Below are positions 1 to 64,000 of a stretch of 64,000 bases of DNA, in pieces. How positions within the stretch are numbered: position 1 is the stretch's first letter; every line of letters begins with the position of its first letter. This stretch comes from Patescibacteria group bacterium (lineage in GTDB: Bacteria; Patescibacteriota; Saccharimonadia; Saccharimonadales; VXPC01): assembly GCA_039028495.1 (NCBI GenBank), contig JBCCHY010000001.1:3528-67527 (forward strand), written 5' to 3'. The notes beneath the pieces are model-generated. The model was not told the origin of the DNA, searched no databases, and saw only the letters and a program-made list of their open reading frames with translations. The position numbers and the translations under genes were made by a program.

Positions 1-472
1 CGGCAGATATGGTGGCTACTTGGGCAACCCGTTTTTTGTCAGAACCAATGTCTTCGCGCATACCCTCTAGCGCTTTGAGTGCGTCTTCTGCAGCCGCCTC
101 GAGACCTTTCCTGAGTAGCATTGGGTTGTGGCCGGCTGCAATTAGCTTATTAGCCTCATTCAGGATGTGATAAGTCAACACAGTAACAGTAGTAGTGCCA
201 TCACCAGCCGCATCATTCATCTTGCTGGCAGCTTGTTTGATAAGTTCTGCACCGACCTTGTAGCCGTATGTTTCTGGGTCATTGTCAGCGAGCTCTACAC
301 CTTTAGCAACGGTCACGCCGTCATGAGTGATTGTTGGTGCACCGTAAGATTTAGCGATCACGACATTGCGGCCCTTTGGCCCCATAGTCGTCTTGACCGC
401 ATCGTAGAGAGCTTTTGCCCCACCCAGTAGACGCTCACGTGCGTCCGCATCATAAAATACTTGTTTTGCCAT
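1..472 (-). CDS. groEL: Chaperonin GroEL (partial, N-terminal ~157 aa; gene continues beyond window start)
   Basis: Reverse-complement translation from ATG at 470-472 reads MAKQVFYDADARERLLGGAKALYDAVKTTMGPKGRNVVIAKSYGAPTITHDGVTV...AGDGTTTVTVL, a canonical GroEL N-terminus; sits directly downstream of groES on the same strand. Confidence 0.85.
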   Translation of the reverse strand, partial: MAKQVFYDADARERLLGGAKALYDAVKTTMGPKGRNVVIAKSYGAPTITHDGVTVAKGVELADNDPETYGYKVGAELIKQAASKMNDAAGDGTTTVTVLTYHILNEANKLIAAGHNPMLLRKGLEAAAEDALKALEGMREDIGSDKKRVAQVATISA

Positions 473-487
473 TACTCTATATTCCTC

Positions 488-784
488 CTACTGCCCAACT
501 ACTGCTAGGACTTTGTCTTCTCGCACTAGTACATAGTCAGTACCACCATGCTTGACCTCTGTACCGCTAAAGCTTTCATAAATTATTTTGTCGCCCTTTT
601 TGACACCGACAACCATTGGACCGACTGACTCAACAGTGGCTGTCTTGGGCTTTTCCTGTGCACCCTCAGGCAGATAAATACCGCTGGATGTCTTTGTCTC
701 TGCTTTGTCAGCAGTTGCTAACACTAGGTTAGCCAGTGGTGTGATTGTACTCATCGCTGTTCCCTGTTTTATCCTGGCACTCAT
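488..784 (-). CDS. groES: Co-chaperonin GroES (10 kDa chaperonin)
   Basis: 98 aa; ...GIYLPEGAQEKPKTATVESVGP...GDKIIYESFSGTEVKHGGTDYVLVREDKVLAV matches the GroES mobile loop and fold; upstream of groEL. Confidence 0.9.
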   Translation of the reverse strand: MSARIKQGTAMSTITPLANLVLATADKAETKTSSGIYLPEGAQEKPKTATVESVGPMVVGVKKGDKIIYESFSGTEVKHGGTDYVLVREDKVLAVVGQ

Positions 785-811
785 ACTACCCGAGTGCTAA
801 AAACAAGTCAA

Positions 812-1570
812 CTACGCTGCTGTTCTGGCAACATCAGGTGTATCGATAAGAGTGCTCGCATGCTCTATCCCACGGCTCAAATCAGTTACGGGGTTGCCTG
901 CAGCTCCTTCTACATAAGGAGCCAACACATGTTGTCTGAGTTTGTCTGTGTTGTCGTATCTGTTGTGTATCGCTGACCTAACGAAAGTTAGAATGTCATC
1001 AGTGAAAGGGGCCGTTCTTCTGTGGCCAGTTTCTGGCGTACCACCACCAGGTAAGTCAAAAACCGCAGCTTGAGATGTATCCTGACCGATTATTGCAAAG
1101 TTCTTTGTCTGCGCATCACCAAGCGATATACCTCGCGCATGCAATAACCCCATTGTGTGCGCAGTTGCACGAACGCTCTCATCAACCATAGAAGCCACCG
1201 AAGGCTCGCTCGGATCTGTTCTCATTATTTCCGCCAGCGTTACGAGGCCGGGTATGTGCTCTGTGACATGATATGTAGTCGATTGGCCAGCAGGTCTTTC
1301 TACGCTCAGTGACTTTAGAGTCAAAAACCCCATACCACTAAGAAGCTCATACATCGCTCTTTCGTGATGTGCATCTTGTTCTCCACCGAGGTAAGCGTAT
1401 GGCTTAACAGCGCGTATGTTCTTGCCCTCCTCACTAACAAAAAAGACGCCCTGTGCAGAACGAGACGCGGTCAGTGTGAGCCCGCCTTCAACAGCTGCTC
1501 CTGCATATGCATTCAAATAATCCTGCTGTAGTTGATTGCGGCTTTTATTACGCATGTCGGCTTGTTTCAC
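812..1570 (-). CDS. Hypothetical protein, protein-kinase-like fold (putative atypical kinase)
   Basis: 252 aa; N-lobe-like VxxVK (NIRAVKPYAY) and a helix Glu (ERAMYELL); catalytic-loop-like LHARGISLGDAQTKNF and DLPGG, with Leu where the usual catalytic-loop His sits; assignment is tentative. Confidence 0.35.
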   Translation of the reverse strand: MKQADMRNKSRNQLQQDYLNAYAGAAVEGGLTLTASRSAQGVFFVSEEGKNIRAVKPYAYLGGEQDAHHERAMYELLSGMGFLTLKSLSVERPAGQSTTYHVTEHIPGLVTLAEIMRTDPSEPSVASMVDESVRATAHTMGLLHARGISLGDAQTKNFAIIGQDTSQAAVFDLPGGGTPETGHRRTAPFTDDILTFVRSAIHNRYDNTDKLRQHVLAPYVEGAAGNPVTDLSRGIEHASTLIDTPDVARTAA

Positions 1571-2183
1571 CCCAGGAGACCAATGGAATTTCTAAAATTT
1601 TGGCGATTCTTTCTTCCTCTTCGTTTTGTGAAGTAGTCTTTATGGTATCTGCTAAACCGACGCCAATTTCACTTAGCATGCCATCACGAGCCTCTACCAG
1701 CTCAACAGGTGGTAGCAAGTACATTCTGACAGGCTCTAGCCTATCAACCACTATCTGTTCAGGAGTAATAGATCCGGGTAATACTCCATGGCTTGAAGAC
1801 AAAGCCGCTAGATCTGAGCCTAGTTTAGTTAAGGCTCTAGATATAACGTCTAGAGCTCCTACTTCTGGTTGCTCAAGACCACCTTGGCGCTCACCGCTTA
1901 CTTCGTTCAAGATGCCTAGCAGGCCATGTGCGTGAGGGGACAATCTGAGAAGCCTGCGGTCGTCTACCTGAACTAGGTCTTGGATGAAGTCGGATCCATA
2001 GCTATGTTCTGGATAAGCTACACTCCGGGGTATGCCTAAAAAAGTATCATCATCACCAGTCATCTGGCATAGCTCCACATCATTTGGTAGAGCTATGCCT
2101 CTGAACACTCTGAAAGCTGCCGGAGTTAGCGTATGCGAGACAACATTAGGGGTATGTGAAGCCATATCGGTATATACTAGCAT
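1548..2183 (-). CDS. Hypothetical protein
   Basis: 211-aa ORF co-directional with and overlapping the downstream ORF by 23 nt; no recognisable motif. Confidence 0.45.
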   Translation of the reverse strand: MLVYTDMASHTPNVVSHTLTPAAFRVFRGIALPNDVELCQMTGDDDTFLGIPRSVAYPEHSYGSDFIQDLVQVDDRRLLRLSPHAHGLLGILNEVSGERQGGLEQPEVGALDVISRALTKLGSDLAALSSSHGVLPGSITPEQIVVDRLEPVRMYLLPPVELVEARDGMLSEIGVGLADTIKTTSQNEEEERIAKILEIPLVSWGETSRHA

Positions 2184-2237
2184 AAATGCTTGGAAAAGTC
2201 AATCTATCCACCCCTGTTATGATATACTTTCCTACGA

Positions 2238-3101
2238 ATGACAAAAATAAACAAAAAAGTCCTAGTTAGCTCGGCAAAATGCTTTGCTGATGATGCTGCT
2301 ATTAACTCACACATGGACAGCTCCATTGCAATAGATCAACAAAAAGCGGTTCAGGAACACGGCGAAATTACCAAGGCATTTCGGGCAGCTGGGATAGAGG
2401 TCACTCACGTCGACGAACCATCCAATTGTCAGGATGGGGTATACACCGCCAACTGGGCGCTCATAAGAAACGGCACCGCTGTCATGTCTCGCCTACCAAA
2501 CGCACGAAAGAGCGAAGAAGCCCACGCCAAACAAATCTTAGAAGACCTGGGCTACGAGACTATTGTTCTAGCCGAGAACTCCCCTTTCAGTGGTCAGGGT
2601 GATGCACTTTTTTGTGGCGACTATCTCTTTGTCGGCACCACTTATAGAACGAGTCCTGCTGCCCAAGATGCGCTCGAAAAAACGTGGCCAGACGTAAAAG
2701 TAGTCAGGCTACAGACCATTCCTGAGCTCGATGCAGAAGGTATGCCTGTCATCAACCAGTATTCTGGCTGGCCGGACAGCTTTTTCTATGACCTCGACCT
2801 AGCACTAGCTGTAATTGACGAGAGCCTAATCGCTTGGTGCCCAGACGCTTTTGACACAGAATCACAAGAAAAAATACGATCAATAAACGATGTTGAGAAA
2901 ATAGAGGTTAGCCTAGAAGAGGCTAAGGAAGGCTTTGCCTGCAATCTCGTCAGCACTGGTGAGTACGTGATAATGAGCGACCGCGCACCCGGGCTAAGGA
3001 CTGAACTACTGCGACGAGGACTACAGGTCATTACGCCTAGCTGCACCGAACTCGTCAAAGGCGGCGGCTTTATCCGCTGTATCTCACTAACCCTTGAGTA
3101 G
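2238..3101 (+). CDS. Amidinotransferase-superfamily enzyme (DDAH / arginine deiminase-like)
   Basis: 287 aa; C-terminal GGGFIRCISLTL matches the conserved Cys-nucleophile motif of the DDAH/amidinotransferase/arginine-deiminase superfamily. Confidence 0.55.
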   Translation: MTKINKKVLVSSAKCFADDAAINSHMDSSIAIDQQKAVQEHGEITKAFRAAGIEVTHVDEPSNCQDGVYTANWALIRNGTAVMSRLPNARKSEEAHAKQILEDLGYETIVLAENSPFSGQGDALFCGDYLFVGTTYRTSPAAQDALEKTWPDVKVVRLQTIPELDAEGMPVINQYSGWPDSFFYDLDLALAVIDESLIAWCPDAFDTESQEKIRSINDVEKIEVSLEEAKEGFACNLVSTGEYVIMSDRAPGLRTELLRRGLQVITPSCTELVKGGGFIRCISLTLE

Positions 3102-3103
3102 GG

Positions 3104-4459
3104 TTATTTGTTTAGCTTTTTGAGCAGCTTTTCTGTTGTTTCGATTTCGTTCCAGGGGTGGACTTCCCACGGATTGTCATGGTCTTTTTCGCCGCCACTG
3201 CCTATGGCCCGCTCGATCGTCTTTTCGTGACCCTTGCCCAGCAGTATCACTGTATCGCCCTTTTTGGCTGTTTTGAGAGCGAACTCGAGAGCTTCAGTAC
3301 GATCCAGGATGAGGTGCAGGTCTTTGTCTCGTATTTTGCCTGATTTCTCTGCGCCACCGGCTATCTGGTCCATGATTTCATTACCGTCTACATCGCGGTC
3401 GTCCTCTTCCGTCACAATCACTACGTCGCAGTATTTGCCCGCTATTTCCCCTTGGGTGGCACGCTTGGCGACGTCGCGCCTGCCTGCAGAGCCAAATAGG
3501 CCTATTAGACGGCCTTTTACCACTGGTCGTAGATCAGCAAACAGCTTCTCAAAGCTATCCGGCGTATGGGCAAAATCAACGATCACGTCAAAGTTCTGGC
3601 CTACGTCAACACGTGTCATACGACCTTCTACACCGTGCAGAGATTTGATGCCATTCTCTATCTGTTTTTTTGTCAGACCGAGAGCACGACCGACGAGCGC
3701 GGCTGCCATGCTGTTGCTGACATTGAAACTACCTGGCAGATTGCAGGTGATGTTGTAGCTGTCGCTACCAATAACCATTTTGTACTTACTGCCCTTTGGC
3801 GTGAGTTTGAGCCCCACAGGTTTGGCAACATTCGGTCCAGCATTTTCGTCTAGGCTATAGGCGGCTACGTTTTCTACCTGGTCGGCGAAAAGAGCTGCAT
3901 TGTCATCGTCTGAGTTGATTACCCCTAGTTTGCGACCATTTTTGTTACGTCCTGCTAGTTTAAATAGTTTGAGTTTGGCATTCAGATAGGCCTGGAATGT
4001 CCCGTGATAATCCAGATGCTCATGTGTGATGTTCGTCATAACGGCAATATCTATTGGCACACCCATGATTCTAAACTGCGCCAGCGCGTGACTAGTGACC
4101 TCTAGTACTAGATAGTCCATGCCTTTTGCTTTCATAGTCTCGATCCGGCCCATCAGCATCCCAATCGGCTGAGATGTCATGTGGGCGATCTGCTGGGTAA
4201 TGTCATCGTTCACGCCGTAAGCGACAGTACTCATAAGCCCCGCGTCATAACCAGCATCAACCAACATTTTGTGTATCAAGTAGCAGGTGCTGGTTTTGCC
4301 GTTTGTGCCAGTCACACCGATCACTTTGAGATCGCGGGCAGGGAAGCCTTTGCGCACATTAGTGGCCAGGGCGACGCCGTAGTGTTTTGGCAAGACTGCT
4401 TTGTTATAGATGTTGCCTTTTAGGGCTTTTTCGGCGATTTTTTTAGCGTGACGTTTCAT
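3104..4459 (-). CDS. murE: UDP-N-acetylmuramoyl-tripeptide synthetase, Mur ligase family (MurE-like)
   Basis: 451 aa; VIGVTGTNGKTST P-loop of Mur ligases and DFAHTPDSFEKLF (DYAHTPDAL-like) C-domain motif. Confidence 0.75.
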   Translation of the reverse strand: MKRHAKKIAEKALKGNIYNKAVLPKHYGVALATNVRKGFPARDLKVIGVTGTNGKTSTCYLIHKMLVDAGYDAGLMSTVAYGVNDDITQQIAHMTSQPIGMLMGRIETMKAKGMDYLVLEVTSHALAQFRIMGVPIDIAVMTNITHEHLDYHGTFQAYLNAKLKLFKLAGRNKNGRKLGVINSDDDNAALFADQVENVAAYSLDENAGPNVAKPVGLKLTPKGSKYKMVIGSDSYNITCNLPGSFNVSNSMAAALVGRALGLTKKQIENGIKSLHGVEGRMTRVDVGQNFDVIVDFAHTPDSFEKLFADLRPVVKGRLIGLFGSAGRRDVAKRATQGEIAGKYCDVVIVTEEDDRDVDGNEIMDQIAGGAEKSGKIRDKDLHLILDRTEALEFALKTAKKGDTVILLGKGHEKTIERAIGSGGEKDHDNPWEVHPWNEIETTEKLLKKLNK

Positions 4460-4546
4460 GCCCCTAGTATAGCAGGGCTAGGCAACCTGAACCTCAAAAC
4501 CCTCATCTGCTAGCAAGGAGGTTTTAAGGCTCAGACTAGGCCTGAC

Positions 4547-7546
4547 TTACTCGTCGTCTTGTTCGTCGAAAAACGCATCAAAGGCCTCTTGCGCGTCTGA
4601 GTCTACTTGGGCACCGAGCAGCTCGTCTAACTCAGTTGCTGCATCCTCATCTGCAGGGCTACTGTCTTCGTTCGCGGAGTCTTCACCAGTGCCTGCTGCG
4701 GCTAACCATTCTGGGCCGAGACTACTTAGCCAGTCCGGGCCGAGCTTTGCTGATAGCCCATTGCGTACGAAAGCATCGGCTATCTCAGGACCGAGTTCGA
4801 TAGAGCCCTCACCGGCAGGTTTCCAGGCGTCTCTCTTACCTGCTACCACAGTTTCAGCACCAAGTGGCGATCCTGCGGTTTGGTTAATAAGTTGGCTAAA
4901 CGCACTGCCGAGTGACTCATCAGCTCTTGCCTGACCGTATACCAGGGCCGTAGCATCATCGATAGATATACCGAATAGTTCTGCGAGTGCTGCTGTATAG
5001 CTCTCCTGCTGACCAAACACGAGTACGTTGTCTTCTACTAGTCGACGTAGATCATCTGCCTTGCCCTCAGCTGCTGCTCTCTGGATAACAGCATCGGGTA
5101 GGTTATCTATAGCACCGCTGACATCTACAGACTCTAGGTCCTCTGCTGCAGGTGTCTCTGCCTGAGTCGGTACTGCTGTTGGCTCACCTTCGGCGCTGCC
5201 GCCCGCTGTCTCGTCCGACCTGTCCGGATCATCAATCGGCTGCTGGGCTTCGTTGCCTCCCCTGCCTGCAAAGGCAAGTCCTGCTAGACCCAAGCTGAAC
5301 ACTAGAGTTGCGGCACCTACTGCCTTTACAAGTCGACGTGAACGCTTTTTCTCACCGCTGCTACTAGCATCGTCTGTAGCAGTCTCACCAGCCCCAACTG
5401 GTGTATTACCAGCAACAACAGTTCCGCTTGAATCAGGAGTACCGGTGCCTACCGTGAGCACTGGGACTACTGCGGCTCTACTGGTCGGACTAGGTCTGTG
5501 CTGTTCGATATCTCCACCTATGAATGCATCCTGGAGCAACTGTCTGTAGTTTGACGTATCAAGAAGCCGCTCCTTCTCCCCGTCCCTCACGGCGTCGATA
5601 CTGTCTAGGAGTCTTTGTAGTTCATCTACATCCTCTGGTAATAGACCTTCATTCTCCAGTTTGTCCATAACTAGATGGTTAATCTGATGTCTACGCACAA
5701 GTGGGTCCTGGGACAGCTCCCTGCCGTCAATTAGCGAGAACATCTGCTTGATGTCCTTGTCTCCAAGCCCGTATAGCCCGGTAAAGCTGACGCCAAAGGT
5801 ATCATAAAATAAACCTGGTATGTTAAGTCTGGTGTCATCCGGTGACTCGGGTGTCACTGGCTGTACATCTGACACTGCAAGATCGGCGTTCCACCAGTTG
5901 GTACCAGGAACTGTCGCGGTGTCTTGTGGACGACTAGGTCGACTTAAGGGCCTACCGTCTATGTCAATTGTCACGCTGTCCCTGTGACCACCATTTTCTA
6001 AAATCTGTCTGGCGACTTGTTTGTAGCCACCCCAGCTATGGATGCCAGCCGGACTATCTTCGCTACCAAAGCCTAGTATCTCTAGTGCTATACCTTCGGC
6101 GCGTCCAGGCAGAATATCCTGTTTGACAATACCAGCATCCTTACGCATTTTCGGTACTAAGCTTAATGCGAGCAGAGCATCAAGCTGGGCATTACGCTCG
6201 TCACTATACACGGGCGCTAATTCTATGCCGTCCAAGTGCTCCGCGAAAGCTTCTCTCAGCTCGTCATCATCCATGAATTCAACGTCCCGTATGCTATAGC
6301 CCAGGACGTCTTTGGCAAATGTATCTAGAGCATCTACGTTCTGCCTGCTGATCTCTTCTGACAGATCTGGATCTTCACGTCTTGCGTCTATGATACGTAG
6401 CTCGTACAGCTCCTCAAGCGTTTCAGGTTCTGTTGTCACCAGTTCAGCACGCGGAACATCCATAGGTATCCCAGGTACGTCAACTACAAGGAGCTCTTCC
6501 CTAGTATAAGCTTCGTTCTGTGCGGCTGCGCCGAGGGCTTCGAACCTCTCGCGAACCTCTGGAGTAGTTTCAGGGTCTACTGATCTAGCTACCGCCATGT
6601 CGACTAGCCTGTCTTCGACAAGCTCTGTCAGGTCACCATCAAGACGCTCTATAACTGCTGTATCTACACCAAGCAGGTCAGCTGCCTCGCCCGCAGGTAG
6701 TTCAAAAATAGACTCTATGCCAACTATACCTAGCTCGCTGGCTAATTCTGAAATCTTCGGACCAAATTTTAGATCATCAGCCACCTCCGTTTTGGTGGGT
6801 TTGAGTAGGGCCTCCGTAGTTCTGTTCTGATGTTCACGCAGTGCAAGAGCGGTCGGATTCGGACCTCTGTCTGGTCTCGTGGGAACCACAATCTTTTTAG
6901 TACGATTTCGACCCGCAGATGCTGCTTGGTCTTTCTTGACAACTGATTGTGCTCGCACTAACGCCTCGTCATAAAAGCTCTTTGGTCTAGAATAGTCCGC
7001 CTCAATACCTAACACACTCGCTATCTCAGATATACCGGCACCTGCAGACAGGTCTAGCAGTGAAGCTTCTTCCGCGGCCCAGTCGTTAGCATTTGTTTCG
7101 CCACGTCTTAGTCTGCCGTTTTCTGCACCTTCTCTGGCTATTTCTGATTCTGTTTTACTGCCAAATATCTCTTGATAATCTCTGCCGGTGTCTACCTGGT
7201 CCTGGTTTTGGTGATTTCTTGCATCCGCAAGTAGTCTGCCCGCGTCAAAGCCCCTGATAGCAGAGCCGCCGACCCACGGAGTATATGCATCCATAAAAGC
7301 AGGTACGGCATCTAGGCCAGTCTCCCCTGCTAGGTCCAGAAAGCTATCTCTGTCAGCACCGCCTTGATTTGCAATCACACCATAAAGTGCATCTTGCGCT
7401 GAGCGTACAGCCAAATCATAGTCGGACCTTGATACAAACTGACCAGAGGTGTCATGAATGACCTCTTGACCATTACGACCAACAGATACATTCATCCCTC
7501 TAAGAGAGGCTACGGGTTCTGTCTGTCTTGATTCAAAATTATGCAT
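4547..7546 (-). CDS. Large hypothetical acidic protein with a single predicted TM helix
   Basis: 999 aa, Asp/Glu-rich, TM segment RLVKAVGAATLVFSLGLAGLAFAG, acidic C-terminus FDEQDDE; no catalytic motifs recognised. Confidence 0.55.
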   Translation of the reverse strand: MHNFESRQTEPVASLRGMNVSVGRNGQEVIHDTSGQFVSRSDYDLAVRSAQDALYGVIANQGGADRDSFLDLAGETGLDAVPAFMDAYTPWVGGSAIRGFDAGRLLADARNHQNQDQVDTGRDYQEIFGSKTESEIAREGAENGRLRRGETNANDWAAEEASLLDLSAGAGISEIASVLGIEADYSRPKSFYDEALVRAQSVVKKDQAASAGRNRTKKIVVPTRPDRGPNPTALALREHQNRTTEALLKPTKTEVADDLKFGPKISELASELGIVGIESIFELPAGEAADLLGVDTAVIERLDGDLTELVEDRLVDMAVARSVDPETTPEVRERFEALGAAAQNEAYTREELLVVDVPGIPMDVPRAELVTTEPETLEELYELRIIDARREDPDLSEEISRQNVDALDTFAKDVLGYSIRDVEFMDDDELREAFAEHLDGIELAPVYSDERNAQLDALLALSLVPKMRKDAGIVKQDILPGRAEGIALEILGFGSEDSPAGIHSWGGYKQVARQILENGGHRDSVTIDIDGRPLSRPSRPQDTATVPGTNWWNADLAVSDVQPVTPESPDDTRLNIPGLFYDTFGVSFTGLYGLGDKDIKQMFSLIDGRELSQDPLVRRHQINHLVMDKLENEGLLPEDVDELQRLLDSIDAVRDGEKERLLDTSNYRQLLQDAFIGGDIEQHRPSPTSRAAVVPVLTVGTGTPDSSGTVVAGNTPVGAGETATDDASSSGEKKRSRRLVKAVGAATLVFSLGLAGLAFAGRGGNEAQQPIDDPDRSDETAGGSAEGEPTAVPTQAETPAAEDLESVDVSGAIDNLPDAVIQRAAAEGKADDLRRLVEDNVLVFGQQESYTAALAELFGISIDDATALVYGQARADESLGSAFSQLINQTAGSPLGAETVVAGKRDAWKPAGEGSIELGPEIADAFVRNGLSAKLGPDWLSSLGPEWLAAAGTGEDSANEDSSPADEDAATELDELLGAQVDSDAQEAFDAFFDEQDDE

Positions 7547-7593
7547 AGCTTTACCTAATATATATTAGCATTTTATTGACAGAAAGTCAATGT

Positions 7594-10074
7594 CTATACT
7601 CTTACACCTTCTGCTAGTCTTCGCTGCTCAGCCTGGAGTCTTTCTACCCAGTCTTTTTTAGAAACTGACAGATCTGGTTCAACCCCTAGAATATCAGCGA
7701 TTTCTGTTATGCCAAGAGAGCTTGGGCTTGGTGCCGCGAGTATCCTTTCGGCTCGTGCCTGGTCCTCTAGTCTTGCCTGATTTGCTTGGCGCCTCGCCTC
7801 TGTAGCAGCATCATGCTCAGTGTTGTGTTCCGCCTGACGAGCAAGCCACTCAGCTGCTTCATCAGCTATGCTAGTATCTGGTTCTGTGGGGTTTTCACGT
7901 GCCTGAGCTGTAGGCCTGTCAACTTCTTTGGTTTGAGGCTCAAGGGAATCACGCATGGCATCAAGACGGGACGATAGATCCTGGGCTTTTTCTCTAAACT
8001 CCTCTTGGCTCAGAGGCTTGTGCCCCTGGCTAACCTCAGCGCTGCCGTTTTGTGTTGCAGCCCTCGCTTCGACTACGTGGTCGACCAGGGATGTGGATAG
8101 CTTCTGTAGTGGAGATGACTCACCATTTCCTGAATTTTCGGGTCTTCCTCCTACCAGTGCCTTAAAGTGACCACTACTAGGAGTCTGCTGTTCCTTGTGG
8201 TCGGATCCTCCTTCGTTTAGTGGAGTTTCTAACTCTTCTGCGGAGTCTGATTCACCAACGGTTACTACAGGTACCTCTCCACTGACTCTTTCCATGAACC
8301 CGCCAAATGTCTCGTTTGAGGAAATCACAGGTTCTTCGTTATGAGAGTTGGGAGCTAGTCCGTTCGAGTGAGTACCTGCAACCCGACCTGCTTCATTGGT
8401 AGCTGACAGAACACTTGCACTCTGCTCAGCTTCTGTCCAATCGTCAGGATTGTACAGAGTGGTTAGACCTATAAAGGCCTTCGTGTCTTCAGCTGTGGGT
8501 GTCCATGACTCCTGATCAGCAAAGGGATCGACTATAGCTGGGACGACTTCATCCGCACTTCCTGCAGGAACTGCCTGTGTATCGTCTACAGAACCGGGAT
8601 GCGCTTCAATATCAGTCATCCAGACTATCTCGCCTGATGGCATGTCTGGGTTGGTGTTGTAGATAGGGGTGTCTAATGGCGGTAATTGAGGAGCCTCGCT
8701 GCTAGCCTGCCTCCCAGCGCCGAGCGCAAGTATACCAAGAGGTTGGTGCACACTTGCTGCTCTAACCGATCTGTCTGCTGCAATCAGCTCTTGAGCTACC
8801 TCAGGGCCGTAAGCATGAAGAAGTGCCCTAAGGCTGTCTCTCTGACTCGGTTCAGGCTCTATGGTCTCATCTAAATCGTCCGCTGTCTCCGCGGCTGCTT
8901 GCAATGCTAGCTGCGTTTCTGCGTTGTGATCAGCGTACACCCTAGCCCCTCTGCCGTCATCAATAACTACGCCTTCTCGCTCGGCTAGCTGATCATCAGT
9001 TAGCTCTTCGGCTTTCTGAGGGCCTAGGCCTAAAGCCTTTGCCATTTCTGTGGCAATTTGCGGTCCCATGCCTAGCCCTTCGTCGTTATATATTGCGGTT
9101 AGTTCATGGTGCGTGCCGTACATAGGATCATCGCGCATAAGTATCGCCGGAGGCTTGTATGACCACTCTTCGTCGCCTGAAGGGTTTTTGTCTCCAATCT
9201 TACCTTTGTCATGATCTGGTTCTGCAGATAAATCCATGCCTGGCTCATTCGTGAAACTTTCGGTTGCTCCTCCAGGCTGAGGTGCTACTTTAGGTCTAAC
9301 AACAGTCGGAGTTGCTACTTCAGGGGCAGGTGTTGGTTCAACCCCCTCAGTTGACGAGTAGACTTCTGCAGGAGAGGTGGTGTCTACTACGCCTTGAACA
9401 GACTGCCCAGGTGCGGTTTCCTTTGCTTCTTTCTTTCGCCTGAGGCGGAATCTTCTGCGCTTATTCGGTGTCGAGCCATCTTTTGTAGACTCTGGGGCCT
9501 GAGTAGTTTGACTATTTCCGTTTGGAGCTGGAGCATCAGCAGAGAGAAAAACCACATCTCTTTTTTCGCCAGTTACTGGGTCCTTAACTGTTCTGGTTAC
9601 GGTGCCGGTATCAGATGGAAGCCTATAATCATGGCTAGTGGGTCCGTCGATATCAGCCAGGGTCCTACTAGCCACACTACCAGTGTCACTGCTTTCAGTG
9701 GCTGCCCCTATCATAGAAGTAGCACCGTCAGAACCAAGATGCTTTACTGCCCACTCGTTATTCCCTGGACCAAAAGGAGTCGTAGCCCTATGCATCTCAG
9801 CTCGCCTAGCGTCTTCCACTTCAACTTTCTTGAGCCGTTCAGCGAGATCTCTGTCTGCTTTATCTACGGTTTTATGAAGATCTGCAAGTTCCGCCTTAAG
9901 CTCTTCCGCTCTGGCAGATGCGTCATCTCGAACCTTCTTGATATCCGCACCGACTCTTTTTCCTATATTAGCCGACACTGCTCTGCTGTCAGTTCCTATA
10001 TGTTGTACGCGCTGCTCTCCGTCAGATTCACTGATTACAAAATTTGGGGGTCTATTTCTTCTTCCGAATCGCAT
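7594..10074 (-). CDS. Large hypothetical acidic, low-complexity protein
   Basis: 826 aa, coiled-coil-like N-terminus (AEELKAELADLHKTVDKADRDLAERLKKVE), long Asp/Glu/Pro-rich regions. Confidence 0.55.
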   Translation of the reverse strand: MRFGRRNRPPNFVISESDGEQRVQHIGTDSRAVSANIGKRVGADIKKVRDDASARAEELKAELADLHKTVDKADRDLAERLKKVEVEDARRAEMHRATTPFGPGNNEWAVKHLGSDGATSMIGAATESSDTGSVASRTLADIDGPTSHDYRLPSDTGTVTRTVKDPVTGEKRDVVFLSADAPAPNGNSQTTQAPESTKDGSTPNKRRRFRLRRKKEAKETAPGQSVQGVVDTTSPAEVYSSTEGVEPTPAPEVATPTVVRPKVAPQPGGATESFTNEPGMDLSAEPDHDKGKIGDKNPSGDEEWSYKPPAILMRDDPMYGTHHELTAIYNDEGLGMGPQIATEMAKALGLGPQKAEELTDDQLAEREGVVIDDGRGARVYADHNAETQLALQAAAETADDLDETIEPEPSQRDSLRALLHAYGPEVAQELIAADRSVRAASVHQPLGILALGAGRQASSEAPQLPPLDTPIYNTNPDMPSGEIVWMTDIEAHPGSVDDTQAVPAGSADEVVPAIVDPFADQESWTPTAEDTKAFIGLTTLYNPDDWTEAEQSASVLSATNEAGRVAGTHSNGLAPNSHNEEPVISSNETFGGFMERVSGEVPVVTVGESDSAEELETPLNEGGSDHKEQQTPSSGHFKALVGGRPENSGNGESSPLQKLSTSLVDHVVEARAATQNGSAEVSQGHKPLSQEEFREKAQDLSSRLDAMRDSLEPQTKEVDRPTAQARENPTEPDTSIADEAAEWLARQAEHNTEHDAATEARRQANQARLEDQARAERILAAPSPSSLGITEIADILGVEPDLSVSKKDWVERLQAEQRRLAEGVRV

Positions 10075-10240
10075 GGCTATAACTTCTTCGTTTGTTGCTT
10101 ACTATTTAGTTTTTTTATTTTTGTGCTTAATGCTTAACAAATTTAGCAGAAATTCTTCGTTTTGTCAATACTTAAAGCTACAATTACTCTACTTTGTCAA
10201 TAGCTAGAAATACATTCAAGCGCTGTATAATAGCAAATCT

Positions 10241-11317
10241 ATGCTGGTGCTAGGAATCGAAACAAGTTGTGATGAAACAAGTGTTGGAGTCGTCCGAGAC
10301 GGTAGGGAGCTGTTGTCCAACTCCGTACTCAGCCAGATAGATATCCATGCCGAATATGGTGGTATCGTTCCTGAGATAGCTGCCAGAAGCCATCTAGAAG
10401 CAATGAACCCGATGATAGAGCAGGCCCTCAAAGAGGCTGATGTAGCCTGGAACGATATAGATGCCATCGGCGTCACCTACGGCGCTGGGTTATCTGGATC
10501 GCTACTGATAGGAGCGACTACAGCTAGGGTGCTAGCTATTGTTAAGGACAAGCCGCTGTATGCGTGTAATCATGTGGAGGGACATGTTTACGCAAACTAC
10601 CTGACTTCTTATGAGTCACCCGAGATAAGAGACGGCCGGCCGGCTTTGCCGTCGAGACAGCCTGCGTTCCCGCTGCTTGCGCTGATTGTGTCAGGTAAGC
10701 ACAGCCAGTTGGTTCTTTTTAGAGATCACGGTGACTATGATCTGCTAGGTCAAGCGCAAGATGACGCTATTGGCGAGGCATTCGACAAGGTCGCCCGCAT
10801 ACTCGGACTTCCCTACCCCGGTGGGCCGTCGATCGCCAAGATTGCGACAGATGGTGACCCAGACAAATATACTCTGCCTATCTCTAGGATAGCTGGCGAC
10901 TATAACTTTAGCTTCTCTGGGATCAAGACAGCCGTCCTGAGGCTCTGCCAGGGGCTAGCTGGTGGTGATCACGCTATGCCTAGTTTTGAGATAGCACAGC
11001 ACCTCTCAGAAGTTCAAAAAGCAGATGTCGCTGCCTCATTCCAAAAAACTGCCGTGAAAACAGTAGTCGATAAAACAATCAAAGCCTACGAAGAATTCCA
11101 ACCCAAGGACGTCGTAATAGCCGGGGGGGTCGCTGCTAGCCAAGAGTTACGAGCACAACTTACTGAGCGCCTACCGATAGATATCCAGTACGCACCGATT
11201 GGGCTATGTACAGATAATGGAGCCATGATCGCCTGTCTCTGCTGCCATCAAATCATGAACGAGATGGACCCCGCTGATCCCTACACACTGGGCATCAACC
11301 CTAGTCTCTCTATGTAG
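10241..11317 (+). CDS. tsaD: tRNA N6-adenosine threonylcarbamoyltransferase TsaD (Kae1/Gcp family)
   Basis: 358 aa; MLVLGIETSCDETSVGVV N-terminus and ...VEGHVYAN... typical of TsaD/Gcp. Confidence 0.88.
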   Translation: MLVLGIETSCDETSVGVVRDGRELLSNSVLSQIDIHAEYGGIVPEIAARSHLEAMNPMIEQALKEADVAWNDIDAIGVTYGAGLSGSLLIGATTARVLAIVKDKPLYACNHVEGHVYANYLTSYESPEIRDGRPALPSRQPAFPLLALIVSGKHSQLVLFRDHGDYDLLGQAQDDAIGEAFDKVARILGLPYPGGPSIAKIATDGDPDKYTLPISRIAGDYNFSFSGIKTAVLRLCQGLAGGDHAMPSFEIAQHLSEVQKADVAASFQKTAVKTVVDKTIKAYEEFQPKDVVIAGGVAASQELRAQLTERLPIDIQYAPIGLCTDNGAMIACLCCHQIMNEMDPADPYTLGINPSLSM

Positions 11318-11629
11318 CTAAACCGCAGGTTTAAAGATCTATTAAAAAGCATCTCCCGTTCTTGTCTGTTGGTACAATATAGCAACCAAAACAAACACGT
11401 GAATCTGGAAACACTGTAGCTGGGCACCCTACAAGGAGTCTTATTTGTCTTTCACGTGGATTACAATTTAATTAACTTTCACAAAATTAGCTCCTGCCGC
11501 CGTGCTAAACTAGCGTCATGTTCAGACGAGTTTTCATAACTGTGTACGTCGTAGTCCCCTGCGGGGCTTAACTTTCTCCTTATTTAGATTTACAATACAA
11601 CTTAAGACTTATGAAACAGAGGTAATAAC

Positions 11630-14128
11630 ATGGGTTTTGATAAAACTTACGACCCAGGCAAATATGAGGATGGGCTATATGCACAGTGGGAGGACGCAGG
11701 AGTGTTCAAACCGCAGACTAAAGACGCTGCAAAAGAACCCTTCACAATAATCATGCCACCACCCAATGCCAACGGCAGCCTGCATGCTGGACACGCCGTG
11801 GGCTATACCCTGGAAGACATAATTACCAGATACAAGCGCGCGCAGGGCCACCCTACTCTCTGGCAGCCAGGCACTGACCATGCCGGTATTGAAACGCAGT
11901 TCGTATACGAAAAAAGGCTCAAAGAACAGGGCCTGACTAGGTTTGATCTAGGGCGTGAGGAGTTTTACAAACAAGTCGAAGAATTCACGCGTAGCTCGCA
12001 GGACAATATCCTAAACCAGTTTCGCTCCATGGGCTTTAGCGCTGACTGGTCCAGGCTGAAATTCACACTAGATCAGGACGTCATCGACACAGTTTATGAA
12101 ACATTCAAACAGATGCACAAGGATGGCCATATATACAGAGGTAGACGTATTGTTAACTGGTGTCCTAACTGCCATGCAGCCTTTGCAGATATCGAAGTTG
12201 AGAGAGAAGAGCGAGAGGATCCATTCTACACGTTCAAATATGGTCCGTTTGAGATAGGTACAGCCAGACCCGAGACTAAGTTCGGTGATAAATACGTCGT
12301 CATGCACCCAGATGACGAGCGCTATTCCGACTACAAACACGGGGATACATTCGAGACGGAGTGGATTAACGGCCCAATCACTGCCACAGTTATTAAGGAC
12401 GAGGCTATAGATATGAAGTTTGGTACCGGTGCTATGACTATCACCCCGTGGCATGACGCAACAGACTTTGAAATAGCCGAAAGACACAACCTAGACAAGC
12501 AGCAAATCATAGACGAAAACGGCAATCTGCTGGAGATAGCCGAGGAATTTACCGGCATGCCAATAACTGAAGCTAGGGACAAAATCGTCGAGAAACTTGA
12601 GCGCAAAGGATTGCTCGTCAAAACAGAGTCAAAGGTTCACGCTGTAGCCCTACACGACCGATGTAAAAACATGATCGAGCCGCAGATCAGCCTGCAGTGG
12701 TTCGTACGTATGGCAGAGCTCAACAAACCAGTACTGGAAGCATTCGAGAACGACCTGAACGTCTACCCTGCCCGCTTCAAAAAAATCGCCACCAACTGGC
12801 TAGAAAACGAGCACGACTGGTGTATTTCGAGAGGCACCTGGTGGGGCATAACCATCCCTGTCTACTACCGCTTGGACTCCGCCGACAGCTCGCTTGACGA
12901 ATACATCATCGCCTTCACAGAGCAGGAAGCAATCGACTATTACGGCGAGGATAATTACCAGGCAGAGACAGATACGTTTGATACTTGGTATAGCTCTGGT
13001 CAGTGGCCCTATGCCACGCTGCAAAGCACCGTCGATGATTTCGATGCGTTCTACCCTACTAGCCTGATGGGTACAGCCAAAGAGATCCTGCACAAATGGG
13101 TTACGCGCATGGTGATGTTCAGTCTCTACAGGCACGGCAAAGTGCCCTTCCGCGATATCTATCTCTGGGGCCTCGTAACAGATGAGCACGGCGCCAAAAT
13201 GAGTAAAAGCAAAGGTAATGTCCTCGACCCGCTAAAGCTGACTGCTAAATATGGCACTGACGCTCTACGATTCACTGCAGCTCTTACCAATACTCCCGGC
13301 AATGATTCGCCTCTAGGCGAGAACAAGGTGCTACCACAGCGCAATTTCTGCAATAAACTCTGGAACATTGCACGGTTTATTGATGGCATGGAGGACGGCA
13401 GTGAAGACCCAGCACCAATATCTAGTGCTGACCACTGGATATGTCAGCAGTTCAACACCAGACAGGCCGCTATCGACAAGGCGATGTCTACATACCGTCT
13501 GAATGAAGCGGCTTACGAGCTCTACCACTACATCTGGGATGACCTAGCAGACTGGTATCTGGAGGCTAGTAAAGCCGTCCCGAATCCGGCTCTGCTCAAA
13601 GAGATCCTCAGGCGCACACTAGTGCTAGCGCACCCTTTCATGCCATTCATTACAGAAGCTATCTGGCAAAATACCGGTGAGCCGAGTCTGCTCGCCTCTG
13701 ACCCATGGCCTGAAGGCTTTGCTACCAATGAAAATGCAGCAGAAAAGTTTGCCAGCATGCAGGGCATTGTTTCTGACCTAAGAGTTGCCGACAAACAGCT
13801 GGTGCTAGGCACCAGAGTCATTGGCGTATCCATGGATCTAACCCCAGAAGACGCTGCAGTCATCACCAAACTAACTCGCTTTGAGGTAGGGGAGGCCACC
13901 GGCATAACTCTCAGTCCGCTGGTGACGATCCAGGCCACACCACAAGAGGTAAAATCTTACGAAAAAGCCAAATCAGATAAAAAGAAATCTCTGCTGTCCC
14001 AGATAAAGTCCCTAGAAGCTCGTCTGGCAAATGAAAACTACGTAGCTAAAGCCCCTAAAGCACTAGTGGATGAAACTAAGTCCCAGCTAGAAACCCTCCG
14101 GTCTGAACTCGACTCGATCCAGTTTTAA
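11630..14128 (+). CDS. valS: Valine--tRNA ligase
   Basis: 832 aa; PPPNANGSLHAGHA (HIGH motif), KMSKSKGN (KMSKS), ValRS-type C-terminal coiled coil. Confidence 0.88.
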   Translation: MGFDKTYDPGKYEDGLYAQWEDAGVFKPQTKDAAKEPFTIIMPPPNANGSLHAGHAVGYTLEDIITRYKRAQGHPTLWQPGTDHAGIETQFVYEKRLKEQGLTRFDLGREEFYKQVEEFTRSSQDNILNQFRSMGFSADWSRLKFTLDQDVIDTVYETFKQMHKDGHIYRGRRIVNWCPNCHAAFADIEVEREEREDPFYTFKYGPFEIGTARPETKFGDKYVVMHPDDERYSDYKHGDTFETEWINGPITATVIKDEAIDMKFGTGAMTITPWHDATDFEIAERHNLDKQQIIDENGNLLEIAEEFTGMPITEARDKIVEKLERKGLLVKTESKVHAVALHDRCKNMIEPQISLQWFVRMAELNKPVLEAFENDLNVYPARFKKIATNWLENEHDWCISRGTWWGITIPVYYRLDSADSSLDEYIIAFTEQEAIDYYGEDNYQAETDTFDTWYSSGQWPYATLQSTVDDFDAFYPTSLMGTAKEILHKWVTRMVMFSLYRHGKVPFRDIYLWGLVTDEHGAKMSKSKGNVLDPLKLTAKYGTDALRFTAALTNTPGNDSPLGENKVLPQRNFCNKLWNIARFIDGMEDGSEDPAPISSADHWICQQFNTRQAAIDKAMSTYRLNEAAYELYHYIWDDLADWYLEASKAVPNPALLKEILRRTLVLAHPFMPFITEAIWQNTGEPSLLASDPWPEGFATNENAAEKFASMQGIVSDLRVADKQLVLGTRVIGVSMDLTPEDAAVITKLTRFEVGEATGITLSPLVTIQATPQEVKSYEKAKSDKKKSLLSQIKSLEARLANENYVAKAPKALVDETKSQLETLRSELDSIQF

Positions 14129-14784
14129 ATCAGTTGGTACATTCGCCTGAAGCCATATACATCCTGCGGGTAGTCTATCGATGCTCCTCTGTTAAGCTCT
14201 TCTGTCGTTTCCAGCATACGAGCGATCCTCCTCGTTAGCTCCATACCCTTAGATGACTTTTCAATAGATTCGACCACATGCGAGCGCAATCGCTTGATCT
14301 CAAATGGTCCAATACTTGGTAAAAACAAACCAGAAATATAATCAATGACATTTGGTTCAAGTCTTAAGTTCTCAGGATTCTTTACGCAAGTATCAATCTT
14401 ATCTAACAGGTTCTGTTCCGTGATGGAAAAGACATTCAAGCCAGTAAATCGATCATCACCCTCGGTTCTCCGTACATGACTAGTGAAACCATCATCCATA
14501 TTAAAAAGCCAGGACACGCCAAGCATCCCTGTGACCATTGTTCTCGTATAAATGAAACAATCCAGGTCACTCCCCCGCCTACATCTACCTTTTACACTTG
14601 AGCCGAACACTGTAGCTGCAACGATATCAATCCCGTAATTATCTAGATCAACGAGATAGTTACGCAGTAATGAGGTTCTCTGTGCGGCCAAAGACCGGCC
14701 TCCCGAGACCTCGTCGTAAGGCGATGCCAGTTCAAACCGTCGATGCTCGTCTGGTGTAGACGTTGGGGATAGTTTTTCCGTCAT
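14125..14784 (-). CDS. Nucleotidyltransferase-domain protein (Pol-beta superfamily, minimal NTase-like)
   Basis: 219 aa; GSSVKGRCRRGSDLDCFIY = GS-x(9)-DxD nucleotidyltransferase signature; stop overlaps the convergent valS stop. Confidence 0.5.
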   Translation of the reverse strand: MTEKLSPTSTPDEHRRFELASPYDEVSGGRSLAAQRTSLLRNYLVDLDNYGIDIVAATVFGSSVKGRCRRGSDLDCFIYTRTMVTGMLGVSWLFNMDDGFTSHVRRTEGDDRFTGLNVFSITEQNLLDKIDTCVKNPENLRLEPNVIDYISGLFLPSIGPFEIKRLRSHVVESIEKSSKGMELTRRIARMLETTEELNRGASIDYPQDVYGFRRMYQLI

Positions 14785-14805
14785 ATCTAGAGACTAGCCC
14801 GTGCA

Positions 14806-15933
14806 TCAAGCTGAGTCGAGCATAAGCGATAAGGTATCGGGCTCTATGACTTGCTGCGAGGTAGGGGAGAGGTCATTAAATACCTGGCTTTCACGTACAT
14901 TTTTGCCGTCCCAGCTGATACGGTAGCCATGGATCTGCTGGCCGCGCTGCTCGACCAGATCTACCTCTGCACCGTCATAGCTACGCCAAAAATAATGCTG
15001 TGCGAGCTGCTGGCTGTACGTGGCAGCTTTTAGCCGTTCACTTATAACGAAGTTCTGCCACAACCTATCTGTATCCTGGCGCTGATCCAGCGGGGTGAAA
15101 TCCTCTAATAGGGCATTTCGTATACCGGTATCCCAGAAATATACTTTGTACGACCGGCGGATACTACCAGCCCTTGAGTAGGGCATCAGCGTATAAACAA
15201 TAAAGCTCTTAGTCAGCAGATCTATGTAGCGATCAATTGTGCGCCTATCAATACTGAGCTTAATGCTGGCGTCATTGATGCTGATTGTCTCGCCTATATT
15301 GCTGGCTAGATAGCGCAGTAGCGCCACGAGATCCCCGCTAGCACGTGCGCCTGTAACATCTAGCACGTCACGATATAGACTGCTCTCTGCTAGCTCCATC
15401 AGTGCGTCTAGCTTGTCTTGTGGATCATCCTCGTTCAAGACCTCTGGATATAGACCATAGAGCATGAGCTGATGCAGCTCCTGAGAGCTCTCTAGGCCCT
15501 CTGGTGCGTATTCTGGCAGCGAGATAGGGTAGAGCTCAAACACCCGCTTACGACCTGTCAGAGGCTCTGTGGTGCTATCGATGAGGTTAACTGTGGAGCT
15601 GCCTGTCAGGATGATCTGCTTGTCTTTGCCGTAGTGATCAACCATTGATTTTATAATGTCGCCGATTCTACTGACTTTGTGAGCCTCATCTATGAGCAGG
15701 CAGTCGTAATCAGCAATCAGCTCGAGAATCTCATGACCCTCCATCTTTGACAGCCTCTGCGCCTCGTAGTTATCGCCATTTAAGACCAGGGTTTTTCCGG
15801 CAGGGTAGAGAGCAAGCAGGTCTTTGGTCAAAGTCGTCTTGCCAACCTGGCGGGCGCCTATGAGTATGATGACCTTACCCTTGTTTAGCCGAGATGTAAT
15901 TAGGTCGAGTGTTTTTCTTAAAAACATTGTCAA
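14806..15933 (-). CDS. AAA-family ATPase (AAA_14 N-domain plus DUF4143-type C-domain)
   Basis: 375 aa; Walker A GARQVGKTT, Walker B LLIDEAH; architecture typical of widespread ATPases of unknown function. Confidence 0.65.
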   Translation of the reverse strand: MTMFLRKTLDLITSRLNKGKVIILIGARQVGKTTLTKDLLALYPAGKTLVLNGDNYEAQRLSKMEGHEILELIADYDCLLIDEAHKVSRIGDIIKSMVDHYGKDKQIILTGSSTVNLIDSTTEPLTGRKRVFELYPISLPEYAPEGLESSQELHQLMLYGLYPEVLNEDDPQDKLDALMELAESSLYRDVLDVTGARASGDLVALLRYLASNIGETISINDASIKLSIDRRTIDRYIDLLTKSFIVYTLMPYSRAGSIRRSYKVYFWDTGIRNALLEDFTPLDQRQDTDRLWQNFVISERLKAATYSQQLAQHYFWRSYDGAEVDLVEQRGQQIHGYRISWDGKNVRESQVFNDLSPTSQQVIEPDTLSLMLDSA

Positions 15934-16012
15934 AGTTTATATTAAAAGCCTAATTTTGTACATATATGTTCAGTTTTAGATTAAACGGATGCCGAATTTT
16001 GTACGTATATGC

Positions 16013-16909
16013 CTAAAATTCGAGAGCTTGTTTGATGCGATCTACTGATTGCGTAGGTTGATAGTCGTCTAGCCACAGCACCTGCCAACCCATGCGCTCG
16101 GCCGCCATTAGGTTCGTCCGAGAGTCATCAACAAACAGTATCTCTTCTGCCTGGACACCAGAGCGCTCTGTTGCTAGCTGATAAATACTCGGCTCTGGTT
16201 TAATCGCGCCAACAACCGAGCTATCAATGACCGCACTATAGGCCAGACTAGGTAGTACGCCGCTGTTCATCATCTGGGTAATAAACCCGGGCATGATGTT
16301 ACTAAGCAGCCCGACTCGGTAATGTTCTGCAGCCCACTTCAGGCATTCCTGGACCTCTGATAGTGGCTCGATTGTGCTCATATAGTATTTCTGCCAATCG
16401 ATTGCATCTACCTTAATCCGGCTAGCCAATGCCCGGTTAAACTCATCCATGGTCATCTCACCACGACAGACAGCGTCATTGTAATGCCAAAAAGCCGTCT
16501 CGATAACGCTGGCCGATACATTCGTATCAGCGGCTAGTTGATTGAATGCCCCGTGGAAAAATCGTACAAGTACACCGTTAATGTCAAAGTAGATAAATCT
16601 GATGCCTGTTTTGGACGTTTTGTAGTCGACTACAGGTGCGCTCTCACGAGCTGCCTCGGTGAGAGGCTGCATACCAATGAGCTGTTCCACAGTGGTATTT
16701 GTGGCTTGGGCTATAATCGCTACAGTAAATACACTTGGTGTTTTTATTGCACCCCGTTCTATCTTGGCAAGTGTTGAATATGACAGTCCTGCTTTGATGC
16801 ATAGCTCCTGCTGGGTGAGTCCAACAGCTCGACGGGCATCACCGATAGATTTACCGAGCTCTTTTGTGTCTACCTGAGCACTACCAGGCGCTGATCCCAC
16901 ATTCGTCAT
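16013..16909 (-). CDS. Fusion protein: N-terminal XRE-type HTH domain plus C-terminal HAD-superfamily hydrolase domain
   Basis: 298 aa; HTH (LTQQELCIKAGLSYSTLAKIERG); HAD motif I FIYFDINGVL (DxN rather than DxD), Lys motif GAIKPEP, motif IV FVDDSRTN. Confidence 0.6.
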   Translation of the reverse strand: MTNVGSAPGSAQVDTKELGKSIGDARRAVGLTQQELCIKAGLSYSTLAKIERGAIKTPSVFTVAIIAQATNTTVEQLIGMQPLTEAARESAPVVDYKTSKTGIRFIYFDINGVLVRFFHGAFNQLAADTNVSASVIETAFWHYNDAVCRGEMTMDEFNRALASRIKVDAIDWQKYYMSTIEPLSEVQECLKWAAEHYRVGLLSNIMPGFITQMMNSGVLPSLAYSAVIDSSVVGAIKPEPSIYQLATERSGVQAEEILFVDDSRTNLMAAERMGWQVLWLDDYQPTQSVDRIKQALEF

Positions 16910-16977
16910 GCGATCTAGAATAGCATGATACTGCCAGCATCAACTAGCAAATTGACGCTTAGTGCTAGAATGGATGC

Positions 16978-17985
16978 ATGAGATACATAAAGGGTTTCTT
17001 GCTGTGGGTTGGTACACTGACGCTAGCTGGGTCCTACACGCTCTTCGCCGTGAGCTTTACCGCCAACAGCACTATTGGTAACCAAGAAACAGTAGTTGGC
17101 TGGCTGGACGAGTCCGATACTTATCAAAACGCTATTGATGCTATTGGCTCAATAGACATAGAGACCTCTGAAGAAGGAGGCGAGGGTGTCGAGATTGATG
17201 AAAAAGTAGCCTTGAGAGCGGCGCAGCAGGCGCTAGACAGTAGTGACGTTCGAGCGTGGTCAAACAGCGTCATATCTGGTGTTTTTGCCTGGCTCGAAGG
17301 AGAAGCAGATAGGCCAGAGTTTACGATAAACCTTGGAGACACAAAAACGTCGTTTGCCGACGCTCTCTACAACGAGCTGCTAAACGAGTATGAGAACCTA
17401 CCCGAGTGTACAGAGGAGAAGGTCCAAGAAGCCAGACGAGACCCAATAGGAGCCAGCTGCCAATCCAGCCTGGCAAACTATGAACTGGCTGCTAGTCAAA
17501 TACGATCAGATATACTGAACAATGACGATTTCTTGGGCGAAAGTGTCTATACAGTTGACTCCCTGAACCGCGAGGGCGAAGAGCCTATATACGAACAGCT
17601 GGACAGTCTGCCAGCACTCTATGGGGTGAGCCAAAAACTACCACTTATATTCATAGCTATAGCTGCTGCCTCATCAGTAGTAATTGTATTCGCAAGCGGC
17701 AATAGATCACTCGGCCTTCGGCGACTCAGTGGACGACTGATAACGAGTGCTGTTGGTGGGGCAGTTGCTACGGGAATGTTCATAGTCGCCACAATGCTTA
17801 TCCTCAGATCGATTGGATCAAATGCAGAGGGCGAGGCGGCCAATATCATCCTAGAACCTCTAGCAAGCGTGATTGTAAAAGATCTCATCAAATACGCCGT
17901 GATTGTTACTGTCACAGCTTTGCTGCTAGCAATTGGTCTCAGAATTATTTCTATCAAGACCCGTAGGGAAAACAAGAGTAGCTAA
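16978..17985 (+). CDS. Hypothetical membrane protein
   Basis: 335 aa; N-terminal TM, acidic middle, several C-terminal TM helices. Confidence 0.5.
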   Translation: MRYIKGFLLWVGTLTLAGSYTLFAVSFTANSTIGNQETVVGWLDESDTYQNAIDAIGSIDIETSEEGGEGVEIDEKVALRAAQQALDSSDVRAWSNSVISGVFAWLEGEADRPEFTINLGDTKTSFADALYNELLNEYENLPECTEEKVQEARRDPIGASCQSSLANYELAASQIRSDILNNDDFLGESVYTVDSLNREGEEPIYEQLDSLPALYGVSQKLPLIFIAIAAASSVVIVFASGNRSLGLRRLSGRLITSAVGGAVATGMFIVATMLILRSIGSNAEGEAANIILEPLASVIVKDLIKYAVIVTVTALLLAIGLRIISIKTRRENKSS

Positions 17986-18013
17986 TACTCTTTAAATGTG
18001 ATATAGTATAGAT

Positions 18014-18331
18014 ATGAATCAACAAAACACAAAACCGAGCTGTGTGCGATACGCGGCTTCAATACTCGGTGACAAATGGACTCCAGTACTATTACGAGAG
18101 CTGTGTGAAGGAGCACGGACATTCTCTGAGCTGTCAACAGCATCGGGCGGAATCAGTCCCAGAACACTTAGCCAACGTCTGCATTTTCTCTTGGAAGAAG
18201 ACATCATCAGCCGCGACTGCAATATTGATGACAAGCGCAGCAACTATTACTGTCTGACTGTTAAAGGCCTAGAGCTTCAGGAGATCCTGGATAAGATGGC
18301 TGAGTGGTCATCAAGAAATAACGCCTGCTGA
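18014..18331 (+). CDS. HxlR-family winged-helix transcriptional regulator
   Basis: 105 aa; ILGDKWTPVLLRELCEGARTFSEL...ISPRTLSQRLHFLLEEDIISR matches HxlR/MarR-like DUF24 pattern. Confidence 0.7.
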   Translation: MNQQNTKPSCVRYAASILGDKWTPVLLRELCEGARTFSELSTASGGISPRTLSQRLHFLLEEDIISRDCNIDDKRSNYYCLTVKGLELQEILDKMAEWSSRNNAC

Positions 18332-18401
18332 CACAGATGTGAAGCCTGTGTCACTTCGATTAGTGACACAAAATACTTATTGAGTAGGGTACAATATTCG
18401 T

Positions 18402-18884
18402 ATGCAAGACAACGTGGGTGAGTCACAATCTGTCAGCTGGGTAGGCCCAGAATTCATCCATCACCCTAAGAATGCAGGATGGTACATGGGGCTAGGGTTC
18501 ATAGCTGCGGTTGTAGCTGTTGCCTGCTACTTCCTAACATCCGGGAGCATATTTGCAGTAATTACTATTGTTTTGGCGGTTATCGCATTAGCTGCTTTTG
18601 CGAGCAGACAACCAAAAGATCACCAGTTCACCATAGATTATAGCGGGGTGTACGTAGGTGAGAGGTTATACCCATACGAACAATTCGGATCCTTTGCGAT
18701 TACCAACAACGATGACATCGAGAGTATCTATCTCATGTCTGTGAATAGACTCCAGATGCCGCTATCCCTGTACGTTCCAGCAGAACAAATGGAAGCGGCC
18801 CTGCAGATTGTAGAGGCAATGGTCCCTTACCAAGAGCGTGACCAAACACTAGTCGAACAATTGATGCACAATCTGAGGTTCTAG
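18402..18884 (+). CDS. Hypothetical membrane protein
   Basis: 160 aa; two TM helices after residue ~30; followed by a rho-independent terminator. Confidence 0.5.
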   Translation: MQDNVGESQSVSWVGPEFIHHPKNAGWYMGLGFIAAVVAVACYFLTSGSIFAVITIVLAVIALAAFASRQPKDHQFTIDYSGVYVGERLYPYEQFGSFAITNNDDIESIYLMSVNRLQMPLSLYVPAEQMEAALQIVEAMVPYQERDQTLVEQLMHNLRF

Positions 18885-18931
18885 CACATAGGCCGTACAT
18901 GACCCAAGAGTTCAAATCGTGATACGTAAAA

Positions 18932-18964
18932 GAAAAAACCTGCACAAATGGCAGGTTTTTTCTT
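18932..18964. terminator. Bidirectional rho-independent terminator hairpin (CCTGC-ACAAATG-GCAGG flanked by A-run and T-run)
   Basis: agaaaaaaCCTGCacaaatgGCAGGtttttt lies between the + ORF ending at 18884 and the 3' end of the minus-strand tRNA-Arg. Confidence 0.6.
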
Positions 18965-19041
18965 TGGCGTACCTGGCAGGATTTGAACCTGCGACCTCTT
19001 GTACCGCAAACAAACGCTCTATCCAGCTGAGCTACAGGTAC
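18965..19041 (-). tRNA. tRNA-Arg (apparent anticodon GCG)
   Basis: Reverse complement GTACCTGTAGCTCAGCTGGATAGAGCGTTTGTTTGCGGTACAAGAGGTCGCAGGTTCAAATCCTGCCAGGTACGCCA folds as a cloverleaf (D arm GCTC/GAGC, T arm GCAGG-TTCAAAT-CCTGC, encoded CCA); anticodon loop TTGCGGT. Confidence 0.7.
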
Positions 19042-19184
19042 TTAGTCGGCGTGTGATGGTGATTCCGCCTGGCGGAGAGGGTGGGATGACGCTAACGCTA
19101 CTCCGTTCCTTACGAACCGCATTGGGTTCAACTCCACTTTCTGCTAGAAAGTCGCCCGTCTACTAGTGTAGACAGACGCCCTTC

Positions 19185-19275
<91 letters not shown>

Positions 19276-19401
19276 ACTACGTTGCGAGCCGTCCTCGTTC
19301 CACAAACACTCGCTGGTTGGATAGTGTACCAGCTCGCTAATTGTGTCAAGCAAGCTTGACTACAATCTGGTCACCTCTCCACTAACTATCATGGCCCAGC
19401 A

Positions 19402-19494
19402 TGGCGGAGAGAGAGGGATTCGAACCCTCGCGCCAGCTTGCGCCGACCTACAGCTTTAGCAAAGCCGCCCCTTCAGCCACTTGGGTACCTCTCC
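19402..19494 (-). tRNA. tRNA-Ser (anticodon GCT), class II with long variable arm
   Basis: Reverse complement GGAGAGGTACCCAAGTGGCTGAAGGGGCGGCTTTGCTAAAGCTGTAGGTCGGCGCAAGCTGGCGCGAGGGTTCGAATCCCTCTCTCTCCGCCA; anticodon loop TTGCTAA. Confidence 0.85.
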
Positions 19495-19554
19495 AGATAC
19501 AGGGCAATGATAGAACAGGGGTGATTTTATCACCTTGAGCCTACTTTAGCAAAG

Positions 19555-20217
19555 CTACTTAGATCGTATTAGTACGGCGCCGTATACATGTTTCGCCCCG
19601 GCTTGCTTAAGTAGCTTGGTGCAGGCTGTTAACGTTGCGCCTGTAGTATATATATCGTCTACCAGCAGAATCCTCTCGGGTACTACCCTAGAAGCAGCAA
19701 TCGCATACTGTTCTTTTGCCTGCCTGAGCCGTGCGGCCCTGCTAGAACCTACCTGTTTGCTGGTACCTACCCTGCGCAGTAGCTGATGGCTGGCAAGCTG
19801 CTTTCTAGACGCTAATTCGTGAGCTACTACAGCAGCATGGTCAAACCCACGCTCACGCACTCTGCTGTAGGCTGATGGAACATGAGTTACACCAAACTCG
19901 TCTAGATAGTCCGGGGATATCTCGCCCATCAGGGCAGCTGCTGCGGTGCAAGCATCTTTGTTGGATGAGTATTTTGCGCTGGAGATCAGTCTGCGGGCAG
20001 GGGAGTCGCTTGTGCTGAAGAAATAACACGTGTCCATGCCTGTTGTTTTTCGGCAAGGGCTGCACAGCCGGTAGTCCTTTGACAGCGCACCACAAACAAT
20101 GCAGCTGGGTGGGGCAGCCTCCATCTCTTCCGTGCAGTCATCATGTAGTAGTTTTGATTCTCTACCACACACAATGCACAGATCCGGCGCAACAACTCTC
20201 ATAAATCTACGAATCAT
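19555..20217 (-). CDS. comFC: ComF-family protein (double zinc-ribbon plus phosphoribosyltransferase domain)
   Basis: 220 aa; N-terminal CxxC...CxxC pairs; C-terminal PRTase motif ILLVDDIYTTGATL. Confidence 0.75.
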   Translation of the reverse strand: MIRRFMRVVAPDLCIVCGRESKLLHDDCTEEMEAAPPSCIVCGALSKDYRLCSPCRKTTGMDTCYFFSTSDSPARRLISSAKYSSNKDACTAAAALMGEISPDYLDEFGVTHVPSAYSRVRERGFDHAAVVAHELASRKQLASHQLLRRVGTSKQVGSSRAARLRQAKEQYAIAASRVVPERILLVDDIYTTGATLTACTKLLKQAGAKHVYGAVLIRSK

Positions 20218-20570
20218 CAGCTCATCCTAGCCCAAACAAACGCAGACAAGCATCTTTCTAACAAATACCTAAAAATCCCACTGCAAAGAAGGTCTCAGGC
20301 AAGGGCTTGCGAATTATTGCTAATCATTACCTCTTAAAGACTGTCTTTATTAGGTCATTTTTCTATCAGGCGAGGCTAATCGAGCTACAGGCAAAGATCT
20401 CTTAGCGTTAAAAAACTCAGCTCGAGCCAAGGCCTGACCCTAAATCTTGGTTAAAAACCACCTGACTTTGAGCCAGAATGGAATTTTCATGAGGACAATA
20501 AAAGGTTGCTGTGCATATGGCACTGCGCCTTTTGTTCCCGGAATTAAAATATCTATTCTGGCCAAAGAAA

Positions 20571-20615
20571 AAACCGGAAAGTGCGGCTTTGCCAACACTC
20601 TCCGGTTTTTGGTCA
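20571..20615 (-). terminator. Rho-independent terminator downstream of hsp20 (minus strand)
   Basis: Minus-strand read AAAAACCGGAGAG-TGTTGGCAAAGCCGCA-CTTTCCGGTTTTTT: 8-bp stem (one G-U) followed by U-run, just 3' of the hsp20 stop at 20624. Confidence 0.55.
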
Positions 20616-20623
20616 GTTGGTTT

Positions 20624-21082
20624 TTACTGGACGGTTATTTTCTTAACAGTATCTTGCTTAACCTTAGTAAACGACACCGTCAAAACCCCATCCTTAAGAA
20701 GCGCCTCGATCTCGTCTTCTTTAACAGGTACAGGTAGAGTGATGCTTCGAGCAAATTCACCCCAGTAGCACTCCTGGACAAAGTAGTTATCAACATCATC
20801 TTCTACACCTGCAGACAGAGTCCCGCGAATGGTCAGAGTGTTATCTGCGATGCTAACATCCAGGTCTTCTTTATTGACTCCAGCGACGCGGCATTTAACC
20901 ATCAGTCGCTCTTTTGTCTCGTAGACGTCTAACGCTAGTTGACCTGGCAGGTCGGCCTGCTCTTCGCTCCAAGAGTCGTCCTGCTGACCCTCTGTTGCTT
21001 GCGGCTCTGCTATTAGATCGTCATCTCCGAGGAACGCAGCCGTTAGCTCTTCCTCAACAAATAGTTCATCATTTTCATTCAT
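20624..21082 (-). CDS. Hsp20/alpha-crystallin family small heat-shock protein
   Basis: 152 aa; alpha-crystallin domain (LALDVYETKERLMVKCRVAGVNKEDLDVSI...GVLTVSFTKV). Confidence 0.85.
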   Translation of the reverse strand: MNENDELFVEEELTAAFLGDDDLIAEPQATEGQQDDSWSEEQADLPGQLALDVYETKERLMVKCRVAGVNKEDLDVSIADNTLTIRGTLSAGVEDDVDNYFVQECYWGEFARSITLPVPVKEDEIEALLKDGVLTVSFTKVKQDTVKKITVQ

Positions 21083-21287
21083 TTTCTCGCTAACCCTCCT
21101 TGGTCTTGCTCCGAATTATACGGTGTAGGGGGCGGGGGCTGCAAGACTTTGTTGTACCTTTAACTGATCCTGTAGAGCTTCCCCAAACCCTGCCGATGTT
21201 TCTAGCCTGGCTTGGGAGAGTTCTACTTGAAAAAGAAACAGCCCCGAGATCCAGGGCTGTTTCGCTACTTCTAGCCTATGCGTCGTA

Positions 21288-21725
21288 TTAGACTCGGCCG
21301 AGCACGAACCTAACTATTGTCTGCGCGAGCGCTACAACTACTAGGCCAATGATGGCGTAGAGGATTGTATCCTTAGCTGCTTTGACTCCAGCCTGGTCGC
21401 CACCAGATGTGATGTACTTGAAGCCAGCATAGATAATCATGATTACGGCAACAACACCGATGATCCATGAGAATATGTCGATTATAGTCGTGACGATGTT
21501 GTTTATATCGTCAGTAGCAGCTGTTGTATCACAATTAGACGCGTCTGAGTCAAACTTCAGGTCAGCACCTTGACATAGCCTGTTCTCAATATTAGTTGTT
21601 TCCGAAGATCCGCCTGGGGCAGGGGTTTCCTGGGCCAGAACCGTACTCGAACCTACAACAGGTAGCCCTAACGGCAATGCTGCTGCGAAGAGACTGATTA
21701 CAAGTATTTTGAGTTTACTTAGCAT
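21288..21725 (-). CDS. T4SS pilin-like protein (TrbC/VirB2-like), paralog 1
   Basis: 145 aa; signal peptide, Cys-containing variable region, conserved C-terminal module IIGVVAVIMIIYAGFKYITSGGDQAGVKAAKDTILYAIIGLVVVALAQTIVRFV shared by all five neighbours. Confidence 0.65.
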   Translation of the reverse strand: MLSKLKILVISLFAAALPLGLPVVGSSTVLAQETPAPGGSSETTNIENRLCQGADLKFDSDASNCDTTAATDDINNIVTTIIDIFSWIIGVVAVIMIIYAGFKYITSGGDQAGVKAAKDTILYAIIGLVVVALAQTIVRFVLGRV

Positions 21726-21805
21726 TTAGTTAATCCTTTTTTATCACTATATGGTTATGATTATAGACGTATTAGCTCGGAGCGTCCACTATAAATAGGG
21801 GGTGC

Positions 21806-22231
21806 CTAGCCAGCTGCTGGGTCAACTGCCTCAACTGCGCCCGGGGTTCCAGTCGCCTCGTTGATGACAAATCGCACAATCGCCTGAGCCATGACTACCA
21901 CTGCTAGGCCTACCAGTCCGTAGATGATACCGTTTCGAGCCTGGCCAACTTTCTGAGCGTCACCGCCTGCCAGGATGAATCTCAGGCCAGACACTATTAT
22001 CATGATCACAGCAATCACTCCAACCACCCAGCTGAGTATGCTGATCACATTGCCGACTAGGTTATTAACTTCTGTTTCGGCATTGCCACCAGGGCCACCG
22101 GCTGCGTCTACGCCGCGCAACACATCGCTGCCGTCCTGTGCGCTAGCAGTCCCCGTCATGAAGCCTATTAGGGCAATTACCACCATCAGGCTGATCGTGC
22201 TGAAGGCATCTATTTTTGTGAGTGTGTTCAT
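21806..22231 (-). CDS. T4SS pilin-like protein, paralog 2
   Basis: 141 aa; VVGVIAVIMIIVSGLRFILAGGDAQKVGQARNGIIYGLVGLAVVVMAQAIVRFV module. Confidence 0.65.
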   Translation of the reverse strand: MNTLTKIDAFSTISLMVVIALIGFMTGTASAQDGSDVLRGVDAAGGPGGNAETEVNNLVGNVISILSWVVGVIAVIMIIVSGLRFILAGGDAQKVGQARNGIIYGLVGLAVVVMAQAIVRFVINEATGTPGAVEAVDPAAG

Positions 22232-22261
22232 TTTTTATCCTTTTTATCAGATTGACTGATG

Positions 22262-22870
22262 TTAACTATACCATATTCTCTGGTTTTCAGCTGGTCTGGT
22301 CATATAGGTTGTTTCGGATTCTGCGCTCGGAGTTTCAGTAATCCGCTCTACCATGTAGGCAACTATCGGGGCTGCAAAGGTCGCTATGACTGCTCCGACT
22401 AGTGCATATATTATCGTTTGGCGAGCACTCGACGTCTTGGCCGGATCACCGTCGGACAGAACGTATCTGATGCCGCCAACCACAATCATGATTACGGATA
22501 TGATTCCCGTTGCGACTGCAATTAATCCTGCGATGCGGCCAACTAGTGTCGGTGCGTCGCCATCGACGGTTATGACTTCTCCTAGAGCAAACCTGGTGAT
22601 CGCAAATCCAAATATCGCTACTGCCATACCGACACCGGCATAGATGATGCCGTTCTTTGCCTGAGACGTCTTGCCCGGATCGCCACCTGATAGGGCGTAG
22701 CGCATACCCTGCAGTGTGATCATCAGCACACTGAGCGCACCCAGCACGCTAAACGCCAGAGTCAGGACATCGCTCACCGTTTCCTGTGCACTACCTGTGC
22801 TGATCTGGGGGAGAGAGTCAGGTCTCTCCAGAACAATTTGTGCAAAACCAGCGATCATATCTAGAACCAT
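22262..22870 (-). CDS. T4SS pilin-like protein with two tandem pilin modules, paralog 3
   Basis: 202 aa; two copies of the hydrophobic-helix / GGDPxKT / hydrophobic-helix module (LQGMRYALSGGDPGKTSQAKNGIIYAGVG... and VGGIRYVLSDGDPAKTSSARQTIIYALVG...). Confidence 0.6.
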   Translation of the reverse strand: MVLDMIAGFAQIVLERPDSLPQISTGSAQETVSDVLTLAFSVLGALSVLMITLQGMRYALSGGDPGKTSQAKNGIIYAGVGMAVAIFGFAITRFALGEVITVDGDAPTLVGRIAGLIAVATGIISVIMIVVGGIRYVLSDGDPAKTSSARQTIIYALVGAVIATFAAPIVAYMVERITETPSAESETTYMTRPAENQRIWYS

Positions 22871-23427
22871 AGGAACCCCGCGCTACCGTCTACAAGCGTT
22901 GTATGTACCCATTCCAATATTAGTCGTACAGAGCCAGCAATAACCGCTCCGACGATGCCATTGATGATAGTCTGACGAGCATCGTTTGTCTTGTCCGGCG
23001 ACCCATCACTAGCGACGTATTTGAACCCACCAACTATAGTGAAGCCTACAGCGACAATACCTGCGAGCGATACGATCGCGATCAGAACATTGTTGGCAAT
23101 TATCAGGATGGGGTTTTGATCTGCATCACCACTCAGCACGTCACCTGTATCCAGATCATCGCAGTTAGACAGGCCACGATCCCAGGTAGGTATACCGAGT
23201 ATGCTACGGTTCTCGGCATCGCCTTCACATCCACTAGCGCTTACACCCGGTTCAGGCGTAGAGTCCTGCGCATATACACTCGGTGTACTCGCTAAATGTA
23301 GTGCAGGAACAACCAGAGAGAGGAGTGCCACGAGTACAATGAGCTTACGTTTTATCATGCGAAAACTCCTCCGGGTATTAGATAGTTCAGAAATGCGTAG
23401 AGGCCTAGGAATGCCACGTAGGCCCAA
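22861..23427 (-). CDS. T4SS pilin-like protein, paralog 4 (probable true start at ATG 23358)
   Basis: 188 aa ORF; likely start MIKRKLIVLV whose ATG overlaps the upstream gene's TGA (ATGA coupling); C-terminal module IVGGFKYVASDGSPDKTNDARQTIINGIVGAVIAG. Confidence 0.6.
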   Translation of the reverse strand: MGLRGIPRPLRISELSNTRRSFRMIKRKLIVLVALLSLVVPALHLASTPSVYAQDSTPEPGVSASGCEGDAENRSILGIPTWDRGLSNCDDLDTGDVLSGDADQNPILIIANNVLIAIVSLAGIVAVGFTIVGGFKYVASDGSPDKTNDARQTIINGIVGAVIAGSVRLILEWVHTTLVDGSAGFLWF

Positions 23428-24053
23428 ATAGCATTGTATATACGATTCTTGGCTGACTGAACTCTCTGGGGGTTACCGTTGCTAGCAGAGTACTGAATAC
23501 CCCCTACTGCAGCCACGGCAACAACAATCAATGTCGTCAGCAGTGCCATGACGTTCAGTATGCCGTTGATCAGATTAAACAATTCACAATTACTGTGGGA
23601 TGTACACGTACTACTTCCTCCGCTTGATGAGGTGCTACCACCTAGTGCAGCTGGTGTACCCGCGTCAATAGCTCCCGATGGGCATTCACCTGTCGTATAT
23701 AGCTCTAGTCGACCAGTGCCGTTATCACAAAACGCCCCGTCAGAGCCTGTGACCGCTGTGGCTGGACCACCATCATTGATCGCTGGACAGCCAGATGCGT
23801 CTTCTGTGTAATAGACTCCGCGGTTTGAGCCCGATAGAACAGCCTCTTCAAACACACACAGTGCACCACCACTGGTTGTAGGTTGTTGTCCATCTGGACA
23901 ATCGTCACCGGCACCGTATTCAAAAACACGCCCAATATCGTCATAACAGGTCAGTGCGGCAACATTTTGTACATTTGGCTGAACCATGACAAAGAGAGCT
24001 CCGGCGAGCACCGGGACAATTAGCAGTTTTAGATTTTTTAGTTTTGCAATCAT
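23355..24053 (-). CDS. T4SS pilin-like protein, paralog 5, with Cys-rich extracellular region
   Basis: 232 aa; signal peptide, ~12 Cys in the variable region, C-terminal module VVAVAAVGGIQYSASNGNPQRVQSAKNRIYNAIWAYVAFLGL. Confidence 0.6.
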   Translation of the reverse strand: MIAKLKNLKLLIVPVLAGALFVMVQPNVQNVAALTCYDDIGRVFEYGAGDDCPDGQQPTTSGGALCVFEEAVLSGSNRGVYYTEDASGCPAINDGGPATAVTGSDGAFCDNGTGRLELYTTGECPSGAIDAGTPAALGGSTSSSGGSSTCTSHSNCELFNLINGILNVMALLTTLIVVAVAAVGGIQYSASNGNPQRVQSAKNRIYNAIWAYVAFLGLYAFLNYLIPGGVFA

Positions 24054-24151
24054 TTCTAATACTCTGTCAATTATCCCTCAATTAGCTTAATAAGTATAGC
24101 CCTATTCAAACTGTAGTAATTGTTACGTCTATAGGTTATATTAGTGCTTAA

Positions 24152-25852
24152 GTGATGAGAGCTAAAATAAAACAATTTCTTGGTCAGGGGTTGGTGCTAC
24201 TTGTGGCATTGTTTGCGATTAGTTCGCTACAAACTGCAAATGTCCACGCCGACCATGTTACTAACGGTAGTGACTTCCCGGGAACCGTTACAGCTGAAAT
24301 CATCGGCATAGATACCGTCCAGATTACTATCGATCGCGACCCTCAGGCTAATGGTCGAGATGACCCACCGCTTACATTTACGCTCTTTAACGATAGAGGT
24401 CTCCACAACCCAGACAATAAACCAACCGCAAAATTCGAAGCAGGTGACCAAGAAGGCATTCCAGAATACCAATGTGGTGACGATGCATGGAGCTCAAAAT
24501 TAGTCATAAATGACTATCCATACATTGGCGATCAGCCGACAAGCTTCACCGCTAACCTAGGATTCCACTATCCGGTAACCGTAGGAGACTGCTCGATAGA
24601 GTTCAGAGTCAGCGGACTAGCTGTCTCTAATGCACTCTCGGGCGACACCGGTGTCTCTCCAGGGGCTGAAAACTATATATTCGATGGTGGAGAAGTAAGA
24701 TCAGCTGATGGTCAATTCTGCTATCGTCAAGATCCACTGCTTGATTCACGGGTGCAGGCGGGGGCATATGTTCAGTATGAATGCGGCTCAGGTCCTGTCA
24801 GATATCGACCAGAGTGCCCCGACTTCTTTTTATTTGGTGGATCAGAAGCTCAGCTTGAAAACACCTCACCACTGACCTTTGATCTCATCCAAAGGTTTGA
24901 GGAGAGAACAGGCGCTGATAGATGTAGATCCGCAGCAAACGCTGTCAGAACCGCAGTATCAGTAGTCAATAACGCCGCCTTACCCGAAGACAGCCAGGTC
25001 ACCACAGGACCTAACTCACCAGGATCAGGTGAGGGGGTTCAGGACTGTGAGACTACTGGCTATGACGAGTCTAGACTCTCCTGGATCATTTGTAGCGCCC
25101 TAGAGCTTGCGGACAGGGCTCTAACCTGGATCGATGGACAGATCGCCGACCAGCTGCGCATAAATGTTGATGAGCTACGAAACGAAGATAGCTACCGTAA
25201 GGCCTGGGGTGCTATGCGTAACCTGGCAACGGTATTCATTATCATTACCGCGTTCGTGATGGTTATCTCTACCGCATTAGACGTCAATGTATTCAGTAAC
25301 TACACGGTTAAAAAATACTTGCCTAGACTGGTGCTGGGCACAATATTCATCCAGCTCTCGTGGGTTCTGGGCCTACTCACGATAGAGGCCGCTGGGTTCC
25401 TGGCAGATGGTATAGAGTTCCTGTTATTCACCGCGTTTAACGGTGACGGGGTTGTGCAGAATCTCAATCTAACCACTCTGTTTGAACACTATATACAAAG
25501 AGAGGGATTGACTACAGCGGCGACAGGCGTTGGATTTGCAGGACTCATCGCCGCAGGTGCTCTACTGAGTCTGGGCGGGTTCTTTGCGATTTTGGCACTC
25601 GCCTGGTCAGCGGCCGGGTTCCTATTTTTCGCCTGGATATTCCTCATCATCAGACAGCTACTAATATTCACACTGATCATCATGGCGCCGCTGGGTATAT
25701 CACTATGGATCCTGCCGGGCAGCGATAGGGCCTGGGGACTATACCGCAAACTGTTCTTTATACTGCTATATATCGAAATAACCATGGTCTCTATATCGGC
25801 AATTGGTAAAATAATGGCCTGGATAACAATCGGCGCACCGGGGAGCCTCTAG
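24152..25852 (+). CDS. VirB6/TrbL-like polytopic membrane protein of the T4SS-like locus
   Basis: 566 aa; signal peptide and ~330-aa extracellular domain, then at least 6 TM helices (ATVFIIITAFVMVIS... FAWIFLIIRQLLIFTLIIMAPLGISLWIL) in VirB6-like topology; divergent from the pilin array. Confidence 0.55.
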   Translation: MMRAKIKQFLGQGLVLLVALFAISSLQTANVHADHVTNGSDFPGTVTAEIIGIDTVQITIDRDPQANGRDDPPLTFTLFNDRGLHNPDNKPTAKFEAGDQEGIPEYQCGDDAWSSKLVINDYPYIGDQPTSFTANLGFHYPVTVGDCSIEFRVSGLAVSNALSGDTGVSPGAENYIFDGGEVRSADGQFCYRQDPLLDSRVQAGAYVQYECGSGPVRYRPECPDFFLFGGSEAQLENTSPLTFDLIQRFEERTGADRCRSAANAVRTAVSVVNNAALPEDSQVTTGPNSPGSGEGVQDCETTGYDESRLSWIICSALELADRALTWIDGQIADQLRINVDELRNEDSYRKAWGAMRNLATVFIIITAFVMVISTALDVNVFSNYTVKKYLPRLVLGTIFIQLSWVLGLLTIEAAGFLADGIEFLLFTAFNGDGVVQNLNLTTLFEHYIQREGLTTAATGVGFAGLIAAGALLSLGGFFAILALAWSAAGFLFFAWIFLIIRQLLIFTLIIMAPLGISLWILPGSDRAWGLYRKLFFILLYIEITMVSISAIGKIMAWITIGAPGSL

Positions 25853-26998
25853 ATGCTACAAGAAGAAGTTGAACTACTGATCGCATTTGTCCTACTGGCA
25901 GGGTCAGTCTTCGGGGCTGTATTTTTGGCTACTCGCGCCGTAGCTGGTGTCCTGGGCATATTCGGTATACAAAACGACCCAACCAAAGGTATCCTCGACC
26001 GCGGCAAAAACTTCCTCAACAAAAAAGGAGAAGCACGCAAGCAAAGAAATGCTGAACAAAAACAGCTTGATGCCGCGAGCCGTCTTGCCAGAGACGCCCG
26101 TACTGGTGGGGCAAAAGGCGTAGGTAGAAGAGCAGTCAGAAGAGCGACCGGAGGAACGCTCAGAGATCGAGCTCGTACAGGAACCTTGGGGGTTGCTCCT
26201 GTGGGTACTTCTGCGAGGGCAAGAAAAAGAAAGAGGGCAGATACATTGGTGCAGGGTAATGAAGCGGACCTTGCAAGAAAGATTCAACAGGCGAGAGTTC
26301 TTGAGTCAGAAGACAAATACTTCAATACAGACGTCGACTCTATTGATGCATCACAGAAAGCGGCCGTCGAGAAAGCGGCTATTGATAATGCGACCGCATT
26401 AATAACTAGACAGACCTCACAAATGGGTTTTGTAGATAAAATGAACCACCTTCAAGAGCTCTCCTTAGACGAATCGGCAAGCAGTGAACAAAGAAGAGCT
26501 GCGATAACCATGATCACCAAAAACAAACAATATGGTAGGCTTGCTAGCATACAGGGGGAACTGGCAGACAGGGGTTCTGGTGGTGCAGAGTTATGGCGTA
26601 AAGCGCTCGGTGATAACTATAGTGATTTTAAAGAACTAGGCGCAGGATTAACGGTTGATCTATCCGACGGAAACGATAGAGTCAACAGAAAGACCGGTGA
26701 AGTCACCATAACCGGATCAAAGAACTCTTCACGAGTTGCAGCAGATCGGCTTGTTGAGATGGCCAAGCTTGATGATAAAACGCTTTCACTACAAGATGCG
26801 GGCGCACTACGAGAGTTTATGTCTGTACCCGTAATTGTGACTGATCCAGCAACCGGTGCGACAGTGAATACTGGCGACAGAGGTGCCGCAATAGCAGGTG
26901 ATCATACCTTACCAGTAGGTGCGCCAGGAAGAAGCGGTAGCGAAAAACTTCAGAGTGAAATGGCTCCAGAAAATATCGACATTCTACGCAGAACATAA
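25853..26998 (+). CDS. Hypothetical membrane-anchored protein (T4SS-locus associated)
   Basis: 381 aa; ATG immediately follows the stop of the VirB6-like gene; N-terminal TM then basic/charged region. Confidence 0.45.
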   Translation: MLQEEVELLIAFVLLAGSVFGAVFLATRAVAGVLGIFGIQNDPTKGILDRGKNFLNKKGEARKQRNAEQKQLDAASRLARDARTGGAKGVGRRAVRRATGGTLRDRARTGTLGVAPVGTSARARKRKRADTLVQGNEADLARKIQQARVLESEDKYFNTDVDSIDASQKAAVEKAAIDNATALITRQTSQMGFVDKMNHLQELSLDESASSEQRRAAITMITKNKQYGRLASIQGELADRGSGGAELWRKALGDNYSDFKELGAGLTVDLSDGNDRVNRKTGEVTITGSKNSSRVAADRLVEMAKLDDKTLSLQDAGALREFMSVPVIVTDPATGATVNTGDRGAAIAGDHTLPVGAPGRSGSEKLQSEMAPENIDILRRT

Positions 26999-27071
26999 TT
27001 GGTGTTCTAGTTTTGATGTCAGTTCAGTATATCTTGGCCTGGCTCACTTCTAGCAAAGCTATACCTACAGG

Positions 27072-27938
27072 CTATACCCTTCTCTTGCTCCGTCTACGTT
27101 GTCGTATAGACCCACCGGAACCACTACGACCAATCCCTAGCGCTCCAAAAGGACTAAAGCCAAGTGCTTTCTGCCCCAAGCCATCTCGAGCTGACCAATT
27201 TGCGTGACCCGTAGCTCCTATAATATTGTCATGTTCGTCCCGATGAACTGTAACCTTCCTCTCGTTACCGAGAACTGCAGCACCAACAGCTACAGCGCCT
27301 GAAAATAGAGCAACACCGACCGGCATGGATGTGAGGTTTTCCGCCCCATCAAATAGCAGATCTTTAAAGAACCATTTAAACGGCTGGAATTCGCCCGAAG
27401 GCACCTCGGATATGCTTTCGCCTAATCTTCCGGCTGCATCCCTTGCCATGTCCGTGCCCTTATCAATTTCATCTGCCCAGCTGTCTGGGATTATGTCCAC
27501 TGGGTCTTTATCTGTAATTTCATCCAATCCGTCGTTTGATAATTCGCTGGTTTCTCGACCAGAGTTAAAGAGTGTCCCTCTGATACCGCTACCCCAAAAA
27601 CCTATCGCAGCCACTGTTCCTACGAATCTAATTGCAGATCTACCTTTTTCTACTATAAAAGACTCAGGTGTCCCCGGCTCTACTGTTTCATTTTTCAGAG
27701 TTGTAACAAAACGTGCTGGTGCATCTACAGGTTTTGTGAGTATATTCATCCCTCCTGCGAATACACGCCTAACCCCTGTGTAAGGATTGGCTTTCACGGG
27801 TGGTGTAGAGAATGCAATCGCAGCAGCCCCTAGAGCATTTTGGTCTTCAGGATCGAGATTGTTATAAGCATTTCTAGCATTAGCGGCTGCTCGACGCGCA
27901 TTTGCTTTTATATTCATTCTAGGTAGTCTTGGTGCCAT
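27072..27938 (-). CDS. Hypothetical protein with Gly-rich TM region and basic C-terminal tail
   Basis: 288 aa; only minus-strand gene inside the + strand T4SS block; C-terminus ...RQRRRSKRRV. Confidence 0.4.
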   Translation of the reverse strand: MAPRLPRMNIKANARRAAANARNAYNNLDPEDQNALGAAAIAFSTPPVKANPYTGVRRVFAGGMNILTKPVDAPARFVTTLKNETVEPGTPESFIVEKGRSAIRFVGTVAAIGFWGSGIRGTLFNSGRETSELSNDGLDEITDKDPVDIIPDSWADEIDKGTDMARDAAGRLGESISEVPSGEFQPFKWFFKDLLFDGAENLTSMPVGVALFSGAVAVGAAVLGNERKVTVHRDEHDNIIGATGHANWSARDGLGQKALGFSPFGALGIGRSGSGGSIRQRRRSKRRV

Positions 27939-27994
27939 GGCTATATATTAGCATAAGTTTGCTTGTTTGTAAATAGTCTTATGCTTACTTTTCT

Positions 27995-28990
27995 TTGTAC
28001 TTGCACCTACTCGAATCACCACTGGAGAAAAGTCTGACTACTGTTATAATAATGCTCATGGCAACCTATAAAGTTCTGCAGGACATAGAGGCAGAAGACA
28101 AGCTGATCGGGCCGCTGACGTTCAAGCAGCTGGTGTTTGGATTCATTGCTGCCGGGATCATGTTTCTCGGCTGGTTTGTAGCACGCAGTAGCAGCATATT
28201 CATATTCATTCCATTCTTCATCCTGGCCAGCCCATTTTTATTTCTGGCGGCACCCATAGGGCAGGACCAGCCTAATGATGTCTGGCTAGGCGCTCGGCTA
28301 CGATTTTTTTTCAAACCGCGCGTACGTAAGTGGGACCAGACAGGGCAAAGCGAATACGTCACCGTAACTGCCCCAAAGCGTGAAGAGCACGTATACACAG
28401 ATGGATTGGAGCAGACAGAGGTAGAAAGCCGCCTAAAGCTACTCGCCAACACACTAGACAGCCGCGGCTGGGCGGTTAAAAATAGCAACGTAAACCTAGA
28501 AAAGGTGACCAGCGCTAGCACCATGAGCGATGGGGCGCGACTCGTCCATCCGGGCGACCTGCCGCAAGAGGTGCAGCAAGTGGACATACATGCTAGTGAC
28601 GATATGTTTGATGGTACCGCTCGTATTGGCCAGAACGTTGACCAGCTCATGAGTGAACGGCAGGAGCAGGCCCGTATATCAGCCGTACGCCAGATGCAGA
28701 CAACGCCGACTAGCGGACAAGTTCTAGAGGCAGAGTTCCTCGACCAGCTCCACAAACAGCAGGACCGTCTAGGCATACATCATGGTGACGAAGTAGCTGA
28801 AGCCAGAGACGTCGGTCACTCAGCAGTAGCGGCAGAACGAAAAATACCGGAGATACCAAAAGCCCCAGATACTAACCAACAGCTGGGGGCGGTAAATGAC
28901 CTGAAAGTATCGACGCTCGCTAGTCTGGCGAAAAACAAAAAATCCGGTGACGATACACTTACCGACGATACGGTGATAGAATTACACTAA
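27995..28990 (+). CDS. PrgI/VirB3-like membrane protein with long C-terminal extension (start possibly at 28055 or 28061)
   Basis: N-terminus MATYKVLQDIEAEDKLIGPLTFKQLVFGFIAAGIMFLGWF plus a second TM helix resembles PrgI-family (VirB3-like) proteins that precede VirB4 in Gram-positive-type T4SS. Confidence 0.5.
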   Translation: MYLHLLESPLEKSLTTVIIMLMATYKVLQDIEAEDKLIGPLTFKQLVFGFIAAGIMFLGWFVARSSSIFIFIPFFILASPFLFLAAPIGQDQPNDVWLGARLRFFFKPRVRKWDQTGQSEYVTVTAPKREEHVYTDGLEQTEVESRLKLLANTLDSRGWAVKNSNVNLEKVTSASTMSDGARLVHPGDLPQEVQQVDIHASDDMFDGTARIGQNVDQLMSERQEQARISAVRQMQTTPTSGQVLEAEFLDQLHKQQDRLGIHHGDEVAEARDVGHSAVAAERKIPEIPKAPDTNQQLGAVNDLKVSTLASLAKNKKSGDDTLTDDTVIELH

Positions 28991-29003
28991 TTAAAGGGGT
29001 GGG

Positions 29004-29870
29004 ATGAATCCAAATAACCAAGCACCAGGACAACCAGGACAGGCGGCCGCTCAAGCCCCGGTCAATCCTACCCTGGCTCCAGTCAACCCTGGAGCAATCA
29101 CTGGAGGCCCACAGCCTGGTCAGCCAAAACCTGCGGTATCCGTAAACCCCAATAGCACCCAAAACACCCTGCAGGTAGCAGAGGTCCGTGACGGTATCGT
29201 CATCATGGCCGATGGATCATTCCGGGCCGTTGTCATGTGTAAAGCCATCAACTTTGACCTCATGAGCCCTCAGGAAAAAGAGGGTGTAGAGTACGCCTAT
29301 CAGGGATTTCTAAATTCCCTCTACTTTGACATCCAGATATCTGTCAAATCTCGCCGCGTAGACGTCAAACCATATCTAGAGAAACTGACCAAAATCCGCC
29401 GCGAACAGGACAATATGCTGCTCGGTCTACTCATGGAGGACTACATATATTTCCTCGAGGATCTCACGCAGCAGACTAATATCATGGACAAAATGTTCTA
29501 TGTCACGATCCCATACTATGACACTAGCCTATCTGCCGCCAACATCTCTCGCAGTACCAAAAATATCTTTGCCAACATATTCTCATTCAATAAAACTCCG
29601 GACAAAGTAACAATAGACGAAAATGCTCTGGAGCAGGCTAAAACAGAGCTCCGTAACCGCGTCCAGGCAATCATGCAGGGATTACAGGCCTGTGGGGTCC
29701 AGAGCCTACCACTTGATACAGAGGAGCTGATCGAGCTCTACTACGATAGCTATAACCCAGATACTGCAACTAGGCAAAAGCTCAAAAACTTCGGTGGACT
29801 GTCTCAGGATGTTATTGGCAAGGGTGACGGTGTTGCCAGTACGGATCACTTGAATCGGAGTGTCCAGTAA
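29004..29870 (+). CDS. VirB4-like ATPase, N-terminal domain encoded as a separate ORF (Pro/Gln-rich leader plus TcpF/PrgJ-type N-domain)
   Basis: 288 aa; IVIMADGSFRAVVMCKAINFDLMSPQEKEGVEYAYQGFLNSLYFDIQISVKSRRVD matches the N-terminal domain of Gram-positive-type VirB4; stop TAA overlaps next ATG (TAATG). Confidence 0.5.
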   Translation: MNPNNQAPGQPGQAAAQAPVNPTLAPVNPGAITGGPQPGQPKPAVSVNPNSTQNTLQVAEVRDGIVIMADGSFRAVVMCKAINFDLMSPQEKEGVEYAYQGFLNSLYFDIQISVKSRRVDVKPYLEKLTKIRREQDNMLLGLLMEDYIYFLEDLTQQTNIMDKMFYVTIPYYDTSLSAANISRSTKNIFANIFSFNKTPDKVTIDENALEQAKTELRNRVQAIMQGLQACGVQSLPLDTEELIELYYDSYNPDTATRQKLKNFGGLSQDVIGKGDGVASTDHLNRSVQ

Positions 29871-31801
29871 TGTTCGGTAAAAAGAAACAGCAGGTAGACC
29901 CCGTTACTCTGGCTCAGCAGCAGCGCATGCAGGAACAAGTAGAGGTCCAGCACGCCTTTCAAAAAGGCGTCACAGCACTACGTGACTTTATCGCCCCCAG
30001 TAGCATCATGTTCGAAGGCGGCTACTTCCAGCTCGGTACGCGCTATGCCCGCACATACTATGTGTATGGTTACCCGCGCAAGGTATATACCGGCTGGTTA
30101 AGCGGTCTCATAAACATCGATGAAGTCATGGACATGTCGATGTTTATCTACACTGCCGACAGCCAAGTCGTACTAGAAAACCTACGTAAAAAGGTTGGTC
30201 AGCTAGAGGCGGGTATAAGCCTCGACAATGAAAAGGGCCGCGTCCGTGACCCGGCCAAACAAGCAGCGATCCTGGACGCTGAAGAAATGCGAGACAAACT
30301 ACAGGTGGGTGAAGAGCGCTTCTTCCGCTTTGGACTGTACTTCACAATCTACGGCAATAGTTTTGATGAGCTAGAGTTCATTAGCCACAAGGTAGAAACA
30401 ATGCTCGGTAACCAACTGGTATACAGTAAACCAGCCAGCGCCCAGCAAGAACAAGGCCTCAATAGCACCATCCCGCAATTTGTCGACCAGCTACAAATTA
30501 GGCGCAATATGAACACGGGTGCTATCAGTACTTCATTCCCATTCACTAGTGCCGACCTGACACAGGAGAGCGGCATTCTCTACGGTGTAAACATGCACAA
30601 TTCTGGGCTAGTCATTTTTGACCGCTTCGGTTTAGAGAACAGCAACAGCGTGGTTTTCGCGAAATCTGGTGCAGGTAAAAGCTTTACCGTCAAACTCGAA
30701 GCCCTCCGCCAGCTAATGCTTGGCACAGAGATCGTCATTATCGACCCAGAGAATGAATACCAGCGCATGTGTGAAGCAGTCGGCGGATCCTATCTGAAAC
30801 TCAGTCTCAATAGCCCAACCAGAGTCAATCCTTTTGACCTACCAAGAGTAGTTGATGCCGAAGACGGTGAGAACGCCCTGCGGTCTAACCTGATTACACT
30901 ACATGGGCTGCTGCGTCTTATGATGGGTGGGGCACAGGCCCAGCTAGCGGCAGGTGGGGCAGCTACCATGCCGGTGCTCACCCCGAGTGAAGAGGCAGAC
31001 CTAGATGCAGCCCTCATTACTACCTACGAAAAGGCCGGTATCACCAACGACCCGCTAACCCATGGTAGCCCTCCGCCGACCATAGCTGATCTCTACGATA
31101 CTCTGCTGCACATGGGCGGCTCTGGGCCTCAGCTTGCACAGCGACTGCGTAAATATACCAGCGGCACATTCGCCGGTATATTCAGCCAGCAGAGCAACAT
31201 TGATATGGATAATCCGCTTGTCTGCTTTAACGTGCGGGACCTAGAGGACGAGCTACGACCAGTGGCTATGTATATCGTGCTTAACTACATCTGGAACAAG
31301 ACCAAGGCTGACCAGAAGCGCCGTATCCTGGTCGTTGACGAGGCCTGGCAGCTAATGAAATATGAAGACTCTGCTAATTTCCTTTTCAGCCTGGCAAAAC
31401 GAGCCCGTAAGTATAATCTAGGTATCACGACGATCACTCAGGATGTAGAGGACTTCATGGCATCTCGCATGGGTAGGGCAATCGTCGCCAATGCGAGCAT
31501 GCAGATACTGCTCAAACAGTCTCCAAGTGCTGTCGACGTTCTCGCAGATGTCTTCAAGCTAACGAGCGAGGAAAAGAAACGTCTTAGTCAGTTCCCTGTC
31601 GGGCAAGGGCTCTTTTTCGCCGGTCAAAACCATGTCCATATACAAATTCTACCGAGCGCAACCGAGCAGGAGCTCATCACAACTAATCCGGATCAGATCG
31701 CTGCTCTGCAGCAGGCCCAGGAGCAGCCTCAGCAAACAACAAATCTAAACGACAGCCTCATGCCTGGTGTCGGTGATAGCTCCGAAATCCAGCTCCACTA
31801 A
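29870..31801 (+). CDS. virB4: VirB4-like T4SS ATPase (central and C-terminal ATPase domains)
   Basis: 643 aa; Walker A FAKSGAGKSFTVK, Walker B ILVVDEAWQLM, VirB4-type middle region (GYFQLGTRYARTYYVYGYP...GWLSGL). Confidence 0.8.
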   Translation: MFGKKKQQVDPVTLAQQQRMQEQVEVQHAFQKGVTALRDFIAPSSIMFEGGYFQLGTRYARTYYVYGYPRKVYTGWLSGLINIDEVMDMSMFIYTADSQVVLENLRKKVGQLEAGISLDNEKGRVRDPAKQAAILDAEEMRDKLQVGEERFFRFGLYFTIYGNSFDELEFISHKVETMLGNQLVYSKPASAQQEQGLNSTIPQFVDQLQIRRNMNTGAISTSFPFTSADLTQESGILYGVNMHNSGLVIFDRFGLENSNSVVFAKSGAGKSFTVKLEALRQLMLGTEIVIIDPENEYQRMCEAVGGSYLKLSLNSPTRVNPFDLPRVVDAEDGENALRSNLITLHGLLRLMMGGAQAQLAAGGAATMPVLTPSEEADLDAALITTYEKAGITNDPLTHGSPPPTIADLYDTLLHMGGSGPQLAQRLRKYTSGTFAGIFSQQSNIDMDNPLVCFNVRDLEDELRPVAMYIVLNYIWNKTKADQKRRILVVDEAWQLMKYEDSANFLFSLAKRARKYNLGITTITQDVEDFMASRMGRAIVANASMQILLKQSPSAVDVLADVFKLTSEEKKRLSQFPVGQGLFFAGQNHVHIQILPSATEQELITTNPDQIAALQQAQEQPQQTTNLNDSLMPGVGDSSEIQLH

Positions 31802-31855
31802 TATCTACCTCTGTAAAAACTAGATACTCATGGTTAGCTCCTATATACTTACGTC

Positions 31856-34675
31856 ATGGGAATTTTCAGAGGTGACAACCAGGACGACGGCTACGAGCCT
31901 GACGCTCTTGCTCCCGATGCAGCAGAAACACCCGACAATACTCACCACACTGCTGAAGCCGAACAGGCTCAACTGGCAAACATACTGGCTGAAAACGGCG
32001 TGTATGATGCCGAGGATCAAGGGAGTTTTTATACGGGCCCCATTGCTGAGGCAGAGGATGAGGCTGCGGCAAGCACAGAGGAAACATCTAATGATGACCT
32101 AGAGAGCGGTCGCCTGGGTAGTTTTTACCAGGCAGCGGCCGCACGGACCTCTCCATCAAAGGGCAAAATATTCGGTGCACTGGGGTTGTTTGTTGCCCCT
32201 TATCTATTCCTGCTGCCATTACTATTCACACCCGGATTCGACCTAGAGCATATCAACCGCCTGACGACGGCTTTTAGGTTTGGGCATTTCCACACACAAC
32301 TCGGCAAACGAGTAAACCATCTAGCTAATTTCCAGATAGCCTACACTGCAGGGGGCGCCGACTATATAGAGGGTAGAAATATACCAAACTACGAGAGAAC
32401 CACCATGTTTCAGCGCATGGTTGGATCGGATGCAAAATCTGTCTGGGATAAATACGGAGACAGATTTACTCCTGTCTATGAACGCAGGGCAACGACCCTC
32501 GGACTTAGACGTCTAACGTCAATTACGGACGAAGTCACTGGCATAACCTATAGCACTAGACGAACCCCTGATCTGAGAGCGCTCGAGCAGCTCACTGCTA
32601 GCCTGGACCCAACCGATGCCCAAGTCGGAGTGCTCAGAACTAGGCCTGAGATATCCCTGTTTGCCCGAAATAACGGCGTGCCGTTCAGTAGGTTCGCACT
32701 TATAGTTAGCAAACTGAGAGAAAACCATCCTGACGTTGATACCAGACAAAAGGTGCGTGCAGAAGCAACTAAAGAAAGGCGCAATGCTACAAAACCAAGA
32801 GCAACCACCTTTCAAACCTTGGCGGGAGCTGGTCAGGAAGAGCTGAGCGATGGCTTCGTAGAGCAAATTGAATCGGGTGAATCACCTGGCAGAGCTCGCC
32901 AATGGCTCGCCGACAATCTCGAGTTTAATAAAAAGGTGCTCCTAAATACTGGTAGGCTCAGTGTAGCTGTTGGATTGGGTACAATTGCCTGCGTCTTCAG
33001 GGATGCTGCTGACACTATAGAGCAGGGTATCGTGGATAGAACACGAGGGCTCATGGTTCAGGCATCAGACACAGAGACAAATGTGTCTCAAAACAGACTT
33101 GGCTTAAACCCCGCCGAGATTGCAGCAGTGCTATCTAGCGATTTTGACGGACATGTACGCTCTGCAGCCTGGGCAGCATCAATGAAGGGCGTTCCTGTTG
33201 AAGAGACCGATCCAGATTTTAATTTTAGTAATCTATTCAACTTTAAAAATTATCTGGGAATATCAGTACGTACAGTCCTAGAGTTTGATAGGGCTATAGA
33301 CTTTGCTATCGACAACATACCTTCAAACCCTGCTGAGGTGTTAACAGACATTGGCGAAGCTATTCCTGTAGTGGGTAGTCCTTTTGGACTAATTGATAAT
33401 TCTTTTGATAGTCTCAAAAGAAGAGCTGCTGATGAAGGTTGCAAACATATCCTCAACCCGGGAGTGCAGATCGGCCTCACCGTAGTAGAACTCGTAGGTA
33501 CTGTAATTCTGACCTTCTTTACTGGACCGCTTGCAGGAACCGCTAAAGGAGGAGCTGGTGCGGTGATATCGCAGATTGCTAGATCAGTTGCCACCACCAG
33601 AGCAGCTGTTTCGTTAGGAGCGAGCATAGGGGCAGATTGGCTAATATATAACTGGATAATCCCGCGAGCGATAGAACAAAGTACAGGCATAAGCACCACC
33701 TACCTACCAGGTGAGGGCGCCAGGAATGTTGAAATACTGCTAGAAGGAAGTCGGCTCAATGCTGAGTCTGTTTCTCTCACGAGCGGGGGCACCATTACGA
33801 GCTCTGAGGTAGCGCTGGCGGCAAGCTTTGACCATATGCACAAATATCGAGAGTCTTTCACAGACCGCGGACTAGCCAGTAACCTCTTTGACCTAGACAA
33901 TCCATATTCAGGCGCCTCTAGTCTCGCCTCTAGCATACCTAGTAGTGTAAAAGACGGCGGTCAAAGCGTAGCTAGTCTGGCTTCATCAGTTTTTAGCGGA
34001 AGTGCGCTTATGAGCATATTTGGCGGTTCAGCATCAGCGCAGACCCAGAATAGAGACTTTAGAAACAACGGCCAGGCCTATATAGATCTCCTCTACGCAG
34101 GCAGTAGCTTTGGTGTTGGTTTTAACGAGCAGGAAATGACAGGCGAGGACCTAGACTTTGACCATGTAATAAACAGTGACTACGTCGAAGCAGATCTGCC
34201 GATACTGCTGGAGGAGTACGGCAAGTGTATAACCGTAAATTATCATGATCTAGTCCTCGTGGAGAGTGGCGTCATTAGGGATGATGAGCGTAAAAAAGAG
34301 TTAGGATATCCAGAAGAGTGCTACGATCGTGATGCACGTAGACTGCTGATCTACTGGTCCGACTGCAACACTGCCGTTAGCCTGCGCGAGGTAAGTCAGC
34401 TGCGCAGTGCCTTTTACTCGACCGAGTGTGCTCAGGATCTCGCGCCAGAGCTGCTGACCGCTGCACCGGTGAACGAGGAAGACTATCGCTATAATACTGC
34501 TCCCTACAGACTGCTGGCTGCCGCGCAGGACAAAGAGGCAAAGGAGCGGACCTTTACACAAAAAATCGGGGCTGAGCTGCGCGAGCTTCACCAAACAAGC
34601 CTTGACATGCGCGGGGACGTTTATGCAGCTACAGACGAGCCAGCCATCGCCTCGAGAAGGAGCACACTACTATGA
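31856..34675 (+). CDS. Large hypothetical membrane protein of the T4SS-like locus
   Basis: 939 aa; acidic N-terminus, TM hairpin near residue 100 (IFGALGLFVAPYLFLLPLLF), second hydrophobic block near residue 540-600; no catalytic motif. Confidence 0.5.
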   Translation: MGIFRGDNQDDGYEPDALAPDAAETPDNTHHTAEAEQAQLANILAENGVYDAEDQGSFYTGPIAEAEDEAAASTEETSNDDLESGRLGSFYQAAAARTSPSKGKIFGALGLFVAPYLFLLPLLFTPGFDLEHINRLTTAFRFGHFHTQLGKRVNHLANFQIAYTAGGADYIEGRNIPNYERTTMFQRMVGSDAKSVWDKYGDRFTPVYERRATTLGLRRLTSITDEVTGITYSTRRTPDLRALEQLTASLDPTDAQVGVLRTRPEISLFARNNGVPFSRFALIVSKLRENHPDVDTRQKVRAEATKERRNATKPRATTFQTLAGAGQEELSDGFVEQIESGESPGRARQWLADNLEFNKKVLLNTGRLSVAVGLGTIACVFRDAADTIEQGIVDRTRGLMVQASDTETNVSQNRLGLNPAEIAAVLSSDFDGHVRSAAWAASMKGVPVEETDPDFNFSNLFNFKNYLGISVRTVLEFDRAIDFAIDNIPSNPAEVLTDIGEAIPVVGSPFGLIDNSFDSLKRRAADEGCKHILNPGVQIGLTVVELVGTVILTFFTGPLAGTAKGGAGAVISQIARSVATTRAAVSLGASIGADWLIYNWIIPRAIEQSTGISTTYLPGEGARNVEILLEGSRLNAESVSLTSGGTITSSEVALAASFDHMHKYRESFTDRGLASNLFDLDNPYSGASSLASSIPSSVKDGGQSVASLASSVFSGSALMSIFGGSASAQTQNRDFRNNGQAYIDLLYAGSSFGVGFNEQEMTGEDLDFDHVINSDYVEADLPILLEEYGKCITVNYHDLVLVESGVIRDDERKKELGYPEECYDRDARRLLIYWSDCNTAVSLREVSQLRSAFYSTECAQDLAPELLTAAPVNEEDYRYNTAPYRLLAAAQDKEAKERTFTQKIGAELRELHQTSLDMRGDVYAATDEPAIASRRSTLL

Positions 34676-35961
34676 GCCTGATTACGAAAATTACCGAGAA
34701 GCTATGGGGGATGACTGCTACACTGCTAGTACTCTCGGTCATTCTGGCGCCGACCACGTCCGCACAGTCTACCTTCAACGAAGGGGCCGCTCACCTGTAC
34801 CCTTGGTTTGACTATCGTGACGACGGCTCTTTCCTCGCGAACTATTCGCCCGATAACTGTAGCGTAGCTTCAAATCTCGTCGGTGGCGACCATCAAGAAA
34901 AGGCCTTTAACTTCTTTATCGGCGAAGGGCGTGGACTCTCTGCACCCCAATCAGCCGGCATAGTCGGAAACTTAATGGTCGAGTCCTACGACGAGATCAA
35001 TCCAACTGCAGAGTATCCCGGAAGCGCCAGACCCTACGGCATAGCCCAGTGGACAGACAACGGTGGCAGAAGAGATAGAATGCTAACGTGGGTAAACTCA
35101 GCCCTAAAGGACCGAGGAATTGACACCGGAGACGATCCATATACATATTTCAGTGAAGCCAGTGCTCCGTCCAGTGATGAGTTAGAAATCTATTTTGAAG
35201 TGCAGCTAGAGTTCATTTGGTACGAAATGACCCAGGGCGACGAAACGCTAGCACTCACCGAACTACAAAAGACAAACTCTGCTATTGAAGCGGCAACAGC
35301 CTTTGAGAAGTACTACGAAAGGGCTAATGGTCAGAAGCTGGAAGATCGTATAGCTAACGCAGTCGGTATTCTAAATAAATATGGCTCTAACTACGGTGGA
35401 GATGTCAGCTCTGATAGCCGCATATGTGGACAGGCAGGTAGTGGTGAAATTGTTGGTGACTGGAGCTTACCACTGAGAAGAGCGCTGTTTGATCAGAATC
35501 AGTACTGGTTCAACAAACCCCACCATAACAAGAACGAAGCCGTAGACCTAGAGGCGTCTCCCGGTGAAGAGGTCTACTCTATGACTTCTGGAACGATTAT
35601 AAACGCAGGTACTGGTACAACGGATCTATGTGGCCTGGGTGTAGTCGTTCAGTCACCAGACGGGACTCAGTTTATCTACTGCCACGGTCTCGATGGTGGC
35701 TCCGTTGATGGGGCCCGCATTAATGATACCGTAAAGGCCGGTCAGCTAATCATGCATAACGGATCCACCGGAAACTACCCGCTGGACCATCCAGACCCAG
35801 ATCTGAGAGGTAAACCTTCCTCGTCAGGGCCTCATCTACATCTTGCGATTCAGACCCCTGATGGCGCCAGAAGATGCCCACAAAAACTGCTTGAATCAAT
35901 TTACAACAAGGCTCCGATCAGCCCCGAGTCGCTTGCCACGTCAGGATGTACCAAAGGATGA
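34672..35961 (+). CDS. Secreted peptidoglycan hydrolase: lysozyme-like (phage-tail-lysozyme type) domain plus M23 peptidase domain
   Basis: 429 aa; signal peptide; SAGIVGNLMVESYDEINP...YGIAQWTDNGGRRDRML (lysozyme-like); C-terminal HHNKNEAVDL ... GSTGNYPLD...GPHLHLAIQ (M23 HxxxD / HxH). Confidence 0.7.
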   Translation: MSLITKITEKLWGMTATLLVLSVILAPTTSAQSTFNEGAAHLYPWFDYRDDGSFLANYSPDNCSVASNLVGGDHQEKAFNFFIGEGRGLSAPQSAGIVGNLMVESYDEINPTAEYPGSARPYGIAQWTDNGGRRDRMLTWVNSALKDRGIDTGDDPYTYFSEASAPSSDELEIYFEVQLEFIWYEMTQGDETLALTELQKTNSAIEAATAFEKYYERANGQKLEDRIANAVGILNKYGSNYGGDVSSDSRICGQAGSGEIVGDWSLPLRRALFDQNQYWFNKPHHNKNEAVDLEASPGEEVYSMTSGTIINAGTGTTDLCGLGVVVQSPDGTQFIYCHGLDGGSVDGARINDTVKAGQLIMHNGSTGNYPLDHPDPDLRGKPSSSGPHLHLAIQTPDGARRCPQKLLESIYNKAPISPESLATSGCTKG

Positions 35962-37457
35962 TACACCTGCTAATCAGACTGAGATTCGTTATCCTAGGGC
36001 TTATCCTAGCGGGTATAGGCTTATTGATCACCAGTAGAATCAGCTTTATAAGCCTAGAGCTACCCAGTCCACAAGAGATCGAAACCACGGTCAGCCTGAC
36101 AGACAAGGGTAGCTTGAAGAATAGCCAAATCACTATACCTAGCGGATCAACAACAGCTCGAAGGCTAGTTTTCGGTAACAACTATCAACTCAGGCTGAGG
36201 TCCGGTGACCGTGCCTCTATAGAAGCTGTAGACACCAGGGGTTTTTTCCGAACGAGCTCCGTAACAGCCGATCTACGACAGAAGCCTTCTGTCGAGTTCA
36301 TCGCTAACAACCCGGGGCCCTGTTCATTTACCGAGTCAGGTGTCGTTTATAGCTACACCTGCGGCGGTAGTCTAGATACTATGAGTGTGCATATCCCCCC
36401 AGATGGTCAGCAGCCAGGATATGTCTCCGGTTACACCGGCTCAAATCCGTCCCTAGCAATCATTGATACAGCCACACTAAATGGTAAAACTATCCTGCAT
36501 CTAGAGTCGACCGACGGCGCCAAATACCTGGCAGAATTCGATTCAGGGAACGTTGCCGAGATCGCTGTAATCAACAACCTCAGTCAGCCTGAATACAGGC
36601 TGCTCGAACGGTCCAACGACATAGTTTTGTATTCTAGCAATCTAAGGCAGGTTTTGGTTTTTAATGATATTGGGTCGACCCCTAATCTACTCGCTATTCC
36701 CGAACCTAGCAATAAGACACTAGTCGGTCATGAGCTGAGACACTTGAACGATAGGCTGTTGGCAGTATACTCAGATGCCTTCAAAGATCAGGCTATTGGT
36801 GACTCTGATGTGAATAGCGGAGAGCTAGGGGACAATAGAGGAGAATCTGAGCTAATAGTGTTCGGCGGTGGCGAAGAAATCAGGCTCCCTCTGGATCAAA
36901 CAAGGGTAGACGTCGGTTTCTGTTCTGGCAGTCTTATTTGTGTACATACAGGTGGACAGCTAGATGTCTACAGGCTTAGTAACAATTCGATACAAAAAGC
37001 TACCGACTACACAGGTGTCGAAGATATGGCCTATACAGCCTCAGGCGGATACATACTATTCGCCCAGCAAATCGCACTCCTCGATGAAGATAGCGCTTCG
37101 GTACATGAAGTTATCTCGAACAGTGCTGGATTTTGTGGGATACATCAAAATGACTCAGTACTGAGTGTATGCACAACTGTACGCGGCAGAAAACACCTGG
37201 TGAGACTGGTAGAGTCTAGCAGCTACGATAGGATCATTGAAGCGTATCAAACACTTAGCATTAGTCCCGATATTGACAGCCTAAGCATCCATAAAAACAC
37301 AATTCACATATCTCCGATCAGAGCAAAAACAGTTCAAGACCCTGGCTCTCGTTTTTCTGGACAAGACCCAGTTGAGCGAGCAGAGATACGCTCTAGGGTT
37401 GAGGCTGCCATCCAGAACGCTGGCATACCGTCTGACTATGAGGTCTATATACTCTAG
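35946..37457 (+). CDS. Hypothetical N-terminally anchored extracytoplasmic protein (T4SS-locus associated)
   Basis: 503 aa; single N-terminal TM (FVILGLILAGIGLLI); overlaps previous gene by 16 nt. Confidence 0.45.
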   Translation: MYQRMIHLLIRLRFVILGLILAGIGLLITSRISFISLELPSPQEIETTVSLTDKGSLKNSQITIPSGSTTARRLVFGNNYQLRLRSGDRASIEAVDTRGFFRTSSVTADLRQKPSVEFIANNPGPCSFTESGVVYSYTCGGSLDTMSVHIPPDGQQPGYVSGYTGSNPSLAIIDTATLNGKTILHLESTDGAKYLAEFDSGNVAEIAVINNLSQPEYRLLERSNDIVLYSSNLRQVLVFNDIGSTPNLLAIPEPSNKTLVGHELRHLNDRLLAVYSDAFKDQAIGDSDVNSGELGDNRGESELIVFGGGEEIRLPLDQTRVDVGFCSGSLICVHTGGQLDVYRLSNNSIQKATDYTGVEDMAYTASGGYILFAQQIALLDEDSASVHEVISNSAGFCGIHQNDSVLSVCTTVRGRKHLVRLVESSSYDRIIEAYQTLSISPDIDSLSIHKNTIHISPIRAKTVQDPGSRFSGQDPVERAEIRSRVEAAIQNAGIPSDYEVYIL

Positions 37458-37525
37458 ATTGACCATCTGACAGTTGTTGATAACACCTTTTATGGGTACA
37501 CGGAACTTGTTAAACTGTTAGGACT

Positions 37526-38491
37526 ATGTGGGAAGCATTAGTAGTAAAACCAATCGTCAATGTCCTAATAGCGATCTATGCGCTGATTCCTGGGCATAGT
37601 TTTGGGCTGGCTATAATTCTGTTCACCATTCTGGCCAGAGTCCTGCTTTATCCAATCGTAAAGAGGCAGCTCCACCACAGTAAAGCCCTACGAGAACTCC
37701 AGCCAGAGATTCAGGAGATCAAGAAAAAACACAAAGATGACCGTACTGCCCAAATGATGGCCATCAGCGCTCTGTACAAGCAACGAGAAGTCAGACCAGC
37801 AGCCGGTATAGGCTTCGCGCTGCTGCAGATACCCATTTTTCTTGCCCTCTATCAGGGAATAAACCGCATCATGAATGAGCCGCAAGAGATCATCGACACG
37901 TCATATCAATTCGTGCGTGATCTGCCCTGGATGCAGGATCTATCTGCAAACATTGCGCTGTTTGACACTGACTTTTTCGGTATTTTGGACCTGGGTCGTA
38001 GACCGTTTGATGACAGTACGCTCTATATTCCCGGCCTGATACTAGTATTTCTGACGGCCTATGTGCAGTTTATTTCTAGCAAGCAGATGCTCGCCAGCCA
38101 GGGCGAACGCAAGTCACTACGACAAATATTCAAAGACCAGGCAGATGGTAAAGAAGTAGACCAAGCAGAGGTCAGTGCAGCTACAGCAGGTGCCATGCCT
38201 TACATGATTCCCGGCATCATACTGCTCGTGTCCCTCGGGTTCGTGGCCGCACTACCGCTCTACTGGCTAACGAGCGGGGTTATCGGCTACTACCAGCAGC
38301 GTAGAGTTCTAAATATGGACGTCGACGAAGCTCTCGCTATTTCGGAGGAGAAGCAAAACAAACCAAAAAAGCTCAACGCCAAAGAGAAAAAGGCCGTAGG
38401 CTCAAGTGAACAAGAGGCGGCCAACAAAAAACCCAAAAAAATGAACGCCAAACAAAAACGCGAAGCCATGCGTAAGAAAGCAAAGAAATAG
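37526..38491 (+). CDS. yidC: Membrane protein insertase YidC (short Oxa1-like form) with Lys-rich C-tail
   Basis: 321 aa; YidC/Oxa1 core helices (LAIILFTILARVLLYPI...QMMAISALYKQREVRP...LLQIPIFLALY), C-terminal KKPKKLNAKEKK tail. Confidence 0.8.
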   Translation: MWEALVVKPIVNVLIAIYALIPGHSFGLAIILFTILARVLLYPIVKRQLHHSKALRELQPEIQEIKKKHKDDRTAQMMAISALYKQREVRPAAGIGFALLQIPIFLALYQGINRIMNEPQEIIDTSYQFVRDLPWMQDLSANIALFDTDFFGILDLGRRPFDDSTLYIPGLILVFLTAYVQFISSKQMLASQGERKSLRQIFKDQADGKEVDQAEVSAATAGAMPYMIPGIILLVSLGFVAALPLYWLTSGVIGYYQQRRVLNMDVDEALAISEEKQNKPKKLNAKEKKAVGSSEQEAANKKPKKMNAKQKREAMRKKAKK

Positions 38492-38501
38492 GGAGCGACC
38501 A

Positions 38502-38945
38502 GTGAAAGACGCAGCAGCATTCGCCCAGAAATATACCGAAGATCTGATGAGTTTTTTTGGTCTCAATGTTCCTGTTGAAACCGTAATCGAAAACGACATC
38601 ATCAAGCTCTCCGTTCCAGCCAACGATATCAGCGGCTCGCTGATAGGGACCAAAGCCGACACATTAATCGCATTTCAGAACATCATCAACTCAGCCCTAC
38701 GCTCTCAGGGCCATGATGTGCGCGCAAATCTCGACATCGCTGGCTACAAGCGTGATCGACAGGCTAAATTGGCGGAGAAAGCCAAGCACTGGGTAGAGCG
38801 GGCAGTCGAAAAGGGCGAGGATCTAGAGCTCAATCCTATGAATTCAGCCGACCGCCGAGTCGTCCACCAGGTTGCATCGGATATGGGTATTCAGACCGAG
38901 TCTATTGGTGAAGGCCGCGAGAGAAGAGTACTGCTCAAACCCTAA
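38502..38945 (+). CDS. jag: Jag/KhpB RNA-binding protein (KH plus R3H domains)
   Basis: 147 aa; immediately downstream of yidC (conserved synteny); R3H-like C-terminus RRVVHQVASDMGIQTESIGEG. Confidence 0.75.
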   Translation: MKDAAAFAQKYTEDLMSFFGLNVPVETVIENDIIKLSVPANDISGSLIGTKADTLIAFQNIINSALRSQGHDVRANLDIAGYKRDRQAKLAEKAKHWVERAVEKGEDLELNPMNSADRRVVHQVASDMGIQTESIGEGRERRVLLKP

Positions 38946-39016
38946 AACAACACTTTGCCTGAGATGTAAAGTCTTCAAAACTGGCTACACACTACTGTCA
39001 TCAGTATACTGATCGT

Positions 39017-40069
39017 ATGAAGATTCATTCAGTGAGAATGCAAAATGTGCGGGGGCACAATGATCTCAGCCTCGAGTTTGTTGATGGGGTTAATGTGCTG
39101 GTAGGTCCAAATGCCTGCGGTAAAACAACAGTGCTTGAGTCGCTGTCTATGGGTTGCACCGGCAAAAGCCCGGGTACTAAGCCGTCCGAAATGCTGCAAA
39201 ACGATGCCAGCTGGATGCGGATCGATATTTCTACAGACACTGATGCACGTATCGTCCGCTACCAGCCAGAAAAAAGCCAGACTAGAACAATAGAGATAGA
39301 CGGCAAACAACAGACCAGACTAAAGCACTCCCACATAGCGCCCATTGTCTGGTTTGACCCTGAGCAGCTACGCCTGCTACGCGGATCGCCTGCAAGAAGA
39401 CGAGAATACATGGACTACGTATTGTCCCAGCTGGACCCAAACTACAGTACACACCTGTCGCGTTACAGCAGGGCCCTGCGTCAACGTAACGCACTGCTCA
39501 AATCTGCCAACCCTACCAGAGATGCGCTCTTTGTCTGGAATGTGCGCCTCAGTGAGCATGGTGACTATATTCACAGCTCCAGGAAAAAACTAGTTGAAGA
39601 CATCACCGGTAGTATCGAGCAGAAATATCTCGACCTCTCGGGTACTACAAAAAGTATCTCGCCCATGTACCAGGCGCTGGAGGCAAAAGGCAGCTACTCA
39701 GAAAACCTCCTTAAGAGTCTCGAGAGCAGCTATGACCGAGATCGAGCCATCGGCCATACTACAGCAGGCCCGCACAGAGACGATCTATTATTCGGGGACG
39801 ATTCTGGTCAGGCACTCGGTCTGTCGGCATCTAGGGGCGAAGTCCGCACATTGGTTCTGGCTCTTAAGCTACTCGAGGTGGAGCTACTAGAGAGTGCCTT
39901 CAGTAGCAGTCCCTTACTGCTATTTGACGATGTATTCTCAGAGCTAGACGGTGCCCGCAGACAAGCATTCGTATCCGCACTATCCCATCTACAAACCATC
40001 ATAACTACTACAGATGCAGACATAGTGACCAAAGATTTCGCACGTAAAGCCAATATCCTCGCCATCTAG
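39017..40069 (+). CDS. recF: DNA replication and repair protein RecF
   Basis: 350 aa; Walker A GPNACGKTT, signature/Walker B LLLFDDVFSELD. Confidence 0.85.
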   Translation: MKIHSVRMQNVRGHNDLSLEFVDGVNVLVGPNACGKTTVLESLSMGCTGKSPGTKPSEMLQNDASWMRIDISTDTDARIVRYQPEKSQTRTIEIDGKQQTRLKHSHIAPIVWFDPEQLRLLRGSPARRREYMDYVLSQLDPNYSTHLSRYSRALRQRNALLKSANPTRDALFVWNVRLSEHGDYIHSSRKKLVEDITGSIEQKYLDLSGTTKSISPMYQALEAKGSYSENLLKSLESSYDRDRAIGHTTAGPHRDDLLFGDDSGQALGLSASRGEVRTLVLALKLLEVELLESAFSSSPLLLFDDVFSELDGARRQAFVSALSHLQTIITTTDADIVTKDFARKANILAI

Positions 40070-40078
40070 CACCCTAAA

Positions 40079-40128
40079 CCAAAAAGGTGAAAAAACGAGA
40101 CGATCGTCTCGTTTTTTCACCTTTTTGG
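40079..40128. repeat. 50-bp perfect palindrome (copy 1) between convergent recF and rnpA; probable bidirectional terminator
   Basis: CCAAAAAGGTGAAAAAACGAGACGATCGTCTCGTTTTTTCACCTTTTTGG is its own reverse complement; 44-bp core identical to 44807-44850. Confidence 0.8.
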
Positions 40129-40138
40129 TTTTAGCTGT

Positions 40139-40480
40139 TTAGGTAGACTTCAGGTCTTCTATAGCTGGCAGGAGCGATCTCTCTAGCTCTGTATGATCAA
40201 CCGTAGATACACGCTCATCGTGCACTATTATCGCTATATCTAGATTGGGCATACCGTCGATGTTTTTTCGTATAAGTTCATATATGCGTCTACGTATGCG
40301 GTTGCGAGTAACCGCGCTCTTTGCAACCTTTTTACTGACAATTACAGCTAGGCGGTAGTTCTTTCGTTTTGGATTCTGGACGTATTTAACCGTGGCATAC
40401 TTTGTGCGTGTGCCTTTGCCGTGCCTAAACAGATACTTTAGGCTGCCATGCCCATGAAAACGAAATGTGTTGCTTATCAT
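40139..40480 (-). CDS. rnpA: Ribonuclease P protein component
   Basis: 113 aa; basic RnpA pattern (RLAVIVSKKVAKSAVTRNRIRRRIYEL). Confidence 0.8.
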   Translation of the reverse strand: MISNTFRFHGHGSLKYLFRHGKGTRTKYATVKYVQNPKRKNYRLAVIVSKKVAKSAVTRNRIRRRIYELIRKNIDGMPNLDIAIIVHDERVSTVDHTELERSLLPAIEDLKST

Positions 40481-40557
40481 TAGACCATAGTATATCCCGA
40501 AATGATGGTAGCTGGTTACGCTTGTCTTTTAAATCTTATGTGTTGTACATTTACTGT

Positions 40558-41433
40558 ATGAATACCCTTCTAATCGAAAGATGCTTGAATAGAGCAACCG
40601 TGGACGGACATAACGCGGCTGTTGCTAACAGACCACTGACAGGTATTGAGCTAATGATGCTTCAACCATCACAGGTCCCAGAAGAAAGACTTGCTGCTGT
40701 ACGAGACGCCATATCGAGAACACCAAGACATATTGCTGGTATTGTTCTTGGTAATCCTTTTTATTTTGATGTTATGAAGATAGACGGTGTAGATACGAAT
40801 ACGTCTGCGTGTCGACCACCCCTAATTGATGTTCTGACTAGATCTAGTGACGGGTGGCAAGGACACTACTGCCAACCAAAAGCAATCGAAAACCTAGCAA
40901 GAAGCGCCGGCTATACCCCCGACTCTCACACCAATATAGTCGTTGCCGGCCATACAACCGCGACGTGCAGTGCGGTTATCGCTCTGGCGCGCAGGACATC
41001 ACAAACGCATCTTGTCAGTCTTGCCAGAGACCCTTTCAGAGAACTAAACAGGTTTTCTCGAAAAACCGGACGTGAAGCTAAGCTGCATCACGGAAAAAGG
41101 GCATCTGCCGAGTTAGCGCGCACGCTCACCATGCCTGCTGTAGTCGTAATTGAAACCTTTGATAAACCAGACTCCGAAGACTATGCCGAAAGGGTGCTTC
41201 CAGACGAATCGCTTCGTGATCTACCGGATGGCTCAATAGTGATTGATGTTGGCTCTCATTCAAAGAGACGGGCCTTGACCGAGAGAGTAGAAGAATTTGA
41301 CCATCTATCTATTTGCGGAGGCGTAGAGTTTACAGCTAGGCTAATTCTAGCTCAGGAGAAAACAATTCACGGCGGCAAAATCCCCTTTATGCCCATCCTA
41401 GAAGCCATAACAAACGACAAGAGTGAGTACTAG
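40558..41433 (+). CDS. Hypothetical protein lying between rnpA and rpmH (ORF track start 40465; ATG 40558 more plausible)
   Basis: ~291 aa from MNTLLIERC; weak resemblance to cysteine-hydrolase-like motif (NIVVAGHTTATCSAVIALAR); function unknown. Confidence 0.4.
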   Translation: MNTLLIERCLNRATVDGHNAAVANRPLTGIELMMLQPSQVPEERLAAVRDAISRTPRHIAGIVLGNPFYFDVMKIDGVDTNTSACRPPLIDVLTRSSDGWQGHYCQPKAIENLARSAGYTPDSHTNIVVAGHTTATCSAVIALARRTSQTHLVSLARDPFRELNRFSRKTGREAKLHHGKRASAELARTLTMPAVVVIETFDKPDSEDYAERVLPDESLRDLPDGSIVIDVGSHSKRRALTERVEEFDHLSICGGVEFTARLILAQEKTIHGGKIPFMPILEAITNDKSEY

Positions 41434-41540
41434 CGAGCAAAGATTTATGTATACGTGTCTTTAAGTAATTACTTGCTCATTACTTAAAGAATCCGCTTTC
41501 GGTGGGAGGATCACCTGAGAAATCTATGATTTCCCGGCGT

Positions 41541-41568
41541 CTAAGGAGGGAGGTGCCCTCCCTCCTTA
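41541..41568. terminator. Perfect 12-bp-stem hairpin (TAAGGAGGGAGG-TGCC-CTCCCTCCTTA) immediately 3' of the rpmH stop
   Basis: Inverted repeat seen directly in sequence between convergent ORF 40558-41433 and rpmH; no clean U-run, so terminator function is uncertain. Confidence 0.4.
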
Positions 41569-41706
41569 CTAGGCAGAGATTTTTTTGCGGCCCTTTAAGC
41601 GGCGGCGCTTGAGCACTTTTTTACCAGCGCGGTTCTTCATCCGAGCAAAGAAGCCGTGATTTCTGGCTCTTTTACGCTTTTTGGGCTGGAATGTCCTTTT
41701 TGGCAT
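41569..41706 (-). CDS. rpmH: 50S ribosomal protein L34 (not in ORF track because <60 aa)
   Basis: Reverse-complement translation [45 protein letters not shown]; classic L34. Confidence 0.8.
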
Positions 41707-41768
41707 GATTTTCTTTCAATATTTGATTCGGGCGATAACTATACCAGAGGTGTAACAGATTGACAAAT

Positions 41769-44186
41769 CTACCCTAGATGCAGGTAGTAGATATGTCTGC
41801 CGGATGAAATCATTTTGTGAACCGAGATTATCCAGCGCTGGCTGTCACCTGCCGGCTCAACCAGCCCTAGTCCCTGGTATTCAGCTGAATCTTCTGTAAC
41901 CCGATACACAGGTAACAGGGGCGGATCTATAGCGACCGGGATGAGGCGTGCAGCCTGAGCCTGACTCTCTGTGAGAAATACTTTTGGCTCTAACGGCTGT
42001 GGACTTGTCGGTACCCTGACCGTCCCTCCAGGGCCAATCAGCACGACCTCTACATCGTCTAGTGTTAAACCCTCTACCTCAATCCCTGCAGATTCTGCTG
42101 GCAAGCTAACGATGTGCTGGCCATCCTGCTCAATTTGTAGCCAATCAACATCGACTAGGCCGTCCCACTCGATACGTAGCCCATCTTTTGTTTCTATCGA
42201 AGTGATGTCGGCACTAGGCGGTAACACATCAGTAACTGTCGAATCCGTACCAACCTCGACAACTATCCGCTCCCGCGATGCTGTCCCGTCATGTGATGTA
42301 GCCTGAGCCGTAATCTCGTACTGACCCTCGTTCGCTGCAATAAACACGACTGAATCTGATTCTATTTCATACACGCCATCGCCGCTCAGATCCCATTCAA
42401 TCCTGTCAATAAAACTATCTGGATCAGTTGCATCAACCAGTAGCTCTAGCTGTTGCCCCGGCACTACGACATACTCGCCTGAACTACTGGTATGGATAGG
42501 GGCCAGCCTGATATCAATCTCTGGGGCATTAATGCTACCAATTAGCACATCGTATAGCTCATGATTGCCCCGATATTTAGGATATATCTCGCTAACATGA
42601 CCGCAGGCTCCGTCAGCGATCGTCTCATGAAACTTACGGGCCTGAGCTAGATGATACGGGGCCAGAACATCTGAACTATCTAGTAGTGTCGGATAAAACA
42701 CTGGAATGATACAGACACCCTTGTCATTAGCGGCTTGCAGCACATCCTGGATGCTTACTCCCGTGGTGTTCTCGGGGCTTGTGCTGTAGGAGTTTGTGAA
42801 ATAGACGATCGTATTGCTGCTCAGCCCTAACCAGTCGGCGTTATTGACAGTGTCAAGCAGGACACCTAGGTTGCTGTCTGGCAGATCACGCCCACCACCA
42901 GAGAAAGACCTCAGTGTGTATTGGCCAACATAGGCCTGAATAGGGCTGTAGTCAGTCAAACGTTGCCTGTAGACATCACCGGATAGATCAAGCGGCATCT
43001 CCCAGCTGGGTATGGACTCATCTCCTGATGAATACTCGTTATAGACCACCAAACCTGCTCTAGCGAGCGGCCTAGACTCAGTGATTTTTCTAAAGCTTTC
43101 GTTCAGCGTAAAACGAGAGCCGCCGAGCAGCACTTTGTCCATATTGGCCGTTGTATCGAACATCAACATAACATCGCCAGCAAAGCCGACATCTCTGCCG
43201 TTTATAGGCACACTGCTACGACGCAAATCCGGATCGGCTCCACTTAAATCTGCTAGGCGGGACTGAGTGCTTAGCACCATTTCCACCGCTGATTCGGCGA
43301 TATACTCGTCTTTATATTTATTGACGTGGGCATCGGCTGGATTTTTCTTGCTAGTGTAGGGACTAACCCCATTACAGATAATATCCGCCCGGTCACACCA
43401 ACTAGTAAATTTGCCCAGCAGCACATCCGGCACATATGGGTCGCGAGCACCCAGCGACGGAAACCCAAGGCCCGATGTCTTGCCACGAGCATAGGGTTGT
43501 TTGGGGTTGCCACCGCCGAAACCTGTGTACAGATTAGCTCTCGGGTCTCCATATAGGGCAACATGAGCGAGCCGTTCGATCAGCGGGTCCAGACCATCCT
43601 CATGCATCTGCCAAAGTGCCGTTCCGACAACATCTGCTCCTTGAGAATACCCACCTAGATATATCAGCTGATTGGGGCAGCGCTGCATATGCTCCTCGAG
43701 GAATCCAGCTAACTCTATCGCCCCATTGTATACAGATCCGCCGTATTCGCTCTGGCCTGAACCACGGTGCACAAATGCTCCGATACCCTCAGGAGTCGGT
43801 ATGGTTACGAACGGCAATCTATCAGTGACCACGCCAATTGCCTGGTATCCGTGCTGGCTATACTTGTGAGGGAAATTCTGCAGCGTCAACCGATCAATCC
43901 GTAAATTTTCATGTCCATTCGCATGAATCTGCTCCTCAAGTTTTTCGAAGAACCTAAAAGACTCGGGTTCAAAATCAAAAAGACTATCCTGATCAAAGTT
44001 ATTGGGATTGCCCGCGCCACCATTCTGTCCAGACCCTCGTATAAATAAGGCCAGAACATCCTCACAAGGTCTCTCAGACACGATGTTGCTATCTAGTATT
44101 GTTTGCTCCACAGCCTCGGTAGCGCGATAGCTTAATGGACCCAATACAAGCACGCAGAAACCCACCAGCACTAAGCTATATCTCAT
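41769..44186 (-). CDS. Secreted multidomain protein: cutinase-like serine esterase domain plus C-terminal PKD/Ig-like domains
   Basis: 805 aa; signal peptide; GYSQGA nucleophile elbow (cutinase-type GxSxG); C-terminal beta-rich region IEWDLSGDGVYEIESDSVVFIAANEGQYEITAQATSHDG (PKD-like). Confidence 0.5.
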   Translation of the reverse strand: MRYSLVLVGFCVLVLGPLSYRATEAVEQTILDSNIVSERPCEDVLALFIRGSGQNGGAGNPNNFDQDSLFDFEPESFRFFEKLEEQIHANGHENLRIDRLTLQNFPHKYSQHGYQAIGVVTDRLPFVTIPTPEGIGAFVHRGSGQSEYGGSVYNGAIELAGFLEEHMQRCPNQLIYLGGYSQGADVVGTALWQMHEDGLDPLIERLAHVALYGDPRANLYTGFGGGNPKQPYARGKTSGLGFPSLGARDPYVPDVLLGKFTSWCDRADIICNGVSPYTSKKNPADAHVNKYKDEYIAESAVEMVLSTQSRLADLSGADPDLRRSSVPINGRDVGFAGDVMLMFDTTANMDKVLLGGSRFTLNESFRKITESRPLARAGLVVYNEYSSGDESIPSWEMPLDLSGDVYRQRLTDYSPIQAYVGQYTLRSFSGGGRDLPDSNLGVLLDTVNNADWLGLSSNTIVYFTNSYSTSPENTTGVSIQDVLQAANDKGVCIIPVFYPTLLDSSDVLAPYHLAQARKFHETIADGACGHVSEIYPKYRGNHELYDVLIGSINAPEIDIRLAPIHTSSSGEYVVVPGQQLELLVDATDPDSFIDRIEWDLSGDGVYEIESDSVVFIAANEGQYEITAQATSHDGTASRERIVVEVGTDSTVTDVLPPSADITSIETKDGLRIEWDGLVDVDWLQIEQDGQHIVSLPAESAGIEVEGLTLDDVEVVLIGPGGTVRVPTSPQPLEPKVFLTESQAQAARLIPVAIDPPLLPVYRVTEDSAEYQGLGLVEPAGDSQRWIISVHKMISSGRHIYYLHLG

Positions 44187-44237
44187 GCTATCTATACTAG
44201 CTAGAAACCACCATCATATGATTTAGGTTTGTGTTAA

Positions 44238-44750
44238 TTAATCCCTGGTGTTCTTAGAGCTTCTAATGGAGAGTTTGTAGTGGCTGTCATCATAAAAAGA
44301 GACGGACAGGTCTAGTTCATATCTACCAGATGTTGTGGTAATCCTACAAGTAGTTTGAGCACCTATATCGTCACAGCCGTTGGTAGTGCTGTCCACTACA
44401 TTGCTATATTGATTTTGCTGAGAAAAAGCACTCATATAGTCTTCTGGCTTACCTACTGTTGAAACGGACACTTTATATGTCTCACGATAAAAAGGGCACT
44501 CGCCGCCTCCAATGAAGGGACAGAATATACCGAAGCGTCCGCGCTCTTCACTGGTGCTGATTAGCTCCCAGTCAGCTGGTATTTCAAAGCTCTGGAGCTT
44601 GTTGCGGACTAGCCAGAACACCGGCGCACGGGTACCTAGTGTGTGGTTGTAAATAGTCGCGAACACGAACCAGGCTAGCAGAATCAGCGGTAGCCTCTTC
44701 AACCATTCTCTTGTCGTCCATTTCAGAGGGTTAGAGATCCATGTTTTCAT
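44238..44750 (-). CDS. Hypothetical membrane-anchored protein
   Basis: 170 aa; one TM (LPLILLAWFVFATIY), Cys-containing ectodomain. Confidence 0.4.
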   Translation of the reverse strand: MKTWISNPLKWTTREWLKRLPLILLAWFVFATIYNHTLGTRAPVFWLVRNKLQSFEIPADWELISTSEERGRFGIFCPFIGGGECPFYRETYKVSVSTVGKPEDYMSAFSQQNQYSNVVDSTTNGCDDIGAQTTCRITTTSGRYELDLSVSFYDDSHYKLSIRSSKNTRD

Positions 44751-44806
44751 ACCCCAATACTACCAAAGATAGTCGCTACAACATGAATCTATAATCAAAC
44801 CATAAC

Positions 44807-44850
44807 AAAAGGTGAAAAAACGAGACGATCGTCTCGTTTTTTCACCTTTT
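44807..44850. repeat. 44-bp perfect palindrome (copy 2), identical to the core of 40079-40128, upstream of dnaA
   Basis: AAAAGGTGAAAAAACGAGACGATCGTCTCGTTTTTTCACCTTTT. Confidence 0.8.
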
Positions 44851-44949
44851 TTAGTGATTAGCACAGGTATCTTTCTTCCGCAATAGAATCTTGGGGATAG
44901 TTGTAGAATTTGCGTCGGCTTTTGCCCTGAAAATGACGAGTTTATACAC

Positions 44950-45075
44950 ATTTGTAGCCAAGTAGTCCACAGATTTACCTCTGTTAATTATTCTGTGTGG
45001 AAAAAAGCTAAAGTGTTTTGTGTTTTTTAGGTAAATAAACATTGACGGACTTTTTCCTGTGGAAAAGTCTGAAAT
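44950..45075. promoter_or_regulatory. DnaA-box-like motifs upstream of dnaA (candidate oriC part / dnaA autoregulation)
   Basis: AGTCCACAG (~44961), TGTGTGGAAAA (~44994), CTGTGGAAAAG (~45058): TGTGGA/TCCACA cores of the TTATCCACA consensus. Confidence 0.45.
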
Positions 45076-45121
45076 CAAGGTGTATATTTATGGCTAGATT
45101 ACGAGGTAAAAGGGGTAGTAA

Positions 45122-46507
45122 GTGGAAGCAGAAAACCTATGGCAGTCTGTGCTCGGAGAAATCGAGCTGAGCGTATCCAGAGCTAGCTATGTGACTTGGT
45201 TTAAAAACACTCGTCTGCTCCGCCGTAGCGAAGAAGAAATCGTCGTAGGTGTCCCAAATATATTCGCTAAGCAGCAGTTAGAAATGAAGTTTTCTGACCT
45301 GATAACAGACATTTTACGAAAGAACGGCGCTGACCCAGAAGTAGTTTCATTCAAAATACATACCCCGAAAAAAACTATGACTCACGCAAAGACCGAGGAC
45401 GAAGAGACAGTCCAAGTATCCTTTCCCGAAGAGTCCTCTCAGAGCAAGCCCACTAAGAAACCTCCTGCCATGACAGCCGATGTGTCACATGACTACCGCC
45501 AGGGACTAAATAGTAAATACACTTTCGAAAATTTTATATCTGGATCAGGCAATGAGCTAGCCTATGCTGCCTGCCAAGCAGTTGCTAACAAGCCTGGTGA
45601 GAAATATAACCCACTATTCATATACGGTGGAGTGGGTATAGGTAAAACCCATCTCATCCAGGCTGTCGGCAATGAGGTGCTGAAGAATAACCCAAAGGCC
45701 AAGGTTGTCTACGTCACTATCGAGCAGTTCGTGCAGGAATTTACTGACTCTATCAGACACAAAAAAGCTGGGGCATTCGCCCAACACTACCGTAATGTTG
45801 ATGTGTTAATAGTCGACGACATACAGTTCATCGCGAGCAAAGAAAAAACTCAGGAGGAGTTCTTCCATACCTTTAACGTCCTACATCAGGCTAACAAGCA
45901 GGTGATCATCAGCAGCGACAAGCCTCCCCACGCCATCCCAACACTCGAAGAGCGTCTCAGGAGCCGTTTCCAGATGGGAATGAGTATCGACATGCAAACA
46001 CCAGACTTTGAGACACGCTGCGCAATTCTGCAGCTCAAAAGTGACGACGTCGATATCAATATAGATCGTGAAAGCATCGAATTCCTGGCAAATAGTTTCC
46101 CGAGTAACATTCGTGAACTGGAAGGTGCTCTCAATCAACTAGTCGCGTTCTGTGAAATGAGGCAAATAGACGCTAATGTAGACATAGCCAAGCAGGTCTT
46201 TGCAAAGCTAGCCAGCCGCCCTAAACACATCTCGCCAAAACAAGTCGTCGAAAAAGTGGCTCGTTACTACCAAATCACTGTTGAGCAGATTGTCGGACCA
46301 AAACGAGACAAAGACATCGTTCTACCTCGCCAAGTAGCCATGTATCTACTGCGTAGTGAGCTGCACCTGAGTTTCCCTAGAATCGCCCAGGAGCTAGGCC
46401 GCAAGGACCACACCACGGCGATCCATTCAGTTGAAAAGATCGAACGAGAGTCAAAAGTAGACCTCATACTAGCTCAGCAGCTAGGGGAGATAAAGGATAC
46501 TCTATGA
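45122..46507 (+). CDS. dnaA: Chromosomal replication initiator protein DnaA
   Basis: 461 aa; AAA+ Walker A GGVGIGKTHL, Walker B VLIVDDIQF, C-terminal DNA-binding domain (LPRQVAMYLLRSELHLSFPRIAQELGRKDHTTAIH). Confidence 0.9.
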   Translation: MEAENLWQSVLGEIELSVSRASYVTWFKNTRLLRRSEEEIVVGVPNIFAKQQLEMKFSDLITDILRKNGADPEVVSFKIHTPKKTMTHAKTEDEETVQVSFPEESSQSKPTKKPPAMTADVSHDYRQGLNSKYTFENFISGSGNELAYAACQAVANKPGEKYNPLFIYGGVGIGKTHLIQAVGNEVLKNNPKAKVVYVTIEQFVQEFTDSIRHKKAGAFAQHYRNVDVLIVDDIQFIASKEKTQEEFFHTFNVLHQANKQVIISSDKPPHAIPTLEERLRSRFQMGMSIDMQTPDFETRCAILQLKSDDVDINIDRESIEFLANSFPSNIRELEGALNQLVAFCEMRQIDANVDIAKQVFAKLASRPKHISPKQVVEKVARYYQITVEQIVGPKRDKDIVLPRQVAMYLLRSELHLSFPRIAQELGRKDHTTAIHSVEKIERESKVDLILAQQLGEIKDTL

Positions 46508-46793
46508 TAAGCAACCAACAATATAGCGCTACGAATAGTCCACACACACAACATGGCGCGTCAGTAACTGAGGACAACCGTGCCCCTGCTTGTGCAGAAC
46601 TCTCAACGTACCCACATATTCAAAGAACAAGTGGTCTTGTAGGTCAAATAGACCCACAGCTTTTCCAGAACCGTACACTGATACTTACCCAGGCTTTTGC
46701 TCAAACAGAATTGGTTGATTTAACAGATATCATTGATGTTTTTTGCACAGAATCCACAGGACCTAAAACTATTACTACAAAGGAGATAAATAC
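46508..46793. promoter_or_regulatory. dnaA-dnaN intergenic region with several DnaA-box-like motifs and AT-rich stretch (candidate oriC)
   Basis: TAGTCCACAC, TACCCACATA, GACCCACAG, GAATCCACAG plus AT-rich TTTAACAGATATCATTGATGTTTTTTG; the 97-aa ORF called here is probably spurious. Confidence 0.45.
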
Positions 46794-47888
46794 ATGAATA
46801 TACAAGTTACTCAGGAAAACTTGTCACGTGCACTCAGCAATGTCTCGCGAGTAGCTACAAGCTCACGTGGTGCACTACCTATACTCTCGAACATTCTCAT
46901 CAAAACGACAGACGGAAGACTAACAATCTCTGCGACTAATCTAGAGATAGCAATAACAGAAGTTATCGGTGCAAAGGTCATGAGGGAGGGGTCTATTACA
47001 CTGCCCGCCAAACTTATTCAGGAATATGTCAGCTCTCTACCAAAAGGTACTGTCACGATGGAGCTCGAGGATCATAAACTCAAACTATCCTGCGGTGATT
47101 ACACATCGACGATCAACGGAACACTCGCAGATGACTACCCAGTGATTCCACAGGCAGGAGATAAACACATCTGGAAGATCAACTCAGCAGTACTCAAGAA
47201 AGCTCTGTCGCAGGTAGTATTTGCGGCTAGTTCAGATGATGCGCGTCCTGTACTAACGGGTGTATTGCTACACACTGTAGGTGAGGACGTCTTCTTCGCT
47301 GCTACAGACAGCTATAGGCTCTCAGAAAAGCGTGTTGGTACAAGCAAGAGTGAGATCAGTCTTCTTATCCCCGGTAGCTCGCTCAATGACCTACAGCGCA
47401 TCCTGAGTGATGATGAGGCAGATGTGTTTGTATACGGCGAAGGTGACCAGGTGGCCTTCAAAGTAGGTGATATAGAGCTGGTATCCAGACTGATAGAGGG
47501 TACGTATCCTGACTACCGCAAGCTACTACCTGCCAAATTTGAGAGCTCTGCCGAACTAGAGCGTAGTGAGTACGTGAGTGCAACAAAACTAGCTAGTCTC
47601 TTTGCCCGCGAAAGCGCTGGTGCAATCACTGTTAGCGTCAAACCTGACACAAAGTCTCTCAACATTCAGTCATCTGCCTCTCAGCTAGGTGAAAACTCTA
47701 CGTCACTCAGCGCCAGTGTAGAGGGTGATGGAGTGATATCTCTGAACTCTAGATTCTTACTAGACGGATTACAATCTCTAGAAGGTGACACGGTACAGAT
47801 GTCACTTAATGGTAAGCTCGATCCGTGTGTACTGCGGGCGCCTGAGCATGATGACTATCTACACATCATAATGCCCCTCAAGAGTTAA
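46794..47888 (+). CDS. dnaN: DNA polymerase III beta sliding clamp
   Basis: 364 aa; MNIQVTQENLSRALSNVSRVA...LPILSNILIKTTDGRLTISATNLEIAI typical DnaN N-domain. Confidence 0.88.
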   Translation: MNIQVTQENLSRALSNVSRVATSSRGALPILSNILIKTTDGRLTISATNLEIAITEVIGAKVMREGSITLPAKLIQEYVSSLPKGTVTMELEDHKLKLSCGDYTSTINGTLADDYPVIPQAGDKHIWKINSAVLKKALSQVVFAASSDDARPVLTGVLLHTVGEDVFFAATDSYRLSEKRVGTSKSEISLLIPGSSLNDLQRILSDDEADVFVYGEGDQVAFKVGDIELVSRLIEGTYPDYRKLLPAKFESSAELERSEYVSATKLASLFARESAGAITVSVKPDTKSLNIQSSASQLGENSTSLSASVEGDGVISLNSRFLLDGLQSLEGDTVQMSLNGKLDPCVLRAPEHDDYLHIIMPLKS

Positions 47889-47910
47889 GGAGAGAGGATA
47901 ATAACTCCCT

Positions 47911-48210
47911 TTAGAGTTTGTAGTAGAGACCAAAGGCACCGACGTGGGTCTCTGTGTTTGTACCAGTAACGGACGAATCAAATATGTCACAGGACAGGTC
48001 TTCTAGACAGTTAGTTATTGACTCATCCTCTACCTCTACTCTATATCCATAGGGCATGGTCTGAACACTATTGATGTTGTAGCCAGTCTCAATTTCTTTA
48101 CGGAGGTTTTTTGTGTAGTAGTCTTCAAACAGTAGATTTACGCCGTATAAACCTGCAGCTACCACTGATAGAACGATTAGTTTAGGTAGTAGCCGAATGA
48201 GAAGAAACAT
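47911..48210 (-). CDS. Small hypothetical membrane protein
   Basis: 99 aa, one N-terminal TM; co-oriented and abutting the downstream GT1 gene. Confidence 0.35.
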   Translation of the reverse strand: MFLLIRLLPKLIVLSVVAAGLYGVNLLFEDYYTKNLRKEIETGYNINSVQTMPYGYRVEVEDESITNCLEDLSCDIFDSSVTGTNTETHVGAFGLYYKL

Positions 48211-49340
48211 TACCCTAGGATCCTATCATAGACAGACTTTGTTTCTTTGGCCATTTTGGACCAAGAGTAGTTCTTCACTTGTTTCTTCCCATTTGCGACA
48301 AGCCTTTTTCGCAAAGCCTCATTACTTAACACTTCGTCTATAGCTGCGTACATCTCATCTGCGTTATTAGGGTCAAAGTAGTGAGCTGCATCTCCACATA
48401 TTTCTGGTAAACAAGTGGCGTTACTAGAGACAACAGGGCAGCCACAAACCATGGCCTCTAGATTCATGAGCCCGAAGCCTTCACTGGTGCTGGCTTGTAC
48501 GAATGCAGCGGCATTTGAGTATGCCCAGGACAGCTCTTCGTCAGACACAAAACCTAGAAAGTCTACACCGCTATAGCTATGTTCTTTGACAATACGTTTT
48601 AGCTTGTCCGTGTATTCATTAGGCTTACCTATGATGGCGAGGCGCAGGTCTTTGTGAATTATGCGTAATCTCTGCAGAGTCTTGATAATTTTCAGCTGAC
48701 CCTTGTACTTTGAGCTTTGGCCGACGTACATGAGGTACTTTTTACCCACGAGCTTCTTCACAGGTTTTGTCTTTTCAGGATTTACTTGTCCAGCGGTACC
48801 TTCGTGAGTTACAAATACTTTCTGGGGATCCACACCGGTGTAATCGATGAGATCTTTGGCGGTGTAATTCGTTGGAGCGATGAGCGCATCGTTTCTACGT
48901 GAGATAATGCGTAAGAACACCTTAAATATTAGACGCTTGAACTCGTAGTGCAGCACCCCACGGTTGTAGATGCGTAGATGTATGTAATTTAGGTCATGAA
49001 CGGTAGATACTTTTTTACCTCGGTAGAGGAGAGGTTGCTGAGGCATCCAGAAATGAACCAAGTCAGGCTTTAAGTCCCGTAATGTTCGCCACAAGGTCCA
49101 TTGCTCACGTAGCGTATAGTGAGGTGTGTCTAGGACATAGCTAGAAAAGTTTTTAGATGTTGGTGTCCACGAGTGAGCACCTTTGAAATCTTCACTATGA
49201 CCAATGATTATGTAGTCATCTTCTGAATCAATCTTCTCAAGCTCAGTCAGAAGCTCCCTAGCGTAGCGGCCAGTACTCGTGCGCATTTTGCGAGCATCAA
49301 TAACTATTTTCATAACTACTAGTATATATAGCCCCCGCAA
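48210..49340 (-). CDS. Glycosyltransferase family 1 (GT4-type)
   Basis: 376 aa; C-terminal STSEGFGLMNLEAMVCGCPVVSS (E-x7-E motif region of GT1 retaining transferases). Confidence 0.75.
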   Translation of the reverse strand: MRGLYILVVMKIVIDARKMRTSTGRYARELLTELEKIDSEDDYIIIGHSEDFKGAHSWTPTSKNFSSYVLDTPHYTLREQWTLWRTLRDLKPDLVHFWMPQQPLLYRGKKVSTVHDLNYIHLRIYNRGVLHYEFKRLIFKVFLRIISRRNDALIAPTNYTAKDLIDYTGVDPQKVFVTHEGTAGQVNPEKTKPVKKLVGKKYLMYVGQSSKYKGQLKIIKTLQRLRIIHKDLRLAIIGKPNEYTDKLKRIVKEHSYSGVDFLGFVSDEELSWAYSNAAAFVQASTSEGFGLMNLEAMVCGCPVVSSNATCLPEICGDAAHYFDPNNADEMYAAIDEVLSNEALRKRLVANGKKQVKNYSWSKMAKETKSVYDRILG

Positions 49341-49386
49341 AACAAATCCACCATGGTTTGCAAAAGTCCTATATAATTTGCCAGCA

Positions 49387-50211
49387 ATGATCTCCGGATA
49401 TATAGACAGGTTAAAAAAACGCTATAGATACTCGCTAGTACTGCTTAGAGAGCTCGTACGTACAGATTTCAAGCTGCGCTACCAGGATTCAGTACTAGGC
49501 TACATGTGGTCTCTGCTAAAGCCGCTATTTATGTTCCTCGTCCTCTACGTCATATTCGTGAGGTTTTTGAAAATTGGAAGCAATATTGAGAACTGGCCCG
49601 TGGCATTGTTCCTGGGACTAGTGTTATGGGAGTTTTTCAGCGAAGTAACAAAATATGGACTAAAGGCAATTGTTAACAAGAGAGGCATAATACGAAAGAT
49701 TAACTTCTCTAAATTCATAATTATGATCGCTAGCAGCATGTCGGCATTCATAAACCTGCTACTTAACATGATTGTTGTTGCTGTATTTATTATCTTTTCG
49801 GACGTTACAGTTACCTGGTCGATACTACTGGTGCCGTTTTTTGTCCTGCAGCTATATGCGTTTGCGCTCGGTGTGTCGCTGATACTGGCAACTATATATG
49901 TAAAGGCCCGGGATATAGATTTTATCTGGGAGATAGTCATGCGGGCGGGATTTTACGCATCAGCAGTCATGTTTCCGATGACGCGAATCCTTGATGTATC
50001 GGAACTCATGGGCAAGCTGCTACTTCTGAACCCAGTTGCGCAGACTATGCAGGACACCAGACATGCACTAGTTGAGAATATACCCTCGTCGAGCGAGTTA
50101 TTTGGTAACACATTGCTGGCAGCCACCCCAATCATTCTGTCTTTCGTAATCTTTTTCATCGGAGCTATCTATTTCAAAAAGAGAGCTCCGATGTTCGCGG
50201 AGGAGGTCTAG
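49387..50211 (+). CDS. ABC-2 type polysaccharide/teichoic-acid export permease (Wzm/TagG-like); ORF track start 49279 trimmed to MISGYIDRL
   Basis: 6 TM helices, pattern DFKLRYQDSVLGYMWSLLKPLFMFLVLYVIF typical of Wzm/TagG; paired with downstream ATPase. Confidence 0.65.
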   Translation: MISGYIDRLKKRYRYSLVLLRELVRTDFKLRYQDSVLGYMWSLLKPLFMFLVLYVIFVRFLKIGSNIENWPVALFLGLVLWEFFSEVTKYGLKAIVNKRGIIRKINFSKFIIMIASSMSAFINLLLNMIVVAVFIIFSDVTVTWSILLVPFFVLQLYAFALGVSLILATIYVKARDIDFIWEIVMRAGFYASAVMFPMTRILDVSELMGKLLLLNPVAQTMQDTRHALVENIPSSSELFGNTLLAATPIILSFVIFFIGAIYFKKRAPMFAEEV

Positions 50212-50214
50212 TAT

Positions 50215-50970
50215 ATGGCTAAACGACTATCGAAAAACGTCATGATCAGGGTTGAGGGTCTTCACAAAGAATTTGTCTTACCTAATCAGAAAAGTGACTC
50301 CATCAAAAAGCGGATTACCCAGATATTCAAAAAAAGAGATGGCGGTCATACGTATAACAAAGCGCTGGACGGCATAAGTTTTGATATTAACAGAGGTGAC
50401 TTTTTCGGAATTGTTGGTCGCAACGGTAGCGGTAAAAGTACGTTACTAAAAATAATATCTGAAATTTATCAGCCAACATCTGGGTCGGTGACCCGTAGAG
50501 GTAGTATCGTAGCCTTTATCGAGCTGGGCGTCGGATTTAACCCTCAGCTATCGGGTAGAGATAATGTTTATCTCAATGGGGCTATGCTAGGGTTTGATCG
50601 AGCTCAGGTAGATGAAATGTATGACGATATTGTGGCTTTCGCCGAGCTAGAAAAATTCATGGATCTGGAGCTTAAAAACTATTCATCGGGAATGCGTGTT
50701 AGGCTGGCTTTTTCGATAGCAATTCGCGCTGATGCGGATGTACTGGTTCTCGACGAAGTGCTAGCGGTCGGGGACAAGGCTTTCAGGGCAAAATGCTATA
50801 ACTACTTCCAAAACCTAAAAGACAACAACAAGACAATAATATTCGTAACCCACAGCATGCCTCAGGTAGAAAAGTACTGTAACAAAGCAATACTAATTGA
50901 AAACGGAAAGATAGCGCACGAGGGCAGCGCATCAGAGGTGGCTGAGAAATATCTAGAACTGTTTAGCTGA
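50215..50970 (+). CDS. ABC transporter ATP-binding protein (Wzt/TagH-like)
   Basis: 251 aa; Walker A GRNGSGKST, signature YSSGMRVRLAF, Walker B VLVLDE. Confidence 0.85.
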   Translation: MAKRLSKNVMIRVEGLHKEFVLPNQKSDSIKKRITQIFKKRDGGHTYNKALDGISFDINRGDFFGIVGRNGSGKSTLLKIISEIYQPTSGSVTRRGSIVAFIELGVGFNPQLSGRDNVYLNGAMLGFDRAQVDEMYDDIVAFAELEKFMDLELKNYSSGMRVRLAFSIAIRADADVLVLDEVLAVGDKAFRAKCYNYFQNLKDNNKTIIFVTHSMPQVEKYCNKAILIENGKIAHEGSASEVAEKYLELFS

Positions 50971-52694
50971 TGAGCAGGACGACCCTATATCTAGATTTTG
51001 TCGAGCCACTTGGTAGCGGTCGATTCAAAATAGAAGGATATCTAGGAGGAGGTGGTAGCGCTACCCTCAAAGACCTGCAGCTGATGGTTAATGGCAGTAA
51101 GCAGGATATAGAGTACGTAAAAAGAAACCAAGAACAAGAAGGCATTGATGGCCACAACCCACTACCTAAAACAACATTCACTGCAGAGATAGTCACTAAA
51201 GATAAAGCTGTTTTGGCAGCCAGCCTACAGGGCCGCAAGATTGCAATTAAGTGTAATAGATTTACGCGCCTCCCTAATCTACTCATTGCCTATAAAAAAA
51301 CGAATGGGCATTTGGTTGTCAGGACAGCTAAGTCAATCAGATTCATACGGTATAGCCGTCCTAAACATGCGTTTTTAGAGCTTCTGACAATACTGTCGGT
51401 TGCGTTCAACTGGCGGCTCGCAACAGCAGCTCAGCGTGTAAGCACGGCAAAGAGCAGAGGTCGCTCGGTGCTGAGTGAGGGGGCAAAGGGTGTTTTTGTG
51501 ACCCTCGAATCGATGCTCGAGATCCCCAGGGCTCTGCTGCTGAGACTTATGTATTGGACGTCTGAGTGGCGAAGCTCAGGGCGGGCGGTCTGGCTTTTTA
51601 GCGACAGGGTTACATCTGCAGGTGATAACGGTGAAGCTTTGTTCAGATACGCAGCAGCCCAAAAAGATCTGCCCGCTGACATATATTTTGTCATTTCTAG
51701 AAAAACACAAAGCTACAAAGAGCTACAGCAAATAGGCCGCGTTGTGGCCTACGGTAGCCTCAAGCACCTATTGGTTTTTCTGCGGGCACATATGGTTATT
51801 TCATCCCATGCAGATATAGAGGTGATTAATCCATTCTTGCGTCAGGCCGATAAATACCGGAATTTATTTCGGTTTAAATTCATTTTTCTGCAACACGGAG
51901 TGATACGTCATGACTTATCGTCATGGCTCAACCGCTATAACAGGAACATAGACCTGTTTATAACCAGCTCACAAGTAGAGTACGACTCCATTCTTTCGAA
52001 TCCGTATTACTACAGCTCTGACAGCGTGTTGCTCAGTGGACTGCCTAGACATGATAGTTATGAGAGTGCCCCAGACAAGACGCTTCTGATTATGCCGACC
52101 CATAGGGCCTATCTGCTCAAAGGTAGAGTCTTACGTAGCGGTGCAAGACCCTACAGCGAGAGCTTCAAAGACTCGCGCTATAGGAACTTTTATAACGATC
52201 TGATTAACGACCCTAAACTACACGCTGCACTTGATAGGAATGGTATGCGAGCTGAGTTTTATCTACATCCAGCCCTAGCAGCGCAGGAAAGAGACTTTAG
52301 TGGTAATAAGCACGTAGAGATCATGAGCTATCCTCATAGCTACAGGAGGGCGTATAAGCACGGGTCTATATTAGTTAGCGACCATTCTAGTGTTATCTTT
52401 GACTTTGTGTATCTGAGCAAACCTGTTCTTTACGCTCATTTTGACAATGAAGAGTTCTACGAAAACCACACCTATACAAAATCAGACTTCTTCGATGATG
52501 AGCGCGACGGGTTTGGACCAGTCTGTACTAGTTATGACGGCTTAGTCGGTGAGCTGATTAAGCAAATAGATGCAGGCTGCAAACTGAAAGGTGCATATAA
52601 AAAACGTGCAGGCAAATATTTTGCATATAAGGATAAGCACAATTCAAAAAGGGTCTATGATGCTATCATAGATAGAGCAAGACAACAGGGATAG
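50970..52694 (+). CDS. CDP-glycerol glycerophosphotransferase family protein (TagF/TagB-like)
   Basis: 574 aa; TagF-type C-terminal domain (HADIEVINPF...VSDHSSVIFDFVYLSKPVLYAHFD); start overlaps Wzt stop (TGATG). Confidence 0.7.
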   Translation: MSRTTLYLDFVEPLGSGRFKIEGYLGGGGSATLKDLQLMVNGSKQDIEYVKRNQEQEGIDGHNPLPKTTFTAEIVTKDKAVLAASLQGRKIAIKCNRFTRLPNLLIAYKKTNGHLVVRTAKSIRFIRYSRPKHAFLELLTILSVAFNWRLATAAQRVSTAKSRGRSVLSEGAKGVFVTLESMLEIPRALLLRLMYWTSEWRSSGRAVWLFSDRVTSAGDNGEALFRYAAAQKDLPADIYFVISRKTQSYKELQQIGRVVAYGSLKHLLVFLRAHMVISSHADIEVINPFLRQADKYRNLFRFKFIFLQHGVIRHDLSSWLNRYNRNIDLFITSSQVEYDSILSNPYYYSSDSVLLSGLPRHDSYESAPDKTLLIMPTHRAYLLKGRVLRSGARPYSESFKDSRYRNFYNDLINDPKLHAALDRNGMRAEFYLHPALAAQERDFSGNKHVEIMSYPHSYRRAYKHGSILVSDHSSVIFDFVYLSKPVLYAHFDNEEFYENHTYTKSDFFDDERDGFGPVCTSYDGLVGELIKQIDAGCKLKGAYKKRAGKYFAYKDKHNSKRVYDAIIDRARQQG

Positions 52695-52695
52695 C

Positions 52696-53565
52696 ATGAG
52701 CAAAAAAGTCAAAAAGCCAATAGTTGCTGTAGTGACTAGGACTAGAGACAGGCCACTTTTTTTAAAGAGAGCGATTAGTTCGATAGCCGAGCAGACGTTT
52801 ACAGACTATGTGCATGTCATAGTCAATGATGGAGGTGATAGAGAGACGCTCGAGAGCATTATTGGTGATTTAGACGCAGCTACTAGGGATAGAATCAGGC
52901 TTTTTCACAGAGATTCAGCCAGTCAGGGTCCAGACACAATATTTAGTGAGTCTGCTGATAGAGTCGACTCTGAATATATTGTCATGCATGACGATGATGA
53001 CACGTGGCACCCTGAGTTTCTAGAGCGTACACACGCAGTGCTTAAAACAGGCGCTGTAGGTGTTGCTGTACGGACAGACCGTGTCTATGAAAAGGCGACT
53101 GAGGACAAAATAGACATAAAATCAAAGATTAGGTATATGCCTGATGTGGACTCAATAAGTCTATACCGACAGTGCTACGAAAATCTCCTAACACCAATCC
53201 TATTTATATACTCCAGAGAAGTTTATGAAACCGTTGGTAAATATGATGACACCATGACCGTTGCAGGTGACTGGGAGTTCGGCATTCGCTTTTTGAGTAG
53301 GTATGACATTGAGTATTTGGATCCTGGCTTTGCACTAGCTAACTATCATCAGCGTGTAAATCGTCGTGACAATAGCTATGCCCAACACAGTCATAGACAG
53401 CAGATAACTAGAGTTACCAACAAATATCTCAGACGTGACCTAGAGAACGGCTCTCTGGGTCTCGGCTACATCATTAACAAGCTCCGCTATGATCATGACG
53501 ACAGAGTCAGACTCCTAAAAAAGCTGACGCCAAAGAGCCTCTACAGGAAGCTGCGAAGAAGATAG
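52696..53565 (+). CDS. Glycosyltransferase family 2
   Basis: 289 aa; PIVAVVTRTRDRPLFLKRAISSIAEQTFTDYVHVIVNDGGD (GT2 N-terminal DxD-containing fold). Confidence 0.7.
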   Translation: MSKKVKKPIVAVVTRTRDRPLFLKRAISSIAEQTFTDYVHVIVNDGGDRETLESIIGDLDAATRDRIRLFHRDSASQGPDTIFSESADRVDSEYIVMHDDDDTWHPEFLERTHAVLKTGAVGVAVRTDRVYEKATEDKIDIKSKIRYMPDVDSISLYRQCYENLLTPILFIYSREVYETVGKYDDTMTVAGDWEFGIRFLSRYDIEYLDPGFALANYHQRVNRRDNSYAQHSHRQQITRVTNKYLRRDLENGSLGLGYIINKLRYDHDDRVRLLKKLTPKSLYRKLRRR

Positions 53566-53568
53566 GTT

Positions 53569-55218
53569 ATGAGTAGCCGCATTAAAAAGATTGTTCTGCT
53601 GATCCTGAAACTAGCAGACATTATGCTAAGTTATCTCATGGTTCCTCTGCAGGTCCAAAAAGGCATTACTGCAGCCAGAAAGCTTGGCAGGAGAAAGGTC
53701 CTGGCCGCGCTGTTTGATGGCCAATTTAACGCATATGAAGAGATCAGCAGAAATACAGAGCTAATCATCTCTGCCCTTAAGAGAGCTAATATCGACCACA
53801 TAGTCTTCAAAAGACTAGACCAGACAGTGTCTATTGCCGTCATTGATTCTGCCGATAGGTCACTAGAAGCCGTTCAGGCGTTAGATCTAGAGGGTTATTA
53901 TTACGAAACGCATAGGGACAAGAACAACTCACGAATAGGCCGCCTGGCGAGTCGGTTACCAAAAAGGGTGGGTAGCATACGAGCAATCTCTTTTTACAGA
54001 CACTTAACAACAGATGGTGCTCGGGCTGTGAATGGTAAACCGTATCAGGTTACACTAGAGTTTTGGACTTCGTTTAAGCACTCAGGTAGTGGCACTGTGC
54101 AGCGTGTCATGGATGAATTCGGGATTAGCGACAAGCAGGCCCTCAAGGGAGCACTCATAGCTTCTATTGGAAATGATATCGCTCGCATATTTGCACCTGA
54201 CACCCAGAAGCGCTCAACCACAAAAATATATGGAAAAAATTATCCGACACTTCAGATTTTCAAAGAAAAGCTCCTAGCAGAAGTCACGTTCCCTATAGAT
54301 ATTGTGTATACATGGGTTGATGGGTCTGACCCGCTGTGGTTAGAAAAATACGAAGAACACCGCCGGCTAGAAGACCCAAACTACTCCAACAACTCCATGT
54401 CAAGGTACAGCGATCATGATGAGCTGAGACACTCCCTCAGATCAGCGGAGATGTACGCTCCGTGGGTGCGCAATATCTATATCGTAACCATGGGTCAGAG
54501 ACCTAAGTGGTTAAAGAAAAGCAGCGGCAAGGTCAAGATTATAGATCACAAGGATGTATTTACAGACCCTAGTGTGTTGCCTGTGTTTAACTCCCACGCT
54601 ATTGAGACACAGCTGCATCATATAGACGGTTTGAGCGAGCACTTTTTATACTTGAACGACGACATACTCTTTACAAACATGACGAGACCATCGGACTTCT
54701 TTTTTGCTAATGGTGTTGCGAGGGTGCAGCCGTCCTCTGCCCAGATAGGCACAGGCAATCCTGTACCGGGTGAGGTAGCTCCAAGCTCAGCCGGTAAAAA
54801 TGCCAGAAAACTGCTAAAAAAAGAACTCAGTGTATATATAACAGACAAGTTTCGGCACGTACCTCACCCACAAATAAAAACAGCATCACAGGATATAGAA
54901 AGGGTTTTTAGCAGACTTGTAGCATCTACTATGAAATCTCGATTCAGAGATCCTAGCGATATACCTTTCACGAGCATCTTGTCTCAAAGCTACCTCCTAG
55001 GTTCAGGTAAAGGAGTCCCGGCGCCCATTCACACAAGAACGATCAATATATCTGACAGAGGATCAGTAAAAGCACTACTTGATCTAGAAAGAGACCCTGA
55101 ATGCAAAACAGTCTGCATAAATGAAGGCACCGACAGAGTTGATAGGGACGTAATTACAGAAAGAATGAGCAGATATCTAGGAAGTAACTTTCCGTTTAAA
55201 TCCAGGTATGAGATATAG
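53569..55218 (+). CDS. Stealth-family protein (CR1-CR4), putative sugar-1-phosphate transferase, paralog 1
   Basis: 549 aa; CR1 FPIDIVYTWVDGSDPLW, CR2 ELRHSLRSAEMYAPWVRNIYIVTMGQRPKWL, CR3 HFLYLNDDILF. Confidence 0.75.
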   Translation: MSSRIKKIVLLILKLADIMLSYLMVPLQVQKGITAARKLGRRKVLAALFDGQFNAYEEISRNTELIISALKRANIDHIVFKRLDQTVSIAVIDSADRSLEAVQALDLEGYYYETHRDKNNSRIGRLASRLPKRVGSIRAISFYRHLTTDGARAVNGKPYQVTLEFWTSFKHSGSGTVQRVMDEFGISDKQALKGALIASIGNDIARIFAPDTQKRSTTKIYGKNYPTLQIFKEKLLAEVTFPIDIVYTWVDGSDPLWLEKYEEHRRLEDPNYSNNSMSRYSDHDELRHSLRSAEMYAPWVRNIYIVTMGQRPKWLKKSSGKVKIIDHKDVFTDPSVLPVFNSHAIETQLHHIDGLSEHFLYLNDDILFTNMTRPSDFFFANGVARVQPSSAQIGTGNPVPGEVAPSSAGKNARKLLKKELSVYITDKFRHVPHPQIKTASQDIERVFSRLVASTMKSRFRDPSDIPFTSILSQSYLLGSGKGVPAPIHTRTINISDRGSVKALLDLERDPECKTVCINEGTDRVDRDVITERMSRYLGSNFPFKSRYEI

Positions 55219-55234
55219 TATCTGACAACGCACA

Positions 55235-56905
55235 ATGATCCACAAGATAAGTAGCAGCATAAAAAAGCAACGAGACATAGCCAGTCGTAGGCTTGAAGCC
55301 ACCAAAGAATGGATCGGTCTAAAGAGATATATAAGAGACAGACCCCAGCAGGTAATACTAAAAGACAAGAGACACCTGGTTCTATGTCAGGAAAACAGTG
55401 GCGTGTTCAACGGCTCCCAGCAGTCGATCAAGATCCTCGAGGCGATAACAGGCTCTCTGGAGAAAAATTCCGTGGAGTTCTATGTATATAAAGGACAGAA
55501 GGCCTATTCAGTAATTGTGATGCGAGCTGATACAGAGAAAGCTATTGCTGCTCTGAAGCAGTCAGATCTACTAGCTGTTAGCTATTACCGCCCAAGATAC
55601 GACGCAGGTCTTGCTATACGTGAGAAGATTTTTGGCTTCTCGCCTCCTAAAAACCTGGGAAACATGCGCAGCCTCAAGGTATACCAGCATATTAGGGCAG
55701 GAGACAGGATTCTTGACGGTTCGGCTTTCGGGGTATTTATAGAGTTTTGGTCAAAGGGAGAGGATCTGTCAGAAGAAGAACAGGAAAAAGCAATGTCCGC
55801 AGCGGGCATCAAGGAGCCCACCCTGCTCAAAGACGCTCTAGTGCCGCTGGTAAGCAGTGACATAGCAGCAGTTTTCTCCGGTAAGGAAGCAAAGCCTACA
55901 AGTATAACAATTGGTGGCCGTAGGTACCCGACACTGGCGGTCTTTAAAGAGAACAGCCTGCACACAGTGGATTTTCCCATAGACTTTGTCTACACCTGGG
56001 TTGACGGGTCTGACCCCGTCTGGATGAAAGAGTACGACAAGGCCCGTAAAAAGATTGATAAAAATCATCAGAACAATAGCTCTTCGCGCTGGGCAAACCA
56101 CAATGAACTGATGTATTCACTACGCTCGGTAGAGATGTATGCATCATGGGTTCGCAATATCTACATAGTCACAATGGGGCAGACACCTGCATTTTTAAAG
56201 AATATTGACAATAAAAAGCTAAAAATAATCGACCACAAAGAGTTATTTAAAGATCCGTCAGTCCTGCCGGTATTTAACTCACACGCTATTGAGACACAGC
56301 TTCATAGAATTCCTGGACTCAGCGAGCATTTCATTTATATCAATGATGACATTCTATTTACGCGGCCGACATATCCCGAGTTTTTCTTCTTTCCCAGTGG
56401 GGTAGTCAAGATCCAGCAGTCATCTGCAAAAATAGGTACAGGTCCACCAACAGAAGATGAGTCAGCACCCAGCTCTGCCGGTAAAAATGCCCGTAAAATA
56501 GTTAAAAAAGATGTTGGGTTCTATATAACCAATAAATTTAGACACACAGTAAATCCGCAGCTCAGGAGTGTCTCAGAGACAATATATAAAGACAATAAAA
56601 AGATCACCGATAAAACAATGGCATCAAAATTCAGATCAGTAGAGGATATTCCATTTACTAGCATCCTGATGCAAAACTACTTGCTTGCATCTGGCAAAGG
56701 CGTGCCCGCACCCTACAGATCAACAACGGTTAATGTCTCGGTTGATCAAGCCGACGCAACCCTGAGCGCTATTTTAAAGAAGAGCAGGTTCGTAACAATC
56801 TGCCTAAACGAAGGCGACACACTAGAAGAAGACAGAGACAAGGTCGACAGACGTATCAAAAAATTTTTAGAAGAGCTCTTTCCGTTCCCGTCCAGATGGG
56901 AGTAG
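55235..56905 (+). CDS. Stealth-family protein (CR1-CR4), paralog 2
   Basis: 556 aa; FPIDFVYTWVDGSDPVW, ELMYSLRSVEMYASWVRNIYIVTMGQTPAFL, HFIYINDDILF; clearly paralogous to the upstream gene. Confidence 0.75.
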   Translation: MIHKISSSIKKQRDIASRRLEATKEWIGLKRYIRDRPQQVILKDKRHLVLCQENSGVFNGSQQSIKILEAITGSLEKNSVEFYVYKGQKAYSVIVMRADTEKAIAALKQSDLLAVSYYRPRYDAGLAIREKIFGFSPPKNLGNMRSLKVYQHIRAGDRILDGSAFGVFIEFWSKGEDLSEEEQEKAMSAAGIKEPTLLKDALVPLVSSDIAAVFSGKEAKPTSITIGGRRYPTLAVFKENSLHTVDFPIDFVYTWVDGSDPVWMKEYDKARKKIDKNHQNNSSSRWANHNELMYSLRSVEMYASWVRNIYIVTMGQTPAFLKNIDNKKLKIIDHKELFKDPSVLPVFNSHAIETQLHRIPGLSEHFIYINDDILFTRPTYPEFFFFPSGVVKIQQSSAKIGTGPPTEDESAPSSAGKNARKIVKKDVGFYITNKFRHTVNPQLRSVSETIYKDNKKITDKTMASKFRSVEDIPFTSILMQNYLLASGKGVPAPYRSTTVNVSVDQADATLSAILKKSRFVTICLNEGDTLEEDRDKVDRRIKKFLEELFPFPSRWE

Positions 56906-56914
56906 ATTCTTTCC

Positions 56915-57703
56915 CTAAGCGTCACCCGAGTAGAATTCAGACAGCCGTCTTCTGAATAGGTCGTTCTGCGTGAGTAGCTTCTTGTCGATATAGATTACAT
57001 TGTATTGATACCTGGACTGGTAGTCTCTAGCAATTGGGATAAAGCCCTGTTTGAAGAATAGCCGATCAACATCGTGTCTGAGTATCTGTCCTGGCCAATA
57101 GGGTCGATCCTCTACTTCGACAAAAACCATCTTTGTGCGTTTAAAGCTCTTTCTTGTGTATCTTGAGAAAACAATGCCGAGTGCACCCTCAACATCCACC
57201 CAGAGCACAGCCGATTGCGGTAGGTGCTCCGAAAATATGTCATCCATGGTTACAGAGGGCACGCTTACTTCTTTGTAGCCCGTTTCATGTTCTGAGTGCT
57301 CCAGTAGCGAAGATTGACCATCAGCCATGACTCGGCCCTTTGCATCTACCCGAAGCTTGAAGGTCACACCATCAGAGGAGTCTGCAACTGCCGCGTGGAT
57401 GTAGTTAACCCCCTCTTTTTTTAATCGTTTCTTATGTTCGCCGTAGTTTGTTTCGTTGGCCTCGTAGGCGACGACATTTGTTTTGTCTTTAAGCGTCTTT
57501 TTTGCACGTGACGATGCAAATGCGTCTCTCGCCCCGACTTCTAGAAATAGATCGGGCTCAATTGCTTCGATTGACTTGAAAAAGAACCGCTCGAGATCTT
57601 TAACAGATCTGTCCCGCTCCTTTCTATCGTTTAGGTTATATTTTACGGCGTGTTGTAGTAGCAACAGATCATATATTGCTGCTGTGTCTTTACTAAATAT
57701 CAT
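56915..57703 (-). CDS. FkbM-family methyltransferase
   Basis: 262 aa; FLEVGARDAFAS and VDVEGALG motifs characteristic of Methyltransf_21/FkbM. Confidence 0.55.
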   Translation of the reverse strand: MIFSKDTAAIYDLLLLQHAVKYNLNDRKERDRSVKDLERFFFKSIEAIEPDLFLEVGARDAFASSRAKKTLKDKTNVVAYEANETNYGEHKKRLKKEGVNYIHAAVADSSDGVTFKLRVDAKGRVMADGQSSLLEHSEHETGYKEVSVPSVTMDDIFSEHLPQSAVLWVDVEGALGIVFSRYTRKSFKRTKMVFVEVEDRPYWPGQILRHDVDRLFFKQGFIPIARDYQSRYQYNVIYIDKKLLTQNDLFRRRLSEFYSGDA

Positions 57704-57761
57704 CTGGACTACTTTATAGCATTTTCAACTATACTTCCAGAGAGAAGCCTCTCTCGGCCGA

Positions 57762-59522
57762 CTAGTCGTTGATCAGTATGTTGGATAGGGTGGGTATGGG
57801 TCCATCAGTGACGCTGGAGTAAAAGAATATCTCCTCAGAGTCATCTCCATCGTACAGGGATAGAGGGGTTATATTCGTCCAGACGTCGCTCCAGTCATCG
57901 TAGGCTCTTATAGAGCTAAAGTTGGAGTTCTGATGGACATTGTAGAGCTCTCCGTCCCCGTTCTGGTCATAGAATATGAGCTCATCGTAGCTGTCTCCGT
58001 CAATATCAACAGGAACTATGAGCTCCCATGTTGGACGCCATCCGCTAAAGGATTTACTTAGGGAGAGTGATCCATTGGCTCCTATATGATAGGTTTGGCT
58101 GATATCCTCTGCATAAAATAGCAGTTCGGTTGCTTGGTTTCCTTGGAAGTTCAGCGGGATAATATGCTGCCAGCGGTTCAGCCAAGACTTCCTGCGAGTG
58201 ATCAGACTCAGTGATCCATTCTCATCAATGTCATATATTTCACCTGTGCCCTTGGTGGCACCCTTACGGTAAAACAGTAGCTCACTACTGCCATCTCCAT
58301 CTATATCTATCGGTATTATTGAATCCCAGTTACTCCTCCAGGTTGTATGAGATTTTATGTGGCTCATGGAGCCATCTCCATCCAAGTCATAGAACTCACC
58401 ATTACCGCGCCCATTCGAGCCTACTCCATAAAACAGTAGCTCACTACTGCCATCTCCATCTATATCTATCGGTATTATTGAATCCCAGTTACTCCTCCAG
58501 GTTGTATGTTCAGTAAGAAGTGACAGAGATCCGTCGCCGGCTACATCATATAGTTTTGCGTTACCGCGCCCATTGTCTCCCACACCGTATAGCAGTAGCT
58601 CGTCATCACCGTTGCCTCGAGCGTCTAAGCGCAGGGTTTTTGTCCAGCTAGTGTCTAAGTCGTCATAGCTGTCAATCGTCAACAAATTGCCATTTTCAAT
58701 CGACGTACTGCCGAACCAATCGTTAAAATAGCGCCAGAAATTTCGGTTGCCATAGGCGCTGCAACTATCACCCGTACCGTAGAGATTGTCCAGAGCGGCT
58801 TGGTTAGGTGTATACGGCGTGTAGAGATAGAGAGCAACGGTTGCGGCGTTCTCTATGTTGATAGATTTTGTACCACAACGAGCTAGATCGGGGTGATAGT
58901 AGATATTATTCTGCCCTATGCCATACCAGTAGATATCTAGGTTATCGAGGTAAAAACGAAACAGATTGGCTGCTCCGTCGACTTGTTTGTAAAAATCTGC
59001 TTGCGCAGGGTCACATGGTGCAGTATCAGGGCAGAGGTAGCCAGTTGCGCGGCTGTACTGCCTGGTCCAGGGCCAGTTGTCTGTGACGAGGCCTTGTTCT
59101 TTCTGCAGTAGGACTATGAGCACCTGTGGGTTGATATCGTGATCTTGAGCTGCCTGCCAGACGATTTCTGCGGCAGAGATGCCGCCAGGAACACTGCTCG
59201 GTGTACCGTCTGGTTCGAACTGACCGTAGTTGTTTTCATTAGTGACTGGATTCTGCTGGAACTCAAACAAACAGGTGTATGGTGGCGGGAAATCGTCGTT
59301 ATAAGTAGGTCTATTGCGGTCGCACGCACCACCGCTAACCTTTGATTCAAAGAATTCCTGTATTTCTGCAACGGTCATAGTCGATGAGTCAGTAAAGATT
59401 TCGTCATCGATGATCCGTCCGTGAGGGAAGTCAGCGCCATTTAGCTGCGCTGTCCCTGTAGAAAGAGGGGTAAGCAGAAATAATGCAGCGCTCAGTAGTA
59501 AAAATAGTAGTAGTTTTCTCAC
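57762..59522 (-). CDS. Secreted protein with N-terminal domain and tandem FG-GAP/VCBS-like repeats
   Basis: 586 aa; signal peptide; ~53-aa repeats with DxDGDGxxE Ca-binding-like cores (IPIDIDGDGSSELLFY repeated); encoded partly by a perfect DNA tandem repeat. Confidence 0.55.
   Translation of the reverse strand: MRKLLLFLLLSAALFLLTPLSTGTAQLNGADFPHGRIIDDEIFTDSSTMTVAEIQEFFESKVSGGACDRNRPTYNDDFPPPYTCLFEFQQNPVTNENNYGQFEPDGTPSSVPGGISAAEIVWQAAQDHDINPQVLIVLLQKEQGLVTDNWPWTRQYSRATGYLCPDTAPCDPAQADFYKQVDGAANLFRFYLDNLDIYWYGIGQNNIYYHPDLARCGTKSINIENAATVALYLYTPYTPNQAALDNLYGTGDSCSAYGNRNFWRYFNDWFGSTSIENGNLLTIDSYDDLDTSWTKTLRLDARGNGDDELLLYGVGDNGRGNAKLYDVAGDGSLSLLTEHTTWRSNWDSIIPIDIDGDGSSELLFYGVGSNGRGNGEFYDLDGDGSMSHIKSHTTWRSNWDSIIPIDIDGDGSSELLFYRKGATKGTGEIYDIDENGSLSLITRRKSWLNRWQHIIPLNFQGNQATELLFYAEDISQTYHIGANGSLSLSKSFSGWRPTWELIVPVDIDGDSYDELIFYDQNGDGELYNVHQNSNFSSIRAYDDWSDVWTNITPLSLYDGDDSEEIFFYSSVTDGPIPTLSNILIND
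58271..58508. repeat. Tandem direct repeat inside the FG-GAP gene: 79 bp identical at 58271-58349 and 58430-58508 (period 159 bp = 53 codons)
   Basis: AAAACAGTAGCTCACTACTGCCATCTCCATCTATATCTATCGGTATTATTGAATCCCAGTTACTCCTCCAGGTTGTATG occurs twice; also visible as duplicated peptide in spurious + ORF 58211-58516. Confidence 0.8.
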
Positions 59523-60064
59523 CTGTCAGCCTCCAGTACTTGTCCGACGTCTGTATTTGTTTGATTGCCTTCATCATCTGTAGCGTACACAGATATGTCC
59601 CAGTCGGCTGCATTATCGAGTGTATCTATGTCTAGTTCGATAAAACAGCCAGACGATCCGTTACCGAGCAGTGTTTTCGAGGAGCTTTGTTTTTCGATTG
59701 CACCGTCTGAAACAGTAAATGAACATGTACCGGAGTAGCTACTAGCACTAATCATTGCACCTATTTCTAGGGTGGATCCATCTAGTGAGGCTCTAGTCAG
59801 TGTGATGACATCAGAGTTCGGGGTTGTCTTTTGCGCTGTCTCGCCATCGTTTTGTTTGACGGTCTCTGCCTGTTCGTTTTCTTCTGGGGTGCTTGGGCTG
59901 AGGTCGACAGTATTTCTCGGAGCAACAGCGACGTTCTTGATAGGCTCTTGAGACGTCCCTGACTCAAACACGGTTGTTTCAGTGTAGATTAGAAAACCGG
60001 CAATGGCAGCCAGGATAATTAATAGCAGGAGCTCGATCAGCGTATTTGATGTAAGGTTTTTCAT
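59519..60064 (-). CDS. Prepilin-like N-terminal domain protein (type IV pilin/pseudopilin-like, non-canonical Ser at -1)
   Basis: 181 aa; MKNLTSNTLIELLLLIILAAIAGFLIY: N-terminus resembling class III (prepilin) signal with Glu at +5 relative to a putative cut before NTLIE, but Ser instead of Gly at -1. Confidence 0.4.
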   Translation of the reverse strand: MKNLTSNTLIELLLLIILAAIAGFLIYTETTVFESGTSQEPIKNVAVAPRNTVDLSPSTPEENEQAETVKQNDGETAQKTTPNSDVITLTRASLDGSTLEIGAMISASSYSGTCSFTVSDGAIEKQSSSKTLLGNGSSGCFIELDIDTLDNAADWDISVYATDDEGNQTNTDVGQVLEADR

Positions 60065-60149
60065 TGTTTTTTATTTTTGTAATTAACGTAAGTATTTTAC
60101 CAAGACTGGTGTTCAGTGGTCAAGAACCTAATCTGCTAGCAAGGAGGTT

Positions 60150-61271
60150 TTAAGACTCAGATTCAAGAGAGCCTGCGGCCTTTTTCTCGACCAGTTTTTT
60201 GAGCTTTTTTGCAAATTCTGCTTCTGAGAACTTCTGGGCATGCTTGGTAATACGCCCAGGAGAGTAGTTTTTGACCGTAAAGTCTGCCAGGATCTTCTGG
60301 AGTGACGCGCTCGTCTGAGCGTCAAAAAACTCACCTGTCTTTCCGGGCTCGACGTAGTCAAGGGCGCCCCCTGCTTTGTAGGCAATCACAGGAGTGCCGC
60401 CGGCCATTGCTTCTATCGGAGTAATCCCAAAGTCCTCTTCGCCTGGATGGATGAATCCGATTGACTCTGAGAATGCCCTAATAATGTCCTCATCGCTAGC
60501 ACTGCTGTTAAATGTAATTGTTGGACCAGCCGAGTTTTTTAGTTTTTCGTTTTCAGGACCACTACCTAGTACCAGAAGCTCCAGGCCTAGTTCGCTACAA
60601 GCACTTACCGCTAAATCGTGTCTTTTATAGGCCACTTGCCGACCGGCTGTCACAAAGTAAGAAGCTCTTTTTTTCGAGGGCTTAAAACTACCAACCCTCA
60701 CGGGTGGATACAGAACGGTTGACTCCTGGCCGTAAAATTCTTTAATTCGTTTTTTTACTGCTTTGGAATTAGCAATAAACAAGTCAACTTTCTGAGCAGC
60801 CCTATAGTCCGATCGTTTAAGTAGGGGTAGCAGTAGTTTCAAAGCAAATGGTGCAAGCCAGTTCAATGGACCAAGACCTGGATCTTTCATGTATTTTTCG
60901 GGGTTAACCCAGTAGTAGCGTATAGGTGTATGGCAATAACAGATGTTGACACCATTTTTTGTACGCGCGTGCTTGGATTCCGCGCTAGAGCTTGTAATGA
61001 CGATGTCGTAGTCGTCTAGCCTGAGGCTACGGAAAGCAAGAGGTCTGAGGACCGACCAAAGCTGGTGCTTGTATTTTAGCCGTCCGGGTATTTTCTGTAG
61101 CCATGTTGTGTGTACTCTGTAGCCTCTGAAGAGATCAATACCTTTATCGTCATAGACACTTGTATAGAGGTCCGCGTCTGGAAACGCATTCAGGATGCTA
61201 AGGACTGTACGCTCGGCGCCACCGAGATTAGTCAGCCAGTCGTGCACTATAGCAACTTTTGGCCTATTCAT
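60150..61271 (-). CDS. Glycosyltransferase family 1 (ORF track extends to 61397; MNRPKVAIVHDW start at 61271 more plausible)
   Basis: PKVAIVHDWLTNLGGAERT N-terminus and C-terminal EDFGITPIEAMAGGTPVIAYKAGGALDYV (GT1/GT4). Confidence 0.75.
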   Translation of the reverse strand: MNRPKVAIVHDWLTNLGGAERTVLSILNAFPDADLYTSVYDDKGIDLFRGYRVHTTWLQKIPGRLKYKHQLWSVLRPLAFRSLRLDDYDIVITSSSAESKHARTKNGVNICYCHTPIRYYWVNPEKYMKDPGLGPLNWLAPFALKLLLPLLKRSDYRAAQKVDLFIANSKAVKKRIKEFYGQESTVLYPPVRVGSFKPSKKRASYFVTAGRQVAYKRHDLAVSACSELGLELLVLGSGPENEKLKNSAGPTITFNSSASDEDIIRAFSESIGFIHPGEEDFGITPIEAMAGGTPVIAYKAGGALDYVEPGKTGEFFDAQTSASLQKILADFTVKNYSPGRITKHAQKFSEAEFAKKLKKLVEKKAAGSLESES

Positions 61272-61541
61272 CGTGATGCGCCTGCCTTTCTGTAGAGCAG
61301 AAAGCACTGCACACCACTGACGGCTCAGGCATAAATTTTTGACTGCGGGACGCAGTCGGAGTGCCATATGCACGCCTCCTTGGCGGGTCCTCGTCAAGAA
61401 ATTTCTGCCTGAGCTCGCCTGAATAACCCAAAAGATCTACAGTAGAAGAACTAGTTATAGTTAGCCTATTCACCGTGGCGTACCTGTCTCGTCATAGTAA
61501 AAGTATATAGCTACTGGCTGCAGGTTGCTATACTAGTCCTC

Positions 61542-62993
61542 ATGGTTCGTAACTTCTTTAGCTATGTGTTTGCGTTAGTCCTCATGGCGGCAGACTATGT
61601 AGCCATCATGGCCGCCTTCGCCGCTGCGTACATTATCCGCGTCGATATAGACGGCAGGCAGCTGATCAGAGACATCCAGGGCTGGGAGTTCATGCTCATT
61701 ATGGCAGTGCTATTACCACTGTGGATAGCCGTATTTGCGGCTCTAGGCCTGTATAGACAAGACGTCTACAGGCGAAAGCTACGTGAGTTGATGCTACTTG
61801 TGATTGGTTCGGCCGTTGGAATGCTGCTAGTAATCGCTTATGATTTTGCGAATCTCGATACGATATTTCCAGCGCGGAGAGTCCCTATCTATGCGGCCTT
61901 TTTGACCGTGATATTCCTCTGGATAGGCAGATGGGTGATGTCTATTATCAGGCGACGTTTGTTTAGAGTCGGATACGGCGTAGCCAATGTGCTGGTGATC
62001 GGCAATACTCATATGACAACAGAGGTCATCAGGCAGCTACGCAGAACAGAACATACCGGCCACAGGATCGTTGCGGCTATGTCAAATACCAAATGGTTGC
62101 GTGAATTCTCAGGCATGAATATAGCCAGGATGACTAACCTGACCGAAGCACTTGAATTTATGGGTTCAGGCAAGGTCAACGTAGTTATACAGACCGAGCG
62201 TTACTCGGATCCAAAAAAGAATCAAAAGATAATAAACACGGCTCATAGCAACCACATCGGCTACAAGTTTGTGCCCCACGAGGACGGAATACTAAGCAGT
62301 AATTTGCAGGTTGACCTACTGGCAGGCATACCTGTCGTGTCCGCCTATCCTACAGCTCTTATTGGCTGGGGTAGGATACTGAAACGCGCCTATGACATAG
62401 TTCTCGCGGTTGTAGGGCTAATTGCAAGTTTGCCCATATGGTTTGTTGTCGCTCTAGTTATCCGATTTACGGATCCGAAGGGTCCAGTGCTGTACATGCA
62501 TAAAAGAGTTACGCGCTACGGCAAAACCATCAAGGTCTACAAGCTCCGTAGTATGTACTGGGAATACTGTGCAGGTAAAAAAACAGAAGAGCAGATATTT
62601 GCTGAGATGGGGCGTAAAGATCTATTAGCTGAATGGAAGGAAAATCAAAAGGTCGATAATGATCCGCGCATCATGCCGATTGGCAGACTCATTCGCAAAT
62701 ATAGCCTAGACGAGTTACCCCAACTGTGGAACGTACTACTAGGGGATCTTAGCCTGATTGGCCCCCGCGCAGTTACTAAAAAAGAGCTCGATCGCTACGC
62801 AAAGTCTAGCCCGCTGTTTTTGAGTATCAAACCTGGAGTCACTGGCCTATGGCAAGTATCTGGACGTAACGAAGATACGTATGATGAGCGTATTGCGCTT
62901 GACTTATATTACGTTCGCAACTGGAGTTTTCTGCTCGATCTGAAAATAACCTATCTGACAATAGGAGCGGTCCTGAAGGGGTCGGGCAAGTAG
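61542..62993 (+). CDS. Polyprenyl-phosphate glycosylphosphotransferase (WbaP/CpsE-like priming sugar transferase)
   Basis: 483 aa; N-terminal TM helices; C-terminal bacterial sugar transferase domain (KRAYDIVLAVVGLIASLPIWFVVALVIRFTDPKGPVLY...DELPQLWNVLLGDLSLIGPR). Confidence 0.8.
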   Translation: MVRNFFSYVFALVLMAADYVAIMAAFAAAYIIRVDIDGRQLIRDIQGWEFMLIMAVLLPLWIAVFAALGLYRQDVYRRKLRELMLLVIGSAVGMLLVIAYDFANLDTIFPARRVPIYAAFLTVIFLWIGRWVMSIIRRRLFRVGYGVANVLVIGNTHMTTEVIRQLRRTEHTGHRIVAAMSNTKWLREFSGMNIARMTNLTEALEFMGSGKVNVVIQTERYSDPKKNQKIINTAHSNHIGYKFVPHEDGILSSNLQVDLLAGIPVVSAYPTALIGWGRILKRAYDIVLAVVGLIASLPIWFVVALVIRFTDPKGPVLYMHKRVTRYGKTIKVYKLRSMYWEYCAGKKTEEQIFAEMGRKDLLAEWKENQKVDNDPRIMPIGRLIRKYSLDELPQLWNVLLGDLSLIGPRAVTKKELDRYAKSSPLFLSIKPGVTGLWQVSGRNEDTYDERIALDLYYVRNWSFLLDLKITYLTIGAVLKGSGK

Positions 62994-62999
62994 CCAGCA

Positions 63000-63398
63000 A
63001 TGAGATCAACTCGTCCTACTAAAAAGCAAAAGGCAATGCTGGAATATATAGAGCAGTTTATAGTCGAGAACGGCTACAGCCCAAGCTACCGTGAGATTAT
63101 GGTTGGGCTGGACTATAACTCAGTCGCAACAGTCGCTAAACACATCGAAAATCTAGTTGCCAGAGGACATTTAATCAAAAGACCAAACAGCGCTAGGTCC
63201 ATAGAGCCTTCTAATATGGATCTGGCTGGCGCTCAAGATCATAGGCAGTGGTTGTGTGAACAGATAGACAAACGTATAGAGGCTGGTGTGGATACTGATG
63301 ATTTGTATGTACTAGTCGGCGCGCTCAAGGTTCTCGGGTTTCAGTCAGAATTAGAAAAATACTCGGAAAAAATTAGACAGATGCAGACTGATAGCTAA
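63000..63398 (+). CDS. LexA-N-terminal-like winged-helix DNA-binding protein (no S24 peptidase domain)
   Basis: 132 aa; PTKKQKAMLEYIEQFIVENGYSPSYREIMVGLDYNSVATVAKHIENLVARGHLIKR matches LexA_DNA_bind pattern; C-terminus short and lacks Ser/Lys dyad. Confidence 0.5.
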   Translation: MRSTRPTKKQKAMLEYIEQFIVENGYSPSYREIMVGLDYNSVATVAKHIENLVARGHLIKRPNSARSIEPSNMDLAGAQDHRQWLCEQIDKRIEAGVDTDDLYVLVGALKVLGFQSELEKYSEKIRQMQTDS

Positions 63399-63495
63399 GC
63401 TGGGTGCCTCCTGGCTAGAAATGATCAGGTCGAAGCTAGTCTCAAGCAGCAGACTACTGATATAATACTTTTCAAGCATAAGGGGTTTATTTATC

Positions 63496-64000
63496 ATGGA
63501 TCATGCTCGGTTAGTAAAAGGGATAAAAATATTTGCTCTCAGCCTGGTCGCTGTCAGTGTTGCGCTTTTAGGATTTCAATCGACTGAAGTTGCCTCGATA
63601 GACGATGATGATTCTTCAGAGATGAGTCATCTGCCCGACACCGAATGTTCGCCGAACATCATACTGCTCTACCCCAACGAAAATTCTTCGACGGGTGGTA
63701 CGCCAGCTGTGCTCTCGGGTGTGAATTCGCTTATAGTTGTTGCTTCGGGCGCCAATCAACCAATTGCAAAGGCGTCTGCATACGTACTAAACGACGAGTA
63801 CTCTCAGTATCGTTTTCTTACAAAGCTGACTGTTTCTGAAGGAAGCAGCGCGCATGGTGACTGGAATACTAGATTTCAACCTAATGGACCAAATGAATTA
63901 TTCGTTGCTCTGACATTTATAGGTGGCGACAGTTGTTTTGTCGAGGCCGAGTATCTACTGGATAACGATTTTAACTTCGATGGCATAGAGGCATTCCTAA
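63496..64000 (+). CDS. Hypothetical secreted protein (partial; runs off window end)
   Basis: ATG at 63496 preceded by AAGGGG; MDHARLVKGIKIFALSLVAVSVALLGF signal-like N-terminus; open to the end of the window. Confidence 0.35.
   Translation, partial: MDHARLVKGIKIFALSLVAVSVALLGFQSTEVASIDDDDSSEMSHLPDTECSPNIILLYPNENSSTGGTPAVLSGVNSLIVVASGANQPIAKASAYVLNDEYSQYRFLTKLTVSEGSSAHGDWNTRFQPNGPNELFVALTFIGGDSCFVEAEYLLDNDFNFDGIEAFL

Follow-up and report, generated by a model that had tools for sequence, protein, structure and literature searches.

What does a type IV secretion system (T4SS) do beside the replication origin of a bacterium when the conjugative DNA-processing genes do not accompany it? The question is raised by positions 21288 to 37457 of the window analyzed here, a 64-kb stretch of an 80.8-kb contig from a metagenome-derived Saccharimonadales genome (MAG). 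Saccharibacteria are tiny bacteria that live on other bacteria. A gene-by-gene profile search resolved the block into a pilin array on the minus strand and a diverging operon on the plus strand, which runs in the order VirB6-like, PrgI/VirB3, TrsD-like, VirB4, a 939-aa membrane protein, a lysozyme plus M23 protein and a 503-aa membrane-anchored protein. An initial annotation had proposed five tandem pilin-like genes, a PrgI/VirB3-like protein, a VirB4 ATPase and a lysozyme-like plus M23 hydrolase, flanked by comFC and tRNA genes on one side and yidC-jag-recF-dnaA on the other, and all of these were recovered. The block is a chromosomal, relaxase-less T4SS cluster that is origin-adjacent in nearly all Saccharibacteria, and the system has already been published (McLean 2020, PMC7427843; Wang 2023, PMC10633639; Quinonero-Coronel 2025, PMC12102498). 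Since it is one more copy of a known system, the finding is confirmatory.

The VirB4 ATPase (29870 to 31801, plus strand) is of the MPF_FATA/CD1110 type. It matched P-loop_TraG (1.7e-29), NCBIfam conju_CD1110 (353.7 bits against a cut-off of 325 bits) and the VirB4 structure PDB 4AG5 (6e-51), carries the Walker A motif AKSGAGKS at residue 264 and was the only T4SS-type Walker A protein among the scanned ORFs. The preceding 288-aa ORF (29004 to 29870, plus strand), overlooked in the initial annotation, encodes a TrsD-like protein, a separately encoded homologue of the N-terminal domain of VirB4 (conju_CD1110 positions 2-130, E = 5.4e-8; TrsD, E = 1.1e-4). Its stop codon and the virB4 start share one base, and the CD1110 model is covered jointly by the TrsD-like protein (2-130) and VirB4 (172-734). 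The PrgI/VirB3-like membrane protein (27995 to 28990, plus strand; PF12666, 40.8 bits, cut-off 27 bits) bears a C-terminal extension of about 220 aa and likely starts at ATG 28052, the independent gene call being 312 aa long.

At the head of the operon, part 1 of the VirB6-like protein (24152 to 25852, plus strand) comprises a signal/TM helix, an extracytoplasmic domain of about 290 aa and a polytopic TM domain, and part 2 (25853 to 26998, plus strand) comprises one or two TM helices and a cytoplasmic C-terminal domain. Part 2 matched positions 501-800 of an HMM of single-gene orthologues (E = 2e-8), and the two ORFs are parts of a gene that is single in relatives. They are separated by an in-frame TAG with the ATG of part 2 immediately after it, at a domain boundary; an SD-like GGAG is present at the junction, and the junction sequence was the same in an independent assembly. 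Fission at domain boundaries was also seen in 3 of 56 relatives, which belong to other lineages, and this recurrence, which may be of use to specialists, defines three modules. The VirB6-like product is a large three-module protein encoded here by two translationally coupled genes, though the in-frame stop may mean loss of function in the source genome. A significant match to Pfam or NCBIfam profiles, VirB6/TrbL (PF04610) included, was not found for the protein (24152 to 26998); its homologue P0005 matched TrbL only at E = 0.18, and hhalign against PrgH of pCF10 gave E = 0.13. The VirB6/TrbL-like polytopic protein of the initial annotation is retained for its position, topology, weak fold matches and the literature on homologues, without a profile match of its own.

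In the minus-strand array, PF18895 (T4SS_pilin; cut-off 26.6 bits) was recognized in five ORFs. VirB2-type pilin 1 (21288 to 21725; 55.5 bits, and TrbC at 33.9 bits) shows a signal peptide and a helical hairpin, and is followed by VirB2-type pilin 2 (21806 to 22231; 43.9 bits), pilin 3 (22262 to 22870; 69.5 bits), pilin 4 (22861 to 23427; 42.7 bits) and pilin 5 (23355 to 24053), whose 25.0 bits fall just under the cut-off. Pilin 5 has a long Cys-rich extracytoplasmic N-terminal extension, and its hairpin region is alignable to the other four pilins. Since pilin 3 contains two fused pilin stretches, the five genes encode six pilin domains; it aligned to neighbouring gene pairs of the related loci L001, L014 and L044, the two domains being separate genes in relatives. 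A paralogue alignment showed the pilins to be mutually divergent, at 22-38% identity. The likely start of pilin 4 is ATG 23358 (165 aa, matching an independent gene call), the longer ORF beginning at TTG 23427. A terminator-like hairpin with a 13-bp stem and a T-run (21235 to 21263, minus strand) closes the array. From the gene layout, the intergenic region at 24054 to 24151 is presumably a promoter region serving both the pilins and the operon that diverges from them; no strong sigma-70 match was found in it.

Downstream of VirB4, the 939-aa bitopic/polytopic membrane protein (31856 to 34675, plus strand) matched a local HMM of 66 orthologues along residues 7-775 (E = 4.8e-35), and belongs to a conserved post-VirB4 family; the corresponding position in Southlakia epibionticum is occupied by SEML1_0007 (PMC10633639). 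Tail lengths vary in this family, and Pfam searches across it showed that many relatives carry a C-terminal hydrolase domain, which is absent from the 939-aa protein, itself without a Pfam or PDB match. The swappable C-terminal domains of the post-VirB4 and lysozyme proteins include VanY, M23, CHAP, amidases, GDSL esterases, EEP phosphatase/nuclease, GDPD and beta-lactamase-like domains. The next gene (34672 to 35961, plus strand) encodes a secreted or anchored cell-wall hydrolase in the VirB1/PrgK role, with phage-tail-type lysozyme (Phage_lysozyme2, 1.2e-22) and Peptidase_M23 (4.2e-11) domains. The last operon gene (35946 to 37457, plus strand) encodes the 503-aa membrane-anchored extracytoplasmic protein, for which the AF2 model (pLDDT 93, pTM 0.88) predicts a TM helix, a beta-sandwich, a beta-propeller and a small alpha/beta C-terminal domain; Foldseek returned generic propellers at E of about 1e-7. 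Relatives amounted to 448 cluster representatives at E<=1e-3, and the gene was the third after virB4 in 15 of 15 loci. A VirB8-like (NTF2-like) fold, suggested initially as something to look for among the hypothetical proteins, was considered for this candidate and rejected: the modelled protein is a predicted beta-propeller, set apart from the VirB8/NTF2 fold, and a PrgL profile match was absent. Neither the PrgL profile comparison nor the modelling of this candidate yielded a VirB8-like protein. A confidently modelled beta-propeller as the terminal operon gene of one sub-lineage may be of use to specialists.

Between VirB6 and PrgI lies a gene for a lineage-specific 288-aa protein with one C-terminal TM helix (27072 to 27938). 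It is on the minus strand, opposite to the operon, a point corrected here with respect to the initial annotation. Its codon-usage score (0.127-0.134) is coding-like, the other five frames being negative, and no homologues were found in the 80 related loci compared or in Pfam/NCBIfam. This slot is hypervariable, and across Saccharibacteria it contains unrelated signal-less proteins with disordered N-termini. Among four proteins put forward as lineage-specific components, this one kept that standing, whereas 25853-26998 proved to be a VirB6 half and 31856-34675 a member of a conserved family. Together, the variable enzyme tails and the hypervariable slot point to specific genes and domains that could be substrates or determine host specificity, which may be of use to specialists.

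VirB4 relatives were encoded in 520 Saccharibacteria stretches, the best 80 of the 520 being 77-83% identical. Conservation figures refer to the loci of 80 related species, with tblastn used for detection. Gene order and chromosomal site (comFC-hsp20 ... recF-dnaN-dnaA) were the same in dozens of these species, and all inspected loci keep comFC-hsp20-pilins / VirB6-PrgI-TrsD-VirB4-big protein-hydrolase-...-recF-dnaN-dnaA. Median identities were 81% for VirB4, 58% for TrsD (present in 79 of 80 loci), 45% for PrgI (73 of 80), 33-46% for the pilins and 29% for VirB6; the 939-aa and 503-aa proteins showed 23% in the few loci with any tblastn detection. Conservation declines from the motor outwards, and VirB4 stands above the housekeeping yardsticks DnaA (62%) and RecF (43%). 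The left flank of the block consists of a ComFC/GntX-like phosphoribosyltransferase (19555 to 20217, minus strand), three tRNA genes and Hsp20 (20624 to 21082, minus strand), ComFC and Hsp20 being conserved neighbours; the right flank consists of YidC, Jag/R3H, RecF and RnpA, then DnaA and DnaN. A distance of 7.7 kb separates the locus end from dnaA, and the lowest point of the cumulative GC skew, at about 46-48 kb, falls next to dnaA/dnaN. No discontinuity of GC content or codon usage was seen: GC is 0.494 in the block and 0.491 in the left flank, and the codon scores of the block (0.10-0.22) fall inside the housekeeping range (0.03-0.26). The conserved site, the native composition and the literature agree with the initial proposal that a CPR episymbiont here carries a T4SS-like machine which is chromosomal and does not serve conjugation. 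With fixed origin-proximal synteny, native composition and no mobile-element hallmarks in the 64 kb, the locus has probably been inherited vertically.

The closest named counterparts are the T4SS locus of S. epibionticum ML1 (PMC10633639) and the 'Patescibacteria clade' T4SS (PMC12102498), which share with the present cluster comFC, hsp20, the divergent pilin array, the VirB6-like, PrgI, TrsD-like and VirB4 proteins, the large protein, the lysozyme/peptidase, small exported proteins and recF-dnaN-dnaA; all are origin-proximal and lack a relaxase and a type IV coupling protein (T4CP) in the cluster. By Tn-seq, the S. epibionticum locus (SEML1_0004-0019) is essential except for the NTF2-like gene SEML1_0012 (PMC10633639), and a 2025 review presents the saccharibacterial T4SS as the first on which the carrier bacterium was shown to depend for survival (PMC12857230). 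The present cluster differs in that one VirB6-like gene is split in two where S. epibionticum has two large genes (SEML1_0013 and 0011), the NTF2-like gene is replaced by the unrelated opposite-strand gene, and the M15B-type peptidase tail is missing from the post-VirB4 protein. Moreover, the hydrolase is lysozyme plus M23 instead of two lysozymes plus a cysteine protease, the last gene encodes the predicted 503-aa beta-propeller instead of PEGA/prealbumin-like proteins, yidC-jag separates the locus from recF, and the region around dnaA has been rearranged. The pCF10 genes prgH-I-J-K-L are collinear with B6-PrgI-VirB4-(939 aa)-lysozyme-(503 aa), PrgJ carrying the annotation of a CD1110-family VirB4 and PrgK that of a phage tail tip lysozyme. 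A CD1110-family VirB4, a PrgI family protein and a phage-tail-type lysozyme hydrolase are shared with pCF10 and CTn2-type MPF_FATA systems, but the VirB4 N-domain is here a separate TrsD-like gene, and VirB2-like pilins are present, which the Gram-positive systems lack. Missing in turn are the T4CP (PcfC), relaxase (PcfG), adhesins (PrgA/B/C) and VirB8-like PrgL of pCF10, and profile comparisons with PrgH, PrgK (N-terminal part) and PrgL detected no similarity. McLean et al. (2020; PMC7427843) compare the Saccharibacteria locus with ptx/ptl of Bordetella pertussis. Both are coupling-protein-less T4SSs adjoining an array of small proteins with Sec signals, yet here these proteins are VirB2-family pilins by Pfam and not toxin subunits, and the system is of monoderm type.

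As to function, we consider it likely that the cluster is a monoderm, MPF_FATA-derived Saccharibacteria T4SS that lost the conjugative DNA-processing module and has a VirB2-like pilin array. A cytoplasmic motor of VirB4 and the detached N-domain TrsD, docked on PrgI and VirB6, would power extraction and polymerization of the six Sec-exported pilin domains, which would cross the cell's own wall at a gap opened by the hydrolase. A non-DNA substrate, most likely protein effectors or envelope-breaching enzymes, would then be moved, in one direction or the other, across the contact with the host bacterium. The fast-evolving outer parts (pilins, VirB6 ectodomain, hydrolase tails and variable-slot gene) would adapt the machine to particular hosts. 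The need of the T4SS for epibiotic growth comes from Tn-seq in S. epibionticum only (PMC10633639), and nothing in the present sequence identifies an effector. This, together with the failure to find a VirB8-like protein, the interrupted VirB6 gene and a possible T4CP elsewhere in the genome, weighs against the reading. The cargo of this monoderm T4SS with pilins lies at the heart of how CPR epibionts make use of their hosts. It is possible, though unlikely, that the Saccharibacteria operon carries its own polymorphic payload, namely enzymes for breaching the host envelope and translocated effectors that would determine host range; in the present copy 27072-27938 and the tail of 31856-34675 would be the candidates. 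We know of no description of this idea in the cited literature on Patescibacteria T4SS.

That the cluster only builds a VirB2-type filament, used to attach to or sense the host, with no other translocation, would agree with six pilin domains at 22-38% identity, which fit host-surface adaptation, with the absence of a nearby T4CP and with the essentiality of the S. epibionticum pilins (PMC10633639). This is rather improbable, as adhesion is already supplied by type IV pili (PMC12857230), and the operon keeps large conserved membrane proteins while relatives shuffle lytic and esterase domains, which suggests envelope breaching over mere attachment. DNA uptake, an option named in the initial annotation, would make the locus a machine like Helicobacter ComB or crenarchaeal Ced that works with ComFC and imports DNA from the environment or the host to obtain nucleotides. 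The conserved comFC neighbour, the weak matches of VirB4 to CedB (53.6 bits) and CedD (28 bits) and the lack of de novo nucleotide synthesis in Saccharibacteria (PMC10633639) speak for it, but the CedB score is far under the cut-off of 700 bits, and S. epibionticum, whose T4SS genes are essential, can dispense with the ComFC homologue SEML1_0021 (PMC10633639). Competence of S. epibionticum is attributed to type IV pili and ComEC, and comEC deletion ends transformation while viability is kept (both summarized in PMC12857230). We therefore regard DNA uptake as very unlikely, and return to the non-DNA translocation machine as the preferred reading.

Domains of a T4CP, relaxase/MOB, VirB11 or integrase were absent from the scanned ORFs of at least 100 aa, which were most such ORFs of the 64 kb, and no att-like flanking direct repeats were found within the same 64 kb of the 80.8-kb contig. 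The absence of VirD4, relaxase, VirB11 and integrase noted initially thus holds within the window, as does that of the relaxase, VirD4 and att sites that would mark an ordinary integrative conjugative element. Patescibacteria genomes commonly encode T4CP homologues at other sites, distant from virB4 (PMC12102498), and one may be present elsewhere in the source genome. That the locus is a non-functional remnant of a formerly mobile Gram-positive-type integrative conjugative element, stripped of relaxase, coupling protein and integrase, is extremely unlikely and already largely refuted: the conjugative CD1110/MPF_FATA type of VirB4, the mirrored prgH-L order, the tRNA genes with short tRNA-Ser fragment repeats 2 kb leftward and the in-frame stop in the VirB6 gene favour it, but order and site are common to dozens of species with VirB4 more conserved than DnaA, composition is native, no integrase or att repeats bracket the block, only some 110 bp separate the tRNA fragment copies, the VirB6 split falls at a domain boundary with GGAG and ATG in place and recurs in other lineages, and the S. 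epibionticum homologues are essential.

The block at 21288-37457, described in the initial annotation as a type IV secretion system (T4SS)-like locus, was confirmed by the ORF map and Pfam scans. A VirB4 scan of species-representative genomes yielded 520 confirmed relatives; the best 80 of these are all from Saccharibacteria/Saccharimonadales MAGs and show 77-83% identity. ORF maps of other Saccharibacteria loci revealed one recurring arrangement: comFC, hsp20 and a leftward array of about four to seven pilin genes, then a rightward VirB6-like gene (900-1300 aa), an optional variable gene, PrgI, TrsD, VirB4, a protein of 800-1300 aa, a hydrolase of 390-750 aa and one to three small transmembrane (TM) proteins, followed by convergent recF-dnaN-dnaA. 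The window operon also mirrors the order of prgH-I-J-K-L in the Gram-positive conjugative plasmid pCF10. Identity to the window drops steeply from the motor outward. Across the 80 loci, the median is 81% for VirB4, 58% for TrsD, 45% for PrgI, 33-46% for the pilins and 29% for VirB6, and the 939-aa and 503-aa proteins encoded after virB4 show 23% where detected, with BLAST matches in only 3 and 7 of the 80 loci, respectively. DnaA and RecF, taken for comparison, have medians of 62% and 43%. Since the motor is more conserved than DnaA and the surface parts diverge fast, the locus appears to be a core machine, inherited vertically and facing another organism.

This system is already published. 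McLean et al. 2020 (PMC7427843) reported a region conserved in Saccharibacteria that contains homologues of VirB4, VirB6 and VirB2, an array of four to six genes for signal-peptide proteins and an adjoining competence gene. In Southlakia epibionticum, Wang et al. 2023 (PMC10633639) identified SEML1_0006-0019 as a T4SS nearest to Gram-positive conjugative systems, with an essential pilin series and without recognisable coupling or relaxase proteins; nearly all of its genes were essential by Tn-seq. The phylum survey of Quinonero-Coronel et al. 2025 (PMC12102498) described a distinct VirB4 clade related to MPF_FATA, accompanied by TrsD, PrgI and VirB6, VirB2 arrays of 2-11 genes with about 25% identity, relaxases that are almost absent, T4CPs mostly distant from virB4 and a cluster close to dnaA. 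A 2025 review (PMC12857230) presents it as the first T4SS whose carrier bacterium was described as unable to survive without it. Because the locus is described in these four papers, the observation and the interpretation in the initial annotation both stand and neither is new; the window copy contributes comparative details only. At NCBI the exact 565-aa and 499-aa proteins are recorded as AAF413_00150 and AAF413_00190, both labelled hypothetical, from a MAG named 'Patescibacteria group bacterium'.

Five consecutive minus-strand genes matched the Pfam family T4SS_pilin (PF18895), in agreement with the tandem pilin-like genes annotated before. Four of them scored 55.5, 43.9, 69.5 and 42.7 bits and the fifth 25.0 bits, against a cut-off of 26.6. 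The third gene contains two pilin stretches and aligns to two adjoining genes of relatives, so that the five genes carry six pilin domains; S. epibionticum likewise has six pilins. In alignments the window paralogues share only 22-38% identity, and a strong terminator-like hairpin is located 3' of the last pilin gene. The other genes of the block diverge from this array on the plus strand, except 27072-27938, which is on the minus strand.

In T4SSs, hexamers of VirB4 are docked on VirB3 and VirB6 at the membrane, where they provide the energy to extract pilins and pass substrates. The VirB4 ATPase proposed for the window (29870-31801) was corroborated by matches to P-loop_TraG (1.7e-29), to NCBIfam conju_CD1110 (353.7 bits, above the 325-bit cut-off) and to the solved VirB4 structure 4AG5 in PDB (6e-51), with the Walker A motif at residue 264. 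The PrgI/VirB3-like assignment of 27995-28990 is likewise borne out by PF12666 (40.8 bits). While the limits of the block held, its original parts list had overlooked the 288-aa ORF at 29004-29870, which matches positions 2-130 of the CD1110 VirB4 model (5.4e-8) as well as the TrsD family (1.1e-4). As VirB4 itself spans positions 172-734 of that model, the VirB4 N-domain is a separate, translationally coupled gene; its stop and the virB4 start have one base in common.

The VirB6-like component is divided in the window. The 566-aa protein at 24152-25852 (+) has a signal/TM helix, an ectodomain of about 290 aa and about six further hydrophobic helices, and the 381-aa protein at 25853-26998 (+) begins at the codon directly after it. 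In an HMM derived from 56 positional orthologues encoded by one ORF each, they correspond to positions 8-465 (E 1e-72) and 501-800 (E 2e-8). Both halves share one frame and are divided by a single TAG followed immediately by ATG, with GGGGAG 8 nt upstream; the TAG is also present in the independent Logan assembly of run SRR22824298, identical across 13.9 kb. A single ORF was found in 53 of the 56 related loci with a match. Among the related-species loci, L046 is interrupted at the same boundary by a frameshift (L046:5285-5295), and L063 (5720-5725) and L078 (6090-6098) are split at position 297/298 by a stop followed by ATG, with a Shine-Dalgarno (SD)-like motif. Counting the window (25850-25855), 4 of 57 Saccharibacteria loci have this gene interrupted at a domain boundary, and in three of the four an ATG lies directly or one codon past the stop with an SD-like GGAG upstream. 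These positions place the breaks at both junctions of a three-module protein (ectodomain, polytopic and cytoplasmic domains), and the breaks look like a tolerated, recurrent, translationally coupled gene fission, not decay.

The VirB6 identity of 24152-26998 is tentative. Neither the window protein nor its homologues gave a significant Pfam or NCBIfam match, a homologue compared with TrbL gave E 0.18, a profile of 27 orthologues run against PDB returned only noise, and hhalign with pCF10 PrgH gave E 0.13. Word-index homologue searches recovered few relatives of these fast-evolving proteins (6, 11 and 1 matches), so the AF2 model was built on an alignment of 11 sequences; it reaches pLDDT 70-84 in the TM domain only and leaves the N-terminal ectodomain unfolded. 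Its top two Foldseek matches in PDB are R388 TrwI/VirB6 (E about 0.1), a fold resemblance that is suggestive, not proof.

The slot between VirB6 and PrgI (26999-27994) is hypervariable. Across relatives it holds 31 genes, each a singleton at the BLAST level with two weak links detected only by phmmer; nearly all the products are without TM or signal sequences and many have Pro/Glu/Ser-rich N-terminal segments. By eye, a few slot genes are housekeeping insertions with riboflavin synthase-like, SAH hydrolase-like and sugar kinase-like N-termini (L035, L074). The window slot gene, 27072-27938, runs opposite to the operon and is the sole frame there with coding-like codon usage; the plus-strand ORF at 27325-27783 was rejected as non-coding by the same measure. 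The 288-aa product of 27072-27938 and the 381-aa protein (25853-26998) appear by eye mostly disordered or helical.

VirB1-type hydrolases open the cell wall in T4SS. The lysozyme-like and M23 domains annotated in the block were recovered by Pfam as Phage_lysozyme2 and Peptidase_M23 in one protein (34672-35961). In its family, second after virB4, a phage-tail-lysozyme core is present in 33/57 and the second domains are shuffled (M23, C39-like, GDSL, Amidase_3, NlpC/P60, glucosaminidase, CHAP, SLT and GH3). The 939-aa protein (31856-34675) belongs to a family always encoded directly after VirB4 (HMM of 66 sequences, E 4.8e-35, residues 7-775), in which 30 to 567 residues follow an invariant cysteine (45 relatives). 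According to Pfam, these tails carry VanY (11 species), M23 (4), Exo_endo_phos (3), CHAP (2) or GDSL (2), and Amidase_2, GDPD, beta-lactamase-like and M14 once each. No domain was recognised in the 148-residue tail of the window protein, and its conserved 770-aa core showed no relationship to PDB entries or PrgK. In both post-VirB4 proteins (31856-35961 in the window; L001-L080 among the relatives) the enzymatic domains differ by species, and they are C-terminal in the first protein, where measured. This swapping resembles polymorphic toxin/effector architecture; we regard it as rather improbable that the operon encodes polymorphic tails for envelope breaching together with effectors from the variable slot.

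In 15 loci the gene for the 503-aa protein (35946-37457) invariably comes third after virB4 and closes the series ahead of recF. Searching at E<=1e-3 gave 448 cluster representatives of the protein, all of about 500 aa. Its AF2 model (84 representatives; pLDDT 93, pTM 0.88) comprises a TM helix, a beta-sandwich, a beta-propeller and a small alpha/beta domain, and Foldseek matched generic propellers only. The modelled fold is not the VirB8 (NTF2-like) one sought among the hypothetical proteins, and a profile comparison with PrgL gave no match.

Beyond the parts, their order, the conservation pattern and the absence of nearby DNA-processing genes, which are directly observed, the machine would assemble a filament or channel of the VirB2 type directed at the host bacterium and would transport cargo other than DNA that epibiotic growth requires; the outer variable parts, together with the enzyme tails and the slot genes, may be host-adaptive. 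A role as a pilus only is a possible alternative. A machine for DNA uptake is a weakened one, because in S. epibionticum the ComFC homologue is non-essential whereas the T4SS genes are essential, and deletion of comEC abolishes competence but preserves viability (as summarised in PMC12857230). The remnant of an integrative conjugative element (ICE) is contradicted by synteny, composition and conservation, the results for repeats, integrase and composition all being negative.

A chromosomal, non-conjugative T4SS-like machine is supported by synteny, by composition and by the lack of DNA-processing genes in the window. No VirD4/coupling protein, relaxase, VirB11 or integrase domain was found in the scanned ORFs of at least 100 aa over the 64 kb, as initially annotated, and VirB4 is the sole T4SS-type Walker-A protein in the window. 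The other scanned ORFs are housekeeping or envelope genes, among them MurC-like, TsaD, ValS, ComFC, Hsp20, YidC, Jag, RecF, RnpA, DnaA and DnaN, as well as glycosyltransferases and teichoic-acid-type enzymes. No direct repeats flanking the block were found, and composition showed no discontinuity (GC 0.494 in the block vs 0.491 in the left flank); codon-usage scores in the block (0.10-0.22) lie inside the housekeeping leave-one-out range (0.03-0.26, mean 0.168). The turning point of the cumulative GC skew is at about 46-48 kb, next to dnaA/dnaN, which places the locus 8-24 kb from the likely origin.

Other features were observed around the block. An Rfam scan of the window detected three tRNAs and nothing else. 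The 3' and 5' ends of tRNA-Ser(tga) (19186-19275) recur as exact 16-20-nt copies at 19068-19087 and 19369-19384, about 105-116 bp from the originals and within the tRNA cluster; no element lies between these small partial duplications. The origin region (37526-47888) is rearranged relative to more than 60 relatives, where the T4SS operon meets convergent recF-dnaN-dnaA directly; the window order is yidC-jag-recF (+), rnpA (-), a 322-aa ORF, rpmH (-, 41569-41706), an 805-aa and a 170-aa protein and dnaA-dnaN (+). A perfect 28+28-nt palindrome between convergent recF and rnpA (40076-40131) is probably a bidirectional terminator. The 322-aa ORF (40465-41433, +) separates rpmH and rnpA, which are normally adjacent, and has atypical codon usage (0.03 vs 0.17 for housekeeping genes); no homologue was found in Pfam, NCBIfam or the related loci, and it may have been inserted recently or be spurious. 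The 805-aa secreted protein by the origin (41769-44186, -) combines a Cutinase domain (4.9e-16) with a weak PKD domain; in an epibiont, an esterase of the cutinase type could have a host lipid envelope as its target. Farther left, 4547-7546 and 7594-10074 (-) encode adjoining 999- and 826-aa proteins, very acidic, apparently disordered and without Pfam match, that have short 'I(S/T)E(I/L)A..LG(I/V)' motifs in common; the 999-aa one has a TM helix near residue 700. At the right end, 47889-64000 is a surface-glycan cluster of lower GC (0.45) with two tandem Stealth-family proteins, a CDP-glycerol glycerophosphotransferase, an ABC ATPase, several glycosyltransferases, an FkbM methyltransferase and a Bac_transf priming transferase.

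What the first reader, a model, noticed from the sequence alone, without database searches (positions are those of the whole stretch)
21288..24053. Array of five consecutive paralogous pilin-like genes (six pilin modules), each with a different variable ectodomain
Five adjacent minus-strand ORFs share a conserved C-terminal module: hydrophobic helix, then G[GA]FKY/RY..S.GD..K....AK/R, then a second hydrophobic helix. Their N-terminal or mid regions differ completely. One is Cys-rich (paralog 5) and one carries two pilin modules in tandem (paralog 3). Start and stop codons overlap between neighbours (for example ATGA at 23355-23358), indicating co-translation. Multiple divergent pilin subunits next to one secretion machine could mean a heteropolymeric filament, or surface or antigenic diversification.
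Basis: seen in the sequence. Interest (0 to 1): 0.6.

Follow-up and report, generated by a model that had tools for sequence, protein, structure and literature searches.

The report
Saccharibacterial T4SS pilin gene array
These five genes are the already-described set of six VirB2-like pilin modules next to the chromosomal type IV secretion system of Saccharibacteria; the one new detail is that two neighbouring pilins are fused into one gene here, and such neighbour fusions recur in related genomes.

Summary
Five adjacent minus-strand genes (21288-24053) carry six homologous helix-loop-helix modules. All six match Pfam T4SS_pilin (PF18895), and p1 also passes the TrbC/VirB2 threshold. The genes lie divergently next to a monoderm-type T4SS (VirB6/TrbL-like, PrgI/VirB3, TrsD-like, VirB4, cell-wall hydrolase) in a Saccharibacteria MAG.

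This array is already published. Papers describe an essential series of six sequence-divergent VirB2-like pilins in Southlakia epibionticum, six small secreted proteins in TM7x, and 441 such arrays across Patescibacteria.

What I add, from 42 complete related arrays:
- 33 have exactly six modules.
- Classes 1, 2, 3 and 6 are perfect positional orthologues; class 4 mostly is, and class 5 resembles class 6.
- Extra copies are always of the distal class 5/6 type.
- Class 1 is long and Cys-rich. Class 3 lacks a canonical signal peptide.
- Neighbouring genes are fused in frame at different junctions (1+2, 2+3, 3+4 as here, 2+3+4). The total was six modules in all but one case checked.

This favours a fixed, non-redundant heteromeric pilin set over interchangeable antigenic variants, at least for classes 1-4. 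Assembly into a pilus remains inferred. Verdict: an ordinary new member of a known kind.

The parts
23355..24053 (-). p5, class-1 pilin. It has a signal-peptide-like N-terminus, an ectodomain of about 120 aa with 8 Cys, one pilin module (residues about 158-226), and a C-terminal ...PGG... tail.
   Evidence: ORF. PF18895: 25.0 bits, E 2e-5. Cys positions. Best hits are all rank 1 in other genomes.
22861..23358 (-). p4, class-2 pilin. It has a signal peptide, a 2-Cys loop containing ILGIPTW, and one module (residues about 87-151). Its ATG overlaps the p5 stop codon (ATGA).
   Evidence: The class-2 loop motif occurs only in rank 2. Rank-2 best hits.
22262..22870 (-). p3, an in-frame fusion of a class-3 module (residues about 28-99) and a class-4-position module (residues about 109-178). 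It has no canonical signal peptide and no Cys. NCBI starts it at the ATG at 22858.
   Evidence: Two PF18895 stretches, E 2.7e-19. Four hydrophobic segments. AF2 predicts four long helices, at low confidence. P0001 is 100% identical and 198 aa. Fused homologues P0002-P0005.
21806..22231 (-). p2, class-5 pilin. It has a signal peptide, a short Cys-free ectodomain, one module (residues 53-122), and its own AAGGA ribosome-binding-like site.
21288..21725 (-). p1, class-6 pilin, the most conserved and most canonical of the set. It has a signal peptide, an LCxGA...C loop, and one module (residues 67-144).
   Evidence: PF18895 E 6e-15 and TrbC/VirB2 33.9 bits against a 27.9-bit cut-off. AF2 hairpin at pLDDT about 90. 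Named 'pilin' by NCBI. 3684 homologues.
21235..21263 (-). Intrinsic-terminator-like hairpin (13-bp stem plus T run) that closes the array, 25 nt after the p1 stop codon.
   Evidence: sequence.
21760..21788 (-). Promoter-like site (TGGACG-17-TATAAT, 10 of 12 matches) in the p2-p1 spacer. It may be a separate promoter for p1. This is a consensus match only.
   Evidence: The number of sites in the region is not above the shuffle expectation.
24054..24151 (.). Divergent intergenic region between the pilin array and the T4SS operon.
24152..26998 (+). VirB6/TrbL-like polytopic membrane protein, present here as two abutting ORFs of 566 and 381 aa.
   Evidence: The 566-aa ORF (24152-25852) is homologous (E 9e-40) to the single 887-aa TrbL_3 protein of L081. 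The 381-aa ORF (25853-26998) was not compared directly.
27995..28990 (+). PrgI / VirB3-like protein.
   Evidence: PF12666, E 3.3e-10.
29004..31801 (+). TrsD / VirB4-N-terminal-like protein (29004-29870) followed by the VirB4-type ATPase (29870-31801).
   Evidence: The VirB4 is about 80% identical to those of more than 500 Saccharibacteria species genomes.
34672..35961 (+). Cell-wall hydrolase (lysozyme-like domain plus M23 peptidase), a VirB1/PrgK analogue.
   Evidence: PF18013 E 1.2e-22 and PF01551 E 4.2e-11.

Best explanation
The five genes encode the six-member VirB2/TrbC-family pilin set of the chromosomal, monoderm-type type IV secretion system of a Saccharibacterium.

Each module is a membrane helical hairpin. 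The N-terminus and variable ectodomain face outward, the basic G-x-[KR]-[YF]...G-D...A-[KR] loop faces the cytoplasm, and the C-terminus faces outward. Four proteins enter through Sec with a cleavable signal peptide. The class-3 module, which heads the fused p3 protein, has only an acidic N-tail. It probably inserts without cleavage, in a YidC- or Sec-assisted way.

The VirB4/VirB3/VirB6 machine encoded divergently next door is then inferred to extract the pilins from the membrane and assemble them into a wall-spanning tube or pilus directed at the host bacterium.

The six classes are not interchangeable. Classes 1-4 (p5, p4, and the two halves of p3) are single-copy, order-conserved and translationally coupled. 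They are probably fixed-stoichiometry minor, tip or adaptor subunits. Classes 5 and 6 (p2, p1) are the most canonical and the only ones that vary in copy number. They probably form the bulk of the filament.

What is shown: family membership, six-fold paralogy, T4SS linkage, positional orthology and fusions. What is inferred: topology, polymerisation, and the major/minor roles. The confidence of 0.55 is for the whole statement, including the inferred heteromeric filament. For the shown part alone (a T4SS-linked set of six VirB2-family pilin paralogues) I would give about 0.9.
For: Family:
- PF18895 hits on all six modules, and TrbC/VirB2 above threshold for p1.
- A sub-threshold match of all five proteins to the Mycoplasma ICE pilin-like family NF045849.
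- p1 is named 'pilin' by NCBI and has 3684 homologues, most also carrying PF04956.
- The AF2 model of p1 is a confident two-helix hairpin.

Linkage: the array is divergent from VirB6/TrbL-like, PrgI, TrsD-like, VirB4 and hydrolase genes. The same layout occurs in every complete related locus.

Non-redundancy:
- 33 of 42 complete arrays have exactly six modules.
- Best hits in another genome fall at the same rank for 33/33 (classes 1, 2, 3, 6) and 26/33 (class 4).
- There are class-specific traits: the Cys-rich class 1, the class-2 loop motif, and the signal-peptide-less class 3.
- Extra copies in arrays of 7-9 are all class 5/6.
- In-frame fusions of neighbours occur at four different junctions. 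In all but one fused array checked the total stays at six modules: window 5 genes, L081 4 genes, L082 5 genes; L004 has seven modules.
- In 1+2 fusions the downstream signal peptide is lost but its ectodomain is kept, as expected if the module's C-terminus is outside.

Literature:
- The pilin series is essential in S. epibionticum (PMC10633639).
- Reviewers describe six structurally conserved, sequence-divergent VirB2-like pilins (PMC12857230).
- Tubular structures that may be T4SS pili have been seen at a parasite-host interface in a bacterium of a metabolically reduced lineage studied in a 2026 preprint (10.64898/2026.06.21.733656).
Against: - No filament made of these proteins has been demonstrated.
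- Gram-positive T4SSs normally lack VirB2 pili.
- The Foldseek search of the p1 model against the PDB gave no significant match (best E 0.85). A conjugative pilin appeared only at E 5.1, because a helical hairpin is generic.
- A profile search of PDB sequences found nothing.
- p5 is just under the Pfam cut-off.
- p3b cannot be assigned confidently to class 4.
- The major/minor assignment rests on conservation, copy number and a consensus promoter match that is not above chance.
- My 80 loci are the closest relatives only (VirB4 about 80% identical), so the six-fold rule is shown for this clade and not for all Patescibacteria. Published arrays range from 2 to 11 genes (PMC12102498).
Confidence: 0.55

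Rival explanations
1. Antigenic or host-range diversification. The paralogues are alternative, interchangeable major pilins that let the epibiont vary its surface or recognise different host strains. This reading is suggested in PMC12102498 by analogy with Bartonella and Anaplasma VirB2 arrays.
For: Between species the ectodomains are only 15-25% identical, against 38-57% for the modules and about 80% for VirB4. Class 5/6 copy number varies from 2 to 5.
Against: - Classes 1-3 and 6 are strict positional orthologues across 33 genomes, which points to ancient, maintained paralogues rather than recent turnover.
- Each class keeps its own signature.
- Neighbouring classes are repeatedly fused into one polypeptide. 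That forces co-expression at 1:1, the opposite of alternative use.
- The pilin series is essential in S. epibionticum (PMC10633639).
Confidence: 0.15
2. Secreted effector or toxin-like complex. The small Sec-signal proteins are substrates exported by the T4SS, like pertussis toxin subunits next to ptl. This is the reading of PMC7427843.
For: Four of the five proteins have signal-peptide-like N-termini. The array sits beside a T4SS that lacks a relaxase and coupling protein (PMC10633639, PMC12102498).
Against: After the signal peptide, every module has two strongly hydrophobic helices (Kyte-Doolittle 1.7-3.0 over 19 residues). Every module also matches pilin families. The published similarity to the pertussis S1 subunit was 11% identity (PMC7427843).
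Confidence: 0.04
3. Membrane-resident channel parts. The hairpins stay in the cytoplasmic membrane as a hetero-oligomeric ring or accessory of the VirB6/VirB3/VirB4 translocon and never polymerise into an extracellular filament.
For: - Monoderm T4SSs work without pili.
- The fixed number (six) and the fusions suit a closed complex of defined stoichiometry as well as, or better than, an open polymer.
- There is no direct evidence of a filament.
Against: - p1 meets the TrbC/VirB2 Pfam threshold.
- Class 5/6 copy number is free to vary, which suits a polymer subunit.
- The large, fast-evolving, disulfide-containing ectodomains suggest exposure beyond the membrane.
- Tubular structures have been seen at a parasite-host interface (10.64898/2026.06.21.733656).
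Confidence: 0.25

Closest known systems
Pilin array of the Saccharibacterial T4SS: Southlakia epibionticum ML1 SEML1_0006-0019 region, Nanosynbacter lyticus TM7x 'secreted protein array', and the 'VirB2 arrays' of Patescibacteria
   Same: - Same phylum-level clade.
- Same gene family (PF18895/PF04956).
- Same position beside VirB6/PrgI/VirB4, near yidC-jag-recF.
- Same number (six) of sequence-divergent pilins (PMC10633639, PMC12857230, PMC12102498, PMC7427843).
   Different: Here six modules are packed into five genes, because classes 3 and 4 are fused and the class-4 signal peptide and Cys loop are missing. The papers I could read do not mention fusions, positional orthology or signal peptides, and so not the signal-peptide-less class either.
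VirB2 / TrbC / TraA conjugative pilins of diderm T4SSs (Pfam PF04956)
   Same: A signal peptide followed by a two-helix hydrophobic hairpin with a short basic loop. p1 passes the Pfam threshold. A VirB4 ATPase is encoded nearby.
   Different: - The host is a monoderm.
- There is no VirB5, VirB7-10 or relaxase in the neighbourhood, no VirB11 or VirD4 family matched there, and four large T4SS-region ORFs remain unassigned.
- There are six paralogues instead of one.
- The N-terminal ectodomains are long, variable and Cys-containing.
- Tandem two- and three-module proteins occur.
- p3-p5 do not reach PF04956.
Tandem virB2 paralogues of Bartonella and Anaplasma phagocytophilum
   Same: Several divergent VirB2 genes in a row beside a T4SS, as cited in PMC12102498.
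   Different: Those arrays are thought to serve antigenic variation. The arrays here keep order, class identity and number across species, and neighbours fuse.
Mbov_0395 / MMCAP2_0565 pilin-like conjugal transfer protein of Mycoplasma ICEs (NCBIfam NF045849)
   Same: An 80-residue hairpin module in a monoderm MPF-FATA-type system. All five window proteins match it (E 4e-10 to 5e-5).
   Different: All scores (22.8-39.2 bits) are below the 40-bit equivalog cut-off. As far as I know it is a single gene in ICEs, not a six-member chromosomal array.

Membership tests
Pfam PF18895 T4SS_pilin | Score at or above the curated gathering threshold (26.6 bits). | tested here: met
   p1 55.5, p2 43.9, p3 69.5 (two stretches) and p4 43.1 bits. 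p5 scores 25.0 bits, marginally below the threshold, but is homologous to the others at z 7.9-12.4.
Pfam PF04956 TrbC/VirB2 pilin | Score at or above the gathering threshold (27.9 bits). | tested here: inconclusive
   p1 scores 33.9 bits (met). p2 scores 23.5 bits (below). p3, p4 and p5 give no hit. Many p1 homologues carry both PF18895 and PF04956.
VirB2-type conjugative pilin | Cleavable signal peptide followed by a two-helix hydrophobic hairpin joined by a short basic loop. | tested here: met
   Hydropathy analysis and -3/-1 rule sites for p1, p2, p4 and p5. AF2 hairpin 67-106/111-144 at pLDDT about 90. p3 lacks the signal peptide. The signal peptides were judged by heuristic only.
VirB2-type conjugative pilin | Structural match to a solved conjugative pilin. 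| tested here: inconclusive
VirB2-type conjugative pilin | Polymerises into an extracellular pilus in a VirB4-dependent way. | not testable with these tools
   This needs microscopy or biochemistry. The only indirect evidence is in the literature (PMC12857230; 10.64898/2026.06.21.733656).
Saccharibacterial T4SS pilin array | Several PF18895 genes in tandem, adjacent and divergent to virB6/prgI/virB4 on the chromosome. | tested here: met
   Window layout. The same layout is found in L001-L082, with 33 of 42 complete arrays having six modules.
Saccharibacterial T4SS pilin array | Essential for epibiotic growth. | not testable with these tools
   Shown only for S. epibionticum by Tn-seq (PMC10633639).
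NCBIfam NF045849 Mbov_0395 pilin-like conjugal transfer protein | Score at or above the 40-bit equivalog cut-off. | tested here: not met
   Scores are 38.5, 23.9, 39.2, 22.8 and 30.6 bits. These are related proteins, not members.

The most novel reading that the evidence does not exclude
The six pilin classes form one obligate hetero-oligomeric structure of fixed subunit order, either a heteropolymeric VirB2 pilus or a tip/adaptor complex on it. Gene order would mirror physical neighbourhood. That would explain why evolution repeatedly welds adjacent genes into two- and three-module 'poly-pilins' while, in all but one array checked, keeping the total at six. This would be the first heteromeric VirB2-type conduit, and it would be in a monoderm.
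Probability: 0.35. Interest if true: 0.65.

Novelty: new member of a known kind. Interest (0 to 1): 0.3.

Why it matters
The function of the Saccharibacterial T4SS is an open question. A 2024 perspective (PMC11665869) calls its role 'completely unknown', yet it is essential for the epibiotic lifestyle.

The array itself adds nothing new. The comparative pattern does give a concrete, testable constraint on the architecture of the structure these pilins build. That pattern is six conserved classes, copy-number freedom only in class 5/6, a signal-peptide-less class, and recurrent fusions of neighbours. It also argues against the published suggestion that the paralogues are mainly a host-range or antigenic repertoire.

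Tried and rejected
- Foldseek of the AF2 p1 model against the PDB gave only generic helical hairpins and nothing significant. I do not use it as evidence for or against VirB2 membership.
- A profile of the six modules against PDB sequences gave no hit at E <= 10.
- The AF2 model of the fused p3 used only 5 sequences and reached pLDDT 55.7. I use it for secondary structure only, not for packing.
- The promoter scan found no more sites than shuffles do. The p1 promoter is therefore only a lead.
- UPGMA clustering did not separate classes 4-6, so I replaced it with a best-hit rank analysis.
- A literature search for tandem-fused VirB2 pilins found nothing. The Patescibacteria T4SS paper mentions 'fusion' only for VirB3-VirB4.
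- I considered a compositional artefact of hydrophobic proteins and rejected it.
- I considered a frameshift or assembly artefact as the origin of the two-module gene and rejected it. The same fusion occurs in four other proteins at 41-65% identity from independent assemblies.
- Rfam and tRNA scans found nothing inside the array.
Full report
**1. What is there**

Five consecutive minus-strand ORFs fill 21288-24053:
- p5: 23355-24053, 232 aa
- p4: 22861-23358, 165 aa from its ATG
- p3: 22262-22870, 202 aa
- p2: 21806-22231, 141 aa
- p1: 21288-21725, 145 aa

The p5 stop and p4 start share ATGA at 23355-23358. The p4 stop overlaps the first ATG of p3 by 10 nt, or lies 2 nt before the ATG that NCBI uses. 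The p3-p2 and p2-p1 spacers are 30 and 80 nt, each with an AAGGA Shine-Dalgarno-like element. A 13-bp-stem terminator-like hairpin lies 25 nt after the p1 stop at 21263-21235. A promoter-like match lies in the p2-p1 spacer, but the number of promoter-like sites in the region is not above chance.

**2. Is the repeat real**

Each protein ends in a hydrophobic helix, a loop G-x-[KRQ]-[YF]-x2-[SA]-x-G-[DSN]...A-[KR], and a second hydrophobic helix. p3 has this arrangement twice. All 15 pairwise module comparisons exceed every one of 500 composition-preserving shuffles, with z from 7.9 to 27 and identities of 21-57%.

Pfam T4SS_pilin (PF18895) matches every module. p1, p2, p3 and p4 score above the curated cut-off, and p5 scores 25.0 against 26.6 bits. 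p1 also passes TrbC/VirB2 (33.9 against 27.9 bits). All five match the Mycoplasma ICE 'pilin-like conjugal transfer protein' model NF045849 below its cut-off.

The AF2 model of p1, built on 71 sequences, gives a confident hairpin (helices 67-106 and 111-144, pLDDT about 90) behind a low-confidence ectodomain. Structure and sequence searches of the PDB were uninformative, as expected for a bare hairpin.

p1, p2, p4 and p5 have a basic n-region, a hydrophobic core and small residues at -3/-1 (VLA|QE, ASA|QD, VYA|QD, VAA|LT). p3 has only a short, acidic N-tail. These are heuristics, because no signal-peptide predictor was available.

The loop carries net positive charge, and the N-tail, the inter-module linker and the C-tail of p3 are acidic. 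By the positive-inside rule (established knowledge) this gives N-out / loop-in / C-out for every module. This topology is an inference.

**3. Context**

The + strand, divergent from p5, encodes:
- a VirB6/TrbL-like polytopic protein, here as two abutting ORFs (24152-25852 and 25853-26998). The 566-aa ORF is homologous at E 9e-40 to a single 887-aa TrbL_3 protein in L081
- PrgI/VirB3 (27995-28990)
- a TrsD/VirB4-N-like protein (29004-29870)
- a VirB4-type ATPase (29870-31801)
- two large unknown proteins
- a lysozyme-plus-M23 hydrolase (34672-35961)
- then yidC, jag and a RecF-like gene

Downstream of the array lie an HSP20 gene, three tRNAs and a ComF-like gene.

p1 and p3 are 100% identical to proteins of a 'Patescibacteria group bacterium' MAG on an 80.8-kb contig, and NCBI names p1 'pilin'. 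The VirB4 has more than 500 relatives in species-representative genomes. The best 80 are all Saccharibacteria/Saccharimonadales at about 80% identity.

**4. Already known**

- McLean et al. [quoted passage not shown] They compared it with pertussis toxin.
- Wang et al. [quoted passage not shown]
- Quinonero-Coronel et al. 2025 (PMC12102498) used PF18895 and PF04956 and found 441 VirB2 arrays of 2-11 genes, with mean identity 25%. They suggested the variety may help in adapting to different hosts.

The finding is therefore a further instance of a described feature.

**5. What the comparison adds**

I built an HMM from the six window modules and scanned all six-frame ORFs of the 80 loci.
- Of 42 arrays judged complete, 33 have six modules, five have seven, two have nine, one has five and one has one.
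- I ranked modules from the VirB6-proximal end. The best hit in any other genome falls at the same rank for 33/33 modules of ranks 1, 2, 3 and 6, and for 26/33 of rank 4. Rank 5 is close to rank 6, with 19/33 best hits going to rank 6.
- Window modules map to ranks 1 (p5), 2 (p4), 3 (p3a), 5 (p2) and 6 (p1). p3b sits at the rank-4 position but is not confidently class 4.
- In arrays with more than six modules, the extra copies are all class 5/6, at the distal end. For example, L005 reads 1 2 3 4 6 6 6 6 6.
- The classes have their own traits. Class 1 is long, with 1-10 Cys (32 of 33 have two or more). Classes 2, 4, 5 and 6 usually have a 2-Cys loop. Class 2 carries a C..F[FL]G[ILM]x[PT]W..L..C motif found in no other class. 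Class 3 is about 100 aa and lacks a canonical signal peptide.
- Between species the ectodomains are 15-25% identical, against 38-57% for the modules and about 80% for VirB4.

**6. Fusions**

Two-module genes occur at ranks 3+4 (window; also L082, P0003 and P0004), ranks 2+3 (L004, L022) and ranks 1+2 (L028, L030, L043). A three-module protein covering ranks 2+3+4 (P0005) occurs in L081.

The module total is six in all but one of the fused arrays checked: five genes in the window, L082, L022, L028, L030 and L043, and four genes in L081. L004 has seven modules in six genes.

In the 1+2 fusions the downstream signal peptide is gone but its Cys-loop ectodomain is retained. That is what a C-terminus-outside topology predicts. 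The window-type fusion is present in independent assemblies at 41-65% identity, so it is not an assembly error. I found no mention of such fusions in the papers read.

**7. Interpretation**

The strict positional orthology, the class-specific features, the published essentiality and the neighbour fusions all indicate six non-redundant parts used together. Fusions enforce 1:1 co-expression and require physical compatibility.

I therefore favour a heteromeric assembly. In it, classes 1-4 are minor or specialised subunits, made by translationally coupled genes, and class 5/6 are the bulk subunits. That part is inference.

Rapid ectodomain evolution and class 5/6 copy-number change leave room for host-specific surface adaptation. 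A purely membrane-resident hetero-oligomer cannot be excluded. A soluble effector role is unlikely given two transmembrane helices per module.

**8. Verdict**

The feature is a new member of a known kind, with one modest unreported twist: recurrent neighbour fusions that almost always conserve a six-module total. Interest is low to moderate.

Noticed in passing
window 24152-26998 (+); L081 2679-5342; L082 2133-4936: The VirB6/TrbL-like protein is two abutting ORFs (566 + 381 aa) in the window and in L082 (561 + 373 aa). In L081 it is a single 887-aa TrbL_3 protein. This is a natural split or fusion of the channel subunit, running in parallel with the pilin fusions.
   Followed up: partly
L081 6001-7017 (protein P0005): A 338-aa protein with three pilin modules in tandem (classes 2+3+4). 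Its array has four genes but still six modules.
   Followed up: yes
window 20624-21082 (-); L081 8247-8741; L082 7622-8080: An HSP20/alpha-crystallin gene lies directly downstream of the pilin array in all three loci, on the opposite strand in L081 and L082. This is conserved synteny of unknown meaning.
   Followed up: no
window 21288-24053, all five proteins: All five match NCBIfam NF045849, the 'Mbov_0395 family pilin-like conjugal transfer protein' of Mycoplasma ICEs, just below its cut-off. So a pilin-like hairpin does exist in monoderm MPF-FATA-type systems. This bears on the published question of where Patescibacteria obtained VirB2-like genes.
   Followed up: partly
window 22861-23358 (p4) and rank-2 genes of L013, L017, L022, L028, L030, L043, L051, L076 and others: A class-2-specific disulfide-loop motif, C..F[FL]G[ILM]x[PT]W.[YG]L...C (ILGIPTWDRGL in the window), is found in no other class. 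Class-1 proteins end in a conserved ...PGG... tail.
   Followed up: partly
window 29004-29870 (+): A separate 288-aa protein resembles the N-terminal domain of VirB4/TraC and TrsD (E 5e-8 to 1e-4, far below the cut-offs). It sits immediately upstream of the VirB4 ATPase and overlaps it by one base, so VirB4 appears split in two.
   Followed up: partly
window 31856-34675 (+), 35946-37457 (+), 27072-27938 (-), 4547-7546 (-), 7594-10074 (-): Five ORFs (288-999 aa) in or near the T4SS region had no significant Pfam match; the two that were also scanned against NCBIfam had no match there either. The ones inside the operon are candidates for the missing VirB8 or wall-spanning parts.
   Followed up: no
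window 18402-18884 (+): A 160-aa ORF gives weak PrgI (E 0.0097) and DUF6232 (E 0.003) hits. It may be a second small PrgI-like membrane protein outside the operon.
   Followed up: no
window 18965-19494 (-) and 19555-20217 (-): A tRNA-Arg(GCG), tRNA-Ser(TGA), tRNA-Ser(GCT) cluster lies next to a ComF-like phosphoribosyltransferase with a double zinc ribbon.
   Followed up: no
window 37526-40069 (+): yidC, jag (KH/R3H) and a RecF-like gene follow the T4SS operon. This matches the published observation that the Patescibacterial T4SS lies near the replication origin.
   Followed up: no

Follow-up and report, generated by a model that had tools for sequence, protein, structure and literature searches.

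The window, a 64,000-nt stretch of DNA from a metagenome-assembled genome of Saccharibacteria (Patescibacteria), harbors a chromosomal T4SS locus situated ~13 kb from dnaA. In its main cluster two open reading frames, ORF1 and ORF2, follow the gene of a PrgI/VirB3-like membrane protein. The features of the locus are as follows.

22262-24053, minus strand: three T4SS pilin (VirB2-like) genes, PF18895 in all three (E 2.7e-19, 6e-11 and 2e-5)
27995-28990, plus strand: PrgI/VirB3-like membrane protein gene (PF12666 PrgI, E 3.3e-10, residues 26-112)
29004-29870, plus strand: ORF1, 288 aa, TrsD-like protein, "TraC-like" (PF26593) by precomputed annotation, detached N-terminal subdomain of VirB4
29004-29144, plus strand: ORF1 leader, rich in Pro, Ala, Gln and Gly, predicted disordered, variable in sequence among relatives
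29145-29828, plus strand: folded core of ORF1, residues ~48-275
29857-29860, plus strand: Shine-Dalgarno-like GGAG for ORF2 within the final ORF1 codons, 9 nt from the ATG
29868-29872, plus strand: TAATG stop/start overlap of 1 nt (ORF1 stop at 29868-29870, ORF2 ATG at 29870-29872)
29870-31801, plus strand: ORF2, 643 aa, VirB4 ATPase without the first ~170 model positions
30659-30682, plus strand: ORF2 Walker A, AKSGAGKS, residues 264-271
31325-31342, plus strand: ORF2 Walker B, ILVVDE, residues 486-491
31856-34675, plus strand: 939-aa protein of no Pfam or NCBIfam family, occupying the slot that follows TrsE in pSK41 (CDS annotated "membrane protein")
34672-35961, plus strand: cell-wall hydrolase in VirB1-like position (phage-tail lysozyme PF18013, E 1.2e-22; M23 peptidase PF01551, E 4.2e-11)
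45122-46507: dnaA
46794-47888: dnaN

The array of VirB2-like pilin genes runs divergently from the main T4SS cluster. The PrgI-like gene, which occupies the position of TrsC in pSK41 and of PrgI at the Bt407, L005 and L092 loci, ends 13 nt before the start of ORF1, its own true start probably being the internal ATG near 28052. No Pfam match to a relaxase or a VirD4/TraG coupling protein was detected in the scanned ORFs of the cluster, those at 24152-25852, 25853-26998, 31856-34675 and 35946-37457 matching nothing. The boundaries of both ORFs given in the preliminary description are exact, and the TAATG junction with GGAG 9 nt 5′ of the ATG is read directly in the sequence: in the letters cagTAATGttc one base is common to the ORF1 stop and the ORF2 ATG, and the reading frame of ORF2 is −1 relative to that of ORF1. 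Promoter and terminator scans found neither promoter-like nor terminator-like sites at the junction, the promoter count being at the shuffle level and the terminator-like count (19 vs 12.3 in shuffles, sd 3.3) standing ~2 sd higher. The summed length of 931 aa, earlier equated with that of a normal single-chain VirB4, is near that of natural fused Patescibacteria forms (860-910 aa) and lies somewhat above the 752-894 positions of the full-length VirB4 models compared.

ORF1 as a counterpart of the VirB4 N-terminus

NCBIfam profile search aligned residues 53-180 of ORF1 with positions 2-130 of 752 in NF045971 (E 5e-8), the model of VirB4 ATPases of the CD1110 family. The leader preceding this region was described from the beginning as Pro/Gln-rich and of low complexity, which agrees with the composition of residues 1-47 (P11, A8, Q6 and G6) and with pLDDT below 50 over residues 1-41 and 43-55 of the predicted structure. 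In the family consensus the leader region contains merely scattered P, and N-terminal leader extensions of up to ~200 aa are present in some ORF1 relatives. For the core, predicted with pLDDT of 80-94, Foldseek comparison with the PDB returned R388 TrwK/VirB4 as all of the top 14 matches (probability 0.99-1.00, ~190 aligned columns), the probability dropping to 0.16 or less thereafter. Since Foldseek output was without target coordinates for these matches, it is the HMM coordinates that place ORF1 at the N-terminal part of TrwK. Sequence searches of PDB chains with ORF1 and with the ORF1 family profile gave chance matches only, and the VirB4 relation was thus recovered in the PDB by fold comparison only.

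Assignment to annotated families is less straightforward. Hmmscan of ORF1 against Pfam gave nothing at E≤0.01 and, at E≤10, only a sub-threshold TraC_F_IV match (E 0.03). The local scan contained no PF26593 match at E≤10, the Pfam-A copy probably being without that model, and PF26593.2 "TraC-like" stands in the precomputed annotation of P0001, a protein 100% identical to ORF1, and of all 120 homologues listed. With the TrsD model NF041427 ORF1 scored 22.1 bits (E 1.1e-4, positions 27-142 of 201), while pSK41 TrsD reached 227.6 bits and the curated cut-off is 200. Alignment of the ORF1 family with pSK41 TrsD by hhalign was also weak (E 0.004, probability 8.6%). In view of this score far under 200 bits and the weak hhalign result, membership of ORF1 in the TrsD family in the NCBIfam sense was dropped, and judging from sequence comparison its relation to TrsD of pSK41 is one of remote homology only. 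The profile and fold matches show that ORF1 and the initial ~130-190 residues of single-chain VirB4 are homologous, in accordance with the earlier designation of ORF1 as the VirB4 N-terminal domain.

ORF2 as the remaining part of VirB4

ORF2 passes the curated cut-off of NF045971 (325 bits) with 353.7 bits and E 2e-105, its residues 21-591 corresponding to model positions 172-734 of 752. Positions ~1-170 are missing from this polypeptide, and 2-130 of them are supplied by the separate ORF1. Pfam matches of ORF2 include P-loop_TraG, AAA_10, and DUF87, and its residues 228-604 align with the VirB4 C-terminal domain of 4AG5 (E 6e-51). Together with the presence of both Walker motifs this substantiates the initial reading of ORF2 as the rest of VirB4, and shows that it starts just past the ORF1-type region and carries the remaining N-terminal domain and the RecA-type ATPase domain. 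The two products tile one full-length VirB4, as had been proposed for verification, both along NF045971 and along P0361, a fused protein which aligns to both of them in order. When concatenated, ORF1 and ORF2 have the same domain content and order as single-chain VirB4 represented by R388 TrwK, the NCBIfam CD1110-family model, the TraC family protein of Brevibacillus pBbsI, and P0361, differing from them in being two polypeptides instead of one.

Similar gene pairs in known systems

The two-gene arrangement is already known, having been named and published as TrsD/TraD beside TrsE and as TrsD homologues beside virB4 (PMC12102498). In pSK41/pGO1 (pGO1 subclass of MPF-FATA) the same order is found: a VirB3-like protein, a protein of ~230-290 aa, VirB4 of ~650 aa, a membrane protein, and a cell-wall hydrolase, so that TrsC-TrsD-TrsE of pSK41 parallel PrgI-ORF1-ORF2 of the window. 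TrsE aligns with ORF2 end to end (ORF2 17-593 to TrsE 7-617, E 1e-38), and their starts on NF045971, 183 for TrsE vs 172 for ORF2, are taken as the same VirB4 model position. However, TrsD and TrsE are 14 nt apart, in contrast to the overlap in the window, and the staphylococcal system is plasmid-borne, conjugative, and equipped with a relaxase and T4CP. TraD of the pELF/pNP40 plasmids, inspected as a possibly relevant TraD/TraE case, is a VirD4-type protein and was set aside as irrelevant; TraE of pNP40 appears single-chain.

Hypothetical proteins of ~275-350 aa overlap or abut VirB4 of 620-660 aa also in Pontibacillus, in B. thuringiensis Bt407 (BTB_502p), and in Haloprofundus halobius, the Bt407 pair being located 3′ of annotated PrgI with a gene layout as in the window. 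These Firmicute and haloarchaeal pairs differ in their location on plasmids or megaplasmids and have 24-32% identity to ORF1. On NF045971 the start of the short ATPase falls at positions 172-189 in pSK41 (TrsE), Pontibacillus, and Haloprofundus alike, and the small protein encoded 5′ of it matches either the N-terminal stretch of this model or the model of TrsD.

Within Patescibacteria, TrsD homologues were described as the commonest T4SS component adjoining virB4, with 1,664 cases of such vicinity (Quinonero-Coronel et al. 2025, PMC12102498). According to the accessible text of that paper, TrsD is "remotely homologous to the N-terminal portion of VirB4" and of unknown function, its homologues in Gracilibacteria do not adjoin virB4, and the homologue in S. 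epibionticum is essential (citing Wang et al. 2023); the same portion of the text neither states that the partner VirB4 lacks its N-terminal portion nor mentions fused forms. As the source of the homology between TrsD and the VirB4 N-terminus the paper names Guglielmini et al. 2014 (PMC4027160); TrsD was not found in the main text of the latter. In S. epibionticum ML1 the T4SS cluster SEML1_0006-0019 is essential for epibiotic growth by Tn-seq (Wang et al. 2023, PMC10633639). With these chromosomal T4SS of Patescibacteria (PMC12102498; PMC10633639) the window shares the order of PrgI, TrsD-like protein, and VirB4, the lineage, the VirB2-like pilin array, and the location near dnaA; it is an ordinary member of this group with no difference of substance. 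A TrsD-like gene beside virB4 being a published hallmark of Patescibacteria T4SS, the pair carries little weight as a discovery. A modest addition is that what the small protein supplies is precisely what its partner ATPase is missing, the model position of the break being shared by Patescibacteria, pSK41, plasmids of Firmicutes, and one haloarchaeal plasmid.

Spread of the separated genes among relatives

Homologues of ORF1 number more than 7,600, and the best 120 listed are all stand-alone proteins of 260-354 aa. For ORF2 thousands of significant homologues exist, the best 120 listed being stand-alone as well (630-653 aa, 81-87% identical) and bearing the names Saccharibacteria/Saccharimonadales. 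After clustering at 50%, the stand-alone form was found in 149 of 150 top representatives of ORF1 relatives, and a relative of ORF1 is present in at least 555 species-representative genomes. A stop codon follows the ORF1 homologue in all 79 assessable loci, which belong to different species, and all of the 75 junctions analysed are split. Thus, the two-gene arrangement of VirB4 is ancient and conserved across hundreds of species, and of the explanations initially offered the genuine split is the one that holds.

The other two were a recent nonsense or frameshift mutation and a sequencing error. The idea that a single-chain virB4 was broken recently and represents a pseudogene in the making draws on the existence of single-chain relatives and on the geometry of the two ORFs, whose frames differ and whose ends meet exactly, an outcome that an indel of 1 nt could produce. 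It is scarcely credible in the face of the stop codon found in every assessable locus, of the lengths and identity of the best 120 listed homologues of each half, indicative of strong purifying selection on both, of the conserved N-terminus and Shine-Dalgarno sequence possessed by ORF2 itself, and of the distance to the nearest fused proteins, just 35% and 49% identical. An error of sequencing or assembly producing a false stop or frame change might be suspected for DNA assembled from a metagenome, but its probability is likewise negligible, since assemblies made independently, in many projects and with many technologies, show the same ORF boundaries, and a protein pair identical to that of the window (P0001/P0121) is on record.

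The mode of junction varies. Overlap of stop and start codons by 1 nt was observed in 41 of 75 related loci and spacing from −1 to +4 nt in 53 of 75; among these 53 tightly spaced junctions 46 have GGAG, GAGG, or AGGA 4-18 nt 5′ of the ORF2 start. About 20 of the 75 relatives have a spacer of 13-211 nt, and four spacers inspected contain stops in all frames. Because about a quarter of relatives have such spacers, tight coupling may be regarded as common and dispensable, and translational coupling of the two ORFs, assumed in the preliminary description, is plausible for the window without being a conserved requirement. The location of ORF2 in the −1 frame with its start overlapping the ORF1 stop could also be compatible with a programmed −1 frameshift or stop bypass yielding one fused VirB4 polypeptide. 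Nevertheless, the final 90 nt of ORF1 contain no slippery heptamer of the X XXY YYZ type, the frame of ORF2 runs into TGA 14 codons upstream of its ATG, and the spacers of many relatives, with stops in all frames in the four inspected, speak against a conserved recoding signal, which makes this possibility very improbable.

Fused single-chain forms

Comparison with orthologs, suggested earlier as a way to find a fused gene, revealed that close relatives are split and that fused relatives do exist. In P0361 (898 aa), a fused VirB4 of the Berkelbacteria-like type found in at least three samples 3′ of PrgI, residues 13-228 correspond to ORF1 51-271 (35% identity, E 2e-43) and residues 310-887 to ORF2 16-608 (49% identity), in the same order as in the gene pair. 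Residues 219-301 of P0361 have pLDDT below 50 and constitute a disordered Pro/Ala-rich linker of ~80 residues, with which the split point of ORF1/ORF2 coincides. The AlphaFold2 model of the whole P0361 is poor (pLDDT 61, pTM 0.42), so the packing of its two parts is unreadable from it, and its Foldseek match to TrwK is collinear with ~25 Å rmsd.

In a neighbor-joining tree of the ATPase part (38 sequences, fast distance method) Patescibacteria sequences are monophyletic in 100 of 100 bootstraps, and the fused clade sits within split ones. As far as a tree of this kind can tell, it suggests one derived fusion inside Patescibacteria, and the Berkelbacteria-like clade looks like a carrier of a secondarily fused gene. 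The nesting of the fused clade among split ones, which may be of interest to T4SS specialists as another modest addition, argues for the first VirB4 subdomain being an autonomous module, attachable and detachable. P0456 (582 aa), which shares 83% identity with the fused protein, was examined as a very recent split and rejected, its DNA being an uninterrupted ORF of 906 aa with a mis-called start; in the complete-genome annotation CP066695 just 582 aa are called from this 906-aa fused gene.

These forms also bear on the question of whether ORF1 could be an independent accessory of T4SS, for instance a regulator or assembly chaperone, which descends distantly from the VirB4 N-terminus and does not complement ORF2 structurally. 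In favor of such a role one may recall TrsD homologues reported away from virB4 in Gracilibacteria (in the accessible text of PMC12102498) and the variable Pro-rich leaders, which have no counterpart in P0361 with its alignment starting from residue 13. At the same time, the region that ORF1 supplies is precisely the one missing from ORF2 and from all other short ATPases examined, natural fusions join both parts in the expected order via a disordered linker, and the position of the fused clade among split ones implies that the two forms are interchangeable. We therefore consider an independent accessory unlikely. The observation which could have separated ORF1 from VirB4 turned out to be twofold: ORF1 is indeed a conserved independent gene, but not one unrelated to VirB4, being homologous to its N-terminal part.

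Proposed mode of action

We assign a probability of about 0.85 to ORF1 and ORF2 being separate, anciently established genes that jointly provide one VirB4 motor of a chromosomal, MPF-FATA-related T4SS in Saccharibacteria (Patescibacteria). Their products would assemble non-covalently, the break between them falling in an interdomain linker. Since a sister lineage fuses the parts across the same linker of ~80 disordered residues, both split and fused arrangements appear viable. VirB4 of R388 touches VirB3 through its N-terminal domain in the published structures, and by analogy ORF1 may serve to dock the ATPase on the membrane protein of the PrgI/VirB3-like gene directly 5′. The TAATG overlap and the Shine-Dalgarno sequence inside ORF1 probably couple translation of ORF2 to that of ORF1 and help to match their amounts, this coupling appearing to be a frequent convenience and no requirement. 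Rather doubtful is a further supposition that the separation is functional and not neutral. In that case a free TrsD-like subunit would control the timing or stoichiometry of VirB4 hexamer docking on PrgI/VirB3, the lineage-specific Pro-rich leader would add a Patescibacteria-specific interaction in an essential, apparently non-conjugative T4SS, and re-fusion in the Berkelbacteria-like clade would mark a change of regulation.

For annotation, homologues of ORF1 are mostly deposited as "hypothetical protein" and those of ORF2 as "DUF87 domain-containing protein", and neither merit a pseudogene flag.

Two Open Reading Frames Cover One VirB4

The gene pair and its junction comprise the following elements:

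29004-29870, + strand: ORF1, 288 aa in the ORF listing
29857-29860, + strand: GGAG upstream of the ORF2 ATG, read directly in the DNA
29870-31801, + strand: ORF2, 643 aa in the ORF listing

The stop codon of ORF1 (29868-29870) and the ATG of ORF2 (29870-29872) have one base in common within the junction cggagtgtccagTAATGttcggt. Residues 1-47 of ORF1 are rich in Pro, Ala, Gln and Gly by composition, and ORF2 possesses intact ATPase motifs, Walker A (AKSGAGKS, residues 264-271) and Walker B (ILVVDE, residues 486-491). Coordinates, DNA and motifs were re-read, and the preliminary description of the ORFs, TAATG junction, GGAG, leader and Walker A/B proved accurate.

Aligned to full-length VirB4, both ORFs tile one protein in four independent tests. 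In NF045971, the NCBIfam model for VirB4-like ATPases of the CD1110 family (752 positions, cut-off 325 bits), positions 2-130 are matched by ORF1 residues 53-180 (E 5e-8) and positions 172-734 by ORF2 residues 21-591 with 353.7 bits, exceeding the cut-off. When 1.84 billion representatives were searched exhaustively with HMMER, the ORF1 query returned a single long protein among the best 150 matches, the natural 898-aa single-chain relative P0361, bearing PF26593 (TraC-like) together with DUF87, AAA_10 and P-loop_TraG domains; its residues 13-228 align with ORF1 51-271 (35% identity, E 2e-43) and residues 310-887 with ORF2 16-608 (49% identity), a Pro/Ala-rich linker joins the two parts, and the gene, which follows a PrgI gene, comes from no fewer than three independent samples. 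The AlphaFold2 model of ORF1, built on a 70-sequence alignment (core pLDDT 80-94), shows a predicted VirB4-like fold: the top 14 PDB matches are all R388 TrwK/VirB4 chains (probability 0.99-1.00, E 6e-4 to 1e-2, ~190 aligned columns), and subsequent ones have probability of at most 0.16. Since ORF2 aligns over residues 228-604 with the C-terminal domain of VirB4 from Thermoanaerobacter, known as a crystal structure (4AG5, E 6e-51), it can be assigned as the remaining N-terminal region plus the ATPase domain. Given these four tests, the arrangement with ORF2 as a complete VirB4 beside an extra paralogous N-domain was rejected, ORF2 being devoid of the piece provided by ORF1; judging from the alignments, the two cover VirB4 in exactly complementary fashion.

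Conservation of the Split and Features of the Junction

Apart from a genuine split, a recent nonsense or frameshift mutation and a sequencing error had been proposed as sources of the interrupted frame. More than 7,600 significant homologues were found for ORF1; the 120 of them listed, mostly from Saccharibacteria or Saccharimonadales MAGs, are all 260-354 aa long and 54-78% identical. The 120 homologues listed for ORF2 all fall within 630-653 aa with 81-87% identity, and such conservation indicates that this family evolves under strong purifying selection. Scanning of one genome per GTDB species revealed a relative of ORF1 in at least 555 genomes. Among 80 loci fetched, one was dropped since its contig ends before ORF2, and in each of the 79 assessable ones the ORF1 homologue is closed by an in-frame stop. 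The comparison with orthologues thus bears out a genuine split, with both halves conserved as stand-alone genes; conserved split and purifying selection refute the recent mutation, while occurrence in at least 555 species genomes together with the stop in 79/79 loci refutes the sequencing error.

The start of ORF2 was placed by script in 75 of 79 loci. A 1-nt overlap like that in the window (TAATG, TAGTG or TGATG) is present in 41 of these 75, a gap of 1-4 nt in 12, an overlap of 8-14 nt in two, and a spacer of 13-211 nt in 20; four long spacers read in the DNA are real, with all frames closed by stops. GGAG, GAGG or AGGA stands 4-18 nt upstream of the ORF2 start in 46 of 53 tight junctions. 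Translational coupling, as initially supposed, is therefore plausible here and reasonable for most relatives, whose junctions are tight and SD-like, but it is not required by the family, given the real long spacers. Frameshifting at the junction, which would yield a fused VirB4 polypeptide, is very unlikely because no slippery heptamer was found there, the frame of ORF2 is closed 14 codons upstream, and the junction itself is not conserved among relatives.

In most relatives ORF1 terminates with ...R-E-L-Q*, from cGGGAGct.ca.TAA. The C-terminus in the window (29852-29870) is R-S-V-Q*, encoded by cGGAGtgtccagTAA, and this differing end still retains GGAG at similar distance from the ATG, which hints that the SD, besides the peptide, may be under selection at the 3′ end of ORF1.

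Split Pairs beyond Patescibacteria

When 72,556 plasmids were searched by tblastn with ORF1, 60 records matched, spread over Bacillota, haloarchaea and one actinobacterium. The matched "hypothetical protein" of 274-349 aa overlaps or abuts a VirB4 of 621-661 aa in Pontibacillus, B. thuringiensis Bt407 and Haloprofundus halobius, in Bt407 downstream of annotated PrgI, whereas in Brevibacillus pBbsI ORF1 matches the N-terminal end of a single-chain "TraC family protein" of 810 aa. Plasmid pSK41 has TrsC, TrsD (227 aa) and TrsE (672 aa), counterparts of PrgI, ORF1 and ORF2, as separate genes, and TrsE 7-617 aligns end-to-end with ORF2 17-593 (E 1e-38). Small partners match N-terminal positions of VirB4 models (TrsD itself matches the TrsD model), and fused proteins match the same VirB4 models in one stretch. 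Since the short ATPases TrsE, Pontibacillus and Haloprofundus start at NF045971 positions 172-189, the break falls at a single interdomain position shared by very distant lineages. Staphylococcal TrsD is only remotely similar to ORF1 (22 bits versus the 200-bit cut-off; hhalign E 0.004), and ORF1 is best filed as "TrsD-like / PF26593 TraC-like", not as a member of NF041427. PF26593.2 is precomputed for ORF1 and its listed homologues; hmmscan against another Pfam-A copy, seemingly lacking that model, gave no match at E ≤ 10.

Fused Forms within Patescibacteria

With P0361 as a query, ~65 proteins that combine PF26593 with the ATPase domains in 851-910 aa were retrieved, mostly Berkelbacteria or "Patescibacteria group" where named, and below them proteins of 594-770 aa with ~60% identity. 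In the two members of this ~600-aa group that were inspected, the split is genuine and PF26593 is encoded by a gene of its own upstream of virB4: in one locus (L091) a 131-nt spacer containing a called 43-aa ORF (3362-3493) separates the TraC-like gene from virB4, in the other (L092) the genes overlap by 38 nt. The seemingly close split P0456 (582 aa, 83% identical) was rejected as an annotation artefact, since DNA of the complete Berkelbacteria genome CP066695 has an uninterrupted 906-aa ORF (L089 3029-5749). The CP066695.1 annotation leaves ~950 nt of "empty" DNA upstream of this VirB4; the start codon is mis-called and the true ORF is a fused TraC-like + VirB4. Among ORF1 homologues, P0255, P0258 and P0261 reach 420-480 aa, with the conserved domain from residue 140-200 and N-terminal extensions up to ~200 aa.

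In a neighbour-joining tree calculated for the ATPase portion (38 sequences, 577 columns, 100 bootstraps), a quick distance tree of a small query-biased sample, the fused clade is monophyletic (100) with the ~600-aa split group as its sister (100); Saccharimonadia (100) and Patescibacteria (100) are monophyletic, and the nearest outgroups to the latter are split Firmicute plasmid genes. Read by parsimony, the topology of this quick tree suggests that the Patescibacteria ancestor was split and that the fused clade arose by secondary fusion. The model of the fused protein is poor overall (pLDDT 61, pTM 0.42), with disordered joining segment 219-301 (pLDDT <50); it is collinear with full-length TrwK over 910-950 columns (E 1.7e-15) but at ~25 Å rmsd, so that domain packing is not readable from it.

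Relation to Published Data and Proposed Mechanism

In their passages on TrsD, Quinonero-Coronel et al. 2025 (PMC12102498) report 2,272 TrsD homologues in Patescibacteria, 1,664 of them adjoining virB4, credit the homology between TrsD and the VirB4 N-terminus to Guglielmini et al. 2014 (PMC4027160), assign these homologues no function, note that the one in S. epibionticum ML1 is listed as essential, and mention neither an N-terminally short partner VirB4 nor fused forms. The T4SS cluster of this strain is essential (Wang et al. 2023, PMC10633639). In light of these two works, the pair is an instance of a published arrangement, ancient and widespread, and hence of low interest; residual novelty lies in how exactly the two parts complement each other, in the split point shared between lineages and in the derived fusion of one Patescibacteria clade.

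Two conserved genes with complementary VirB4 coverage, a PrgI gene upstream and, here, an overlapping stop/start junction are established. Products of ORF1 and ORF2 would reconstitute the VirB4 protomer non-covalently, and the overlap of their genes would help equimolar synthesis. In structures of the R388 inner-membrane complex the N-terminal domain of TrwK contacts VirB3; by analogy, ORF1 would contact the VirB3-like PrgI protein, tethering the ATPase to the membrane.

Gene Neighbourhood

22262-24053, - strand: three T4SS pilin genes, consecutive ORFs of 202, 188 and 232 aa, PF18895 in each
27995-28990, + strand: PrgI/VirB3-like gene, PF12666
31856-34675, + strand: 939-aa protein, downstream of ORF2
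after the 939-aa ORF, + strand: lysozyme + M23 peptidase gene, cluster member
37526-38491: YidC, downstream of the T4SS cluster
39017-40069: RecF-like ATPase, between YidC and dnaA
45122-46507: dnaA
46794-47888: dnaN, following dnaA

The dnaA-dnaN region (45122-47888) lies ~13 kb downstream of virB4; the T4SS therefore adjoins the likely replication origin, and the cluster is a chromosomal, origin-proximal Patescibacteria T4SS. Genes at 22262-24053 can be read, from their domains, as a divergent VirB2-like pilin array beside it, as reported for Saccharimonadia. No family match was obtained for the 939-aa ORF in Pfam or NCBIfam, nor in Pfam for the 566-aa and 381-aa cluster ORFs (24152-26998); all three are probably T4SS membrane components, perhaps VirB6-like. 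No nucleotide separates the 566-aa from the 381-aa ORF (25852/25853), and the last 4 nt of the 939-aa ORF are shared with the hydrolase gene that follows it.

With up to 331 aa, against 130-170 aa in three related loci (L005, L091, L092), the PrgI-like protein is of unusual length; beyond its PrgI domain (residues 26-112) it carries a hydrophilic tail of ~200 aa. The TTG start listed for 27995-28990 is doubtful; residues 20 and 22 are encoded by ATG, and 28023-28050 holds a promoter-like sequence, TGGAGA-16-TATAAT with TG. Two large adjacent ORFs of 999 and 826 aa with essentially no Pfam match occupy 4547-10074 on the - strand. An 805-aa protein encoded at 41769-44186 (- strand) carries a cutinase domain (PF01083, E 4.9e-16), an unusual hydrolase for a reduced-genome epibiont.
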